In this document: piece after piece, positions 1-64,000 of the stretch | Layout: every line of letters begins with the position of its first letter | How positions within the stretch are numbered: the stretch's first letter is position 1 | DNA from: Mobula hypostoma | Taxonomy: Eukaryota | Length of the DNA stretch: 64,000 nucleotides | Reading direction: 5' to 3' | NCBI RefSeq assembly: GCF_963921235.1 | Contig: NC_086108.1 | Span: 4,712,001 to 4,776,000 of the forward strand | The notes under the pieces: model-generated | What the model was told of the DNA's origin: nothing | What the model saw: only the letters and a program-made list of their open reading frames with translations | Database searches by the model: none | Made by a program: the position numbers and the translations under genes

Positions 1-131
1 CATAAGTTGAGGGTTGAAGAGTCCCATTAGAAGTTGAACTTACGACAACGCTGTAGTGTTTCTGGAGCCATTTACATTTCAAAACGTAGATCAAGTTCAA
101 AATAGCCTTACCCAAAGAATAAGCTTGTATA

Positions 132-430
132 GAGAAACATAGAAACATAGAAAATAGGTGCAGGAGTAGGCCATTCGGCCCTTCGAGCCTGCACCGCCAT
201 TTATTATGATCATGGCTGATCATCCAACTCAGAACCCCGCCCCAGCCTTCCCTCCATACCCCCTGATCCCCGTAGCCACAAGGGCCATATCTAACTCCCT
301 CTTAAATATAGCCAATGAACCGGCCTCAACTGTTTCCTGTGGCAGAGAATTCCACAGATTCACCACTCTCTGTGTGAAGAAGTTTTTCCTAATCTCGGTC
401 CTAAAAGGCTTCGCTTTTATCCTCAAACTG
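132..430 (-). mobile_element. CR1 LINE 3' fragment
   Basis: Minus ORF 229-426 (KPFRTEIRKNFFTQRVVNLWNSLP...) is a typical CR1 ORF2 C-terminus; (CATAGAAA)n tail at ~132-152. Confidence 0.9.
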
Positions 431-670
431 TTGGAAATCTAGTGTAACACACACCAAATGTTGGAGGAACTCAGCAGATCAGACAGCATCTGTGGAAGGG
501 AAGAAGCAGCTGATGTTTCGGGTGGAGATCCTTCATATAGCTTGATTAAGGTTCTTGGCTAGAAATGTCAGCCGGATATTCTCCTCCATGGATGCTGCCT
601 GATCTGCTGAGATCTCCCAGCATTTTGTGTGTGCCAGTCTGGATTTCCAGCATCTGCAGAATCTCTTGTG
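431..670. mobile_element. Old palindromic Penelope-like pLTR element
   Basis: Inverted arms (ggaggaactcagcagatcagacagcatc ... gatgctgcctgatctgctgagatctcc) homologous to the PLE 3' end at 7400-7540. Confidence 0.75.
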
Positions 671-800
671 CTTACGATATTTGTGACGTGCTTATAATGC
701 GGAAAAATTTAATGGAATGCAGAATGATTGGAATGCAAGCAATCTGGTTATAAAATGCAACTGGAAGGAGTGCATTCTGCTGACGGACATTTTATCTCAC

Positions 801-862
801 CTATTATTTAGAGAAGGTGACATAGATGTTACAGTATTGATTGTCACACAGCACCACCTCGT
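801..862 (-). CDS. Candidate host-gene exon (62 nt)
   Basis: Acceptor gtctttgtcatctttaaag|, donor AG|GTGAGA; phase-0 frame open (TRWCCVTINTVTSMSPSLNN); non-repetitive sequence. Confidence 0.3.
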
Positions 863-878
863 CTTTAAAGATGACAAA

Positions 879-1600
879 GACCTTGAGGAGCTGAATTACA
901 AGGAAAGGTACTTCATTGCCTGAGTGTAGGAGTTTGAGGGCTGACTTGATAGAGGTCTACAAAATTATGAGGGGGGTATAGGCAAGGTGTATGCATGCGG
1001 GACTTTTCCCCTCAGGTTAGGTGAGGCTAAAACTAGAGGTCATAGGTTAGGGATGAAAAGTGAAATATTTAAGGGGAACATGAAGAATATCTTCATTTAG
1101 AGGGTGGTGTGAGTGTGGATCGAGCAAATATGAGGAATATAGATAGGGTAAATCCAAACAGGACTTTTCCACTGAGGTTTGGAAAGACCAGAACTAGAGG
1201 ACAGAATCAGAATCAGCAGCATATGTCATTGAAAATTTTCAAAGTCCATTCAGAAATTGGATGTTAGAGGGGTTAAGGGTGAAAGTTGAGGGGAACCTCA
1301 GGGGAACTCACTCAGAGGGTGGTGCAAGTGTGGAATATAGATAGGGTAAATGCAGGCAGGCTTATTCCACTGAGATTTGGTGAGACCACAGTTATAGATT
1401 AAGAGTGAAAGATGAACTATTTAAGGGGAACTTCTTCACTCAGAGGGTGGTGAGAGTGTGGAACGGGCTGCCAGTGGAAGTGTTGGATGTGGGTTTGATT
1501 TCAACATTTAAGAGAAGTTTGAAGAGTACATGGATGGGAGGGGCTTGGAGGGCTATGTTCCAAGTGTACATTGAAGTTTGGAACAGACTAGATGGGCTCT
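879..1600 (+). mobile_element. Stack of CR1 3' fragments
   Basis: Repeated TRGHRLRVK / FFTQRVVRVWN-type segments; ORF 1405-1602. Confidence 0.85.
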
Positions 1601-1883
1601 AGATTATTTGTAACAAGAGAGCAATAATCCTTGTCTGGAGCCCGTTCTGAGTTATGCTGGATGGTGGCTTATGTGAAGAGCTTATGAAGCAGGAACAGGT
1701 CAGTCACCTTAATGGAGCTGTAGACGCTGGAATCTGGAGTAATGCACCTGTAGTCTCCAGTGTTAACTTCACAGAAAGTTGGTGTGGTTTATTATTGTCG
1801 CATTTGCTGAGGTAGAGTGAGAAACTGTTTTGCATGCCATCTGCACAAATTATTTCACCACATTAGTGCACTGGGGTAGTATG

Positions 1884-2170
1884 TTATTATTTACTTTACT
1901 TTACTTTATTGTCGCCAAACAATTGATACTAGAGTGTACAATCATCACAGCGATATTTAATTCTGCGCTTTGCGCTCCCTGGAGTACAAATCGATAGTAA
2001 ATAGTAAAAATTTAAATTATAAATCATAAATAGAAAATAGAAAAGGGAAAGTAAGGTAGTGCAAAAAAACCCAGAGGCAGGTCCGGATATTTGGAGAGTA
2101 CGCCCAGATCTGGGTCAGGATCCATTCAGCAGTCTTATCACAGTTGGAAAGAAGCTGTTCCCAAATCTGG
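1884..2170 (-). mobile_element. Rex1/Babar-like LINE 3' fragment
   Basis: (TTTAC)n tail on plus; gaaagaagctgttcc = RNSFFP motif on minus. Confidence 0.6.
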
Positions 2171-2223
2171 CCAAATCTTATGTTATGTGTGCATAATAAA
2201 GCAATTCACTTTCCAGTGGCCAG

Positions 2224-2762
2224 TGCAAGGGGTTCACCTGGAACAATGGTGACCAGGTTGTGCACACATGGGATTGAGCTGAAGTTCAGTACTAGAATGT
2301 TCTCAAGTAAACCCACACCAAATTTGTCTTTATTAAGAACATAAAATGGTGTCAGAAAGACACAAATATTAATGCAGCAAATGCACACAATACACCTGTG
2401 GAAACAAATGGCAGACCAAAAAGGACCATTAAACCACCTCAGAGAATGATTGAAAGTTGATGAGTGGATAAGGGACATCATAATTGAAGTTGAAATGTTG
2501 AACACTTGAAAATTTAAAAAAGAGAGAAAAAAGGCTGACTACAGAATGTAGATATCTTTGTTGGAAAGGACTGTTGTTCCTTGAAGTTTTATGAGGACAT
2601 TCTATTGTATTTGTTTTTCTTTCAAGGGGGAAGATGTGAGGGGTTCACCTGGAAGCAGATGGTGACTGGGCTGTGTGAGCACAGGGTTGAGCAGCAGCTC
2701 AGCAATAAAATGTTCCAACATAAACTTGTGCAAGTTTGTCTTTATTAAGAACAAACATAATA
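2224..2762 (+). mobile_element. Miniature gypsy-derived LTR element (TRIM-like)
   Basis: Direct repeats 2224-2346 and 2635-2762 starting TG; PBS TGGTGTCAGAA at 2347-2357; PPT AAGGGGGAAGA at 2624-2634; internal GRPKRTIKPPQRMIES* resembles a gypsy pol C-terminus. Confidence 0.8.
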
Positions 2763-3109
2763 GATCGTACGAAGGAGAACGAACAAGTCATTACCACAGC
2801 AGCAGTATTAAGCAGTTAGTCTCAGATTAGCTATATCACTGCAAGGTACAAAAGAATGAGAAAATCTGCAGATGCTGCAAATCCAAAGCAACACACACAA
2901 AATGCTAGAGGAACTCAGATCAGACAACGCTATACAAGGAATTAATGCAGAAAACCAAGTAATTGCAAAGAGTTCATAAACATTTTCTTGCAACTCTACT
3001 GACACTCCTGTGCCTAGTGTCACCTTATGGACATAAAATCAATCTATGCATATAAGTCATCTTATTTACTTATATTGTTTATTATTATTGTGTTCTTTAT
3101 CTATTTGAG

Positions 3110-3486
3110 GGTGACGGGATAGAAATACGTCTCTACCAAAGGAGGTGTAAGGCGCACCTTCCCTCCGCTAGCTTGCAGGTCACCCTTGGGTGAGGTGCAG
3201 CACCCGCTTAGCCCCCTGATCAGGGTCACATGAAGCCATGGGAGCAGGTGGTGGATGGTCGTATGAGCAGCCGGTGCAGATCACAAGTCCTGGTTATGCG
3301 ACCACTAACGCCAGGCAAACAATCTTTGAAGAGTATTGATAATGGCTGGGGTCACCCATCTTGTAAAGACACTGCCCAGAAGAAGGCAGACCACTTCTGT
3401 AGAAAAATTTGTCAAAAATGATCATGATGATGGAAAGACCATGATCACCCACGTCATAGAATACGGCATGTAATGATGATGATGAT
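3110..3486 (+). mobile_element. Non-autonomous retroelement family A (RTE-type 3' end, (GAT)n tail)
   Basis: Same ~380-bp element recurs at 4615-4975(-), 19335-19460(-, partial), 29739-30125(-) and 52080-52470(+). Confidence 0.75.
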
Positions 3487-4614
3487 TTAACTTTTGTGCC
3501 TTTTTTTTGTGCTCCATCAGATCCGGAGAAACAATTATTTTGTTCTCCTTTTCACTTGTGTACTGGAATTGACACTGAACCACCTTGAATCGTCCATACC
3601 GATCATTTCATCACATCGGTACAATGAGGTAGTACAAATGAAAAGCCACAGAAGAATGAAAGAGTCACTATCACAGCAGCTGCATCAAGCAGTTAGTCCC
3701 AGAGCTACAGAGATCACTAGACAACAAAGAGTTTGTTTCCTGAATGCCTTTGGGTGTACCTTACAGATTTTGGGCTGCTGATCATGAAAATCGCCACGAA
3801 GTTTTTTTAATCACGAACCATTTTGTTAAAATCACCTATGTTTTTTAAAATGTTGCCCACGATACAAGCTAAAAAGTTTTCTATCTTGTCCACCTTTGAG
3901 CAGTTCTATCACAACCACAAAAAATTCTGAGGAAACAACACTTCTGAAAAGAATTTGCTGTCCAGTAGATCGAGAGGGTTGCAAACTCAGCTCGCTCCAT
4001 CATGGGCAGAGCGTTCTCCGCCACTGAGAACACCTTCAAAAAGCAATGCCTCAAGAAGGTGGCATCCATCACATGCGCCACCCAGGATGTGCCTACTTCG
4101 TGTTACTACCATCAGAGAGGTGATGTAGGAGACTGAAGGCCCCCACACAATGCAGCTGATTTCCTTTTTGCCATAACATTTCTGAAAAGTCAATATTCGA
4201 CTTTTGTACTTCGTAATTTTTAGTAATCCTTATATCTTGCGATTTACTGCTCCTGTGAAGCAACAATTTTCTCAACAAATGTCTGTGGTAATAAACCTGA
4301 TTCTGATTAGCACAGTGCTGATCCAGTGATGGGTGATCTGACTGGCTGGTCCCTACAGATGGAGATATAGAGCTGGACCAGGCAGACAGTGGATGTGTCT
4401 TGGATGTCAACTTTAAATGATAGGTCAAGCTGTCTGGCGAAGTTCTTGGGAAAGGTATTACAGTGACATCCTGAAGATAATAAACAAGACCTCAAATCTG
4501 TTTGAACAATTTCAGTTAATCTAAAAATTTGGTCTTCATTCTTGGTGCCCATGTCCAAAGTCATCAGATGGGTTGCAGAGTCAGCTTGGTACTTCTGACA
4601 GGTCAGCATCACCA

Positions 4615-4975
4615 TTACACACCATGTCGTACGGTGCAAGAGACCATGGTCTTAAATCATGATTGTTCAAGGCAGATTTTTCTACAGAAGTAGTTTGCCA
4701 TTGCCTTCTTCTGGGCAGTGTCTTTACAAGACAGATAACACCCCCACCCCCAGGCCATTATCAATACTGTTCAGATATTGTCCACCTGGCGCCAGTGGTC
4801 ACATAACCAAGACTTGTGATGTGTACCGGCTGCTCATACCACCACCCACCACCTGCTCCCATGGCTTCTTGTGACCCTGACTGGGGGCTAAGCAGGTGCT
4901 ACACCTTGCCCAAGGGTGATCTGCAGCCTAGTGGAGGGAAAGAGCGCCTTACACCTCCTTGGGTAGAGATGTAAT
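4615..4975 (-). mobile_element. Family A copy
   Basis: Reverse complement of 3110-3486. Confidence 0.75.
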
Positions 4976-5852
4976 CTCTACATCTATAAAAAACAGTCTA
5001 AGATTTTTTAAGAAAACCGTAAGATGAAGGAAGTGGGGCACCATGGTATCGTGGTTAGCGTGATGCCATTACAACTTGGGGCAACGGAATTTGGAGTTTA
5101 ATTCCAAGTGGAGGTAATCACTGGCAGTCGTAAGCATGCAGCCTGGGTACTTTGGTTGTCTGACTCTGATCCTGAGGCAACGGAGTAACTTGGTGCATCC
5201 CAGGTGACTGAGCAGCCTTATTCAAGGTCAGCACAGCTCACCCACAAATGGGGCAAGCGACTAGAAAAGGTGTCTCAAAAATTGCTTGCCCCAAGCCAAC
5301 TGGCCAGCATACCATAGCTGCTGATTTTACCAACCTGGATTAGTGAGCGAGCAACTAATGAAACTTCGATTTTCTCTCAACCCATCTCGTCACGTCCACT
5401 ATGACCTACAGTGATGAGGTCAAGGAGAACTGCTAACAATTTGATCAAATTGTGAAATCAGCACCTCCAGGAGATAAGCTGCTTCTGCTTGGCAACTTTA
5501 ACATGAGGGTTAGCAAAGATTTCAGAAACTGGAAAGGGGAGTTAGGTCTGCCTGGTGATAGCAAAATGGACAGTACCAGTCTGCGGCTGTTGAGCCTCTG
5601 TGCTGTAAATGATCCGACTATCCCCAACACCCTGTTCAGGCAAGCTGACAAGTACAGGACAACACGGAAGCAGCTGAGATCCATAGAGTGGCACCTGATA
5701 AATTTTCTCATCACTCGGAGGTGGGACGCTGGTGACTTCAGGATGACCACAGCGATATGCGGAGGAGAGTACTGAACTGACCATCAGCTGGTTAGATCGA
5801 TTCTTACAATACGCATTGCTCTGAAACATCGCAAGAAGCCAAAGGCCAGTCA

Positions 5853-7541
5853 GTTCCCCTCTACCACCACTCTGCTCCGTCTAGCGAAACTAGTCCTTAC
5901 TCTTAATAATTTCTCCTTTGGCTCCTCCAAACTAAAGGTGTAGCTATGGGCACCCTCATGGATCCGAGCTATGCCTGCCTTTTTGTTGGCTTTGTGGAAC
6001 AATCTATGTTCCGTACCTATTCTGATATCTGTCCCCCACTTTTCTTTCGCTACATCGACGACTGCATTGGCGCTGCTTCCTGCACGCATGCTGAGCTTGT
6101 TGACTTTATTAACTTTGCCTCCAAATTTCACCCTGCCCTCAAGTTTACCTGGTCCATTTCCGACACCTCCCTCCACTTTCTAGATCTTTCTGTCTCTGTC
6201 TCTAGAGACAGCTTATCTACTGATGTCTACTATAAGCCTACTGACTCTCACAGCTATCTGGACTATTCCTCTTCTCACCGTCTCTTGCAAAAATGCCATC
6301 CCCTTCTCGCAATTCCTCCGTCTCCGCCGCATCTGCTCTCAGGATGAGGCTTTTCATTCCAGGATGAGGGAGATGTCCTCTTTTTTTAAAGAAAGGGGCT
6401 TCCCTTCCTCCACCATCAACTCTGCTCTCAAACGCATCTCCCCCATTTCGTGCACACCTGCTCTCACTCCATCCTCCCGCCACCCCACTAGGAATAGGGT
6501 TCCCCTGGTCCTCACCTACCATCCCACCAGCCTCCGGGTCCAACATATTATTCTCTGTAGCTTCCGCCACCTCCAACGGGATCCCACCACTAAGCACATC
6601 TTTCCCTCCCCACCTCTCTCTGCTTTCCGCAAGGATCACTCCCTACGCGACTCCCTTGTCCATTCGTCCCCCCCATTCCTCCCCACTGATCTCCCTCCTG
6701 GCACTTATCCTTGTAAGCGGAACAAGTGCTACACATCCCCTTACACTTCCTCCCTTACCACCATTCAGGGCCCCAAACAGTCCTTCCAGGTGAGGCGACA
6801 CTTCACCTGTGAGTCAGCTGGGGTGATAGATGCGTCCGGTGCTCCTGATGTGGCCTTTTATATATTGGCGAGACCCGACGCAGACTGGGAGATCGCCTTG
6901 CTGAACACCTACGCTCTGTCCGCCAGAGAAAGCAGGATCTCCCAGTGGCCACACATTTTAATTCCACATCCCATTCCCATTCTGACATGTCTATCCACGG
7001 CCTCCTCTACTGTAGAGATGAAGCCACACTCAGGTTGGAGGAACAACACCCTATATTCCGTCTGGGTAGCCTCCAACCTGATGGCATGAACACTGACTTC
7101 TCTAACTTCCGCTAATGCCCCACCTCCCCCTCATACCCCATCCGTTATTTATTTATATACACACATTCTTTCTCTCTCTCTCCTTTTTCTCCCTCTGTTC
7201 CTCTGACTATACTCCTTGCCCATCCTCTGGGTTCCCCCCCTCCTCCTTTTCCTTCTCCCTAGGCCTCCTGTCCCATGATCCTCTCATATCCCTTTTGCCA
7301 ATCACCTGTCCAGCTCTTGGCTCCATCCCTCCCCCTCCTGCCTTCTCCTATCATTCTGGATCTCCTCCTCCCACTTTTAAATCTCTTACTAGCTCTTTCT
7401 TCAGTTAGTCCTGACGAAGGGTCTCGGCCTGAAACGTCGACTGTACCTCTTCCTAGAGATGCTGCCTAGCCTGCTGCGTTCACCAGCAACTTTGATGTGT
7501 GTTGCTTGAATTTCCAGCATCTGCAGAATTCCTCGTGTTGA
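5853..7541 (+). mobile_element. 5'-truncated Penelope-like element (RT + GIY-YIG + pLTR)
   Basis: GVAMG...FFRYIDDCIG...HFLDL...YYKPTDSHSYL (RT); FTCESAGVI...YIGETRRRLGDRLAEH (GIY-YIG); pyrimidine-rich 3' region and pLTR; CAGTCA at both junctions. Confidence 0.93.
7407..7442 (+). ncRNA. Minimal type I hammerhead ribozyme motif in PLE pLTR
   Basis: AGTC-CTGACGA-AGGGTCTCGGCCT-GAAAC-GTC^GACT: core CUGANGA/GAAA, helix I AGTC/GACT, GUC triplet (predicted cut after 7438). Confidence 0.8.
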
Positions 7542-9593
7542 CAGTCATTCGATATCGGGAAGCTGACCACCCCTGGCACCAGGAACAATTTGTGGACAAT
7601 CTGGATGAGAAATTGATGCTACACGGCCCCCTCATTTGGAAACCCCGCACAGAAACGCAAGGACTATAAAGCCCTGGTACAGAGTTGGCTACATCTTTTC
7701 TCAGGTCCAGAAGCAGAACCACCAAGACTGGTTTGATGAAAATGATGAAAGCATCACAAAGATCTTGCAAGCAAAGCAGAAAGCATTTATTGCATGGCAG
7801 AATGACTTGTCCTGTTTCAAAACGTGATCAGTTTAAGCATCTCCAGAGACAAGCATAGAGTGCACTACGCAGAATGCAGGATGCATCGCGGGAGAGAAAA
7901 GCAGAAGTTGTTCAGTGCTACGCTGACACAAAAAACTGAAAGATGTTTATCAGGACCATTGAAGCAGTCTATGGACTGCACAAACCGAATCACACACCCC
8001 TCTTATTGGCAGCTGGTAAAATGCTGCACAGGGCGAGAATTAACATTAATGAGAGATGGAGAGAACACTTCAGTAGCCTTCTCAACATGTTGATTGAACC
8101 GTGCTTAATCAGATCACCCAGATGTCTGCTATCAACACTCTTGATCTCCTTCCTACCCTGGATGAAGTCAGGAAGGCCATTTCTCAGACAAAGTCTGGTA
8201 AGGCCCCTGGGAGGGATGGAATTCCTAATGAGCTCTTTAAGTCAGCAGGCTCACTAGCACTCACAGTGTTCCATGACATCCTGACAAGCACATAAGCGGA
8301 AGAAGGCACGCCTGAGGTCTTCAGGGATGCCACAATAGTTCCACTGTTCAGGGGCAAAGGTGGCAGGGCTCACTGCGGCAACGACCAGGGTATATCTCTC
8401 CTGTCTGTCACGGGGAAAATTGTCCTCAACTGCTTGATTGCCAACATATCAGAGGCGAACCATCTTGAGGCACAGTGTGGCTTTTGCCCATGTACTATCG
8501 ACACGGTTTCACCATCTGTCAGATTCAACAGCAGTGTACTGAACAGAATTCGCAACTACGTGCCATCTTCATAGACCTAACCAAAGCCTTTGATATGGTC
8601 CACAGGGAGCTCCTATGGTGAATGCTGTCAAAACTTGGGTGCTTGTGCAGATTCAGCAATCTCGTCCGCGTCTTCCACAATGACATCAGTGGCCTTGTTC
8701 TGTCAAATGGGGAGACTTTGATGCCATTCTCCATTTTAAGTGGCATGATGCAAAAGTGTACTGGCACCTCTGCTGTTTAATTTGTTCCTCACGCGCGTAC
8801 GACACCACGCATTCGGCATTGTACAACATCCGATATACCTAAGTACAGGATGGACTTGAGGGCCCGTACAAAAACACTTAGCAATTTCATTCGAGAAGCC
8901 AGATATGCTGATCACTGTACCCTCATGGCCTACATGGGAGCTGATCTTCAGCTGCTTGTCGATAGGTTTGCAGAAGTCACTTGTCTCTTTGGCCTCACCA
9001 TCAGCCTACAAAGGACTGAAGTCCTGTTCTAACCCGGACCAATGTCTACTGACCCCAGCCCCATCCACCTGCATCAAAGGTATACAGCTTAGAACAGTGG
9101 AGGAATTCAAATACCTCGGAAATGTTATTTATAGTGATGGCTCCCTCGACGAAGAAATCAGTAGTAGGATTTGCAAGGCCAGTCAATCCTTCAGGAACTT
9201 GTGTGCATGCATTTATTGAACCAGCATAACATCTGAAAAGCCACGAAACTCAAGGTGTACAAAGCGGTCGCCATTAGCAGTCTATTATATGGCTGTGAAA
9301 CCTGGTCCGTATACAGAAGGCTGGAAGACTTCCATCCACGTAGTCTGAGAGCAATCCTGGACGTCCACTGGCAGGACCGCGTCACCAACGAGCACAAGCA
9401 TGGAAGCAATGATCCTGCAAGCCAGCCTCACTGGACAGGGCATGTTCCAGAATACCCAAACAATTGCAATATGGAGAAGTGTCGCAAGGAAGAAGAGATG
9501 GGGGCGACCTCGTAAGAGGTTCAAGGACTGTGTGAAGGCCAACCTGGTGCATGCAGACACTGCACCTAGGCAGCTTGAGTGGAGAGCTCAGGG

Positions 9594-9731
9594 CCAGACT
9601 GGATGCGTGCCCTGGTCCAACAGACAAGCCTCCAACAAACCAGACTGGATATGTGCCCTGGTCCGACAGACAAGCCTCCAACAAACCAGACTGGGTAGCG
9701 TGCCCTGGTCCAACAGACAAGCCTCCAACAA
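9594..9731 (+). repeat. 3 x 46-bp tandem repeat inside RTE 3' region
   Basis: ccagactggatgcgtgccctggtccaacagacaagcctccaacaaa units start at 9594, 9640, 9686. Confidence 0.9.
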
Positions 9732-9939
9732 CTTCAACAGACACATGCAGATCTGGTCGCTGCTCAAGAGAGGAGAAAAATGGCCACACCAGTTGCTCCA
9801 ACAGCGGCTGGACAGTTTACCTGTCCTCACTGTCAACACTCATGCCTTTCTACAATCGGACTGCAAAGCTACCTGAGAACACACGAATGATGAGCTGCAC
9901 AGACAAACATCATTGTCAGAATTGACAGACAACCAACAT

Positions 9940-10510
9940 GTTCAAAGTAAACTTATTATCAAAGTCCATATATGTCACTATACACAACCCAGAATTTGTT
10001 TTCTTGTAGGTATGTTAAATAAACCCATAATGGAATAATAACCATAATAGACTCAATGAAAGACTGCACCAACTAGGGCATCCAAAAACAAAAAGCCAAA
10101 ATAATAATAATAAATAAATAAGCAATAAATATCAAGAACATGAGATGAAGAGCCCTTGAAGGTGAGTCCATAGACTGTGGGAACATTTCAATGATGTGGC
10201 AAATGAAGTTGAGTGAAGTTATCCTCTTTGGTTCAAGAACCTGATGGTTGAGGGGGAGCAACTATTCCTGAATCCAGTGGGTCCTGAAGCTCCTGTACCT
10301 CCTTCCTGATGGCAGCAGATCCAGAGCATGTCCTGGGTGGTGAGGGTCCCTGGTGATGGATACTGCTTTCTTGTGATAGTGTTTCACGTAGATGTGTTCA
10401 ATGTTGGGGCGGGCTTTACTCATTATGTGTTGGGCTGTATCTCCTAATTTTTGTTGGGACTTTCTATTCAAGGGCGTTGGTGTTTCCATACCAGGCCGTG
10501 ACATAGCCAG
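9940..10510 (-). mobile_element. Rex1/Babar LINE 3' fragment
   Basis: ORF 10262-10504 RDPHHPGHAL..LLPSGRRYRS. Confidence 0.8.
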
Positions 10511-10669
10511 TCAATATACATATGATAAATAAATGAATCCAAATCTGAATCGCCAGCCACTGGGACATGATAATCACTAAATATCAGAAAATATTGGCCT
10601 TTTGCATCAAACTTCCAATTAATTTCCCCTCGAACTATTAACTGGGAAATCTGTGGCCACCTGTGACTA

Positions 10670-12278
10670 CAGAGGCAAGCAAAAGTTTGGGCACCCTGGA
10701 CAAAATCTCTGTTACTGTGAATAGCTAAGCCAGTAAAAGATGAACTGATTTCCAGAAGGCATAAAGTTAAAGATGACACATTTCTTTACTATTTTAAGCA
10801 AAATTACTTTTTTATTTCCATCTTTTACAGTTTCAAAATAATAACAAAGGAAAAGGGCCTGAAGCAAAAGTTTGGGCACCCTGCATGGTCAGTACTTAGT
10901 TACACCCTCTTTGGCAAGTATCACAGTTTGTAAATGCTTTTTGTACCCAGTTAAGAGTCTTTCAATTCTTGTTTGGAGGATTTTTGCCCATTCTTCCTTG
11001 CAAAAGGCTTCTAGTTCTGTGAGATTCTTGGGCTGTCTTGCATGCACTGCTCTTTTGAGGTCTATCCATATATTCTCGATTATGTTGCGGTCGGGGGACT
11101 GTGAGGGCCATGACAAAACCTTCAGCTTGTGCCTCTTGAGGTAGTCCATTGTGGATTTTGAGGTGTGTTTAGGATCATTATCCCTCTTTTCATCTTCAGC
11201 TTTTTTCTTTAAACAGACGGTGTGATGTTTGCTTCCAGAACTTGCTGGTATTTAATTGAATTCTTTCTTCCCTCTACCATTGAAATGTTCCTTGTGCCAC
11301 TGACTGCAACACAAGCCCAAAGCATGATCGATCCACCCCCGTGCTTAACAGTTGGAGAGGTGTTCTTTTCATGAAATTCTGCACCCTTTTTTCTCCAAAC
11401 ATACCTTTGCTCATTGTGGCCAGAAAGTTCTATTTTAACTTCATCAGTCCACAGGACTTGTTTCCAAAATGCATCAGGCTTGTTTAGATGTTCCTTTGCA
11501 AACTTGATGCTGAATTTTGTGGTGAGGACGCAGGAAAGGTTTTCTTCTGATGACTCTTCCATGAAGGTCATATTTGTGCAGGTGTTGCTGCACAGTAGAA
11601 CAGTGCACACCACTCCAGAGTCTGCTAAATCTTCCTGAATGTCTTTTGCAGTCAAACGGGGGTTTTGTTTTGTCTTTCTAGCAATCCTATGAGCAGTTCT
11701 CTCGGAAAGTTTTCTTGGTCTTCCAGACCTTAACTTGACCTCCACCATTCCTGTTAACTGCCATTTCTTAATTACATTACGAATTGAGGAAATGGCTACC
11801 TGAAAACACTTTTCTATCATCTTACAGCCTTCTCCTGCTTTGTGGGCATCATTTATTTTAATTTTCAGAGTGCTAGGCAGCTGCTTTGAGGAGCCCATGG
11901 CTGCTGATTGTTGGGACAAGGTTTGGGGAGTCAGAGTATTTATAAAGCTTTGAAATTTGCATCACCTGACCTTTCCTAACGATGACTATGAACAAGCCAC
12001 AGCCCTAACAAGCTAATTAAGGATCTGAGACCTTGGTAAAAGTTATCTGAGAGCTCAAATCTCTTGGGATGCCCAAACTTTTGCATGGTTCTCCTTTCCT
12101 TTTTTTCACTCTAAAGTTGTACAAAACAAAAATAATACGCTAATTTTGCTTAAAATGTTGAAAAGAATGTTTCATCTTTAACTTTATGCCTTTTGGAGAT
12201 CAGTTCATCTTCTACTCACTTAACTACTCACAGTAAAAGAAATTTTGACCAGGGAGCCCAAACTTTTGCATACCACTG
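10670..12278 (-). mobile_element. Tc1 DNA transposon, full length, IR/DR type
   Basis: TA at 10668-10669 and 12279-12280; ~210-bp imperfect TIRs with outer and inner GCAAAAGTTTGGGC.CCC repeats. Confidence 0.95.
10889..11898 (-). pseudogene. Disrupted DD34E Tc1 transposase
   Basis: MGSSKQL..RSGRPRK..WTDE..KHGGGSIMLWAC..DNDPKH..WPSQSPDRNIIE with 34 residues between D and E; frameshifts, a stop and a small deletion near 11185. Confidence 0.92.
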
Positions 12279-12360
12279 TATATTTACTTCAAGTTGTGTT
12301 GTGGTGTATTAAATTACGTGAAAAATGTTAAATGATAGTCTGAACAGTTCCAAGTGACAC

Positions 12361-12858
12361 TGTAACTCTTTGTGAGCTCGCAGCATGTAAGGTGTCTGTA
12401 CAAGTTAAACACTATAGGTTTGTGAAATGCTTGCTAATAGTGGCTGGATTCTTTCTTAGCCTCAGACACCACTGCCATGAGAACAAAAGACCAAAGAGTT
12501 TGTCTGTCTCTGTGTGTCTATGCACGTGGATTGAGGCACCTTTCCCTTGGTCCTTGGGACCACCTAGATCAAGGAATCACTATTGATTGGTGCCTAGTTT
12601 GAACCCAGGGTGATTTCACCATTTGGAATTCTAGTTCCCCCCCACAACAGTGGCAATCAAGTCCCCTGACTATGGCAATAATTGAGTAGTGATTAATAAT
12701 CGTGTGCTCTGAAATCTTCGTAACCTACTACATAGTATTTTGTGTGGTTTATTTTTGTTTTCTGTTTTGTGATTATAAATTAGTCCTAAGTTACTTTGTT
12801 GTGCCACATCTCCTGGACAATCGATTTGGTTTGGATCTAATCCACCCAGTCCATTACA
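12361..12858. mobile_element. Possible solo LTR
   Basis: TGTAA...TTACA termini, ~500 bp; no matching TSD seen. Confidence 0.4.
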
Positions 12859-13458
12859 CAGGTGGCCGTTGAACTGACCCCCTCTGAATGCTAGTATTGC
12901 TGTAGTCCTGAAAGCGTAACCCAGTCATGCTACAGAGGATGAAATTCTTGTTACTTGAAAAACCAGTCTGGTATTCGAGTGCCAATGGCTTTAAGCTGCT
13001 GAAAACAGTCATTTAACCTAGTCAACAAAAATCTACAGGGAGATTGATTTAAAACTTGCTATATAATCAAATATAAAGGTACAGGAGCTTCGGGAATTGT
13101 ACTAACAGGTTCAGGAAGTTACTACCCTTCAACCAGCAGGTTCTTGAACTAAAGGGGATAAACTTCACTCACCCCATCACTGAAATGCTGCCACAACCAA
13201 TAGACTCATTCTCAAGGACTCTTTGTCTTATACTCTTGATATTTATTGCTTATTGATTTATTATTATTATTTTCTTCTTGTCTTCTGCATTCTGGTTGAC
13301 CTTTCATTGATCCTATTATAGTTACTATTCTATAGATTTACTGAGTATGCCTACAAGAAAATGAATCTCAGGTTTGTACATCTTGACATATCTGTACTTT
13401 GATAAGAAGATTCACTTTGAACTTTGAAATAAATAATTCCACAGTCACATCACAGAAG

Positions 13459-13885
13459 GGCAGCACGGTCACGTAGCAGCTAGTGTTACGTTTTACAATG
13501 CCCACTGTAAGATTGGGATTCAATTCTCGTTGCTGTTTGCATGGAGTTGAAATATCTACCCTGTGACCATGTGGCTTCCCCCAAGTGCTCCAGTAACCTC
13601 CCACACAACGCATTTCACTATTTTTATTTACTTTATTATTGAGATATGGCGCAGAATAGTTCCTTCTGGCCCATCGTGCTGCACCGCCCAGCAATCCCCC
13701 GATTTAACCTGGGCCTAATCAAGGGACAATTTACAATGACCAATTAACCTACCAACCAGTACATCTTTGGACTGTGGGAGGAGACCAGTGTGGTCACAAG
13801 AACATACAAACTCCCTACAGACAGTGGTGGGAATTGAACCTGGGTCGCCTGTACTGTACTGCTAATCACTAAACTAACGTGCCAA
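13459..13885. mobile_element. Two tail-to-tail V-domain tRNA-derived SINEs
   Basis: V-core ...cc(c)gtgaccatgtggcttccccc aagtgctccag... on + (13459-13607) and on - (13625-13885). Confidence 0.7.
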
Positions 13886-13974
13886 AGACTGAGTTAAAAA
13901 AAAGGCAGACCATGGAAGAATTCACGGGTTCATAAGCAGTGAGTACTGGATGAAACTAATCATAAAAAAGGGCA

Positions 13975-14437
13975 GAAATGGTTGGCTAATTGGAAAGATT
14001 GATGTTCATGATTATACAACTGATAACTGGATATTGTATACTGAGCAGATTGAGCAGTGTTTTAAAGCAAATGGAATAGCTGGTGAGCAGTGAGTGCCAA
14101 GTTTGCTGGGTGCATTGGATTTAAAGGCACACAGTTTGCCTAGAAGTTTGACCATCATTTGCATGTCACATCCCTTGTAACAGAGTCAATTGAAAGTGAA
14201 TGAAGAGAGGTACTGGATGATGCCAGAGCAGTACGTTGTTTGATTAAACACTCTGTGTTGTTTACAGAATGTATTGCGGGTTATATGTAAAAGTATATAA
14301 ATGTCACACATCATCACGTCACCACGTCATACATATATGCTTCATTTAAAAGTAAAAACCAAGTTAGACTCGCATCCTGGACTCTCTGTGTTTTTCTTTT
14401 CAATTAGTTTTATGTTCTGGAGTTACAAACCATAACA
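13975..14437 (+). mobile_element. Gypsy remnant (gag N-terminus plus partial LTR)
   Basis: GKIDVHDYTTDNWILYTEQIEQCFKANGIAGEQ*VPSLLGAL is a gypsy gag-like start; LTR-like segment ending ATAACA at 14437. Confidence 0.6.
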
Positions 14438-16374
14438 ACGTTGACCTGTTATCCTTAGTCCCAGCCACCTGCACTCGGGCCTTAGACCTCCACACCCCTC
14501 CCATCCATGTACCTATCCAAACTTCCCTTAAATGTTAAAAATTAGACCTTTAATAGCCACTTCAGTGGACAGATCATTCCACACTCCCATCGTACTCTGA
14601 ATGAAGAAGCTTCCCCCTCAGGTTCCCCTTAAATATTTCTCTTTCTATGTATCAGTAGTACTGATGGGTGCCCATTGGTCAGCATGAATACGATGGGCCG
14701 ATTGGTCAGTTTCCAAGCTGGACCACTCAATTACTCTATCTTAAAATTTTACAAAGTGACATCTCAAATTTTAGTGGAAGCTTCCAGTAATGAATCTTAA
14801 TTTGACAAAGCTTCCTCTAAAGATGAGAAAGAGATATTTCTCAACCATAGATCAAATACCCAATTATAACAACATGAACTGCAATACATCTCCTTTGGAG
14901 AACTGTCAAAGCTTGCATTTAATCCAGTGACTGATATTTGCTTCCCATCTGCATGTTAAGCTTTGAAAGGAACATTATGGGCTATTTTGGTGCATTTGTA
15001 TCTCTGTAGCCAGAGCCAAGTGCAAAAGATCAGTGCCACTTGTCCTTAACGGTACGTGGACTGTCTGGTATGGAGGGCCCACGTGACAGGATCACAAAAA
15101 GCTGCACAGGGTTGTAGGCCCAGTCACAACCATCATGGGTACTAGCCTTCCCACATCGAGGACATCTTCAAAAGGAAATGCATCACAAAGGGGGCATCCG
15201 TCATTAAGGATGCCCATCACCAAGGATATGCGCTCTTCTCATTACTACCATCAAGGAGGAGGTAAAGGAGCCACAGGAGCTTGAAGACAACCACACAATA
15301 TTTTAGGACAGCTTCTTCCCCTCTGCCATCAGAATTCTGAATGGACATTGAAGACATGACCACCACCTCATTATTTTTAATACTTATTTAATTGTGTGTG
15401 TATGTGTGTGTGTGTGTACACACACATACATATACACACTGACAAGGTTCATTTTATTGTCAAAGTATGCACATACAATACAAGTCTAATATTTGTCTTC
15501 TCTAGATGGCCATTAAATACAGAAAGGCCATGGGTGTTGAAAGAAATTAACTCCCCTCCAACTGGCACGAGAAAGGAAAGATACCACAATTCCCTACACT
15601 CCTGCAGCAAAAACACAGCCACAATAACAATCAATGATCCCTTACACATAACAATCCCTAACTCCTCACTTGCAGAAAAGAACAGAGACAGTTGTACCAA
15701 AGCTCCAAACCCCTTACACACAGAAAAAATCACCACCCGCTAATCATCCGCAAGAACATACCAAAAAAACTAAAGGAAACCAATATAAAGTGCAGTTCAA
15801 TAGTCACATAAAGCTCAGAATACGGTAAATGTCTTTTTGTCTGCATACGAGGAGAGCAGCCGCACAAACTCGGTCCTTCTGTAAAGAGTGATGGCTGACT
15901 CGCTGTCCAAATGCCGCTGATCCGGCCGCTGACCCTCTCTGTCGGGAGCCATCACTGACCCCTCCGCATTCACCGTGATGCTTCAATCTTCCTTGCTGCT
16001 TCGAAATGGAGTTGTCCATCACCCCACGCCTCGTCCCCGGCCTTCTCCATGAGTTAACTTGTGTTCTCGGACCTTTTTGGCACCCCCATCCCCCATCTCT
16101 GATCTCCATGAGACAGCATGTGTTCTTGGTCCTTTTGCCCCCCCCCCACCCCGTCTCTGATCTACACGAGGGAGCTCTCCAGACAGCACAGCGCGAGATC
16201 CTTTGATGGAGATTCAAACTGTACATCACAGGCTCCAACAGTTTCCATAACACAAACAAGACAAAAAGAATGAGCAGAAAACATAGAAAGAGGGTAACAA
16301 ATGGAAAGATTTGCTTTCTGGATGATGTTGCCCGAGGAATCATTGTTCGCTGGTGCTACCTTGACCGGACTGTG

Positions 16375-16910
16375 TGGTCCAGTTGTTATAGCTGTGGGTG
16401 GTAATGGGGATGAGCTCCCACCACCTATTAACTGCTCCCAATGGCGTGTGCCTCAAATAGCCTCTGACAACCAAGTCCAGCTCCCGGCCTTCACGCGCGG
16501 CTTAGCTACGAAGCCCAGCAGAACCATTTCTACTGACAGGAGAAGGAGCAAAGGTGGATTACTGGCGCCTTAGGACCAGTCGTTTGGACAGATGGGGCTT
16601 GTCAGCCATGGTTGGCAGCTCATCAAGGAGGAGGAAGGCTCTGATCTCAAACCTCCACTGTCTTGTGGCTACACCCACTCATGGGGAAGGTTTCGGGAGC
16701 AAACCCCAAGGAAAAATCAGGAGTTGTTGTCACTAAGGCAGTTGTACTTTGAGTTCAATGCTGACTGGCAACTCCTGCAAGACTGCTGGTGCCGAACTGT
16801 ACTGGTCACTGCTGCTTCTTCGGATTCACCAGCTGTGTGGAGAGGGGGCAACAGCTTGCCCTTCACATTATACTATCCTGGCTTGCTATCTCGTAGACCG
16901 CTAGGATAGT
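16375..16910 (+). mobile_element. RTE-5'UTR-like non-autonomous element, family B
   Basis: ggttggcagctcatcaaggaggaggaaggctctgatctcaaacc motif; inverted copy at 17015-17545. Confidence 0.6.
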
Positions 16911-17014
16911 TGACCCTCACTAATGGACAGTCTCCATATATGTATACAAATGCATATGTGTTATATACAGTATATATATTAATGCATGTGTGTATACAGC
17001 ATATATATCTTTGT

Positions 17015-17545
17015 AAATGATGAGGCCTCCGTTGGTCAGGGTCGACCATGCATGTTGTGCCCTAGCTATCTAGAAATGCAAGCCAGGGCAGTACGATATT
17101 TGAGACCAAGCTGCTGCCCCTGCAACAGGCTCCCCCTCTCCACGCACCTGGTGAAGCTAAAGGAATGGCAGAGACTGACACAGTTTGTCACCAGCAGCAT
17201 CGAAGGATTTGCCGGTCAGCAGGGAACTCAACGTAGGACTGCCTTAGAGACTCCAGCTCCAGATTTTTCCCTCATGGATTTACTCCCGAAGCCTGCCCCA
17301 TGACTGGGTATAGCCGCAAGGCAGAGGAGGTTTGGGATCAGAGTTCTCCTTCTCCTAACTGAGCTGCCAACCACGGCTGATGAGCCCCATCCAACTGAAG
17401 CGACTGGTTTTGAGGCACCATTAACCGCCTTTGCCCCTTCTCCTGTAAGTAGCGATGGTTCCACCCGGCTTAGTAACTAAGCCACATGTGAAGGTCAGGA
17501 GCTGGACTTGGTTTGGGTGCTCACTAATTGGGAGCATTTAATATT
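17015..17545 (-). mobile_element. Family B copy (inverted)
   Basis: 17225-17545 is the reverse complement of ~16410-16760. Confidence 0.6.
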
Positions 17546-18169
17546 GCACTGTACTGCTGAGGCAAAACAACAAATTTCATGACGTCCATCAGTGATAATA
17601 AACCTGATTCTGATTCAGAATCAGAGACTGGGCAACTACGTGAGCCTGCAAGCCGATGTGTCCTGATGAAGAGTTTCATCCTGAAACATCATACAAGACA
17701 GTCACAAAAAAGCAGATTCCGGTTATTTGCTTTCCAGACCTTTCCACATGGGGATAATAAAGAGGAACCAGTAAGACAGGAGAACCATCCACCAAGGTTC
17801 GAGTCAGCGTAGCACATGTCCAGCTCTGGAATAGACTCGACTCAGCTTTATGGCCTCACATCTGCTGGTAAAATCTCTAGTCGGCGAATTCATTTATGAC
17901 CGTTTTAAACTGGCAAGGGTGATATACAGAAAATTCTGGTTTGTAAAGTCTGCCAATATGCTCCTTGAAATGGGCTGGCTACATTCCCTCACTCTGTTAG
18001 CTCCATAATTCTAATTACTGTTTAGAATATATTAAGTGAGGGTGAACAACAGAGATTGTATCAAACATCACCCAGCCAATAATTTATTTTGCACTTAGGA
18101 AGCCACTACTGAAATGTTTAAAGACCTGCCAAATTTAAACAATGCTTACCATATAAGTGATGGTATGAA

Positions 18170-18535
18170 TATCAATTTCTCCTTCTGTTTTTTAAAAAAA
18201 TTCCCTCCCCTCCCCCTTCTTCTATTCCGCACTCTGGCCTCTTAACTCTTCTCACCTGCCTGTCACCTCTTCCTGGTGCCCCTCCTCCTTCCTTTTCTCC
18301 CATGGTCCACTCCCCTCTCTATCAGACTCCTTCCTCTCCGGTCCTTTACCTTCCCACTCACCTGGCTTCACCTATCACCTTCTAGCTAGCTATCCTCCTT
18401 CACCACCCCTCACCTTTTTATTCTGGTGTCTTCCCCCTTCCTTTCCATTCCTGAAGAAGGGTCTCGGGCCAAAACTGTTTATTCATTTCCATAGATGCTG
18501 CCTGACCTGCTGAGTTCCTCCAGTATTTTGTGTTT
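18170..18535 (+). mobile_element. PLE 3' fragment with decayed hammerhead
   Basis: Pyrimidine tract followed by cctgaagaagggtctcgggccaaaac...gatgctgcctgacctgctgag. Confidence 0.8.
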
Positions 18536-18684
18536 ACTTTCAAATGACAGCTTATTCCCTTCCTCAAAGAAAAGCTTTCAATTATTTACAACTGGGAAGA
18601 TTAAATGGGAGCATTGCCAAGATGCAAGGGCCTGAGTTATAGGGAGAGGTTGAGCAGTCCAGGTTTTATTCTTCAAGTGTAGGA

Positions 18685-19070
18685 ACCTCCTTCAAGAGGA
18701 CCACAACCTTGTCGCAGGGTTTGGAGGCTTACATGTCTCCATGATCTGAAAACTACGTTGTCTGGAGTCAGGGTTTTACGCTTTGGCTCTTGGTAGGGTC
18801 AAACAGGACAAAGGGTAGAGGGCAGATTAAGAGTGGTCCACCGGTCCTCCAGGTTCGGGGGTTCAGCTCAGGGCTAACAACCCTGACTGGTCAAACAAAA
18901 TTGTTACGGAAACAGCGATGAAGAGAACTCTACATCTGAGTGTGACGGTATTCCTGAATCCCCACCCGGGATTTGCGTGACTGACAGTAGTGAAAACCAA
19001 GAGGAAACTACTGGCCTGGAGGAAGTCCAGAACACCGCTAGAAATGGAGGACCTTCAGTGCTGCCCTAAC
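18685..19070 (+). mobile_element. RTE-related non-autonomous element, family C
   Basis: Inverted copy at ~43020-43440; gggctaacaaccctgactggtcaaac motif. Confidence 0.6.
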
Positions 19071-19734
19071 CACCATTCATCTGTCTCCGCCCTGTAACCC
19101 CTAATCCAGCAAGTGGATTTAACAAGATGTTTTCACTCACAGAACCGCCACTCGCTGGATTTCTTTTGTTTTTGGCACCATTCTTTGTAAACTCCAGAGT
19201 GTGTTGTGTGTAAAAATTCTAGGAGGTCAGCAGTTTCTGAGATACTCAAATCACCCTGGGCGGCACCTAATTAATTAGCTTGTTTATTTCGGTTATTTTC
19301 TTAAAGAGGCGCCGGACGCACTCCAGCTAGCACTGCACCCCTGATCAGGTGGGGGGTGGAGCTAAGCAGGTGCTACACCTTGCCCAAGGGTGCCCTGCAG
19401 GCTAGCAGAGGGAAGGAATGCCTTACACCTCCTATGGTAGAGGCCAATCTCCACCCCGACACCTGATTTTACATTGTTGTCCTCGTGAAGTGAATGCCAA
19501 GATGGAAAACAATTAGGAATTTCACACAAAGGAGTTCAAAAATCTTCTAGTCATAGCTCCTTCATTATCTTGTCAATACTTCATAGAACCATAACACTGT
19601 TTTCATCATGTGGCTAACTCCAATTCAGCACTGTGGGTACATTACTCAGTAATCTAGAGGGTTGGAGTTTTGAGCTAAAAATATAAGCTTCAATTGCATT
19701 GTGACAGCAAGGGAACCTAGTTAAGAACCAGTCT

Positions 19735-19960
19735 GGCGCAGCACAGTAGCGTAGTGCTTAGTAGAATGTTTTACAGTACAGATGACTCAGTTTCAAATTT
19801 CCGCCACTCTCTGAAAGGAGTTTGCACGTTCTCCCCGTGACTGCATGGGTTTTCTCCAGGTGCTCTGGTTTCCTCCCACAGTCCAAAGATGTACCAACTG
19901 GGTAGGTTAATTGGTCATTGTAAATTGTCCTGTGATTAGCTAAGATTAAATTGGTGGATT
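19735..19960 (+). mobile_element. V-domain SINE
   Basis: tRNA-like head plus ggagtttgcacgttctccccgtgactgcatggg core; further copies near 28640, 41560, 42140, 50990, 63885. Confidence 0.8.
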
Positions 19961-20056
19961 TTTAAAGCTAATACCAGCAATGATGAACCTGCAAGATTCC
20001 ATAAAAATCATGCAGAAGGTACCTAATGAAGTGGCCACCTAGTGTGAGTCCATATC

Positions 20057-21010
20057 AGAATCAGAATCAGGTTTAATATCACCAGCGTATGTCGTGAGAT
20101 TTGTTGACTTTGTGGCAGCAGAACAATGCAATACATAATAAAAGAGGAAAAAATTAATTACAGTAAGTATATATATTAAATAGTTAAGTTAAATAAGTAG
20201 TGCAAAAATAAGAGTAAAAAAGTAGTGAGGTAGTGTTCATGGGTCCAATCTCCATTCAGAAATCTGATGACAGAGGGGAAGGAGCTGTTCCTGAATCGTT
20301 GAGTGTGTGTCTTCAGGCTCCTGTACCTCCTCCCTGATGGTAACAATGAGAACAAGGCATGACCTGGGTGGTGAGGGTCCTTGCTAAGGCACCACGCCTT
20401 GAAGATGACCAGGATTCTACGGAGGCTAGTGCCCATGATGGAGCTGGCTAATTTTACAACTCTCTGCAGCTTACTTTGATCCTGTGCAGTAGCCCCCCAC
20501 TCCACCCCCACCTCCCGATACCAGATGGTGAGGCAGTCAGAATCCTCTCCAAGATACTTCTGTAGAAATTTGTGTATGTTGTGGAATTTGTTGTCTTTGG
20601 GGCAGCAGTACAATGCGATACATAATAATAGAAAAAAAAGATGAATTACAGTAAGTATATATATTAAACAGTCAAATTAAATTAGTGCAAAAATAGAAAT
20701 AAAGAAATGTAGTGTTCATGGGCTCAAATTCAGAAATCTGTCGCGGAGGGAAGAAGCTATTCCTGGATTGTTGAGTGTGTGCCATCAGGCTCCCGCACCT
20801 CCTCCCTGCTGGTAGCAATGAGAAGAGGGCATGAACTCTGGGGGTCCTTAATGATGGATGTTGTCTTTTTGAGGCACTGCTCCGTGAAGGTATTCTGGAT
20901 ACCACGGAAGCTAGTGCCCATGGAGCTGGCTTTCTAAAATCTTGTGCAGTGGCTCCTCCAGACTGGACGGTGATACAGCCAGTCAGAATGCTCTCCATGG
21001 TACATCTGTG
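20057..21010 (-). mobile_element. Two tandem Rex1/Babar 3' fragments
   Basis: ORFs 20176-20613 and 20672-21064 with ESILTGCITV, LLPSGRRYRSL, RNSFFP; (ATCAGA)n tail. Confidence 0.85.
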
Positions 21011-21038
21011 TACCCTGCACACTGCATTGCTCACTGAC

Positions 21039-21072
21039 CGGAGTCTCCTCGCCAGCTCCTTCACAAAAGAAA
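21039..21072 (-). CDS. Candidate host-gene exon (34 nt, phase 2 to 0)
   Basis: Acceptor gttagtttgtttcag|, donor CG|GTCAGT; continues the frame of the 27542-27688 exon as (S)FFCEGAGEETP. Confidence 0.4.
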
Positions 21073-21834
21073 CTGAAACAAACTAACCACACACACCCAT
21101 CTTTACAAGAAATTACCTGCGTCGATCAAGCGGGAAAAACCAGCTAGATTTCTTAAAAAACACAGATTTCTGCAGCTGTCAGTAATATTGAGCAACACAC
21201 ATACATAAAGTGCTGGAGGAACCCCACAGATCAGGCTGCATCTATGCAGGTGTATAGACAGTTAACATTTCAGGGCATGGTCCTGATTTGAGGATCTCAG
21301 TCCAGGATGAAGGTCTCGGCTACCCGAATGCTGCTGAGGGAGGGTTCTTGCGTTCAGGTGGTCTCTCTCTCTCTCTTACTAGATGTCGTCGGCGGATGGG
21401 GCTGGAGTAAGGTTTAATTGACGTGGATTGTGGATTTGGACTCTAATTCAGTTTTTATGATGCGCTCGATTTCTAGTTCTAGTTCTGGTTGCTGTTTTAT
21501 TTTGTTGCTACTTTATTGGGCAGTTTTTGAAATGGGCTGAGCTGTACTGAAATATGTCTTTTGTGTTTCGTGTTCTGTGTTTTCCATTGTTCGTTTTCTG
21601 CCATTTGTGGGGGGGGTTTGATGCTTGAAGTATTTTTTTTAGACAGGTTTGTTCCACGGTTCTTTGTTTTGTGTCTGTGTGTAGCGAAGATGAATTTCAG
21701 GGTTGTATACAATGTATATGCTTTGATAATAAATTAACTTTGAACTTGGGCCTGAAACATTAGCTGTTAATTCATTTCCATAGATGCTTCCGGACCTGCT
21801 GAGTTCCTCCAGCAGTTTGCATGTGTTGCAAACT

Positions 21835-22770
21835 GACTGTGTGACTAGGCATAGCTCAAATACCATCTATAAATTTGCTGACAATACAACTATTGTTGGT
21901 AGAGGGCGTACAGGAGTGAGATATGCCAACTAGTGGAATGGTGCCACAGCAACAACCTGGCACTCAACATCAGTAAGACGAAAGAGCTGATTGTGGACTT
22001 CAGGAAGGGTAAAACGAAGGAACGCATACCAATCCTCATAGAGGGATCAGAATGGGGAGAGTGAGCAGCTTCAAGTTCCTGGGTGTCAAGATCTCTGAGG
22101 ATCTAACCTGGTCCCAACATATCGATGCAGTTATAAGAAGGCAAGACAGCAGCTATACTTCATTAGGAGTTTGAAGAGATTTGGTATGTCAACAAATACA
22201 CTCAAAAACTTCTATAGATGTACTGTGGAGAGGATTCTGACAGGCTGCATCACTGTCTGGGATGGGCGGGGGGCTACTGCACAGAACAGAAAGAAGCTGC
22301 AGAAGGTTGTAAATTTAGTCAGTTCCACCTTGGGTACTAGCCTACAAAATACCCAAGACATCTTCACAGAGTGATGTCTCAGAAAGGCAGCGTCCATTTT
22401 TAAGGACCTCCAGCACCCAGGGCTGCCCTTTTCTCACTGTTACCATCAGGTGGGAGGTACAGAAGCCTGAAGGCACACACTCAGCGATTCAGGAACAGCT
22501 TCTTCCCCTTTGACATCTGATTCCTAAATGGACATTAAACCCCTGAACACTACCTCACTTTTAAAATATATACTATTTCTGTCTTTTGCACGATTTTTAA
22601 ACTATTCAATATATGTATACTGTAATTGAGTTATTTATTTATTTATTATTAGTAGTATTTTTATTTTATTTATTTATTCCCTTCGATATTATGTATTGCA
22701 TTGATCTGTTGCTGCTAAGTTAACAGATTTCACATCACATACCGGTGATAATAAACCTGATTCTGATTCT
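21835..22770 (+). mobile_element. Rex1/Babar LINE RT 3' half
   Basis: SNTIYKFADNTTIVG, NNLALNISKTKELIVDFRKG, FYRCTVERILTGCITVW; (GATTCT)n tail. Confidence 0.9.
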
Positions 22771-22929
22771 GCAGCTGGATTCTGAGCAAGATGGACAACG
22801 TAGAGGCTATGTAATCTCATCTCTTTTTCAGCAAAGAAATTTCAGCCCCACTGATTTTGTTTTCCCAAATTAATTAAAATGCAAAATTTAAGGACTATAC
22901 AGGCTTGTCAGCAGTGAAAGAGGAGTTAG

Positions 22930-23495
22930 AGTCATAGAGCACTAAAGCACAGAAACAGGCTCTTTGGCCCATTTAGACAGTGTTGAACTATTATTCTGCC
23001 TACTCCCATCGGTCTACACCCAGACCACAGCTTTCCGTACCCCTCCCATCCACCTAGACAGTGTCGAACTATTATTCTGCCTACTCCCATCGGCCTACAC
23101 CCAGACCACAGCCTTCCATACCCCTCCCATCCATCTAGACAGTGTCGAACTATTAATCTGCCTAGTCCTATCGGAATGCACCCAGTCCACAGCCTTCTGT
23201 ACCCCTCCCATCCATGCACTCACCCTAACTTCCCTTAAATGTTGAAATCAAACCTGCATCCATCACTTCCACTGGCAGCCCGTTCCACACTTGCTGTATC
23301 GTCTGTGTGAAGAATTTTTCCCTCATGTTCCCCTTAAAATTTTCACCTTTCACCCCTAGCACATGACCTCTAGTTCTAGTCTCACCCAACCTCAGTGGAA
23401 AAAGCTTGCTTGCACTTACCTTATCCATATCCCTCATAATTTTGTACATCTCTATCAAAACTCCTCTCATTCTCCTACACTCTAGGAAATAACCT
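22930..23495 (-). mobile_element. CR1 3' fragment with triplicated 81-bp segment
   Basis: ORF 23225-23470 is a CR1 C-terminus; repeat units start at 22974, 23055, 23136. Confidence 0.88.
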
Positions 23496-23699
23496 ACTCA
23501 CTGCCCATTAAACTGCTGGCGTTCAGGCAGCAATGAAGGTTTTCTGTCTCTGTCTGTGCTTGGCCACCAGGAAGTACCGCTTTTGGCGGAGGGAGTGGAG
23601 GTGCTCAACGAACTGGTCCCCCAATTTACAACGGGTCTCACCAATGTAGAGGAGGCCACATTGGGAGCACCGGACACACAAACAACGACTGACAGACTA

Positions 23700-24332
23700 C
23701 CAATGTGCAACAGAAGACAAAAATAATCCAATCCAACACTTTACAGGATCCTGCTGCAGTTTAACTCAATCTGATTACTTACCCAGGCACAATCAAGCGG
23801 CAAACATCATTCACCAAAATCTTGCTTTAAAATACAAACCCATAAAATATCCACACCCTATTATAAATACAAATCTGATCCAGTTTTAGAATCAGAGTGC
23901 CACAAATTATATTACAACTGATCCGTTATTAGAGATAAGACAATCCATATTCTGTCCAGATAGAATAATACAGGATAAACAAGCAAGAACAACTTACTTG
24001 TTTGTACATATAGCCATTCCAAGCACAAATAACACACAGAAATCAGTAAGTGAAAACACCAGAAATATGCTGAATTAAAAGAGGAAATTGAAAGACATTG
24101 GAACATGACAAGGGTATACATTGTCCCAATAGTAATATCATCCCAAAGGCACTAGACAATAGCATTAAACACTTAAAGCTACACGGCAATAGCTATGTAA
24201 ATCTCCAGAAAGCCACAATACTAAACCCCACTAGAATAGTTTGAAAGTTCATTGCAATTGAGAAATGAGTGTGCTTGGCTGTGTCCGCACTTCAGGTTTT
24301 ACCAGCTCAAGCTGAGAGAAAATAAATTAATA
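23700..24332 (+). mobile_element. R4/Dong-like non-LTR element 3' fragment (restriction-like endonuclease)
   Basis: IQHFTGSC...YLPRHNQAANIIHQNLA, PD..QDKQARTTYL..IAIP, KYAELKEEIERHWNM..YIVPIVIS, LQKATILNPTRIV across frameshifts. Confidence 0.8.
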
Positions 24333-24799
24333 CAGTGAAAATAGCAAGAACATGGGTTGTAGAGTCCTTGAAAGTGAGAAGGGAGAAAAGAGGAGCAAGC
24401 TGGGAAAGAGCAAAATTATTTTGACATGAACACTATAGACAGCTGATCAAAATTTTACTGAGAATCTACACCTCTGTGTCAATACCACAAGCTATTTCAA
24501 GCACTTTATTACAGAATATATTATGACAGAAATCACAGCTGGAACTGAAAACATTGGTAAAATGACTGCAGAACAAAATTATTATTAATATGGCTTGATC
24601 CTAAATCTGTGCAAGAATTTATAGTGTTTACTAAATAAGGAACTGCTAATCTTGGCTCAGACTACCCTGCCTCAAACTAAAGAAATAAAGCAATTCAGAA
24701 ATTACAGATCTGGCACAGTTACAGGAGAGAGGAAAGGCAAAATCCAGGGAGAATACAAAGCTTTCCTTATCTTTTATCATCTTTAACATATTAGAAACG

Positions 24800-25230
24800 T
24801 TTGGTGGCTCTGGGCCTCCAACTGCTAGGTTAGAAGAATGAAGAAGGGGGAGATCTCTTTGAAACCTATTGAATACTGAAAGGCCTAGTCTCTATCTTTA
24901 CAAGACGTGGACATGGAAAGGATGTTTCCTATAATGGGGTAAGTCTAGGATCAGAGTACACAACTCCAGAAGAGGGACATCTCTTTAAAACAGAGATGAG
25001 GAGGATTTTTTTTAGCCAGAGGGTGGTGAATCTGTGGAATTCATTGCCACAGATAGTTGTGGAGGCCAATTCATTAGGTAAATTTAAAACAGAGGTTGAT
25101 AGGTTCTTGACTAGTCAGGGTGTCAACATTTATGGGGAGAAGGCAAGAGAATGGGGTTGAGAGGGTTTAGTAAATCAGCCATGATTGAATGGGCTGAATG
25201 GCTTAATTCTGCTCCTATGCCTTACGGACT
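24800..25230 (+). mobile_element. CR1 3' fragment
   Basis: FFSQRVVNLWNSLPQ motif and CR1 3' UTR. Confidence 0.85.
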
Positions 25231-25234
25231 TTTA

Positions 25235-26080
25235 GTTACACACACAAAATGCTGGGGGAGCTCAGCAAGTCGGGTGGCAGCTAGTATCTTACAGGTGTTA
25301 AGATGTCCACATCTGCAGAATCTCCTGTCTTTAGGTTTTGTGTTGTCTGCACTACATGCCTGCTACCACGCACAAAATGCCGGAGCAACTCAGCTAGTCA
25401 GACAGCATTTGTGTCCAGAGCAACTCACACAAAATGCCGGAGGAACTCAGCAAGTCAGACAGCAGCTATGGAAATGAATAAATTGTTGACGTTTTGGGCC
25501 AAGACCCTTATACAGGACTGGAAATGAAGGGGGAAGACACCAGAATAAAAACATTGGGGGGCAGGGAGACAAGCTGGAAGGTGATAGGTGAACCTAGGTG
25601 GATGGGAAAGGTAAAGGGCTGGAGAGGAAGGAATCTGATAGGAGAGGAGAGTGAACCACAGGAGAAAGGGAGGTGATTGGCAGGTGAGATGAGGTAAGAG
25701 GCAGAGATCACAGGGGGGAGCTGTAAGAAGGTGTCTCACTGAACTCCCGGCAAAGAGAAGGTTTAAACTTCTTCAGGGTAGGCGTCCCTCAAAGAGACGG
25801 CAGTAGAGTAGCAAATCATGAGCATGAGGGGTTCTGCAGATGCTGGAAATCCAGAGCAACACACGCAAAATATTGAAGGAACTCAGCGAGTCAGGTAGCA
25901 AGTCAGAAAGGAATACACAGTCAACGTTTCAGTTAAAGATCCTTATCAGGGTCTGAAGAAGAGATCAGCCTGAAACGTTGACTGTTTATTCCTCTCCATA
26001 GATGCTGCCTGACCTGCTGAGTTCCTCCAGCATTTTGTGCGTGTTGCTCTGGATTTCCAGTATCCAGAACTTCTCATGTT
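25235..26080. mobile_element. Cluster of PLE pLTR fragments
   Basis: Repeated cacaaaatgc.ggaggaactcagc ends, a purine tract, and a palindromic copy at 25825-26080. Confidence 0.75.
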
Positions 26081-27541
26081 ATGCTACTATAGGCCTCATA
26101 AGACCTTTGGTATGTGACGGTGAACTGCACTTATCCATGCAAGTGAAAACTGGAGGAACAAAGAGCCCCTGAAAATACACAGCAGGGCATTCAGCGTCCT
26201 AGAGAAAATTCAGCATCATCTCATGGACGATGATCGAGGAATTCTGACTTGGGACTGTACACAAGACGTTCATACTTGCTTCTCTCATAAACAAAATGAC
26301 CAGATCCCATTTCCTACAAAGTTGATGCAGCACCATCATGTTAAAAATGATCAGCTGAAATATACGAATGATGGAGCAAACTCCAACACTGATTCTCCTG
26401 CACAAGTCTGTCAGCCACTTCCAGCAGGACACTGAAGCAGATGAAGCCTTTACAAGACAAACGAGTAAAATCTTTATCGATGCATCCCAAAAAGCATCTT
26501 CTCCAGATACAGCATGGCTTGGTATGATAACTACTCTCTCTTTGGCCGCAAGTAACTGCAGAGGGTTGTGGACACCTCCTAGCGCATCAGGGAAAATAGC
26601 CTTCCCTCCATCGACCTTATCTATACTTCTCACTGCCTCAGTAATCAAAGACCCCACCCACCCCAGACACTCTCTCTTCCTCCCTCTCCCACAGGGCAGA
26701 AGATACGAAAGCCCGAAAGCATGTCCCACCAGGCCAAAGGACAGCCCTAGTATGATAAGATGGACCCTTGACCTCACAATCCACCTCACTGTCTACCTGC
26801 ACTGCACTTTCCTTGTAACTGCAACACTTTATTCTGCATTCTGTCATTGTTTTAACCTGTTCTACCTCAGTACATTGCGGTAATGAAATGATCTGTATGG
26901 ATGATGTGCAAAGCAAAGTTTTTCACACAAAATGCTGAGGAACTCAGCAGGTCAGGCAGCATCTACAGAGAGGAATAAACAGTCGATGTTTCAGGCCAAG
27001 ACACTGAATCAGGATTTTCATCTTTCACCGTACTTTGTATCATGTGAAAATAATAAATCAACTTACCAATTTAAATGTATTAAGTTCAAGTTCAATTGTC
27101 ACCATGCATGAATACCCATGAATACAGTCAAACGAGACAGTGTGCCTCTGGGGCCAAGGTGCAAAACAGAGTACCAGCAGTCACACACAGACAAACAGAG
27201 TCATACTCTATTAGAACTCAAATAGAGTTTTGTGTTATTAGTTTAGGCAGATTGTATTTGTCTATTATTGTGACTTAGATGAAGATCAGAACACGTTTTA
27301 TGAGTAATTAATGCAGGAAATCAGGTAATTGCAAAGAGTTCACTATTTTTTTCTTGCAACTGTATATGATATATATTTACTGTAATTTACAATAATAATA
27401 TTTTTATTGTGTATTGCATTGTACTGCTGCTGTATTACAACCATTTTCACAACATACGCCGGTGATATTAAACTTGATTCCGGCCCTCGTTCCCGTACCA
27501 GCGTGTCACACAGCTGTTAAAGTGAACAGGATTGTTCTCAC

Positions 27542-27688
27542 CTGTCGGGACCAACTTTGTGTCGACTGGACGAGATGTTTCCAGACCCCGGAGAGGAGAA
27601 GCTTCCGGAAGGATTTCGGAAAGGTGCAATTCTCTCCGCTGCAGCAGTTGACGGTGTATTGTACAAAGTTTCTGGGTAGCTGACCGGC
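27542..27688 (-). CDS. Host-gene exon (147 nt, phase 2-2)
   Basis: Acceptor tctgtctcgcag|, donor AG|GTGAGA; open frame (R)PVSYPETLYNTPSTAAAERIAPFRNPSGSFSSPGSGNISSSRHKVGPD; CpG-rich unique sequence between repeats. Confidence 0.7.
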
Positions 27689-27697
27689 CTGCGAGAC

Positions 27698-28475
27698 AGA
27701 ATCAGAATCAGTTTTGATATCATTGGCATATGTCGTGATAGTTGTTAACTTTACAGCAGCAGTGCAATGCAATACATGATAAATAAATATGGAGAAAAAA
27801 TGAATTATAGTAAATATATATGTTTTAAATAGTTAAGTTAGAATAAGTAGCACAAAAAAAACAAACAAAAAATTAGTTTGGTCGTGTTCAAGGGTTCAAC
27901 ATCCATTTGGAAATCGGATGGCAGAGGGAAAGAAGCTGTTCCTGAATCTCTGAGTGTGTGCCTTCAGGCTTCTGTACCTGCTTCCGAATGGCAGCAATGA
28001 GAGGAGGGCTTGTCCTGGGTGATGGGGGTCCTCGCTGATGGATGGCGCCTTCATGTCTTTGCTACTACGGAGGCTGGTACCCATGATGGAGCTGACTAAT
28101 CTTACAAATTTCCGCAATTTTCTTTGATCTTTTTGCAGCAGACTTCACCGTGCCCCCCCCCCACCCATACCAGATGGTAATGCAATCAATCAGAATGCTC
28201 TGCACGGAACATTTGTAGAAGTTTTTGAGTGGTTTAGGTGACAAACCAAGTCTCCTCAACCTTCTAATGAAATATAGCTGCCTTCTTACCTTCTTTATAG
28301 CTAGGCAGCTGCATCAATATGTTGGGTTCAGGTTCCATCCTCACCCAGAAACTTGAAATTGTTCACTCTGTCTACTTTTGATCCCTCTATGAGGAGTGGA
28401 GTGTGTTCCCTCGTCTTACCCTTTCTGAACTCCACAATCAGTCCTTTGGTCTTGCTGATGCTGAGTACAAGGTTG
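27698..28475 (-). mobile_element. Rex1/Babar 3' fragment
   Basis: ORFs 27896-28117 and 28065-28259; tail abuts the exon acceptor. Confidence 0.85.
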
Positions 28476-29738
28476 GAATATTTGGCAAATTTGACCATAC
28501 GAAATGCTAAGTATTGAATGAGAGTTTAGTGACATTGATAGAAATCTCTACTGTAAAATTTAACTTTTACAGGGTACTAATTTACTCTTTATTATGTGGG
28601 AGACTTCTTCTAAAGCACATTGCGAAGTGGTCAACAGTGGAGCATAGTGGTTGTTGTTACAGTGCCAGCTTTCACCGATCAAGGTGTAAATCCCGCTGCT
28701 GTCTGTAAGGAGTTTGTACATTTTCCCCGTGACCGCGTGGGTTTCCCCCAGGTGCTCCAGTTTCCTCCCACAGTCCAAAGACATACCAATTGGTAGGTTA
28801 ATTGGTCATTGTAAATTGTCCTGTGATTAGGTTAGGATTAAATTAGGGGATTGCTGGGCGGCGTGGCTCGAAGTGCCGGAAGGGTCTATTCTCGATAACC
28901 AAACAAATCAATAAATTCCCACTGCTGTCTGTAAGCAGTTGGTCCATGGGTTTTATCCGGGCACTCGTTTCATCACACACTCCAGAGATTCAAAAATCCA
29001 AAGTACATTTATTATCGAAGTATGTATGCAGTATACAACCCTGAGAGTCATCTTCCCACAGACAGCCACGAAAAAAAGGAACACCATGGAACCCAAATCA
29101 CACAAAAGGCTAAAAAACAAGTGAAAAACACGGTATATAAAACACAAAAATGTAAGAATCCAGGCATATTCAGTTCAGGTCTAGCACTGTGTGGTTCATT
29201 ATTTTGCAGGCCGCCCAATCAATATCGCACAAAATAGCAACGATAAAAAGCAGCAAGCAGAAAAAAGAAACACATTATAACATGAACTGTATCGATTCTC
29301 CGGAATTTAGTGCATTCATTGGCAATTTTGCTCCATAGGTCTTTGCCTAGCAAGGAACTGGCTAGATACTGCACACTGCCAAGTAGAGATGGAAAATGTA
29401 TCAAATTCACATACAGTTACAGAGCACTACAGCACAGAATCAGGACCTTAGGCCTATCTAGTCAATGCTGCATTGTTATTCTGCCTAGACTCATCGACAC
29501 ACACCCGGACCATTGCCCTCCATTCCCCGCCATCCATATACTTATCCAAACATCTCTTAAATGTTGCAATCAAACCCGCAGTCACCACTTTAATTGGTAA
29601 CTCATTCCACACTCTCTGAGTGAAGAAGCTCCCCCTCAGGTTCCCCTTTAACATTCACCTTTCACCCTTAACCTATGACCTCTATTTCTATTTTCACACA
29701 AATTCAGTGGAAAAAGCCTGCTTGCATTTACCCTATCT

Positions 29739-30125
29739 TGTTCATTCATTAAGTGCCGTGTCGTATGACGTGGACGATCACGGTCTTTCCATGACCATGA
29801 TTGTTCTTGGCAAATTTTTCTGCAGAAGTGGTTTGCCATTGCTGTCTTCCGGGCAGTGTCTTTACCGAGACGGGTGACCCCAGCCATTATCAAAACTCAG
29901 AGATTGTCCGCCTGGCGTCAGTGATCACATAACCAGGACTTGTGATATGCATCAGCTGCTCATACGACCATCCACCACCTGCTCCCATAGCTTTATGTGA
30001 CCCTGATCCGGGGGGGTGGGCTAAGCAGGTGCTACACCTTGCCCAAGGGTGACCTGCAGACTAGCAGAGAGAAAGAGCATCTTATACTTCCTTTGTTAGA
30101 GACGTATATCCACCCCGCCAGCCGA
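29739..30125 (-). mobile_element. Family A copy inserted in CR1, 11-bp TSD
   Basis: TTACCCTATCT at 29728-29738 and 30126-30136; CR1 (29415-30285) is continuous across it. Confidence 0.85.
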
Positions 30126-30559
30126 TTACCCTATCTATACCCCTCATAATTTTGCATTCCTCTATCAAAAGTTCCCGATTCTCCTACACTCCAGAGAATA
30201 AAATCCTAACCAATTCAACCTTTCCCTATAATTCAGGTCCTCAAGTCCTGGCAAAATGTTTGTAAATTTTTTCTGTACTCTTATTGATGTGTGATTTCAC
30301 ATGTTTTCTACACTCCAAGATGTAGGCTCTTGGATATAGTTCATTTTAACTCCAGCTTTCAGGGAAATGACACCGTTCATATTCTGGTTTAGGTGTGTAT
30401 CACCCTGAAAGTGAAGGATGCTGTTGCTTTGAATTTTATCGGCAATGAGTAGTTCTGCGTTTTTGCGAATGAACATCACTAAGGGACTCTCGTGGACCAT
30501 CAACACAACCTCGGTGGTAGGGAAAACACAACAGTGACCATAGTACCTGAGGAGCTTAG

Positions 30560-31090
30560 TGGGAGCTAATCTGCCCCAAAAATCTCAAGCCAACTTTGAT
30601 CGATGTGCGACAGAGAGCATACTGACATATGGAATGTCAGGGTGGGACTCTAGCTGCAGCAAGACAGATCACAAAGCATTCCAATGGGTGATCAGGACGG
30701 CTCAGCACTCCACTGGGACTCAACTACTGGACTTGGAGCTGATCTGCATCTCTCGATGCCTACTGCGGCTCATAACATCACTAAAGACCCATCCCATTCC
30801 ATCCCAGACATTGTCCGTCCAATCTCCTGCCATCTGGTAGGAGATACAGAAACATCTTAGCCAAAACAGTAAGACTGAAATACAGCTTCTTCCCCAGGGC
30901 TGTTGTGCAGCTGAATAATGCTACACCCCGGCTTGCCAATGGCCTTTGACTGTTATGGACTATTGAAGACACTCGTCGCATGTAAATATGGGTATTTTTT
31001 GAAAATTAAGCTGCACCGCATGTATTGTAAATATCTGTTTTGCACTGCAATCCTGTTGTCTTGACAATGACAATAAAGTTCTATTCTATT
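30560..31090 (+). mobile_element. Rex1/Babar 3' fragment
   Basis: RCATESILTYG, LPSGRRYRNI, KYSFFP; (TTCTA)n tail. Confidence 0.8.
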
Positions 31091-31241
31091 CTAGTTGGAA
31101 CATGATAGAGAATTTCTGAAAGTGATTGTACACTTCCAACTGTTGCTGCAATTAAGTATAAATGGAAAATTCCATGCAGAATATGACCCGTCTACAACCA
31201 CTCTTTGCCTTCTGTGGGCAAGCCAGTTCTGAATCCACAAA

Positions 31242-31422
31242 CAACAGGAATTCTGCAGATGCTGGAAATTCAAGCAACATACATCAAAGTTGCTGGTGAA
31301 CGCAGCAGGCCAGGCAGCATCTATAGGAAGAAGCGCAGTCGACTAACTAAAAGTTAGTCCTGACGAAGGGTCTCGGCCTGAAACGTCGACTGCGCTTCTT
31401 CCTATAGATGCTGCCTGGCCTG
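31242..31422. mobile_element. Palindromic PLE mini-insertion with 13-bp TSD
   Basis: CTGAATCCACAAA at 31229-31241 and 31423-31435; hammerhead motif at 31356-31391. Confidence 0.88.
31356..31391 (+). ncRNA. Minimal hammerhead ribozyme motif
   Basis: Identical 36-mer to 7407-7442. Confidence 0.8.
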
Positions 31423-33883
31423 CTGAATCCACAAAGCAATGTCCCTTGGATCCCATGCCTCCTTACTTTCTCAATAAGCCTTGCATGGGGTACTTTATCA
31501 AATGCCTTGCTGAAATCCATATACACTACATCTACTGCACTACCTTCATCAATGTGTTTAGTCACATCCTCGAGAAATTAAATCAGGCTCGTAAGGCACA
31601 ACCTACCTTTGACAAAGCCATGCTGACTATTCCTAATCATGTTATGCCTCTCCAAATGTTCATAAATCCAGCCTCTCAGGATCTTCTCCATCAACTTACC
31701 AACCACTGAAGTAAGACTCACTGGTCTATAATTCCCTGGGCTATCTCTACTTCCTTTCTTGAATAAGGATACAACATCTGTAACCCTCCAATCATCCGAA
31801 CCTCTCCCGTCCTCATTGATGATGCAAAGATCATTGCCAGAGGCTCAGCAATCTCCTCCCTCGCGTCCCACAGTAGCCTGGGGTACATCTAGTCCGGTCC
31901 AGGTGACTTATCCAACTTGATGCTTTCCAAAAGCACCAGCACATTCTCTTTCTTAATATCTACATGCTCAAGCTTTTCAGCCCACTGTAAGTCACCCCTA
32001 CAACCACCAAGATCCTTTTCTGTAGTCAATACCGAAGCAAAGTACTCATTAAGAACCTCTGCTACCTCCTACGATTCCATTCACACTTTTCCGCTGTCAC
32101 ACTTGATTAGTCCTATGCTCTCACATCTTATCCTCTTGCTCTTCAAAACTTGTAGAATGTCTTGGTGTTTTCCTTAATCTTGTCCGCCAAGGCCTTCTCA
32201 TAGCCCCTTCTGGCTCTCCTAATTTCTTTAAGTTTCTTCCTGCTAGCCTTATAATCTTCTAGAGCTCTATCATTACTTAGTTTTTTTGAATCTTTTGTAA
32301 GCTCTTCTTTTCTTCTTGACTAGATTTACAGTAGCCTTTGTACATCATGGTTCCTGTACCCTACCATCCTTTCCCTGTCTCATTGGCACGTACCTATGCA
32401 GAACTCCATGCAAAATCCCCTGAACATTTGCCACATTTCTTTTGTACGTTTCCCTGAGCATACCAGTTTCCAATTTATGTTTCCAAGTTCCTGCCTGATA
32501 GCTTCATATTCCCCCTTACTCCAATTAAACGCTTTCCTAACTTGTCTGTTCTTATCCCTCTCCAATGCTATGGTAAAGGAGATAGAATTGTGATCACTAT
32601 CTCCAAAATGTTCTCCCACTGAGAGATCTGACACCTGACCAGGTTCATTTCCCAATACCAGATCAAGTACAGCCTCTCCTCTTGTAGGCTTATCTACATA
32701 TTGTGTCAAGAAACCTTCTTGAATACACCTAACAAACTCCACCCCATCTAAACCCCTCACTCTAGGGACATGCCAATCGATATTTGGGAAATTAAAATCT
32801 CCCACCACGACATCTGTTATTATCACACACCTTTCTAGAATCTGTCTCCCTATCTGCTCTTCGATGTCCCTGCTACTATTGGGTGGTCCATAAAACACCC
32901 AGTAGAGTTATTGACCCCTTCCTGTTCCTAACTTCCACCCACAGAGACTCAGTAAGACAATTCCTCCATGACTTCCTCCTTTTCTGCAGCCATGACACTA
33001 TCTCTGATCAACAATGCCACACCCCCACCTCTTTTGCCTCCCTCCCTGTCCTTTCTGAAACATTTAAAGACTGGCACTCGAAGTAACCATTCCTGCTCCT
33101 TAGCCATCCAAGTCTCTGTAATGGCCACAACGTCATAACTCCAAGTACTGATTCCATCCGCTTTGTTCATAATACTCCTTGCATTAAAATAGACACATCT
33201 CAAACCATCGGCCTGAGCACGTCCTTTCTCTATCACCTGCCTATCCTCCCTCTCGCACTGTCTCCAAGCTTTCTCTACTTGTGAGCCAGTTGCCTCTTCC
33301 TCTGTCTCTTCAGTTTGGTTCCCACCAGTCAGCAATCCTAGTTTAAACTCTCCCCAGTAGCCTTAGCAAACCTTCCCGCCAGAATATTGGACCCCGGGAT
33401 TCAAGTGCAACCCGTCCTTTTTGTACAGGTCGCTCCTGCCCCAGAGGAGGTCCCAATGATACAGAAATCTGAATCCCTGCCCCCTGCTCCAATCTGTCAG
33501 CCACGCATTTATCCTCCACCTCACTCTATTCCTATACTCACTGTCACATGGCACAGGCAGTAATCCCGAGATGACTACCTTTGTGGTCCTGCTTCTCAAC
33601 TTCCTTCCTAACTCCCTGTAGTCTGCTTTCAGGACCTCCTCCCTTTTCTTGCCTATGTCATTGGTACCAATATGTACCATGACCTCTGGCTGTTCTCCTT
33701 CCCACTTCAGGATATCGTGGACGAGATCAGAAACATCCTGGACCCTGGCACCTGGGAGGCAAACTACCATCTGTGCTTCTTTCCTGTGTCCACAGAATCG
33801 CCCATCTGACCCCCTAACTATAGAGTCCCCTATCACTGCTGGTACAGATTCTGCGAGAGGTGACATTGTAAGGTTGGTCTTAC

Positions 33884-33905
33884 CTGGGGACTACGGCACG
33901 GTCAC
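33884..33905 (-). CDS. Candidate 22-nt micro-exon
   Basis: Acceptor ttcttctctgctctctgctctgttgacag|, donor CAG|GTAAGA. Confidence 0.5.
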
Positions 33906-34617
33906 CTGTCAACAGAGCAGAGAGCAGAGAAGAACTCATGCTCAGGGCCTGCACCCACTTCCAGCACTCAGTACTCAGTACTGCACCCACTGGTATTGCA
34001 CAAGAAGACCTGAAACTCTGCAACACCATAGGAAGTCAATGCAAACGAAGCCCTGGCTTAACGTTTTAAGCTAAAATACTTCTTGCGTTTGCGCAATAAT
34101 TAAATAGTTTCACTGAAACTTGTATCGGCCTTTGCATACTTAACGAAATTGTTTTTACAGCTGTCTTTTTTTAGAATTTAAATTTCCATTGTATGCATAA
34201 AATGGATTGCAAAAGTCTCCAGTTTGTATTTGTTGGATTGCTGGTGTTAAGTGTACTCTAATAATAAAGTTTATTCTGAACTTTCAATTACTCTTCGTCT
34301 CATGTTCTTGATATTTTTTGCTTATTTATTATTATTTCTTTCTTTTTGTATTTGCGCAGTTTGTTGTCTGCTGTACTCTGGTTGAATGTCCAAGTTAGTC
34401 TGATGTTTCATAATTATTATTCTATAGATTTATTGAGTATGCCTGCAGCAAAATGAATCTCAGCATTGTATATGGTGGCAGATACTCAGATAATAAAATT
34501 TACTTTGAACTTTGAACCAAACATTTTTATTCACAGCTAATAAGTCATAGCTCTCCATAGTTTTATACAACTCTCTTTTTCTCCTTGCTACCTATAGCTT
34601 TGTAAGCAAGACCTTAC

Positions 34618-34866
34618 CGCTTGCTGCTCTTTGCTTGAGACTCGCTGTAGGTCGCTGGGGCTCCCGGTTGTCTAGAGGTTTGATTCCGGCTTGCTGCCTG
34701 AGTGTGGACATTCCCTGGCCATCGCTGGGACTGTAATGCATTGTGGATCATAGGAGCACTCCACTGCAGGCTGTTGGTCCTGTATGGCGGTCTCAAACCA
34801 GCAGGCATGCTTTCAGTCTCTGCTTTACTGTCTATTGTGTGCATTTCATACAATTCGGAGCAACCC
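34618..34866 (-). CDS. Host-gene exon (249 nt, phase 2-2)
   Basis: Acceptor gtttccttgcctgcatttcctcctag|, donor CG|GTAAGG; open frame GCSELYEMHTIDSK...SESQAKSSK(R) inside ORF 34614-34925. Confidence 0.72.
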
Positions 34867-35924
34867 CTAGGAGGAAATGCAGGCAAGGAAACAGAATTAG
34901 GACAACTGCTGAAATGATAGCTCATAAATCAAGCACTTACTACAAGAAAGGCTGAAAACTCAAGTTATTTATAATGCTGCATCAGCGCATTTCCCTGGAG
35001 ATCATCAAAAGAGCATTTTGCTTCCTGGAGCTGGTGAATACTTCATAATCAAAAAGATTCTGCAGATTTCTGCTTGAAATCCAGAGCAGCAAAGACTCAA
35101 AGTTCTGGGGGAACTCAGCCAGTCAGGAAGGATCTATGGAGAGGAATAAACAGTTGACATTTTGGGCCAAGACCCTTCATCAGGATTAGGAATGAAAGGT
35201 GAAGAAGGCAGAATAAGAAGGTAGGGGGAGAGGGGAGAAGTACAGCTGGCAGGTAAAGCTAAGACCAAGTGAGGAGAAGCTGGTAGGTGGAGAAGTTGGG
35301 AGACGTGAGAAACTGGTGGGGGATAGACACTTCAGGATGAGACCCTTCATCAGGACTACTTCAGAGTCAGAAAAACCAGAGTGCCGAGGAATCAGAATCA
35401 GAATCAGGCTCAATATCTCTGGCCTATGTTGAAAAAAAAGTATAATAAGTAGAGTAAAAAAGTGGAAAAAAATGTAGTGAAGTGGTTCAGTGTCCATTCA
35501 GAAATCAGCTGTTCCTGAATTGTTGAGTGTGTGCCTTCAGGCTCCTGTACCTCTTCTCTGATTGTAGCAATGAGACGGGGGCAGGTCCTGAGTGATGGGG
35601 TCCTCAATAATGGAAGTTGCCTTTTCGAGGCATCGCCTTTTGCAGACGTCGTGGATGCTGGGGAGACCGGTGCCCATGATGAAGCTGACTGAGTTCACAA
35701 CTTTATGCTGCTTATTTCAATTACTGTGACTTTCAGTAAACGCTACGATCGTTTTGACACCAGAACCCTACATTCTCTCATAGAAAGCATTTCTTTTGTT
35801 GCTGTCACCTTTATATTTCTCTGTAAGGATCTTTGCGCAGAGCATCGAGAGTTAATTCCCTATTCCCAACTCTCTGATCAATGATCCTTATATCCCAAGA
35901 TATTCTTAGTTACAAATTGAAAAG

Positions 35925-36900
35925 CCTAGAGTGGAGGTTGATAGGTTCTTGATCAGTAAAGATAAGAAAAGTTATGGGGAGAAGGCAGGAGAATTGGGCT
36001 GAGAAGGAAAATAAATCAGCCAAAGCAGACTTGATGGACTGAATGGCCTAATTCTGCTTCTCTGTCTTGTGGTCTTATGGGAATTAAGTTATACATTACA
36101 CACTTCGAGAGCTGGGATTAGTATTGACAGGTAACGGTTGGGTGAGCAGGTGAACCAAAGGGTCTGTTCCTATATTGTGTTTCTCTATAATTCCACTTAC
36201 AATAGGATTTAGGGGAGTCTCCTCAGTAAAGGATTACTAACCTGCTTACAAAAGGTTTCTGGGGAGTCTAGTACCAGAAGGCACAGGTTCAGAATAGAGG
36301 AACATGCATTTAGAACAGAGATGAGGAGGGATGTCTTTAGCCAGAGGTTGACAAGTCTGTGGAATTAATTGCTAGCTGCCCGTGGAGATCAAGTCATTGG
36401 GTATATTCAGAGTAGAGGTTAATAGGTTCTTGATTAGCAAGGATGTGAAATGGTACAGCGAGAAGTTAGGAGAATGGGGTTGAGAGGGACAACAAATCAG
36501 CCTTGATGGAATGGCAGAGCAGACTCGATGGGCTGAATGGCCGACCTCTGCTCCTATGTCTTATGGTCTTAAGTCCTCAGTTACTATCCGGGGGGGGGGG
36601 GGTGTGCACAAACAGGATAGAACCAGTGTGAAGCTCTATTCTCAAATGAGCCCTGCTTGTGTTGGTAGTTTGAGCAGAGCCTAGTGTCCTATTTAATTAA
36701 TATATTCATTGCCACAGGCGGCTGTAGAGGCCAAATGTTTGGGTATATGTAAATCAGGGGTTGATAGATCCTTGATTAGTGAGGATGTCAAAGATTACGG
36801 GGAGAAGGCAGCACAATGGGGTTGAGAGGGATAATAATTCAGCCAATATCGAATTGTAGAGCAGATTCGAAGGGCTGAATGGCCTAATTCTGCTCCTACG
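35925..36900 (+). mobile_element. Several CR1 3' end fragments
   Basis: Recurrent gttgataggttcttgat...gaatggcctaattctgctcct 3' ends. Confidence 0.8.
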
Positions 36901-37477
36901 TCTACCCACTTATTCCTGCACAAAGAATGATGCCTAACAAGAGTTTCAGAGCCCCCAAGATCAATGGAATAACCCCTCCAAGTAAGCATGAAAATAAAAT
37001 TCTACAAACACAACTCCAAACCACTCTCACTACTTGCTGAGCTAACACAATTATGGGAGCTTTTGCAGGCACTTGTGAACTGGTTACTTTGGGAGAAGAC
37101 ATTGTCTAATATTCTGGAAAGACAGTCAAATCCAAGGACACCAAGTTAGCTCTCAGAACTTGGTTGGAATCCAAGTTAAATGGTTTGGCTGTCTGTGGAT
37201 GGTGTGTGCATAATCTAAAATAGACAGGCAGCCAACAAGGAAGCCATTTATCAGGCTTGGCCAGAAGTGAATTAAGTACATTCTGAATCCAAAGCATATG
37301 ACGTTTCAAGCATGCAGAAGGGCAAGAAGGTTCTTGGCACATCGCAGTTGTGAAAGGAAACACTTTGTCCTGACAGATTAAATCACTTGTAAAATTTACT
37401 TCAGTGATGGTAAAATTTTCAAGTATGGCTGAAGAGCTTCATAACAAAATGTTCTTATTTTCCCAATAGGCAAGGAT

Positions 37478-37850
37478 TAGATAGATAGATAGATAGATAT
37501 ACTTTATTAATCCCGAGGGAAATTGGGTTTCGTTACAGCCACACCTACCAAGAATAGAGCATAAATATAGCAATACAAAAAACCCCAACAATCAAACACC
37601 AAAATGCAAATTATGCCAGATGGAAAATAAGTCCAGGACCAGTCTATTGACTCAGGGTGTCTGATCCTCCACGGGAGGAGCTGCATGTTCGATGGCCACA
37701 GGCAGGAACGACCTCCCGTGCCGCCCAGTGTTGTATCACAGTGGAATGTGGCCGAAGTCCAACAGTAAAAAGTTCAAGATCCAGTCTGCAAACATGTTCC
37801 TTGATCGTAATATGCCCCGGATTGCACCGTCCGTTGTTAGCCAGGTGGAA
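37478..37850 (-). mobile_element. Internally deleted Rex1-like element with (TCTA)n tail
   Basis: APE segment NNGRCNPGHITIKEHVCRLDLELFTVGLRPH fused directly to C-terminal RSFLPVAI segment. Confidence 0.65.
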
Positions 37851-38235
37851 CATTGTGGAATATCACCAAAAAGACTGGAAAATTTCTACATATGGAGAGC
37901 ACTCTGACTGGCTGCATCACCATCTGGTATGGAGGGGGGAGGGGGGTTACTGCACACAATCAAAGCAAGCTGCAGAGAGTTGTAAAATTAGTCGGCTCCA
38001 TCATGGGCACTTGCCTCCTTAGTATCCAGAACATCTTCACAGAGCAGTGCCTCAAAAGCCATGTCCATCATTAAAGACCTACATCACCCAAGACATGCCC
38101 TCTTCTCATTATTACCACCAGGAAGAAAGTACAGGAGCCTGAAGATACGCACTCAATGATTCACCGTGTTGTTAAAAACTGATTCTGGTTCTAAGCACCG
38201 TCCCTCAGAAAAGTGATGGTTTACCAAGAACAGAG

Positions 38236-38316
38236 CGGGGGTTCCCAACCTGGGATCCACAGACTCCCTTGTTTAATTGTACTGGTCCATGGCATAAAAA
38301 ATGTTGGGAACCCCTG
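38236..38316. mobile_element. ~80-bp hAT-type MITE
   Basis: TIR C.GGGGTTCCCAAC / GTTGGGAACCCCTG; copies at 41968-42047 and, split, at 47287-47940. Confidence 0.75.
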
Positions 38317-38476
38317 CTTTACAGCAGAGATGAAGAGAAATTTCTTAAGCCAGAAGGTGGAATTCATTGCCATGGATGGCAATAGAAGACAAGCAACTGG
38401 ATATATTTAAAGTGGAGATTGATACGTTCTTGATGAGCCAGGGCATCAAAGGCAAAGGGGAGAAGGCAGGAGAATG

Positions 38477-38783
38477 CAAACAACAGGAATTCTGCAGATG
38501 CTGGAAATTCAAGCAACACACATCAAAGTTGCTGGTGAACGCAGCAGGCCAGGCAGCATCTATAGGAAGAGGTACAGTCGACGTTTCAGGCCGAGACCCT
38601 TCGTCAGGACTCTAGGAAGAGGTACAGTCGACGTTTCAGGCCGAGACCCTTCGCCAGGACTCTAGGAAGAGGTACAGTCGACATTTCAGGCCGAGCCCGA
38701 AGGGTCTCAGCCTGAAACGTCGACTGTACCTCTTCCTAGAGATGCTGCCTGGCCTGCTGCGTTCACCAGCAACTTTGATGTGT
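38477..38783. mobile_element. Palindromic PLE mini-insertion with tandem hammerhead units, 15-bp TSD
   Basis: GAAGGCAGGAGAATG at 38462-38476 and 38784-38798; 50-bp units across 38562-38695. Confidence 0.9.
38576..38611 (-). ncRNA. Minimal hammerhead ribozyme motif
   Basis: Reverse complement is AGTCCTGACGAAGGGTCTCGGCCTGAAACGTCGACT. Confidence 0.8.
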
Positions 38784-38965
38784 GAAGGCAGGAGAATGGG
38801 TTTGAAAGGAAGAATAAATCAGTCATGATGGAACGGCGGAGCAGCGTTGAAGGGCCAAATCGAGTGATTGCACCACGTGTGCACCATCTTCCACTATAAC
38901 TCATCTAGGTTATCTGAATGGAGTAATACCTTGGATTGTGAATACACTGCAGTTCATTCAGCACT

Positions 38966-39145
38966 GAAACAGAACCAAGGAACACTGGAGCACCCATCCC
39001 TCCTCCCCCGCCCCCGAAACAGCACCAAGGAACACTGGATGACCCGCTCCTCATGAAAGTGCACCAAGGGACGTCGGATTACCGTCCCCCAGTGAAACAG
39101 CACCAAGGAACACCAGATCACCCCATGAAAGAGCACCAGCAGAAT
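38966..39145 (+). repeat. Degenerate minisatellite, 5 units
   Basis: GAAACAGCACCAAGGAACAC-like motif at 38966, 39016, 39055, 39094, 39127. Confidence 0.75.
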
Positions 39146-40304
39146 ACATCGACTCTTCAGACAACAGCAGTTTAAGCTGGTGTCTCACTGTCACCTGCTC
39201 CAGTGCAATTGGGATGGACCGGTTAGCCCTGCCAGTGAGGTCCAGGGTTTCGGAAAGAAACACAACATCATTCTGGAGGAACTCAGCAGGTCAGACTACA
39301 TCCACAGAAAGGAATAAACAGTCGATGTTTCAAGTGGAGACCCTTTATCCTAATGGATGAAGCCCGAAATGTTGACTATCTATTCCTTTCCATAGATGCT
39401 GCCTGATTTGCTGAGTTCTACCAGCATTTTGTATGTGTGTTGCTCTGGACTTCCAGCATCTGCCGAATCTCTTGTGTTCACGCAATATCAACTCCCAAGG
39501 TGAGCAGAAGAATGAAACAGCTTAGATTAAAAATAATTGGCTCCTATTAAGCAGTTATTAATTGAACAATAAATTTATTGGCTGCAGTTGTCTTTGTTCT
39601 TGGTTACATGTTTCACCACACATTTATTTTAGAGGGCAGTGAAACAGAGGGCACATAATGAACTCCAACCCATTCCCATGAACACCTATATGCAACAGAG
39701 CACAGGAAGGAGTTCATGCCAATGTCCCATCCACTTGCTGATCTCTATTTCTGCCCTTTCCTCACCCCATCCTCTCTATCAACAGATTTGCACCCAGCTA
39801 TAGGTCAGAATGGGGCTTGCCTCTTTTACAGTTATGCAGCTTTAAAATCGCTGATTTTTCTGGTTGCCTCATTATAGGAGAGGGTGCAGAGGAGATTCAC
39901 CAGGAGAACAGACACAAAGTGCTGGAGGAGCTCAGCATCTATGGATGAGAATAAACAATTGATTTTGGGCTGAGACCCTTCATTAGGACTGGAACAGAAG
40001 GGGTGTGACGAAGGCCCATCGCTAACTACGGATGGCACATGGTGCACTCGGTAAAACGCTCATCCCCAGCAGTAACAGTGACTGGGTCTGAACCAGAGCT
40101 GCTGCATTGAGCTGTCTCATATCGAGGTAGCAGCAACCCGCACAGGTGTGCTGATGGCGGAGGATACCATCTTTAATTCGATAATTGAGTATTTTTTTCC
40201 CAGTTTTTGTCTTGTTTTGAGGTAAATAAAAGCACCGCAATTTATTTTTGCGACTCAAGCCATCTGGTTATTTTTCTTAAACAATTGATCCACAGTTTTT
40301 TGTG

Positions 40305-41165
40305 ACAAGGGGGAAGCAGCCAGAACAAGAAGGTGGAGAGAGGAGAGGAAGAAGTACAAGGTGAGGGGGACAGGGTGAAGTAAGGAGCTGGGAAGTGGAT
40401 TGGTGAAAGAGGTACAGGGCTGGAGAAGGGACCATCTGATAGGAGAGGACTGAAGACCATGGAAGAAGGGGAAGGAGGAGGAGCACCAGAAAGGTAAGAT
40501 GGAAAGGTAAGAAGAGAATGTGTGAGAGGAAAACAATAATGGGAATATGGGAATGGTGAAGGAGAGGATGGGGTGGGGGGGGGGGGCATTACCAGAAGTT
40601 TGAGAAATCGATCTTCATGCCATCAGGTTGGAGGTTACTGAGATGCAATATGAGGTGTTGCTCCTCCAACCTGAGTGTGGCCTCATCGTGGCAGTAGAGG
40701 AGACGATGAACTGACATGTTGGAATAGGAATGGGAAGTAGAATTGAAATGGGTGTCCACTGGGAAATCCTGCGTTTGGTGGCGGATGGAGGGAAGCTGCT
40801 CGATGAAGCTGTCTCCCATTCTACGCTGGGTCTCACTGATATACAGGAGGCCACACTGAGAGCATCAGATGCAGTAGGTGACCCCAACAGACTCACAGGT
40901 GAAGTGTCACCTCACCTGGAAGGGGCAGTGTGGCACTTGTTTCACTTGCAAGGATAAGTACGAGGAGGGAGACCAGTTGGGAGGGACGAGTGGATAAGGG
41001 AGTTGAGTAGGGAGTGATCCCTGTGGAAAATGTTGGGGGAGGGGGGAAGGTTTGCTTGCGGTGGGGTCCCGTTGGAGATGGCAGAAATGACGGAGGATTA
41101 TGTGCTGGATGCGGAGAATTGTGAGGTGGTAGATGAGGACAAGAGGAACCCTACCCCTAGTGTGG
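40305..41165 (-). mobile_element. Penelope-like element fragment (GIY-YIG region)
   Basis: RVPLVLIYH..IQHIILRHF; THFNSTSHS..RLEEQHLILHLSNLQPDGMKIDFSNF. Confidence 0.88.
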
Positions 41166-41967
41166 TAAAAACAAACAGGCGTGGGGGAGGGGAAGGAGAA
41201 GTACAAGGTGGTAGGTGATAGGTGAAATCGGGAAAGGGGAAGTAGGGAACTAGGAAGTTGATTGATGGAAGAGATGAAGGATCAGAACAAGAAGGTGTGG
41301 GGAGGGGAGGAAGGTGCTTCTTCCCCCTTCCTTTCCAGTCCTGATGAGGGATCTCAGCCTCGAACATAAACTTTTTTATTCCCACCCACAGATACTGCCT
41401 GACATGCACTGTGTGCTCGCTCTAGGTTTCCAGCATCTGAAGAACCTCCTGTATCTAAGATTCACCGGGATGCTGCCTGCATTAGGGAGCACGTCTTCTG
41501 AGGATGGGTTGAGAGAGTTGGGCTTTTCTTTTTGGAGTGAAGGAAGACGTGTCTGCCACATCACCCCACTGTCTCTGCCTGTAAAGGGTTTGTGTGTTCT
41601 CTCCCTGACCGCGTGGGTTTCCTCTGGGTGCTCATGTTTCCTCCCACAGTCCAAAGACGTACCGGTTGGTAGGTTAATTGGTCATTGTAAATAGTCCAGA
41701 GATTAGGCCGGAGATAAATCGGGGGGTGCCGGGCAGGGAGGCTTGAAGGGCCGGAGGTGTACAAAATTCTGAGAGGAACAGATGAAATGGACAGCCAGTT
41801 TTTCCCAGGGCAGCAGTGACTAATACAAGGGGACATAATTTTAAGGAGTTTGGAAGAACATATGGGTGGGTCGAGGGGTGCCCGAGTTAGTTTTATTTTA
41901 AACACAGAGAGTGGCAGCTGTATGGAACGAGCTGCCAGGGGTGGTGGTGGGGGCAGATACACTCGGG

Positions 41968-42047
41968 CAAGGGTTCCCAACCTGCAGTCCATGGACCTCT
42001 TGCTCAATGGTATTGGTCCATGGCATAAAGAAGGTTGGGAACCCCTG
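41968..42047. mobile_element. hAT-type MITE inside CR1
   Basis: CAAGGGTTCCCAAC...GTTGGGAACCCCTG. Confidence 0.75.
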
Positions 42048-42699
42048 TATTTGAGGCATTAAAGAGAATCGCAGGTAGGCACGTGGAACAAATAAAAATG
42101 GAGGGCTATATAGGAGGGAAAGGTTAAACTGATTTTTGTGGTTGGCACAAGGCTTTGCAGTTCTTGCTACCCGGGTTGAATTCCTGCCACTACTGCCTGT
42201 AAGGAGTTTTTATGTTCTCCCCGTGACCACTTGTGGGTTTCCTCCGGGTACTTTGGTTTCCTCCCACAGTCCAAAGATGTACCGGTTCATAGGCTAATTG
42301 GTCATTGTCAATTGTCCCGTGATTAGGCTCGGGTTAAACCGCGAGGGGGTGGTGTGGGTGCTGGGCAGCACGACTTGAAGGGCTGGAATGGCCTATTCCA
42401 TGCTGTAGCTCAATAAATAAACAAACAAACAAACAAATGTATAAATAAATAAAAGGTCAGCACAACATTGTTCTCTGGCAGGAACTGAGGGATGTTGATA
42501 CGGGGTTTTCTATGCTTTTAGGCTGGTACAATGTAGTTTTATGGACAGTAAAACCCTTTTTTTCCCCAGCAGTTTGAGACAGAGCCAAATATAATCAAAC
42601 ACGAACCACTCCATTCCTTCAGTCAAGCCTGCCACTTCGAGTGATATAAATATTAAAGATTAGCTTTATTTGTCACAAGAACATCAAAACATCCAGTGA

Positions 42700-42922
42700 C
42701 ATACATCAAAGTTGCTGGTGAACGCAGCAGGCCAGGCAGCATCTATAGGAAGAGGCGCAGTCGACGTTTCAGGCCGAGACCCTTCCTGACGAAGGGTCTC
42801 GGCCTGAAACGTCGACTGCGCCTCTTCCTATAGATGCTGCCTGGCCTGCTGCGTTCACCAGCAACTTTGATGTATGCTGCTTGAATTTCCAGCATCTGCA
42901 GAATTCCTGTTGTTTGCGTTTA
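42700..42922. mobile_element. Palindromic PLE mini-insertion with 14-bp TSD
   Basis: AAAACATCCAGTGA at 42686-42699 and 42923-42936; near-perfect inverted arms; hammerhead core at 42786-42817. Confidence 0.9.
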
Positions 42923-43984
42923 AAAACATCCAGTGAGATGTGTTGTTTGTGTCCCTAAGACAATGAGGCATAGAAGCAGAGTTTGGCCGTTTGGTCCATC
43001 ATGTAAGGTATGCTGTTCCATCTTCCTTTGCCCGCTACGCCGCTGGCGTTTAGGGCAGCAATGAAGGTCCTCCGTTTCTGGCAGTGTTCATGGCATCCTT
43101 CATCATACCAGTTACTACCTCTCAGTTTTCACTACTGTCAGTCATACAAGTTTCGGGTGGAGACTCAGGAACACCATTGTATTCAGATGCGGAAGGATCC
43201 TTCATTGCTGTTTCCGTAACAGTTCTGTTTGACCAGTCAGGGTTGTTAAACCTGAGCTGAACTCCTGAACCTGAAGGACCGGTGACCACTCTTAGTCTGG
43301 CCTCTACCCTTTGACCTGTTTCATATGAGTGACTTTAACAAGAGCCAAAGCACAAAACCCTGATTCCAGCCGACATAGCTGTCCGGGTCATTGAGGCACA
43401 CGAGCCTCCAAACCACAAGGTGCAGTCCTCTTGGAGGTGTCATTCCACCATGGCTGATTCACTTTCCCTTTCAACCCCATTCTCCTGCCTTTTCCCTATA
43501 ATCTTTGACACACTTACTAAGCAAGAACCTATCAACCTCTGCTTTAAATATAGCAAACGTCTTGGCCTCCACACTCGTCTGTGACAACGAATTCCACAAA
43601 TTCAACACCCTCTGGCTAAAGAAATTTATCCTCATCTGTGTTCTAAAGGGACGTCTTTGTATTCTGTCAACAACCAAGACAGTCAGAGGATGTTCTGGAG
43701 GCAGCTTCTAGCACCAAAACACCATGCCCATGCCCCCAACTTACTAACTGTAATTCAAATGTCTTTTGGAATATGGGAGCACCTTGAGGAAACAGACACA
43801 ACCTCAAGCAGAACATACAAACTCTTTATAGCAGCCGGAATTGAACTCCAATCTTCCAATTGCTGACAGAGTAAAGGGTAACGCTAACTACAATGCTATC
43901 ATGCCATGCTGGTATCAAACAGCCCCAAACTCCATGCCACAATCAAACAGAATTAGGTTAAGCCATTTCTGTGTATTCATTTAA

Positions 43985-44860
43985 ATTCAGAAGAATGAGG
44001 AGGCGATCTCATTGAAATCTATCAAGTGTTGAAAGGCTTTGATAGAGTGGATGTGGAGAGGATGTTTCCTACAGTGGGAGAGTCTAAGACCGGAGGCCAC
44101 CACCTCAGAATAGAGGGATGTCCATTTAGAACAGAAATGAGGAGAAGTTTCTTTAGCCAGAGGGTGGTGAATCTGTGGAATTCATTGCTATAGTTGGCTG
44201 TGGAGGCCAAGTCATTGGGTATATTTAAGGTAGAGGTTGATAGATTCTTGATCAGTCAGGGCATGAATGGATATGTGGAGAAGGCAGGAGTTTGGGTCTG
44301 GGAGGGAAAAAGGATCAGCCATGATGAAATGACAGAGTAGACAAATGCCTTGGAATGGAAATGCCTACAAAAGGTAGTGGATTCAGCCCAGTACATCACG
44401 GGTAAAGCCCTCCCAACCATTGAGCATATCCACATGAAACACTGTCATAGGACAGCAGCATCCATCATCAGAGATCCTCACCACCAAGGTCATGCTCTCT
44501 TCTCGCTGTTGCCATCAGGTAGAAGGTACAAGAGCCTCAGGACTCACACCACCAGGCTCAGGAACAGTTACTACCTCTCAAGCATCAGGCTCTTGAATAA
44601 AAGGGGATAACTACACTCACTTGCCCATCCACTGAGATGTTCCCACAACCAATGATCTCCCTTTAAGGACTCTATCTTGTTAGTTCATGTTTTCATTATT
44701 TATTGCTATTTATTTAAATTTACATTTGCACACCTTGTTGTCTTCTGCACCCTGGTTGATCTTTTATTGATCCTGTTGCCCACAGGAAAATGAATCTCAG
44801 GGTTGTATGTGGTGACATATATGCACTCTGATAATAAAATTTACTTTGAACATTTTTGAA
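43985..44860 (+). mobile_element. CR1 3' fragment followed by Rex1/Babar 3' fragment
   Basis: FFSQRVVNLWNSL (~44150); ORF 44350-44610 RDPHHQGHALFSLLPSGRRYKSL. Confidence 0.85.
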
Positions 44861-45303
44861 CTTTGGAAAACCACACATTCTCTTGAATGCCGCGTGGTCA
44901 CTTGTGCCACGACTTTCACTGATGCCCAGTTAAACTTGTGCCCTTCATGACCTTCATAGGTAGAGACTAGGGAATTAAACCCTAATCTTCCGATCCCTGG
45001 CATGAGACTACCATGCCTCCCGGGTAACAAACAGCCCCAAACTCCATGCCTGAACCAAATGAAATTAGATGAAAGCATCTCTCCATAGTTCACAACAACA
45101 TTTTAAAGACACATGCATATTACCTATCCCTCTGTTCTATACCAAAACAATGAATATATTCGTTGGAAAAAAAGCTGCATACTGAACCACTTAATCTGGC
45201 ACCCTCAGCAAACTGGATATTATCTGTGGCTGTAGGCCGACAGAACTCATTGCCAAAATATTCACTGAACACTTTTTCACAACACTCCTCTGCATCAGGT
45301 TAC

Positions 45304-45333
45304 CTGGAACTCCCGTTCACAGTCTCGTAGCCT
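45304..45333 (-). CDS. Host-gene mini-exon (30 nt)
   Basis: Acceptor ttatttcacgttcttctgtactaag|, donor CAG|GTAACC; phase 2-2 reading GYETVNGSS(R) joins 34866 in frame. Confidence 0.6.
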
Positions 45334-45818
45334 CTTAGTACAGAAGAACGTGAAATAACACCACGTTGTCAGTACAACACAACGACACTGTTGAACAGCT
45401 TTGTTGAGTGGAATGGCAACTTAGGGATATTCAGCCTTGGCCCTATCATGCACAAGATTACAACTCTTACCAAGTATTTCGTAAAAATAGTACTCTGCCC
45501 AAACATGTTTAAGAGTAGTCACATTGAAACCACAAACCAGGCGTGGTTATGATGATGTGCATGGAAAACTCTACATTAAAGTTGTATCATCATCCCCTGA
45601 TTTAGCTGTACTCATTCACTCAGGCTGTAGATCAAGAACATTCTTCTTAAAAGAAGTCAAGATGATTTAAGAAATTATATTCAAGTCACTCCTTTCAATA
45701 GATTCACTGGAACTCCCTCTCTCTTCACACCCTCTTTCCCTCATGCCTCAGGTCGATTCTCTCCCCCCCCGCCCCCATATGAGAATACTGTCTCAGGTCA
45801 ATTCCCTCCATGAAAGTA

Positions 45819-46101
45819 ACACTCACAACACGCTGGAGGAATTCAGCAGGTCGGGCAGCATCAGTGGAAACGATCAGTCAACGTTTCGGGCCGTAACCCT
45901 TCGTCCGGACTGAAGAGGGAAGGGGCAGAGGCCCTGTTGACTGACAGGGCCTCTGCCCCCTCCTTCTTCAGTCCTGACGAAGGGTTCCGGCCCGAAACAT
46001 TGACTGATCGTTTCCACGGATGCTGCCCGACCTGCTGAATTCCTCCAGCGTGTTGTGAGTGTTGCTTTGACCCCAGCATCTGCAGAGTATTTGTGTTTAC
46101 T
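45819..46101. mobile_element. Palindromic PLE mini-insertion, subfamily 2, 13-bp TSD
   Basis: CTCCATGAAAGTA at 45806-45818 and 46102-46114; hammerhead motifs at 45970-46005(+) and ~45876-45911(-, CGGACGA variant). Confidence 0.9.
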
Positions 46102-47352
46102 CTCCATGAAAGTACTCTCTCCCTCTCTCTCTTCACCCCAAATCAGAACCAAATCAGGTCTAACATCACCTGCATATGTTGTGCTATTTGTTGTTCTGCA
46201 GCAGCAGTATATTGCAATACAAAATAATACAAACTGTGAATTACAGTAACTATATAAAGAAAACACAAATTAAATAATTAGTGCTTTAAAAAAAGCAGTG
46301 AGATAGTGTTCATGGGTTCAATGTCCATTCAGAAATCTGATGGCATTGTTCCTTGAAGATGTCCTGAGTGCTGGGAAGGCTAGTGCCCAAGACGGCACTG
46401 ACTGAATTCACAACTTTCCGTAGCTTCTTTTGATCCTGTGTAGTGCCCCCTCACCCCCGCCACCATACCAGACTGTGATGCAGACAGTTAGAATGCTCTC
46501 CGCGGTACATTTGTGGAAATTCACAAGTATCTTTGGTGACGTACCAAATCTCAAACTCGTAATGAAATCTCACAGCTGTTGTGCCTACTTAGTAACTGAG
46601 TCGATATGTTGGGCTCAGGATTGATCCTCAGAGATGTTGACATCGAGGAACTTGAAATTGCTCCTCCTTTCCACTACTGATCCCTTGTTGAAGACTGATG
46701 TGTGTTCCCTCATTTTACCCTTTCTGAAGTCCACAATCAATTTTTTGGCTGTTACTGAGACACCACTCAACTAGCTGATTATCTCACACCTGTACGCTTT
46801 CTCATCACCACCCGAAATGCACTCACATCTACTTGCTCCTCACCCACTGTGATCACTCCCCTCCCCATGAGAGGACTTTCTGCCTCGCTCTTTTTCTCCC
46901 TCTCTCCACCCGATCCACTCGAAGTCAGAGTCAAAATAAATGCATTATTAAAGTGTGTATATGTTATCATATCCTACCCTGAGATTCATTTTGTAAGACC
47001 ATAAGATATCAGATCAGAATTGGGCCATTCGGCCTATCAAGTCAGCTGATTTAGTATACCCCTCAGCCCCACTCTCCTGCCTTCTCCCTGTATCCCTTCA
47101 TGCCGGACTAACAAAGAACCTGCCTTCTCCCTGTATCCCTTCATGCCGGCCTAACAAAGAACCTATCAAACTCTGCCTTAAGTATGTTCAATGACTCGGC
47201 CTGTGGCAATGAATTCCACAGATTCACCATCTTCTGGCTAGAAAAATTCCTTCTCATCACTATTCTGAAGGGACGTTCCTCTTTTCCGAGGATTTCTAAC
47301 CTGGGGTCTGTGGACCTCTTGCTTAATGATATTGGACTACAGTATAATAAAG

Positions 47353-47922
47353 TGTAACATCCTGGGAAAGGTTTCACTGCTAATGTAAAGGTTTTTCTGC
47401 AGTAGCAGTGTTTGGGTTATGGCTAGAGATAACGGGGGCTTTGGAATGTGCACTGTCCAATGAACGGAGTGTTTTTTCTTGTTGTGTGCCTGACATTAAG
47501 GTGGTCTGGGTCTTCTGTTCAGTGGAAGATGGGGAGAGAAGATGCCTAAAAGGAGAGGTCATAGGCACCAGAAAGAAGTGGGCTTCGAGTGGGACTGGGA
47601 GTCGATGAAGCCCGGGGAAATTGATGGAGGACCAGTGGAAGGGAAACTGTGAGCTCCAACTTGTGCGTGTTAGACTGTTTCATTAAAATGGGCGCTTTTC
47701 TTTTTGTTTTACTTTACTAACCCTTTAGTCAAATTAAGAATTATAAAGCTAAATCATTTAATGGCATACTGTGTGTTATTTCGTGGTATTGATTTGTAAC
47801 AGGGTAACACAACACACAGCATTCACCCAAACAGGAGGTTTTGTACCTCAATCTCACACGTTTGGTGGGGCCAGAGATTGTCTTCCCTAGACTTACGCCG
47901 TCGACAGAACCGGAGGGTTACA
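47353..47922 (+). mobile_element. Solo LTR with 4-bp TSD
   Basis: TGTAAC...GTTACA termini; AAAG at 47349-47352 and 47923-47926; splits a MITE; strand assignment tentative. Confidence 0.85.
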
Positions 47923-50900
47923 AAAGGTTGAGAACCCCTGCTCTATCGTGAGGCTGTTTCTTCTGGTTCTAAACCCTCCCACTATAGGAACCATCCTCTC
48001 CACATCCACTCCGTCTGGGCCTTTCAATATTCAATGTTTCAATGAGACTTCTTCTCCCCCACCTCCCTCCATTTTTCTAAACTCTAACGAGTACAGGCCC
48101 AAAGCCATCAAATGCTCCTCATATGTTAACCTTTTCATTCCTGGAGTCATCCTCTGGAAACCTCTCCAGAGCCAACGCACCTTTCCTTAGATAAGGGGCT
48201 CAAAACTGCTCACAAACTATACACAATGCTTTTCATCTAGGCATTTACAGGAAAATACAGAAATACAGTAGAATTTTATGAAAAACTACACATAAACAAA
48301 GACAGACAAACCAGTGTGCAAAAGACAAAATGTACAAATAAATAAATAATACCGAGAACATAAATTATAGAGTCATTGAAAGTGAATCAATCGGTCATGG
48401 AATTCAGAGTTAGGAGAATGAAGTTGCTCACATCAGTTCAGGAGCATGATGATTGAGGGGTAATAGCTGTTCCTGGACCTGGTGTTGTGGGTTCTAATGC
48501 CCCTCCACCACCTTCCTGATGAGAAGAGATGGTGGGCATCTTTGACGATGGATGCTGCTTTCTTGTGGCAGCACTCCATGTAGATGTGCTCAGTGGTGGC
48601 AGGGGGAGGGCTTTGCCTGTGATGGATTTGATTATATCCACCACTTTTTTGTAGAATTTTCCATTTCTGGGCAGTGCTATTTCTATACCTGTACTGTGCA
48701 TCTTTAGAGGTCTGTCAGAGCTTTAGATGACATACCAAATCTACGCAAACTTCTAAGAAAGTAGAGGTGCTGTCGTGGCTTCTTTGTGATAACACTTATG
48801 CGCTGGTCCCAGGACAGATCTGAAATAATAATGTCAAGGAATTGAAAGTTACTGACCCTCTCCACCCCGATCCTGTAATGAGGACTGGCTCGTGGACCTC
48901 TGGTTTCTTCCTATAGTCAATGATCAGTTCTTCTCCATCCACTGTGGTCAATGTCCTTATGAGAGTAGAGGACTCTCTTCTCCCTCCCCCAACACCCTCC
49001 AGAACAATCTCTCCTGTGAGAACTCTATCTCTCTGGCTCAAACCTCATGTGGGTTTTGTGGATCCATTCCAGGCAGGACGAGAGTTATACCCTCAATCCA
49101 TACCCCCAGATCAGGTCCATGTGAGCAGGAGGTATGAGAGCCGGCTACACCTCAGTTACATGAGTTCTCAAGTCTGGAGTTCATTGCCAAGTCCACAGCG
49201 GGGTTGGGGTCGATACCAAAGTCTGGAGCCCGAAGGTCAATTGGGAGTCCAGAGGTCAAAGCTCGGGGTCTGAGAGTTCACAGGGGAAGTTGGAGGCCTG
49301 CTGTCTGCAAGCCCTTTGGAGGCCGGAGGCCCAGCAGCATGTCCTTGGGTTGGAAGAAGCACGTCCTTGGGTGTGTATGTGTTGGGGGAGTTGTTGTTTT
49401 CTTGCTTGTCATGTTCTGTCTGTGGTGTTCTGTTGTTGTTACTTGTGCTGTTCTGCCAAACATTGTAGACATGCTGCACATGTGCAGGCTGCCCTGGCAC
49501 ATCTTTAAACAACCCAATTGCTGCATTTCACTGTCTGTTTTGATGTACATGTGATGAACTTAAAATTCCTGGGTGTTACCTGTCCTGGGCCCAACACATA
49601 AGTGCAGCTGCTTTGACAAACATCTATAGATGTGCAGTGAGAGTATATTGACCGGCTGCATCACAGCCTGGTAGGGAAATACTAATGCCCTTGAATGGAA
49701 AATCCTAAAATGACTAGCCAATTTAGCCCAGTACATCACAGGTAAAGCCCTCCCCACCATTAAGCATATCTACATGGAGAGTTGCAGGAAAGCAGCATCC
49801 ATCATCAGGGACCCGCACCATCCAAGACCTGCTCTCTTCTTGCTGCTGCCATCAGGAGCCTCAGGACTCACGTCACCATGTTCAGGAACAATTACTACCC
49901 CTCAATCATCAGACTTTTGAACAAAAGGAGAGAAATTCACTCATCTTCACTTGTCTCATCATTGTAAAGTTCACCCAACCAATGGACTCTCAAGGGCTCC
50001 TCATATCACGTTCACGATACTTATTGCTATTTATTTATACTTGCATCTGCAGTTTGTTGTCTTCTGTACTCTGATTGAAAGCCCTAGATGGGTGGTCTTT
50101 CATTGATTATGTTATGGTTACTCTTCTATCGATTCATTGAGGATGTCCACAAGAATATGAATGTCAGGGTTGTACATGGTGACATGTATGTACTTTGATA
50201 TAAAATTTACTTTGAACCTTGAACCTTGATTACTAAATGAATCTAAGTCTGAATCTGAAGGTACTTGGTTGAATCTGCTCCAGATTTGAGGAGGTTTTCA
50301 ACCCTACTGAATGAGTTCATTTCATATCCTGAGCCCACAGTGAAGGACGGACACTATGCAAGAAGAAAGTGCTCCTTGTTGCAGTGGCCTGCTTTGGTTG
50401 CAGTCAATCACTTCAACACCCCCAGACGCCGTTCAGCCAGATATCTTCCAAAGAAAACAAATAAATAAAATGCAAGTCACGTGGAGGAGAAGTTGTTTGA
50501 TGTGTGACTATTTGCAGACATGTAATCAACCAGATCAACTATAAACTGAACAGACTGAAGCACTCATTATCGAATTCACATCTGGAATCCAAATGTGCAT
50601 TTTGTTCAACGTGATCAAGAAGAGAGATAAGCATTCCCTAGTAAAATTATATCCAAGTTTATTTTTATATAGTGTGTGGAATTGTAAAAACATCTCAAAA
50701 TATAAGACATTCCTTTCAACTCCAAAGACTCCGAGTTCAAAGATGTTTGAACTAGAGAAGGCACATGGTAGTGTAGAACTAAGATTTTATGATTTAAAGA
50801 TTAACTCTATTTGTCACATGTACCTCAATGACCAATAGTCTACGGATGTGCAGGTGCTGGTATGCTCTTGGCGCCAACAACTCATGAACCCTAACCATGG

Positions 50901-52484
50901 GATTCTGTGGAGAGCTGGTGCTGTAAAACACTGTGCTAACCATTTGCTACTGGGCCTCCCCTTTATGCCACCTCCCCACCCCCCTACGCTACTGTCGCTG
51001 GCTGTAAGGAGTTTGTATGTTCTCCCCATGAATGCGTGCATTTCCTCCGGGTGTTCCAGTTTGCTTCCACAGTCCAAAGGCATACTGATTGGTAGGTTAA
51101 CTGGTCATTGTTAATTGCCCCATGATTAGTCTAGGTTTAAATCAGCTGCATCTCAATAATAAAAAAAAATTTCAGTAAATAAATCTGCAAAATAAAAATA
51201 AATAGACTTGGCGATTGTTACTTTAAAACTACTAGAAACCCACCTTTCTCATTCTAGAGTGGTTGACCCTTAATTACTGAGATGATCCTGATACAGATTC
51301 AAGGCAATCTGTATGAGTAAGAAATGTTGGTACTATCAGCAATATTCTCTCCCACTGAGCAGATAATGATCTACTCCTCTAATCTCTTTTTGCACTAACT
51401 GGACAGTAAGCAACTGCAATCAATTGAGAGAAATCCCCTGGGTCCCCTCCTCCTTCCCTTTCTCCTACGGTACACTCTCGTCTCCGATCAGATTCCTTCC
51501 TCTGCAACCCTTTACCTTTCCCACCCTTTTGGCTTTACCTATCACTTTCTATCTGCTTCCTCTCTCCCCACCTTTTTATTCCAGCGTCTTCCCCCTTCCT
51601 TCTCAGTCCTGATGAAGGGTCTCGGCCTGAATCGTCGACTCTCTACTCTTTTCATAAATGCTATATGACCTGCTCAGTTCCTCCAGCATTGTGTGTGTGT
51701 GGCTTTGGATTTCCAGTATCTGCAGGATTTCCCGTGTTAGTGAAATGAGTCATTTGCTTCAATGAGCAATAGTCCAAGGATGTGCAAGTGTCACCATGCT
51801 TCTGGCACCTACATAGCTTTCCCACAACTCACCAACCCTAACCATGGGATTATTTGCAATGTGGGTAGAAACCAGAGCACCCAGAAGAAACCCACACGGT
51901 CACAGAGAGAATGTACAAATTCTTTATAGACAATGGCTGGAATTGTGTTAACTGCTTTGCTATTGAACCACCCCTTTACACAACCACTCAGACCCTCTAT
52001 GCTACTACTGGCTGTAAGACTTAACCCTTCACTTCATTGTCTGCTACCTTGGCCCTTAAGGAGAAATACTATACATGCTGGGTGGCGGGGTGGAGATACG
52101 TCTCTACCAAAGGAGGTGTAAGGTGCTCCCTCCCTCCGCTAACCTGCAGGTTAAGGTGTAGCACCTGCTTAGCCCCACTCACCCCCGATCACGCTCACGT
52201 GAAGCCATGGGGGCAGTATGGTCGTACGAGCAGCCGGTGCATATCACAAGACATGGTTATGTGACCACTGACACCAGGCAGACAGTCTCTGAAGAGTATT
52301 GATAATGGCTGGGGTTGCCCATCTTGTAAAGACACTGTCCAGAAGAAGTGGGCAGTGAGTACAGATCCAAAGCTGCCAACCCCCTTCATTCTCAGAATCA
52401 TTCTCGTGTACCTCCTCTGGACACTCTCCAATGCCAAACCACTTCTACAGAAAAATTTGCCAAGAACAGTCCATATGACCCTAA

Positions 52485-55400
52485 GACATAGGAGCAGAAT
52501 CAGGCCACTCAGCCCATCCAGTCTGCTCCACCATTCCATCATGGCTGATGCCAGATTCCACTCAACCCCATAGACCTGCCTTCTCACCATATCTTTTGAA
52601 CCCTAACTGATGAAGAGACGACCAACTTCTGCCTTAAATATACACACGGACTTGGCTTCCACCGCACTCTGTGGCAGAGTATTCCACAGATTCACTACTC
52701 TCTGGCTAAAAAAAAAACCTTCCTTACGTCTGTTCTAAAGGCTCGCCCCCTCAATTTTGAGGCTGTGCCCTCTAGTTCTGGATACTCCCACCTCACAAAA
52801 CATCCTCTCCACATCCACCCTATCTAGTCCTTTTCACACAAGATACTCTGCAGACGCTGGGGTCAAAGCAACACTAACAACACACTGGAGGAACTCAACA
52901 GGTCGGGCAGCATCCGTGGAAATGATCAGACAACATTTCGGGCCGGAACCCTTCGTCAAGACTGTAGGGGGAAGGGGCAGAGGCCCTATAAAGAAGGTGG
53001 GGGAGGGTGGGAAGGAGAAGGCTGGTAGGTTCCAGGTGAAAAACCAGTAAGGGGAAAGATAAAGGGGTGGGGGAGGGGAAGCAGGGAGGTGATAGGCAGG
53101 AAAGGTGAAGAAGGAATAGGGGAAAACACAATGGGTAGTAGAAGGAGGCGGAATTCTCCAACTTCCGGTAATTCCCTCCCCCTCCCTTCCCCTATCCCTA
53201 TTTCACTCTGCCCCCGCCCCCAGCTGCCTGTCACCCCCCTCATGGTTCCGCCTCCTTCTACTATCCATTGTGTTTTCCCCTATTCCTTCTTCACCTTTCC
53301 TGCCTATCACCTCCCTGCTTCCCCTCCCCTTCCCCTTTATCTTTCCCCTTACTGGTTTTTCACCTGGAACCTACCAGCCTTCTCCTTCCCACCCCCCCCA
53401 CCTTCTTTATAGGGCCTCTGCCCCTTCCCTCTTCAGTCCTGACGAAGGGTTCCAGCCCGAAACGTTCCTCCAGCGTGTTGTGAGTGTTGCCTAGTCCTTT
53501 TGACATTCAGTAGATTTCAAAGAGATCCTCCCACATTCTTCTAAATTCCAGTGAGTACAGGCCCAAAGCTGTCAAATGCTCCTCATGTGTTAACCCCTTC
53601 ATTCTCAGAATCATCCTCATGAACCTCTTCTGGACTCTCTCCAATGACTATACATCCTTTCTGATATATGGTGTCCAAAACAGTTGACAATACTCCAAGT
53701 GCAGCCTGACTAGTGTCTTATAAATGCTCAGCATTATCTCCTTGCTTTTATATTCTATTCCCCATGAAATAAATGCCAGCATTGCATTTGCCTTCTTTAC
53801 CAGAGACTCACCTGTAAATTAACTTTCTGTAAGTGTTGCATGAGGACTCCTAAGTCCCTCTGCACCTCTGATGTTTGAACCTACTCCCCATTTAGATAAT
53901 AGTCCACATTATTGTTGCTTTTACCAAAATGCATTATCATACACTTCCTAACACTTTATTCCATCTGATACTTGTTTGCTCATTCTTCTAATATGTCTAA
54001 GTCCTGATGCAATCGCATTGCTTCCTCAGCACTAACTACCCCTCCTCCTATGTTCGTATCATCTGCAAACTTTGCCACAAAACCATTAATTCCATTATCC
54101 AAATCATTGACAAACAATGTGAAAAGCAGCGGTCCCAATACTGACCCCTGAGGAACACCACTAGTCACTGGCAGTGAACCAGAAAAGGCTCCTTTTATTC
54201 CTACTCTATCCATGCCAGTATCTTTCCTGTAACGCTATAGGACTTTATGTTGTTAAGTAGCCTCATATCTGGCACCTTATCAAATGTCTTCTGAAAATCC
54301 AAGTAAATGACATCCACTGACTCTCCTTCATCGACCCTGCTTGTTACTTTCTCAAAGAACTCTAACAGATTTGTCAGTCAAAATTTCCCTTTCCAGAAAC
54401 CTCTTTCTAAAGATGTAATTCCACCTCTTACCAACAGAGCCACACCACCACCTATGCCTTCCTGCCTGTCCTTTCGATACAAGGTATATCCTTTGATGTT
54501 AAGCTCCCAACTATTGGCCTTCTTTCAACCACAACTCAATGATGCCCACAAAATGATACCAACCAATCTCTTAATTGTGCCAGGAGTTTGTCCAACTTAT
54601 CCCGAATGCTGCGCACATTTAAATACAGCACCTTCAGTCCTGCAATGTTTGCCCTTTTGAATTTTGCCTCTGTGGTACAAATTAATTCTCTGTCTGCATT
54701 TGTACCCAGTCATTGGCTTGTCCTTCCTTACATTCATATTACACCCATCATCTACTGGTAAACCTGCTGGCTCATCCTCAGCTCTGTCATCCCGATTCCC
54801 ATCCCCCTGCCATATTAGCTTAAACCACTCCCAACAGCTCCAGTAAATCTGCCCACAAGAATATTGGTCCCCCTTGGATTCGAGCGCATTCTGTCCCTTT
54901 TGTACCTGCCCCAGAAGAGGTCCCAATGATCCAGAAATCTGAATCCCTGCTCCCTGCTCCCTGCTCCAATTCTTCAGCCACGCATTTATCCTCCACCTCA
55001 TTCTATTCCTCCTCACTCTCGCATGGTACAAACAGCAATCTGAGATTACTACCCTTGAGCGCCTGCTTCTCAGCTTCCTTCCTAACTCCCTTTATTCTTT
55101 TTTTCAGGACCTCCTCTCTTCTCTTTCCTATATCAGTGGTACCAATATGTACCATGGCTTCTGGCTGCTTATCCTCCCTTTTCAGGATATTGTGGATGCT
55201 TCCACATACACCTCAGACCCTGCACCTCAGGGACAAACTACCATCCGTGTTTCCTTTTTGCGTCCACAGAATCGATTATCCTTCCCCCTGACTATAGAGT
55301 CCCCTATAGCTGCTGCCACAGTTCCCCACGCTTCTCAGCCACAGGGCCAGACTCAGTGCCAGAGGCATGGCTGCTGTTGCTTCCCCCAAGTAAGTCCTCC

Positions 55401-55600
55401 CTGCCAAAAGTACTCAAAATGGAATACTAATTGTTGAGGGAGACAGCCACAGGGGTGCTCTCCACTATCTGACGTTCCCTGTTCCCTCTCCTGACAGTCA
55501 TCCATTTATCTTTCTCCTGTAGGCTTGGGGTGACTACCTCCCTGTAATATCTGTCTATCATTTCTTCACTTTCCCTAACAAGCCAAAGGTCATCGAGCCC
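52485..55600 (-). mobile_element. Near full-span CR1 with large internal deletions
   Basis: Esterase ORF1 (~54850-55310), APE start (~54400-54640) fused to RT (DFQKTFDKVP; GVPQGSVLGPLLF..FADDT at 53980-54213), intact 3' end at ~52485. Confidence 0.9.
52835..53490. mobile_element. Long palindromic PLE insertion, subfamily 2, 11-bp TSD
   Basis: CTAGTCCTTTT at 52824-52834 and 53491-53501; inverted arms 52870-53153 and 53245-53490. Confidence 0.88.
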
Positions 55601-57199
55601 AGCTCCACTTCCAGTTCCTGTACTGTAATGATCTATGCTCTATGTTCTCTATGTTCTACCTTATTGGTAGGACTACATTTGAAGACCATCAGAACTGCAG
55701 CTGCCGAAACTGGAGTTTGTTGGATCATAGAAAGACTTGCATTTAACCTACTGCATATTCTTCCAAAATGTGTGTCAACTGGTTGTTGTGATGTGTCTAG
55801 TGTGGTAGTGTAGTGGGTAGTGCTTGTTGTTCTCGCTCTCAGCTTTCACGGCTGGCTTCCAGTCTTGTGAAAAGGACAGCTAAATGTGTAAGTCTCAACC
55901 TGCCAGTACACAGTCTCTCGGGGGGGGGGGGGGGCTACTGGTTAGGATTGAAGTAAGCTGCAGAGAGTTGTAAAATTAGTCAGTTCCATCATTATGGACC
56001 TCCACCACCAATAACATGTCTTTTTCTCATTGCTACCATCAGGAGCCTAAAGGCACACACTGAATATTTCAGGAACAGCTCCTTCCCCTCTGCCATCCAA
56101 TTTCTGAATGAACACTACCTCACTACTTCATATTTCTATTTTTGTACTACTTACTTAATTTAACAATTTAATATATATATTTACTGTAATTCACGTTTTT
56201 TCCTCTATTATTATGTATTGCATTATACAGCTGCCACAAAGACAACAAATTTCGCAACATAGGCTGGTAATATTAAACCTGATTCTGATTCTAATTTTCC
56301 ATCCAAAAACATCCCAATTGATTTCAAAGTCAAAAGTGGTTTCTTCTAGAATGCAAAACAGCTTAGCTTCAACCTGCTGAATTTGGAACACGTTCCACGG
56401 CCATTCAGAACAAGTTTGTGCTGTCAAATGGGGCTATAAATGGGCCACTTCGATGCACTTGAACAGGAGCTGGTGGCTTTTGAAGCGGTGCCGATTGAAA
56501 AAATGTTGCCAATTGTGCTTCATTTCCTCTCCTCCCCTTCAGTTTCGGCAAGACAAAACTAGCCCCATTACAGCGTGCCACACAAAAAGTTGAAAAGGCA
56601 GCTTTGTGTCCCAAGCAGTATTAGAAGAGAAATGAGACACAATGGAAGGGATTTAAAAAAATCCCAAATCATCTGGCATTCATTGGTCACGTCTGGGTAC
56701 AAAGCCCTTTAAGCAATGAGCACACACTACATGCCACTCTGAACTTTTCAGTAAGTTCAGAGGACAAAGCTTCAAGCTAGAAAACATCTTCAAATACAAA
56801 AGAAGTGAATAAATCTCTCCAGCCTCAGTTAAACACCTGAGCATCATCCACATCATGATCAATTGAAAGGCCAGGCTGCAGATTTACAACATGACTTTAA
56901 ACAGGAACAGGATCCCTTGATCCCATTCCACTGTTGCAATTTCCCCTCCTCTTTTCGTATCCTTTCATTTCTTGTTCATGCAACAATCCATCAATCTGAT
57001 TTGAGCATTCACAGCACGGACAGAGAACTTGCAACGTTCTTAGTGAGTGAAAAGGTGTCTCATCTAAACGACCAACTCCTTTATCTGTAACCCTTGTTTC
57101 TGGTAACAAGAATCTTGCTTGAGAACACCAAATAGACTTACAGATCATTGCAGCACAGCAAAAGACCCTTTGGTCCATCTAGTCCCTGCTGAATTAGGA

Positions 57200-57785
57200 G
57201 TTTACGGAGAATTGGTATGTCACCAAAAGCACTCACAAGCTTCTACAGATGTTCCGTGGCCAGCACTCTAACTGGCTGCATTGCAGTTCGCCATGGCAGG
57301 GCGGGGGGGCGGGGGGGGGGCTACGGCACAACATTGAAATAAGCATCAGAGAGTTATGACCTTAGTCAGCTCCATCATGGACACTAGACTCGTTCATAGT
57401 ATCCAGGGCATCTTCAAGGAGCGATGCCTCAGAAAGGAGGCATCCATTATTAAGGGCCCCATCACCCAGGACGTGCCCTCTTCTCATTACTACCATCAGG
57501 GAGGAGGTACAGGAAACTGAAGACACACACTCAATGATTCAGGAACAGCTTCTTCCCCTCTGCTATCCGATTTCTGAATGGACACTGAACCCATGAACAC
57601 TATGTCACTACTTTTTAAAAGTTTTAATTTTTGAACTAATTTAATTGAACTATTTAATATACATATATTCACTGTAATTTACAGTTGTTTTTCTCTGTTA
57701 TTACGTATTAAATTGTATTGTACTGCTGTCGCAAAGACAACAAATTCCACGACATAGGCCTGTGATATTAAATCTGATTTTGACT
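57200..57785 (+). mobile_element. Rex1/Babar 3' fragment
   Basis: FYRCSVASTLTGCI, LPSGRRYR, RNSFFPSAIRFLN. Confidence 0.8.
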
Positions 57786-58494
57786 TATCCAAGTTTCTCT
57801 GAAATGTTGAAATCGAACCCCCATCCACTACTCTTCCTGGCAGCTCGTTGCGCATTCTCACCACCCTTGACTCTTGGTATCTAACCCGTCAATCCTTCGC
57901 AGAATCGTACACATTTCAATACAATCCCTCTTACTCTCCTAATCCCTACTGAATGGAGACTAGTTCTATTTCTTTGTTAGAAGCATTGAATTTGCCAAAA
58001 TTCAAACTGAAATCTAGAAATTTGACCTACTGGTAATATGACACCTACTGTGATCTTAAAACCATTTTAAATACCTTACAATTCAAAGATTCAATGGCTC
58101 ACTTTAATATCAGAGAATGTATACAGTATACAACCTGAAATTCTTACTCTTCACAGATATCCACCAAAAGAAAACCCACAAGAAATGAATGACAGAAAAA
58201 TATGAGGCCCTCTCCCCCAATGCACAAGCATCCCCTCACCTCCCCCACTTGCTCCAGCAAAATCATTAACCCCCTCCACCCCCACTCTGCAATAGCGAAG
58301 CCCTCAGAGACTATGATCTAGAATCCATCGAAAAACACAGTCCGTCCTAAAACTTCGACATCTCAACCAGGCTTTCTCTCTCACTGACGAGGGAGAGAGA
58401 TATCGCTCCTGCAACAAACCCCTTCCCTCTCCCTCCTGCTACAATCTGCCCCTCCTGCAGCACTTATTCAAGTTCCCCTGACTTGAGGACCAAA

Positions 58495-61400
58495 AGGAAG
58501 GAGAGGAAGGGAACAGGAGGAGCAGAAGGAGGAGGGGGGAGGAGAGGGGAAAAGGAGGGGACAGGGAGGGAGAGGGGGAAGGAGGAGAGGGGGAGTGGGG
58601 GAGGGAGAGGGAGGGAAGGGGAGAGGGTGGGGAGGGGAGAGGGTGGGGAGAGGAGAGGGAGGAGGAGGAGGAGGGGAAGATAGGGAGGAGGAGAGGAGGG
58701 GGTGAGAGGGAGGGGAAAGGGGAAGGAGGGAGAGGGAGGGGAGGGGGAAGATGGGGAGGAGGAGAGGGGGAGGGAGAGGGGGAGAGGGAAGATGGGGAGG
58801 AGGGGGGAGAGGGAGAGGGGGAGAGGGAAGATGGGGAGGAGGAGAGGGGGAGGGAGAGGGGGAGAGGGAAGATGGGGAGGAGGAGAGGGGGAGGGAGAGG
58901 GGGAGAGGGAAGATGGGGAGGAGGGGGGAGAGGGAGAGGGGGAGAGGGAAGATGGGGAGGAGGGGGGAGAGGGAGAGGGGGAGAGGGAAGATGGGGAGGA
59001 GGAGAGGGGGAGGGAGAGGGGGAGAGGGAAGATGGGGAGGAGGAGAGGGGGAGGGAGAGGGGGAGAGGGAAGATGGGGAGGAGGAGAGGGGGAGGGAGAG
59101 GGGGAGAGGGAAGATGGGGAGGAGGGGGGAGAGGGAGAGGGGGAGAGGGAAGATGGGGAGGAGGAGAGGGGGAGGGAGAGGGGGAGAGGGAAGATGGGGA
59201 GGAGGAGAGGGGGAGGGAGAGGGGGAGAGGGAAGATGGGGAGGAGGAGAGGGAGAGGGAGAGGGAGGGGAGGGGGAAGATGGGGAGGAGGAGAGGGGGAG
59301 GGAGAGGGGGAGAGGGAAGATGGGGAGGAGGAGAGGGGGAGGGAGAGGGGGAGAGGGAAGATGGGGAGGAGGGGGGAGAGGGAGAGGGGGAGAGGGAAGA
59401 TGGGGAGGAGGAGAGGGGGAGGGAGAGGGGAGAGGGAAGATGGGAGGAGGGGGGAGAGGGAGAGGGAGGGGAGGGGGAAGATGGGGAGGAGGAGAGGGGG
59501 AGGGAGAGGGGGAGAGGGAAGATGGGGAGGAGGGGAGAGGGAGAGGGGGAGAGGGAAGATGGGGAGGAGGAGAGGGGGAGGGAGAGGGGGAGAGGGAAGA
59601 TGGGGAGGAGGGGGAGAGGGAGAGGGAGGGGAGAGGGAAGATGGGGAGGAGGAGAGGGGGAGGGAGAGGGGGAGAGGGAAGATGGGGAGGAGGAGAGGGG
59701 GAGGGGAGGGGGAGAGGGAAGATGGGGAGGAGGAGAGGGAGAGGGAGAGGGAGGGGAGGGGGAAGATGGGGAGGAGGAGAGGGGGAGGGAGAGGGGGAGA
59801 GGGAAGATGGGGAGGAGGAGAGGGAGAGGGAGAGGGAGGGGAGGGGGAAGATGGGGAGGAGGAGAGGGGGAGGGAGAGGGGGAGAGGGAAGATGGGGAGG
59901 AGGAGAGGGAGAGGGAGAGGGAGGGGAGGGGGAAGATGGGGAGGAGGAGAGGGGGAGGGAGAGGGGGAGAGGGAAGATTCGGAGGAGGAGAGGGGGAGGG
60001 AGAGGGGGAGAGGGAAGATGGGGAGGAGGAGAGGGAGAGGGAGAGGGAGGGGAGGGGGAAGATGGGGAGGAGGAGAGGGGGAGGGAGAGGGGGAGAGGGA
60101 AGATGGGGAGGAGGAGAGGGGGAGGGAGAGGGGGAGAGGGAAGATGGGGAGGAGGAGAGGGGGAGGGAGAGGGGGAGAGGGAAGATGGGGAGGAGGAGAG
60201 GGGGAGGGAGAGGGGAGAGGGAAGATGGGGAGGAGGAGAGGGGGAGGGAGAGGGGGAGAGGGAAGATGGGGAGGAGGGGGGAGAGGGAGAGGGAGGGGAG
60301 GGGGAAGATGGGGAGGAGGAGAGGGGGAGGGAGAGGGGGAGAGGGAAGATGGGGAGGAGGAGAGGGGGAGGGAGAGGGGGAGAGGGAAGATGGGGAGGAG
60401 GGGGGAGAGGGAGAGGGGGAGAGGGAAGATGGGGAGGAGGAGAGGGGAAGGGAGAGGAAGGGGAGGGGGAAGATGGGGAGGAGGAGAGGGGGAGGGAGAG
60501 GGGGAGAGGGAAGATGGGGAGGAGGAGAGGGGGAGGGAGAGGGGGAGAGGGAAGATGGGGAGGAGGAGAGGGGGAGGGAGAGGGAGGGGAGGGGGAAGAT
60601 GGGGAGGAGGAGAGGGGGAGGGAGAGGGGGAGAGGGAAGATGGGGAGGAGGAGAGGGGGAGGGAGAGGGGGAGAGGGAAGATGGGGAGGAGGAGAGGGGG
60701 AGGGAGAGGGGGAGAGGGAAGATGGGGAGGAGGAGAGGGGGAGGGAGAGGAAGGGGAGGGGGAAGATGGGGAGGAGGAGAGGGGGAGGGAGAGGGGGAGA
60801 GGGAAGATGGGGAGGAGGAGAGGGGGAGGGAGAGGGGGAGAGGGAAGATGGGGAGGAGGAGAGGGGGAGGGAGAGGGGGAGAGGGAAGATGGGGAGGAGG
60901 AGAGGGGGAGGGAGAGGGGGAGAGGGAAGATGGGGAGGAGGAGAGGGGGAGGGAGAGGGGGAGAGGGAAGATGGGGAGGAGGAGAGGGGGAGGGAGAGGG
61001 GGAGAGGGAAGATGGGGAGGAGGAGAGGGGGAGGGAGAGGGGGGAGAGGGAAGATGGGGAGGAGGGGGGAGAGGGAGAGGGAGAGAGGGAAGATGGGGAG
61101 GAGGGGGGGAGGGAGAGGGGGAGAGGGAAGATGGGGAGGAGGAGAGGGGGAGGGAGAGGGGGAGAGGGAAGATGGGGAGGAGGAGAGGGGGAGGGAGAGG
61201 GGGAGAGGGAAGATGGGGAGGAGGAGAGGGGGAGGGAGAGGAAGGGGAGGGGGAAGATGGGGAGGAGGAGAGGGGGAGGGAGAGGGGGAGAGGGAAGATG
61301 GGGAGGAGGAGAGGGAGAGGGAGAGGGAGGGGAGGGGGAAGATGGGGAGGAGGGGGGAGAGGGAGAGGGAGAGAGGGAAGATGGGGAGGAGGAGAGGGGG

Positions 61401-63420
61401 AGGGAGAGGGGGAGAGGGAAGATGGGGAGGAGGAGAGGGGGAGGGAGAGGGGGAGAGGGAAGATGGGGAGGAGGAGAGGGAGAGGGAGAGGGAGGGGAGG
61501 GGGAAGATGGGGAGGAGGAGAGGGGGAGGGAGAGGGGGAGAGGGAGAGGGAGGGGAGGGGGAAGATGGGGAGGAGGGGGGAGAGGGAGAGGGGGAGAGGG
61601 AAGATGGGGAGGAGGAGAGGGAGAGGGAGAGGGAGGGGAGGGGGAAGATGGGGAGGAGGAGAGGGAGAGGGAGAGGGAGAGGGGGAGAGGGAGAGGGAGG
61701 GGAGGGGGAAGATGGGGAGGAGGGGGAGAGGGAGAGGGGGAGAGGGAAGATGGGGAGGAGGAGAGGGGGAGAGGGAGAGGGGGAGAGGGAAGATGGGGAG
61801 GAGGAGAGGGAGAGGGAGAGGGAGGGGAGGGGGAAGATGGGGAGGAGGAGAGGGGGAGGGAGAGGGGGAGAGGGAGGGGGAGGGGAGGGGGAAGATGGGG
61901 AGGAGGGGGGAGAGGGAGAGGGAGAGGGGGAGAGGGAAGATGGGGAGGAGGAGAGGGGGAGAGGGAGAGGGGGAGAGGGAAGATGGGGAGGAGGAGAGGG
62001 GGAGGGAGAGGGGGAGAGGGAAGATGGGGAGGAGGGGGGAGAGGGAGAGGGAGAGAGGGAAGATGGGGAGGAGAGGGGGAGAGGGAAGATGGGGAGGAGG
62101 AGAGGGGGAGGGAGAGGGGGAGAGGGAAGATGGGGAGGAGGAGAGGGGGAGGGAGAGGGGGAGAGGGAAGATGGGGAGGAGGGGGGAGAGGGAGAGGGAG
62201 GGGAGAGGGAAGATGGGGAGGAGGAGAGGGAGAGGGAGAGGGAGGGGAGGGGGAAGATGGGGAGGAGGAGAGGGGGAGGGAGAGGGGGAGAGGGAAGATG
62301 GGGAGGAGGAGAGGGAGAGGGAGAGGGAGGGGAGAGGGAAGATGGGGAGGAGGGGGGAGAGGGAGAGGGGGAGGGGGAAGATGGGGAGGAGGAGAGGGGG
62401 AGGGAGAGGGGGAGAGGGAAGATGGGGAGGAGGAGAGGGAGAGGGAGAGGGAGGGGAGAGGGAAGATGGGGAGGAGGGGGGAGAGGGAGAGGGGGAGAGG
62501 GAAGATGGGGAGGAGGAGAGGGGGAGGGAGAGGGGGAGAGGGAAGATGGGGAGGAGGGGGGAGAGGGAGAGGGAGGGGAGGGGGAAGATGGGGAGGAGGA
62601 GAGGGGGAGGGAGAGGGGGAGAGGGAAGATGGGGAGGAGGAGAGGGGGAGGGAGAGGGGGAGAGGGAAGATGGGGAGGAGGAGAGGGGGAGGGAGAGGGG
62701 GAGAGGGAAGATGGGGAGGAGGAGAGGGGGAGGGAGAGGGGGAGAGGGAAGATGGGGAGGAGGGGGAGAGGGAGAGGGAGGGGAGAGGGAAGATGGGGAG
62801 GAGGAGAGGGAGAGGGAGGGGAGGGGGAAGATGGGGAGGAGGAGAGGGGGAGGGAGAGGGGGAGAGGGAAGATGGGGAGGAGGAGAGGGAGAGGGAGAGG
62901 GAGGGGAGAGGGAAGATGGGGAGGAGGGGGAGAGGGAGAGGGGGAGAGGGAAGATGGGGAGGAGGAGAGGGGGAGGGAGAGGGGGAGAGGGAAGATGGGG
63001 AGGAGGAGAGGGAGAGGGAGAGGGAGGGGAGAGGGAAGATGGGGAGGAGGGGGGAGAGGGAGAGGGGGAGAGGGAAGATGGGGAGGAGGAGAGGGGGAGG
63101 GAGAGGGGGAGAGGGAAGATGGGGAGGAGGGGGGAGAGGGAGAGGGAGGGGAGGGGGAAGATGGGGAGGAGGAGAGGGGGAGGGAGAGGGGGAGAGGGAA
63201 GATGGGGAGGAGGAGAGGGGGAGGGAGAGGGGGAGAGGGAAGATGGGGAGGAGGAGAGGGGGAGGGAGAGGGGGAGAGGGAAGATGGGGAGGAGGGGGGA
63301 GAGGGAGAGGGGGAGAGGGAAGATGGGGAGGAGGGGGGAGAGGGAGAGGGGGAGAGGGAAGATGGGGAGGAGGAGAGGGGGAGGGAGAGGGGGAGAGGGA
63401 AGATGGGGAGGAGGGGGGAG
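58495..63420 (+). repeat. ~4.9-kb polypurine/polypyrimidine minisatellite
   Basis: Main unit GGGAAGATGGGGAGGAGGAGAGGGGGAGGGAGAGGGGGAGA (41 bp) with length variants; essentially one T per unit and almost no C. Confidence 0.97.
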
Positions 63421-63442
63421 ACTTCTTTTGGTAGCAGCATAC

Positions 63443-63526
63443 ACTGCTGTCTCGATGTTTCAATCTCTCGTAACGTTTTAGGCGGTGACATCGACGAGGA
63501 ATTGGGTCATCCACAGGGCCGCACCC
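63443..63526 (-). CDS. Candidate host-gene exon (84 nt)
   Basis: Acceptor atttaatatcttag|, donor T|GTATGC; only open frame is [28 protein letters not shown]; CpG-rich unique sequence. Confidence 0.45.
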
Positions 63527-64000
63527 CTAAGATATTAAATATCTTAATTTGAAAATAGCAATATGCTGTCAACAGAGCCTAAACCCAGCTCTCTCTTATA
63601 AACGTTCCAATCAGGGGTAGCAAGGTAGTAGGTGCCGGAAATCCAAAGCATACAAACACACACAAGACTGAGCAGGCCAGGCAGCATCTATGGAAAAGAG
63701 TAAACTGTTGACGTTTTGTGCTGAGACCTTTCATCAGGAGTGAGGTAGTGTTTATGAGTTCAATGTCCATTTAGAAATTGAATGGCAGAGGAGAAGAAGC
63801 TGTTCCTGAATCACTGAGTGTGCGACTTCAGGCTTCTGTACCTCCTTCCCAACGATAACAATGAGAAGAGGGACAATCGCTTTAGAGCTCCAGTAATCAC
63901 CGAGTGGGGTTTGATTCCTGCTGTAGGTAAGGAGTTTTGACATTTTCCCTGTGGGTGCTCTGGTACCCTCCCACAGTGCAGAGTTGTACAGGTTAGGGTT

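Follow-up and report, generated by a model that had tools for sequence, protein, structure and literature searches.

Palindromic mini-insertions in the Mobula hypostoma genome come from the 3' terminus of a Penelope-like element and probably form de novo at each insertion

The 64,000-nucleotide stretch of the Mobula hypostoma genome analysed here (hereafter the window; contig NC_086108.1, positions 4,712,001 to 4,776,000) contains five short palindromes, E1 to E5, all of them made of 3'-terminal sequence of a Penelope-like element (PLE). Each of these mini-elements is likely a single, dead-on-arrival PLE insertion made by the RT/GIY-YIG protein, its palindrome being produced de novo and not by replication of a palindromic unit.

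Five palindromic insertions in the window

The loci E1 to E5 are close inverted repeats, each flanked by an exact target-site duplication (TSD) of 11-15 bp, and an independent inverted-repeat scan of positions 31000-53700 reports six pairs, all six inside them. The two arms are 94-100% complementary (86 nt at 100% in E3), and the elements, 180-660 bp in size, comprise two inverted ends with neither an ORF nor a direct pLTR pair, the longest stop-to-stop frames being of 37-127 codons. A preliminary description of this DNA had reported five TSD-flanked palindromes devoid of coding sequence, sorted into two subfamilies and each with its own inversion junction, all of which holds: subfamily A (E1-E3) and subfamily B (E4-E5) are about 72-78% alike, and the junction is distinct in each of the five. 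The features are as follows.

31229-31435, unstranded: E1, subfamily A, with TSD CTGAATCCACAAA (13 bp, 31229-31241 and 31423-31435)
31242-31348, sense on minus: E1 tailed arm
31349-31351: E1 centre, AAA
31352-31422, sense on plus: E1 tail-less arm, shortened, ending ...CCTG
31360-31387, plus: E1 intact hammerhead core
38462-38798, unstranded: E2, subfamily A, with TSD of 15 bp (38462-38476 and 38784-38798)
38477-38697, sense on minus: E2 tailed arm, with about 2.5 tandem 50-nt hammerhead units at roughly 38564-38697
about 38698-38783, sense on plus: E2 tail-less arm, beginning within the core
38580-38607, minus: E2 intact hammerhead core
42686-42936, unstranded: E3, subfamily A, with TSD of 14 bp (42686-42699 and 42923-42936)
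42700-42785, antisense on plus: E3 tail-less arm
42786-42790: E3 centre, CTGAC, 5 nt
42786-42922: E3 tailed arm, the tail at roughly 42877-42922
42786-42813, plus: E3 intact hammerhead core
45806-46114, unstranded: E4, subfamily B, with TSD of 13 bp (45806-45818 and 46102-46114)
45819-45937 and 45944-46101: E4 tail-less arm and tailed arm, with a 6-nt centre between them
45974-46001, plus: E4 intact hammerhead core, the other arm's copy having CUGA changed to CGGA
52824-53501, unstranded: E5, subfamily B, with TSD of 11 bp (52824-52834 and 53491-53501)
from 52835 inward, sense on minus: E5 tailed arm
ending at 53490: E5 tail-less arm, with a deletion of about 40 nt directly 3' of the core
53000-53153 and 53246-53399: best-paired stretches of the E5 arms
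53439-53466, plus: E5 intact hammerhead core, the other arm's core bearing a point change

The earlier statement that the insertions consist only of two inverted pLTR ends is right as to the arms, which are PLE ends, but E2 additionally carries its tandem units and the arms of E5 extend into the CT-rich 3' UTR of the PLE; the 92 nt between 53153 and 53246 are CT-rich and 3' UTR-like. Likewise, the five young insertions are as described, but they are accompanied in the window by older head-to-head copies (at about 446-675 and at the two positions below) and by single-arm copies at 7300-7536, 18327-18532, and 51552-51735.

25826-26075, unstranded: older head-to-head copy of a diverged subfamily, read by eye, with no recognisable TSD
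39254-39481, unstranded: older head-to-head copy, left arm without a tail, right arm tailed

The source element

The same 3' end terminates a frameshifted and truncated PLE copy located elsewhere in the window, which serves here as the single-arm reference.

5910-7536, plus: decayed, 5'-truncated copy of an autonomous PLE, subfamily A
5910-6347, plus: RT fragment with YIDD, from ORF translation
6849-7115, plus: GIY-YIG fragment (LLYIGET...), from ORF translation
up to near 7536, plus: CT-rich 3' UTR, then hammerhead core (7411-7438) and terminus

The RT fragment returns protein matches of 255-2000 residues with E-values down to 6e-62. One of the matched proteins (P0047, 931 residues) possesses an RVT_1 domain at residues 414-603 and, at its C-terminus, a GIY-YIG domain at residues 839-919, and the frame at 6849-7115 aligns with its residues 848-928 (E = 5e-16); on its own, the window piece gives a Pfam GIY-YIG hit below threshold (E = 0.024). 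Through these homologues, the source element displays the organization of a canonical endonuclease-positive PLE, with an RT followed by a C-terminal GIY-YIG in a single ORF.

Genome-wide abundance

The 33-nt hammerhead core of this PLE family occurs in 39,061 exact copies genome-wide, the reversed control in none. Among the first 100 places listed, neighbouring cores no more than 2.5 kb apart form 11 pairs in the (-,+) orientation, one in the (+,-) orientation, and two on the same strand. A consecutive sample, made of core matches 1-24 minus the pair 12/13, gives 21 events, a small number, which resolve into six palindromes, four short single arms, and 11 long copies whose 5' end is out of view; the palindrome is the commonest short form in this sample (6/10 short insertions). 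The remaining locus sets were selected by similarity to queries containing the tail or a particular junction. Elsewhere in the genome TSDs measure 13-16 bp, with an exact match in 10 of 14 sampled loci, which brings the overall range to 11-16 bp. Variable TSD length, 5' truncation, and an inverted, 5'-truncated neighbour, i.e. the architecture of PLE insertions, are therefore all found here.

A tail on one arm only

A PLE tail of about 35 nt is present on exactly one arm in all five window elements and in all nine palindromes sampled by pattern (six from the consecutive sample and three chosen for having both cores). Non-palindromic copies carry the tail in 10 cases out of 15 and lack it in five; if each arm chose independently, one of each would be expected with a probability of 0.44 per copy, and of about 7e-4 for nine out of nine, by our own calculation. 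Among 59 head-to-head rows, a listing that visibly over-extends some ends, none displays tails on both arms, five of these rows being sub-alignments or having their outer end out of view; every informative row has one tailed and one tail-less arm. The sole counter-example seen is the old copy at 25826-26075, in which, by eye, both arms appear tailed. The tail is thus of the kind known from PLEs, an optional 30-40 bp stretch at one end only.

The hammerhead motif

The motif CTGANGA...GAAAC occurs eight times in the window against 1.5 expected. The preliminary description had assigned hammerheads in both polarities to these elements. Each does contain at least one core, but a strict core pattern locates an intact core on one strand only in every case, and on both strands in none of the five: the second copy is cut by the junction in E1, E2, and E3 and carries a point change in the core in E4 and E5. 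An Rfam search, which had been proposed as a check, returns no hammerhead match in the whole window, whether at the gathering score or at E ≤ 10, nor in 81 nt surrounding position 7411. At the palindrome loci, Rfam yields only sub-threshold hits with microRNA hairpins.

The core nonetheless conforms to the minimal dimer-type PLE hammerhead pattern, its self-cleavage being putative. According to the accessible text of Cervera and de la Pena 2014 (PMC4209133), such hammerheads comprise a CUGANGA...GAAA core, a short helix I, and a nearly absent helix III; the motif here belongs to the same class and is not new in itself. By eye, helix I is UAGUC/GACUG, the self-complementary ACGU occupies the place of helix III, as would suit a motif acting as a dimer, and the 10.1/11.1 pair is A-U instead of the usual G-C. 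Published PLE hammerheads cleave weakly or need a protein (PMC4209133, in its accessible part; PMC11167929). For both strands of each of E1-E5, the RNA is predicted to fold into a near-perfect rod that buries the core, and the ribozyme is probably inactive within such a hairpin. The E2 tandem holds one intact and one mutated core.

Template sharing and recurrence of junctions

Sequence variants are mirrored between the arms. In 49 copies compared over 62 nt, 51 non-majority sites are mirrored against a mean of 13.5 (maximum 26) when arm partners are shuffled 1000 times, and 46 sites are discordant against a shuffled mean of 120.9 (minimum 98). The arms do not always come from one template, since in one locus (L012) they bear different known variants, GCGC and GTAC. 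Junctions and haplotypes are uncoupled: besides E1, ten copies share the AAGCGC haplotype and show nine further junctions, only two of the ten having one in common. Conversely, 24 of the 30 displayed E3-type copies, window locus included, align without gaps, and the E3 junction is therefore common to them; two sites vary among these copies, and all four pairings of their states occur, mirrored in every case.

Three junctions recur, that of E3 at 66 loci, that of the L086 type at 53, and another at three, none of which accounts for more than 0.2% of the 39,061 cores. The 66 copies of the E3 class share the junction and the outer ends while their TSDs differ, and their left end lies exactly at the proximal RT initiation site, adjoining the TSD and carrying no flank of a master copy. 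The E1 junction is not shared among the scored matches (11 of the best were inspected), nor is that of E4, and the E2 tandem-unit junction is unique genome-wide. Recurrence is explained as hot spots, although small self-propagating lineages would also fit. It had been proposed that an absence of shared breakpoints would refute an independently propagating family; breakpoints are shared, yet uncoupled from haplotype, so that this criterion does not discriminate. De novo formation at each insertion, which the preliminary description favoured, is strengthened by the mirrored source variants, by the roughly ten junctions seen with one haplotype, and by the at least four haplotype combinations, each mirrored, seen with one junction, and the unique E2 junction also counts in its support.

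In 24 less-biased copies, whose inner ends were placed from BLAST limits and by eye with an error of a few nt, the tail-less arm extends the further upstream in 11 and the tailed arm in six, while seven agree within 2 nt and include loop-free perfect palindromes (e.g. L086 and L088). Asymmetric central deletion of a once-perfect palindrome could produce offsets both ways. In a terminus-selected sample, 9 of 23 5' ends fall within a 22-nt zone at the core's 5' edge, and clusters of such ends lie at A-4 and A-8, in both cases after a pyrimidine. Filler bases foreign to the PLE are present at some junctions (e.g. L033, L034, L038, L078).

Proposed mechanism

We propose that the source is an abundant PLE of the C-terminal-EN type, whose protein would nick both target strands 11-16 bp apart, giving rise to the TSD. 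Both 3'-OH ends would then prime reverse transcription on one short PLE RNA at two adjacent internal initiation sites, the arm begun at the distal site carrying the ~35-nt tail and that begun at the proximal site lacking it; with one site used per arm, one arm should be tailed and the other tail-less. Both cDNAs would extend to or near the RNA 5' end, often 0-16 nt upstream of the hammerhead core, and their 3' ends would be connected through end-joining or a template jump from end to end, a few filler bases being a frequent addition. The product would consist of the 3'-terminal ~100-330 nt of the PLE in two head-to-head copies, made from one template variant. The hammerhead would be the PLE's own minimal dimer-type motif, a passenger in the arm, locked in a long hairpin in the palindrome transcript. 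Dual priming on one RNA is what the insertion sequences suggest, and RNA 5' ends may be the cause of the junction hot spot.

Biochemical work on the anole PLE PAc describes comparable steps. In vitro, the purified protein cuts both strands and extends them, reverse transcription starts at two adjacent internal RNA sites, the spacing between which is the tail, these sites have the hammerhead some tens of nt upstream, and insertion does not require its cleavage (Frangieh et al. 2024, PMC11167929). That study reports neither joined head-to-head products nor a one-of-each rule, whereas the present case is purely genomic and concerns another host and PLE lineage. As start-site use was equal on both strands in vitro (PMC11167929), the strict one-of-each pattern needs an extra assumption, e.g. 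two enzymes on one RNA. A bolder and tentative reading, which we regard as possible but rather doubtful, is that the palindromes are the read-out of an undescribed PLE step, in which two RT protomers would occupy one short RNA, one per initiation site. This RNA would start just upstream of the hammerhead, possibly at the pLTR transcription start; each initiation site would be primed by one nicked target strand, and the cDNAs would then be joined end to end.

Alternative origins

The mirrored haplotypes and correlated inner ends would also be expected if a single cDNA, primed at the distal site, folded back and copied itself outward, stopping before the tail, its centre being trimmed later. The 5-nt centre of E3, which belongs to the tailed arm, resembles a hairpin loop, and palindromes at inverted PLE junctions have been read as self-priming in the accessible part of Arkhipova et al. 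2013 (PMC3846280). However, a copied arm cannot hold sequence absent from the primary arm, and the tail-less arm extends further upstream in the 11 of 24 copies mentioned above, by up to 338 nt; it cannot be the primary arm either, since it has no tail. Loop-free perfect palindromes (the L086 type at its 53 loci, and L088) are impossible for a folded single strand, the foreign junction filler also speaks against this origin, and a halt of copying exactly at the proximal initiation site is left unexplained. Fold-back is therefore unlikely.

The recurrence of one junction with identical outer ends at 66 places, and of another at 53, could alternatively point to an independent, non-autonomous palindromic element, akin to retrozymes or viroids, whose hammerhead-processed rod RNA is mobilised in trans by the PLE. 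Non-LTR retrozymes have been proposed as PLE derivatives and, like the present elements, are small, non-coding, PLE-related, and equipped with type I hammerheads, as far as the accessible text of the preprint goes (bioRxiv 10.64898/2026.07.22.740005). Retrozymes comprise same-polarity tandem units that form a propagating family and give circRNAs, whereas here the arms are inverted, one core is intact, and no unit propagates, a short same-polarity tandem being confined to E2; 'palindrom' and 'hairpin' occur zero times in the preprint, and 'inverted' once, in the reference list. An ambisense ribozyme RNA is likewise at odds with the lack of cores intact in both polarities and with the predicted rods. 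Copying from a master would give shared, unmirrored differences, and the mirrored variants of the E3 class, in all four combinations, already largely refute it; its left end at the initiation site, the small share of each recurrent junction, and the unshared E1, E2, and E4 junctions weigh the same way. The self-propagating RNA raised in the preliminary description is thus not supported and very improbable, also with some lineages, e.g. the 66-copy E3 junction class, taken as its families. Least credible, to the point of near dismissal, is an origin at the DNA level, whether from a transposon of the foldback or MITE type, from inverted duplication at the locus once the element was in place, or from faulty assembly. 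Small size and inverted symmetry of the termini recall MITEs and foldback elements, but DNA transposases generate TSDs of fixed length and these span 11-16 bp, the one-sided tail makes the two ends unlike instead of symmetric TIRs, the arms represent the 3' terminus of an element that encodes an RT, and clean TSDs at dozens of loci on many contigs oppose an artefact or secondary duplication.

Relation to known systems and significance

In L1 twin-priming, both target strands prime reverse transcription and leave an inverted 5' part within one TSD. The inverted piece of L1 comes from another RNA segment, nearer the 5' end, and its arms lack complementarity; here one 3' segment is represented in both arms, which form a true palindrome, so that the L1 type does not apply. 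Published PLE insertions already include complex ones in which a 5'-truncated pLTR is inverted and a tail of 30-40 bp is found on one side, and the accessible parts of these reports (Arkhipova et al. 2013, PMC3846280; Craig et al. 2021, PMC8557442) share with the present elements head-to-head pLTR copies within one TSD, the tail on one inverted pLTR, junction palindromes, a hammerhead in the pLTR, and frequent 5' truncation. The published descriptions concern ORF-bearing units, whereas the palindromes here hold neither an ORF nor a direct pLTR pair. No description of ORF-less palindromic PLE mini-insertions was found in the literature, which is not proof of absence.

PLE integration is poorly understood, and the thousands of young, short head-to-head insertions that this one genome holds, each bounded by a TSD, constitute a large natural data set, whose junctions, fillers, one-tail rule, and mirrored variants can be compared with the two-strand, two-start-site extension by a PLE protein in vitro. 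In genome annotation, these hairpins may pass for MITEs, retrozymes, or microRNA precursors, and in ribozyme surveys, hammerhead motif counts in such genomes represent mostly dead PLE ends. If true, the two-protomer reading would account, throughout PLEs, for pLTR inversion and for the restriction of the tail to one side, and, as a bolder corollary, roughly ten thousand perfect hairpins spread over the genome would be sources of dsRNA feeding RNA silencing of the PLE.

Mini-insertions of the window and the origin of their arms

A separate inverted-repeat scan of 31000-53700 reports six pairs, 6/6 of which lie within the five palindromic mini-insertions E1-E5, with an arm complementarity of 94-100%. 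All five were found where the preliminary description had placed them, each being a close inverted repeat bounded by exact direct repeats, the target-site duplications (TSDs). Its assignment to two subfamilies and its claim that coding sequence is absent also hold, as A and B are ~72-78% alike and the stop-to-stop frames in E1-E5 comprise at most 37-127 codons.

Features of the window (coordinates of E1-E5 include the TSDs)
31229-31435: E1, subfamily A, TSD of 13 bp
38462-38798: E2, subfamily A, TSD of 15 bp
42686-42936: E3, subfamily A, TSD of 14 bp
45806-46114: E4, subfamily B, TSD of 13 bp
52824-53501: E5, subfamily B, TSD of 11 bp
~446-675, 25826-26075, 39254-39481: older diverged head-to-head copies
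18327-18532, 51552-51735: older diverged single-arm copies
5910-7536: copy of a Penelope-like element (PLE) with the arm sequence in a single orientation
5437-5775 (+): AP-endonuclease-like frame (by eye), a LINE remnant directly upstream of the PLE copy
11209-11961 (-): open frame with Sleeping Beauty/Tc1-type transposase HTH domains (E 7e-10)
32380-33890 (-): LINE remnant, with an endonuclease-reverse transcriptase domain (32380-32907) and a GDSL-esterase-like/OSK frame (33363-33890)
58566-63414: 4.8-kb purine-rich tandem array (41-bp period, ~118 copies, 89% matches), with a GAGGGA-like 6-mer as base, open in all six frames

The arms are inverted copies of the 3' end of a PLE. In the copy at 5910-7536, the arm sequence is present once, following a CT-rich stretch and decayed RT (YIDD) and GIY-YIG frames. 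The RT frame returns protein matches down to E 6e-62, and the nearest named relatives of this PLE protein are from rays and sharks. A relative of 931 residues contains RVT_1 plus a C-terminal GIY-YIG domain, with which the GIY-YIG frame of the window aligns (E 5e-16), while Pfam analysis of the raw window frames alone reports GIY-YIG below threshold (E 0.024). The RT piece did not return any hit in Pfam or in a PDB sequence search. At the E3 region (42400-43200), contigs of four sequencing runs display very high repeat depth across the element; one weak contig joint, present in two runs, links 42692 to 42933, its shorter side being 21 letters long with 3 other letters in between, and is of insufficient quality for an empty site to be called.

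The hammerhead motif

The window is enriched in the CTGANGA...GAAAC motif, which it contains 8 times against an expectation of 1.5. One match (CTGATGA...GAAAC, 17663-17687) is located outside any recognisable PLE context and probably arose by chance. Read by eye, the RNA comprises a helix I (UAGUC/GACUG), the core CUGACGA, a short helix II and GAAA; a self-complementary ACGU replaces helix III, and the cleavage triplet is present. The motif is the minimal, dimer-type PLE hammerhead described in 2014 by Cervera and de la Pena (PMC4209133). Rfam analysis, which had been proposed as a check, reports no hammerhead family on the window at gathering score or at E<=10, nor on a short stretch. With a strict core pattern, only a single strand of each of E1-E5 possesses an intact core, the other arm being cut within or before the core in E1, E2 and E3 and bearing a point change in CUGA in E4 and E5. 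Both strands of E1-E5 are predicted to fold as rods (74-88% paired, -102 to -518 kcal/mol) that would bury the core in the stem. The claim of ribozymes in both polarities fails because the intact core occurs on a single strand and, in the predicted rod, is buried.

Two further observations concern the palindromes as RNA. Their centres at 42754-42822, 38666-38735 and 45906-45975 return sub-threshold Rfam matches to microRNA precursors (mir-3926, mir-5681; 40-52 bits versus gathering scores of 82-88, from unrelated models), which are generic hairpin artefacts and could mislead miRNA annotation. On the minus strand of E2, residues 38564-38697 form ~2.5 tandem 50-nt units, each spanning the interval between successive hammerhead cleavage sites; one core is intact and another reads CUGG. 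This tandem resembles a small retrozyme-like repeat of one polarity, and the genome holds no second instance of its unit junction.

Abundance and orientation in the genome

An exact pattern search of the 3.48-Gb host genome, of which the window is a soft-masked stretch, reports 39,061 occurrences of the 33-nt core of subfamily A, and 0 for the reversed control. Within 2.5 kb, neighbouring core matches among the first 100 listed are arranged (-,+) in 11 cases, (+,-) in 1 and on the same strand in 2; the head-to-head arrangement is thus strongly preferred. The consecutive sample, which consists of the first 24 core matches in genome order minus pair 12/13, represents 21 insertion events: 6 palindromes with TSDs, 4 short single arms with TSDs, and 11 insertions longer than the 260 nt viewed. 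A second sample was selected by the terminal 88 nt, hence the tail, a ~35-nt extra outer end of one arm, is always present by design. By reading, its 29 non-window loci comprise 16 with an adjacent inverted arm, 9 single arms and 4 insertions >1.3 kb. Extrapolating from 6/21, palindromes would represent about 1/4 to 1/3 of intact-core insertions, on the order of ten thousand genome-wide. The samples are of limited size, and the choice of query introduces some bias in part of them. In three short single-arm insertions (L090, L095 and L102, on G000:C1), unrelated filler of 7-17 nt separates the left TSD from the arm's 5' end.

Mirrored arms and junctions

Arms were compared over 62 nt in the 49 distinct palindromic copies that could be paired by script (44 in an earlier run). 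The same non-majority base is found in both arms at 51 sites, as compared with a mean of 13.5 and a maximum of 26 in 1000 shuffles of arm partners, and arm-discordant sites number 46, whereas shuffling gives 120.9 on average and never fewer than 98. Common variants are nearly always mirrored, that is, present in both arms (mirrored to one-arm copies 17:1, 12:3, 8:0 and 10:2). A scan of bystander arms has too few independent copies to stand alone, several "bystanders" being inverted arms of targeted palindromes.

The junctions, at which the two arms join, are uncoupled from the set of source variants, or haplotype, that an arm carries. Ten copies besides E1 have the AAGCGC haplotype and show nine further junctions, one of them common to two of the ten. 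Of the 30 E3-type copies displayed, 24 align to E3 without gaps, the window locus included; all four pairings of CATACA/CACACA with CAGG/CAAG are present, and the copies also vary at GCGC/GTGC/GTAC and TATAGG/TCTAGG, every variant being mirrored and every copy having its own TSD. The E3 junction occurs 66 times in the genome, three of these within one array of 145-bp period (G000:C2:12242908-12243226), a short tandem array of the palindromic mini-insertion. The genome has a loop-free perfect palindrome placed at position -4 at 53 loci, and a second such palindrome, whose arms start 9 nt upstream of the core, at 3 loci. Neither the E1 nor the E4 junction was seen among the scored genome matches (for E1, 11 of the best were inspected). 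Shared breakpoints, which the preliminary description had associated with an independently propagating family, therefore exist, but each accounts for <=0.2% of cores and none is tied to a haplotype. Such a pattern agrees with hot spots in a process by which each palindrome is newly assembled from the information of one arm, and disagrees with the faithful replication of palindromic masters. De novo formation at each insertion, already favoured in that description, is supported by the mirrored arms, by one haplotype occurring with many junctions, by one junction occurring with many haplotypes and by the single occurrence of the E2 tandem junction.

Outer and inner ends of the arms

Non-palindromic copies end either at ...GATGTRTG(TTGC), the proximal site, or ~35 nt further at ...CCTGTTGTTTGCG, the distal site, the tail being the stretch between them. 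In the consecutive sample, 10 non-palindromic copies have the tail and 5 are devoid of it, with further examples of both kinds elsewhere. In palindromes, exactly one arm is tailed (5/5 in the window, 6/6 in the consecutive sample and 3/3 further pairs), and the junction table holds two-tailed rows in 0/59 cases, five of the rows being uninformative. If the ends were chosen independently with p(tail) = 0.67, one of each would be expected with a probability of 0.44 per copy, and 9/9 with ~7e-4 by our own arithmetic. One exception was seen, the older copy 25826-26075, which apparently has two tails. The outer end of the tail-less arm is usually the canonical proximal site, and lies further in for E1 and the sampled loci L030, L040, L059, L064 and L086.

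Inner ends were tallied by our own reading in 24 copies, all taken from the two samples with less bias, with positions uncertain by a few bases; the automatic junction table was not used for offsets, as it carries some alignments too far across palindromic centres (e.g., L089) and assigns wrong labels to arms with an outer end out of view. In 11/24 copies it is the tail-less arm that extends further upstream, by up to 338 nt (L064), and in 6/24 the tailed arm; in the other 7/24, which include loop-free perfect palindromes such as L086 and L088, the inner ends lie within 2 nt of each other. Short fillers foreign to both arms occur, for example, in L033, L034, L038 and L078. In the terminus-selected sample, 9/23 5' ends fall in a zone, 22 nt wide, at the core's 5' edge. 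We conjecture that this hot spot is a pLTR transcription start, with 5' ends at A-4 and A-8, both preceded by a pyrimidine. Inner ends show no preference for the canonical cleavage site (GUC^GACUG), as E1, L036 and L098 alone end within ~3 nt of it, and ribozyme-cut RNA was therefore rejected as the usual template.

By eye, two adjacent small stem-loops are possible at the two insertion end points in 7480-7536 and in the arms of E1-E3, AGCAAC...GUUGCU pairing around the proximal end point and GAAUUU...GAAUUC within the tail. The predicted folds have the AGCAAC...GUUGCU stem paired and a small stem in the tail region. These putative stem-loops recall the one reported at the RT start site of the anole PLE (PMC11167929).

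Proposed dual priming and the fold-back alternative

Two reports (PMC8557442, PMC3846280) describe PLE insertions as often containing an inverted copy truncated at its 5' end, together with a 30-40 bp tail on only one side. In vitro, the purified protein of an anole PLE cuts both target strands and extends them, begins reverse transcription at two neighbouring sites within the RNA whose spacing corresponds to the tail, and does not need hammerhead cleavage (PMC11167929). The genomic features described here fit such dual priming. Both nicked strands would prime cDNA on the same short RNA, one per start site, which would produce the one-tail rule and the mirrored variants. Both cDNAs would run to or near the RNA 5' end, giving correlated and often identical inner ends as well as the hot spot, and their ends would then be joined by template jump or end-joining, which would leave fillers and offsets in either direction. 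Fold-back of a single cDNA, the self-priming idea of PMC3846280, ranks second: it accounts for mirrored arms, but unless central deletions are added it leaves unexplained the tail-less arms that outreach the tailed ones, the loop-free palindromes and the exact stop at the proximal site.

Relation to known elements

The literature searched, with incomplete coverage and excluding the supplements of the cited papers, returned no description of these mini-palindromes or their statistics. In architecture they represent the known PLE insertion with an inverted pLTR and a one-sided tail, reduced to a minimal form that lacks an ORF. They are not retrozymes, because their arms are inverted instead of tandem, only one core is intact and they do not propagate, and they are neither viroid-like nor MITEs. 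Nor do they represent L1-type twin-priming inversions, from which they differ in that their arms are complementary. The mini-palindromes are of moderate interest for the mechanism of PLEs and of practical value for annotation.

What the first reader, a model, noticed from the sequence alone, without database searches (positions are those of the whole stretch)
38562..38783. 50-bp tandem hammerhead array inside one insertion
Seen: the unit ctaggaagaggtacagtcgacgtttcaggccgagacccttcgtcaggact repeats ~2.7 times and is followed by an inverted partial copy. Unit 1 has an intact minus-strand core, unit 2 has CTGGCGA, unit 3 is truncated. Known: minimal hammerheads with a very short palindromic helix III generally cleave efficiently as dimers. 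Inference: the tandem layout could give an active intramolecular dimer on the same strand as the host pre-mRNA, or it records reverse transcription around a ~50-nt circle or repeated template jumps.
Basis: partly seen in the sequence, partly recalled or inferred. Interest (0 to 1): 0.72.

Follow-up and report, generated by a model that had tools for sequence, protein, structure and literature searches.

The report
Tandem hammerheads in Penelope insertion scar
Three head-to-tail pieces of a small self-cutting RNA motif sit inside one insertion of a very common jumping gene; they look like a by-product of how that insertion was stitched together, and the only intact motif is predicted to be locked away in a long hairpin.

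Summary
In detail: 2.7 copies of a 50-bp unit at 38560-38698, one intact minimal hammerhead core, one A6G core, one truncated. The array lies inside a 307-bp, 5'-truncated, inverted insertion of a very abundant Penelope-like element (PLE), with a perfect 15-bp target-site duplication and the 40-nt one-sided PLE tail. Best model: unit 3 is a fold-back copy of the inverted arm, joined to the other arm through a 2-nt microhomology; one further duplication gave 2.7 units. A sister insert shows the same fold-back filler in miniature. On paper unit 1's core and unit 2's GUC form a complete type-III-like hammerhead. Folding disfavours it by about 12 kcal/mol in the array and 25 in the whole insert (benchmarks 0.5-2.5), because the inverted arm pairs with unit 1. 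The unit seam lies 31 nt from the cut site, which argues against a ribozyme-made circle. I found no host exon, so the 'pre-mRNA strand' claim is unverified. Copy number is not independently confirmed. The scan has noted this PLE's hairpins and hammerhead pairs elsewhere in this genome; no 50-bp array appeared in the listings I saw. Known kind, low interest.

The parts
38462..38476 (+). Left copy of the 15-bp target-site duplication
   Evidence: Identical to 38784-38798; the 15-mer occurs only twice in the window
38477..38783 (.). Whole 307-bp insertion: 5'-truncated, inverted PLE end
   Evidence: Removing it and one TSD copy restores an ungapped match to two older repeat copies, 110/149 and 104/149 (D2/D3)
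38477..38516 (-). 40-nt one-sided PLE tail (long arm only)
   Evidence: The long arm runs 40 nt past the end of the short arm; the 42.7-kb sister has nearly the same offset; tail described in PMC11167929 and PMC8557442
38517..38611 (-). Long arm including unit 1 (38560-38611) with the only intact minimal hammerhead, 38576-38611: helix I 4 bp, CUGACGA, extra A, helix II 4 bp, GAA, palindromic ACGU, cut site 38580/38579
   Evidence: 97% identical to the parent PLE end at 7407-7539
38610..38661 (-). Unit 2: full 50-bp copy with A6G in the core (38654); its GUC site (38630/38629) is intact
38660..38698 (-). Unit 3: partial copy without the CUGANGA box; inferred fold-back copy of the short arm
   Evidence: 39 nt, 92% complementary to 38703-38741 across a 4-nt loop (I4); shares the short arm's allele at the unit end
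38610..38611 (-). Unit seam: 2-nt AG microhomology (repeated at 38660-38661)
   Evidence: The two AGs lie exactly 50 nt apart in the parent, 7407-7408 and 7457-7458
38581..38634 (-). Potential circularly permuted (type-III-like) hammerhead: unit-2 cut site plus unit-1 core, helix I closed by a 14-nt loop, helix III 4 bp
   Evidence: Can be drawn with all core bases; not the preferred fold, 5.9 kcal/mol above the ensemble for a 58-nt piece
38698..38784 (+). Short inverted arm; its hammerhead lacks the CUGA bases
   Evidence: 87 nt, 98% complementary to 38517-38603
38784..38798 (+). Right copy of the target-site duplication
   Evidence: a contig of run X1 covers 38761-39050 with 0 differences
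5857..7539 (+). Related 5'-truncated, frameshifted PLE copy: RT, cysteine linker, GIY-YIG endonuclease, then the terminal repeat with the same hammerhead at 7407-7443
   Evidence: tblastn of P0002 gives four pieces at 47-70% identity, E 2e-104; homologs carry PF00078 and PF01541
31238..31425 (.). Sister inverted insertion with a 13-bp TSD and an 8-bp fold-back filler at its centre (31341-31359); no tandem
42699..42922 (.). Sister inverted insertion with a 14-bp TSD; its arms stop within 2 nt of where the two arms of the flagged insert stop; no tandem

Best explanation
This is one dead, 5'-truncated, inverted insertion of a very abundant endonuclease-bearing Penelope-like element, and the 50-bp array is a local scar. 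Shown: TSD, tail, inverted arms, identity to a PLE end, position and microhomology of the seam, allele pattern. Inferred: both target ends primed reverse transcription on PLE RNA, at the two start sites that define the tail, possibly on two different RNA molecules, and both copies stopped inside the hammerhead. The short-arm end folded back and copied about 40 nt of itself (unit 3). That new end annealed to the long-arm end by AG microhomology, which gave about 1.8 direct units. One later slippage or unequal exchange between them added unit 2. The array most likely has no function: any read-through RNA forms an 87-bp hairpin that holds the one intact core, and the core left free is the A6G mutant.
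For: Perfect 15-bp TSD and restored empty site. 97% identity to the end of a PLE with RT and GIY-YIG in the same window. Inverted truncated arms, one-sided 30-40-bp tails and palindromes at the inversion are described PLE traits (PMC3846280, PMC8557442, passages). The PAc protein extends both DNA strands from two RNA start sites (PMC11167929). 3 of the 4 young copies in the window are inverted with TSDs, and all 6 of their arms stop between -8 and +25 of C3. The 31-kb sister has a fold-back filler plus microhomology. Unit 2 is a hybrid: it is like unit 1 at 38633/38646 and like unit 3 at its end allele, as a duplication of the seam predicts. Snap-back synthesis followed by microhomology annealing is a described repair route in Drosophila (PMC5728401, passages). 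Whole insert folds to -211 kcal/mol, z -24; hammerhead fold costs about 25 kcal/mol against 0.5-2.5 for 2 benchmarks.
Against: The order of events rests on one diagnostic base and three inserts. Repeated jumps by the reverse transcriptase would give nearly the same sequence. Snap-back repair is shown for DNA breaks, not for PLE insertion, and the fold-back here (about 40 nt) is far longer than the sister's 8 nt. ViennaRNA ignores tertiary contacts and proteins; the PAc hammerhead cleaved only with its protein present. While RNA is being made the penalty is lower, 14-16 kcal/mol. I could not count the seam genome-wide (no genome held; one search did not resolve it).
Confidence: 0.72

Rival explanations
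1. The array was written in one go by repeated template jumps of the PLE reverse transcriptase: it stalled at the 5' edge of helix I and twice re-primed 50 nt back on an RNA through the AG microhomology. Still a one-off, inactive by-product.
For: Identical seam twice; arms of young copies stop inside the hammerhead; contigs of run X1 show other go-back joints in the family, 38579 to 38476 and 38607 to 38521 (table 5c); template jumps have been proposed for PLEs (PMC3846280).
Against: Needs two independent jumps on 2 nt of homology. It does not by itself explain why unit 3 is a near-perfect hairpin partner of the short arm, or the matching filler in the 31-kb sister.
Confidence: 0.13
2. The tandem is a working cis ribozyme: unit 1's core cuts unit 2's GUC during transcription, before the long hairpin closes, and so cuts a host transcript.
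For: All core bases and three 4-bp helices can be drawn for this pairing. In nascent RNA the short arm is first taken up by units 3 or 2. Axolotl retrozyme dimers cleave far better than monomers (PMC7229834, passages).
Against: Fold penalty 5.9 (58-nt piece), about 12 (array), 14-16 (nascent), about 25 kcal/mol (whole insert) against 0.5-2.5 for benchmarks. No helix I-II tertiary contact was tested or is expected for min-HHRs. Published PLE min-HHR dimers are slow. No host exon or transcribed strand was found. The partner core has decayed (A6G).
Confidence: 0.06
3. The array records reverse transcription round a 50-nt RNA circle, so it is a copy of a tiny mobile retrozyme.
For: Circles as templates were proposed for PLE tandems (PMC4209133); reported retrozyme families start at 51 bp.
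Against: The parent PLE has one cut site, so it cannot release this circle; the seam is at 38610-38611, 31 nt from the cut site. Unit 1 differs from units 2-3 at a family allele. The array is framed by ordinary PLE arms, not by its own TSD. The seam occurs at 1 of 16 family loci in the window.
Confidence: 0.04
4. The extra unit is an assembly artefact in a hairpin-forming repeat.
For: No listed contig piece spans the array (table 8 cut; 200,428 pieces not shown). Inverted PLE structures trouble assemblies (PMC8557442).
Against: The three units differ from one another at 4 places, two typical of CpG-type or transition decay; both TSD copies are perfect; the right junction is matched by a contig with 0 differences, though only 24 letters lie inside the insert and X1 may be the assembly's own sample.
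Confidence: 0.05

Closest known systems
Minimal type I hammerheads in PLE pseudo-LTRs (Cervera and de la Pena 2014, PMC4209133; parts 1-2 of 4 read)
   Same: Short helix I, extra base between 9 and 10.1, palindromic 15.2-16.2 with no loop III, location in the PLE terminal repeat.
   Different: Natural partners are whole pLTRs apart (about 100 bp to 3 kb); here three pieces sit 50 nt apart and two are damaged.
Inverted, 5'-truncated PLE insertions with tail and TSD (PMC3846280 and PMC8557442, passages; PMC11167929, parts 1-2 of 4)
   Same: Head-to-head arms, palindromic centre, one-sided 40-nt tail, TSD.
   Different: Carries about 90 nt of extra direct-repeat filler at the centre; no coding sequence. 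The window's parent copy has a cysteine linker before the endonuclease, as described for Neptune; clade not tested by a tree.
Non-LTR retrozymes (Cervera and de la Pena 2020, PMC7229834, passages; Li et al., bioRxiv 10.64898/2026.07.22.740005, parts 1-3 of 5; supplements not seen)
   Same: Tandem units each holding hammerhead sequence, derived from a PLE terminal repeat; 50 bp is at the low end of the reported 51-972 bp.
   Different: Only 1 of 3 units has a complete core; embedded in an inverted PLE scar; no sign of expression, circles or spread.
Snap-back SD-MMEJ templated insertions (PMC5728401, passages)
   Same: Fold-back synthesis, then annealing by new microhomology, leaving direct and inverted repeats.
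   Different: Described for double-strand-break repair in Drosophila; applied here by inference to joining two PLE cDNA ends.

Membership tests
Endonuclease-bearing Penelope-like element insertion | Sequence continuous with an RT + GIY-YIG ORF | tested here: met
   97% identical to 7407-7539, which follows RT and GIY-YIG pieces at 5857-7091
Endonuclease-bearing Penelope-like element insertion | Inverted 5'-truncated arm with a one-sided 30-40-bp tail | tested here: met
   87-nt inverted arm, 40-nt tail
Endonuclease-bearing Penelope-like element insertion | Target-site duplication | tested here: met
   15 bp, perfect
Neptune clade of PLEs | CX2-5CxxC linker between RT and EN; placement in an RT tree | tested here: inconclusive
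   Linker cysteines seen in the 7-kb copy, the last one substituted, and complete in P0002 (motif per PMC8557442); no tree built
Minimal type I hammerhead (min-HHR) | CUGANGA and GAAA boxes, NUH site, helices I and II, palindromic helix III | tested here: met
   Met for unit 1 only (1 of 3 units); unit 2 has A6G, unit 3 lacks the first box
Minimal type I hammerhead (min-HHR) | Self-cleavage as a dimer | not testable with these tools
   Folding only: penalty 5.9-25 kcal/mol against 0.5-2.5 for 2 of 3 benchmark loci; the third had no type I site and was dropped
Rfam hammerhead families | Covariance-model match | tested here: not met
   No match at gathering score; none among 13 weak matches. Min-HHRs lack helix III, so this is expected
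Non-LTR retrozyme (Li et al. criterion) | [quoted passage not shown] | tested here: not met
   1 of 3 units complete (criterion). It may have been met before the A6G change
Non-LTR retrozyme | Expressed linear and circular monomers | not testable with these tools
   Only contigs were available; they show neither strand nor ends
Non-LTR retrozyme | Spread as a family to other loci | tested here: inconclusive
   Seam at 1 of 16 family loci in the window; no genome held; 0 hits in prokaryotic, viral and metagenome collections, which are not expected to hold this DNA

The most novel reading that the evidence does not exclude
Fold-back joining of Penelope cDNA ends is a recurring way to turn an obligate-dimer type I minimal hammerhead into a compact, circularly permuted (type-III-like) cis ribozyme with a 50-nt repeat. 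This locus would be a snapshot of the birth of the smallest retrozymes, able to cut at 38630/38629 once freed from the inverted arm, and of hammerhead permutation by tandem duplication, a route put forward as a model in PMC10085705 (passage).
Probability: 0.1. Interest if true: 0.55.

Novelty: new member of a known kind. Interest (0 to 1): 0.2.

Why it matters
As it stands it is a tidy scar that bears on how Penelope insertions are finished: two cDNA ends, possibly from two RNA molecules, joined by fold-back synthesis and microhomology. That step is still open in the literature I read (PMC11167929). If the permuted hammerhead cuts, or the seam recurs across the genome, it would show a concrete route from a PLE terminal repeat to a minimal retrozyme, which the 2026 preprint infers only from phylogeny and co-occurrence. 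Without that it is one of very many dead copies.

Tried and rejected
Genome-wide count: no genome held. Exact-pattern scans for the family or seam found 0 loci in genome contigs, viral contigs and metagenome contigs; uninformative for an animal repeat. Sequencing runs: no RNA holder listed as on record. I laid 4 of the 24 listed runs, all contigs. The reference already holds the seam, so its depth could not be read; no empty-site joint was among the 15 shown (750 not shown), so the insertion could not be dated against organisms B and C. One contig of X9 (RNA is a guess) covers the left flank; strand and level cannot be told. Host gene: two splice-site scans and a looser one, a composition ranking of 418 open frames, and Pfam on 100 frames gave no match at a curated cut-off. 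The best-looking candidates (812-907, 27542-27688) read as LINE remnants (recalled resemblance; one search found no solved-structure match). This does not exclude a long intron. Rfam microRNA matches at 38613-38740 are far below gathering score and reflect the hairpin. Plus-strand activity rejected: the short arm lacks CUGA and is also paired. The 5' ends of older copies near -2 to -5 were not counted as breakpoints, since subfamily divergence gives the same pattern. Lunse et al. 2017 is not held; seen only as a reference entry. The effect of A6G is recalled, not read: one search listed one paper, which I did not open. Searches for a description of such an array found only the general works cited.

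Full report
Observation. The array is there as described: period 50, 2.7 copies, 97% matches at 38563-38695. On the minus strand unit 1 has a complete minimal hammerhead, unit 2 has A6G at 38654, and unit 3 lacks the CUGANGA box. The seam between units occurs twice in the window, both times here, and never in 100 shuffles. Rfam does not recognise the motif, as expected for a hammerhead without helix III. Short arrays are not rare in this DNA: one search lists six with periods of 39-81 and 2-3 copies.

What it sits in. The array is the middle of a 307-bp insertion, 38477-38783, flanked by a perfect 15-bp duplication. Removing the insertion restores an ungapped match to two older repeat copies nearby (110/149 and 104/149). 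The insertion has a long arm and an 87-nt inverted short arm (98%), and the long arm is 40 nt longer at its outer end. It is 97% identical to 7407-7539, the end of a truncated element whose upstream part encodes reverse transcriptase and GIY-YIG endonuclease pieces. All 9 homologs found are of this type or fragments of it; the one named hit is from a shark, at 59% identity. Inverted truncated arms, a one-sided 30-40-bp tail, palindromes at the inversion and TSDs are the described anatomy of Penelope-like insertions (PMC3846280 and PMC8557442, passages). The tail matches the two reverse-transcription start sites of the anole element, whose protein extends both DNA strands (PMC11167929, parts 1-2 of 4). 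The family is very abundant: 25 hits in 16 loci in the window, and summed contig depth in the millions against 13-16 on the flanks (the tool warns this is no copy number).

How the tandem arose. Four facts bear on it. First, the seam is a 2-nt AG microhomology between two places exactly 50 nt apart in the parent, 31 nt from the cut site. Second, unit 3 is the hairpin partner of the short arm across a 4-nt loop. Third, unit 1 and its tail carry the allele of the 31-kb and 42.7-kb sisters, while units 2 and 3 and the short arm carry the allele of the 7-kb copy. Both alleles appear common in the family, since contigs sort onto both arms at high depth, so two RNA templates are likelier than a chance change; this is one base. 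Fourth, the sisters show the parts separately: the 42.7-kb insert stops both arms within 2 nt of the same places and joins them directly, and the 31-kb insert has an 8-bp fold-back filler joined by microhomology. The simplest history is fold-back synthesis from the short-arm end, annealing to the long-arm end at AG (about 1.8 units), then one duplication of the period. Unit 2 is a hybrid of units 1 and 3, as this predicts. Snap-back synthesis with microhomology annealing is known from break repair (PMC5728401, passages); its use here is inference. Repeated jumps by the reverse transcriptase remain possible; other go-back joints exist in the family. A ribozyme-made circle is unlikely, because the parent has one cut site and the seam is elsewhere.

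Could it cut? With a 50-nt period, unit 2's GUC and helix I strand are linked by a 14-nt loop to unit 1's intact core, and the two ACGU palindromes can form a 4-bp helix III. That is a complete hammerhead in type III order, cutting at 38630/38629. The reciprocal site uses the A6G core; that such a change cripples catalysis is recalled, not read here. Folding is against it. The cost of the hammerhead fold over the ensemble is 5.9 kcal/mol for a 58-nt piece, about 12 for the array or long arm, 14-16 for nascent RNA and about 25 for the whole insert. Two natural type I loci treated in a similar way cost 0.5-2.5 (Rfam support for them below gathering score; a third locus had no type I site and was dropped; their activity is not known). 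In the whole insert unit 1 pairs with the short arm with mean probability 0.92, leaving the damaged units free. The model ignores tertiary contacts and proteins, and the anole hammerhead needed its protein to cut. Published activity is modest: low for min-HHR dimers and trimers (PMC4209133, parts 1-2 of 4), 1 of 9 for Xenopus dimers (bioRxiv 10.64898/2026.07.22.740005, parts 1-3 of 5), better for axolotl dimers (PMC7229834, passages).

Host transcript. I found no host exon in the window, so neither an intronic position nor the strand is shown. The laid contigs cannot show strand.

Artefact. No listed contig spans the array. A contig of run X1 matches 38761-39050 without differences, but only 24 letters lie inside the insert and the run may be the assembly's own sample. 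Differences among the units and the intact TSD argue that the array is real.

Comparison and verdict. It is a member of the Penelope-like insertions on every feature tested. It works like the seed of a non-LTR retrozyme but fails the published criterion of two consecutive complete hammerheads; tandems as short as 51 bp are already reported, and the supplements that list them were not seen. Tandem duplication as a route to permuted hammerheads has been proposed as a model (PMC10085705, passage). Searches found no description of a 50-bp array in a cartilaginous fish. Earlier notes of this scan describe the same family's hairpins and hammerhead pairs as ordinary; they are not independent support. 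Verdict: real, known kind, probably inactive, interest 0.2. The open point worth a cheap test is whether the permuted 58-nt motif cuts and whether the seam recurs.

Noticed in passing
window 31238-31425: In this sister insert the long arm begins at the predicted hammerhead cut site, within a 3-nt microhomology, next to an 8-bp fold-back filler. It may record a ribozyme-cut template; one case.
   Followed up: partly
run X1, joint 38579 to 38476: Contigs at depth about 52 run from the cut-site position straight back to the element's tail end: a head-to-tail junction of about 104 nt elsewhere in the genome that does fall at the cut site, unlike the flagged seam. A better candidate for a cut-and-rejoined unit.
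   Followed up: no
window 35039-35363: Older-subfamily insert with two direct hammerhead-bearing pieces about 175 nt apart inside a 7-bp duplication: a partial tandem.
   Followed up: partly
window 38562-38575 (minus) and 39396: The unit ends at a pyrimidine run plus AG that resembles a 3' splice site; the same place in an older copy scored as an acceptor. An intron ends inside the hammerhead of Drosophila Penelope.
   Followed up: no
window 5857-7539 and 40616-41152: Two truncated, frameshifted PLE copies with RT or endonuclease remnants; a third fragment at 23538-23678.
   Followed up: partly
window 58566-63414: 4.8-kb purine-rich array, period 41, about 118 copies, GC skew up to 1.0.
   Followed up: no
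window 9594-9731, 16044-16170, 22969-23215, 39016-39122, 47076-47164: Five other short tandem arrays with periods 39-81 and 2-3 copies.
   Followed up: no
window 10889-11961 (minus): Tc1/mariner-type transposase remnant with a Sleeping Beauty HTH match below cut-off.
   Followed up: partly
window 31350-33890 and 53983-55639 (minus): LINE remnants with endonuclease and RT-like frames; the 31-kb PLE insert sits inside the first.
   Followed up: no
window 25823-26080, 39255-39481, 45844-46086, 52836-53465: Older inverted inserts of related PLE subfamilies, 70-87% identical to the young copy.
   Followed up: partly
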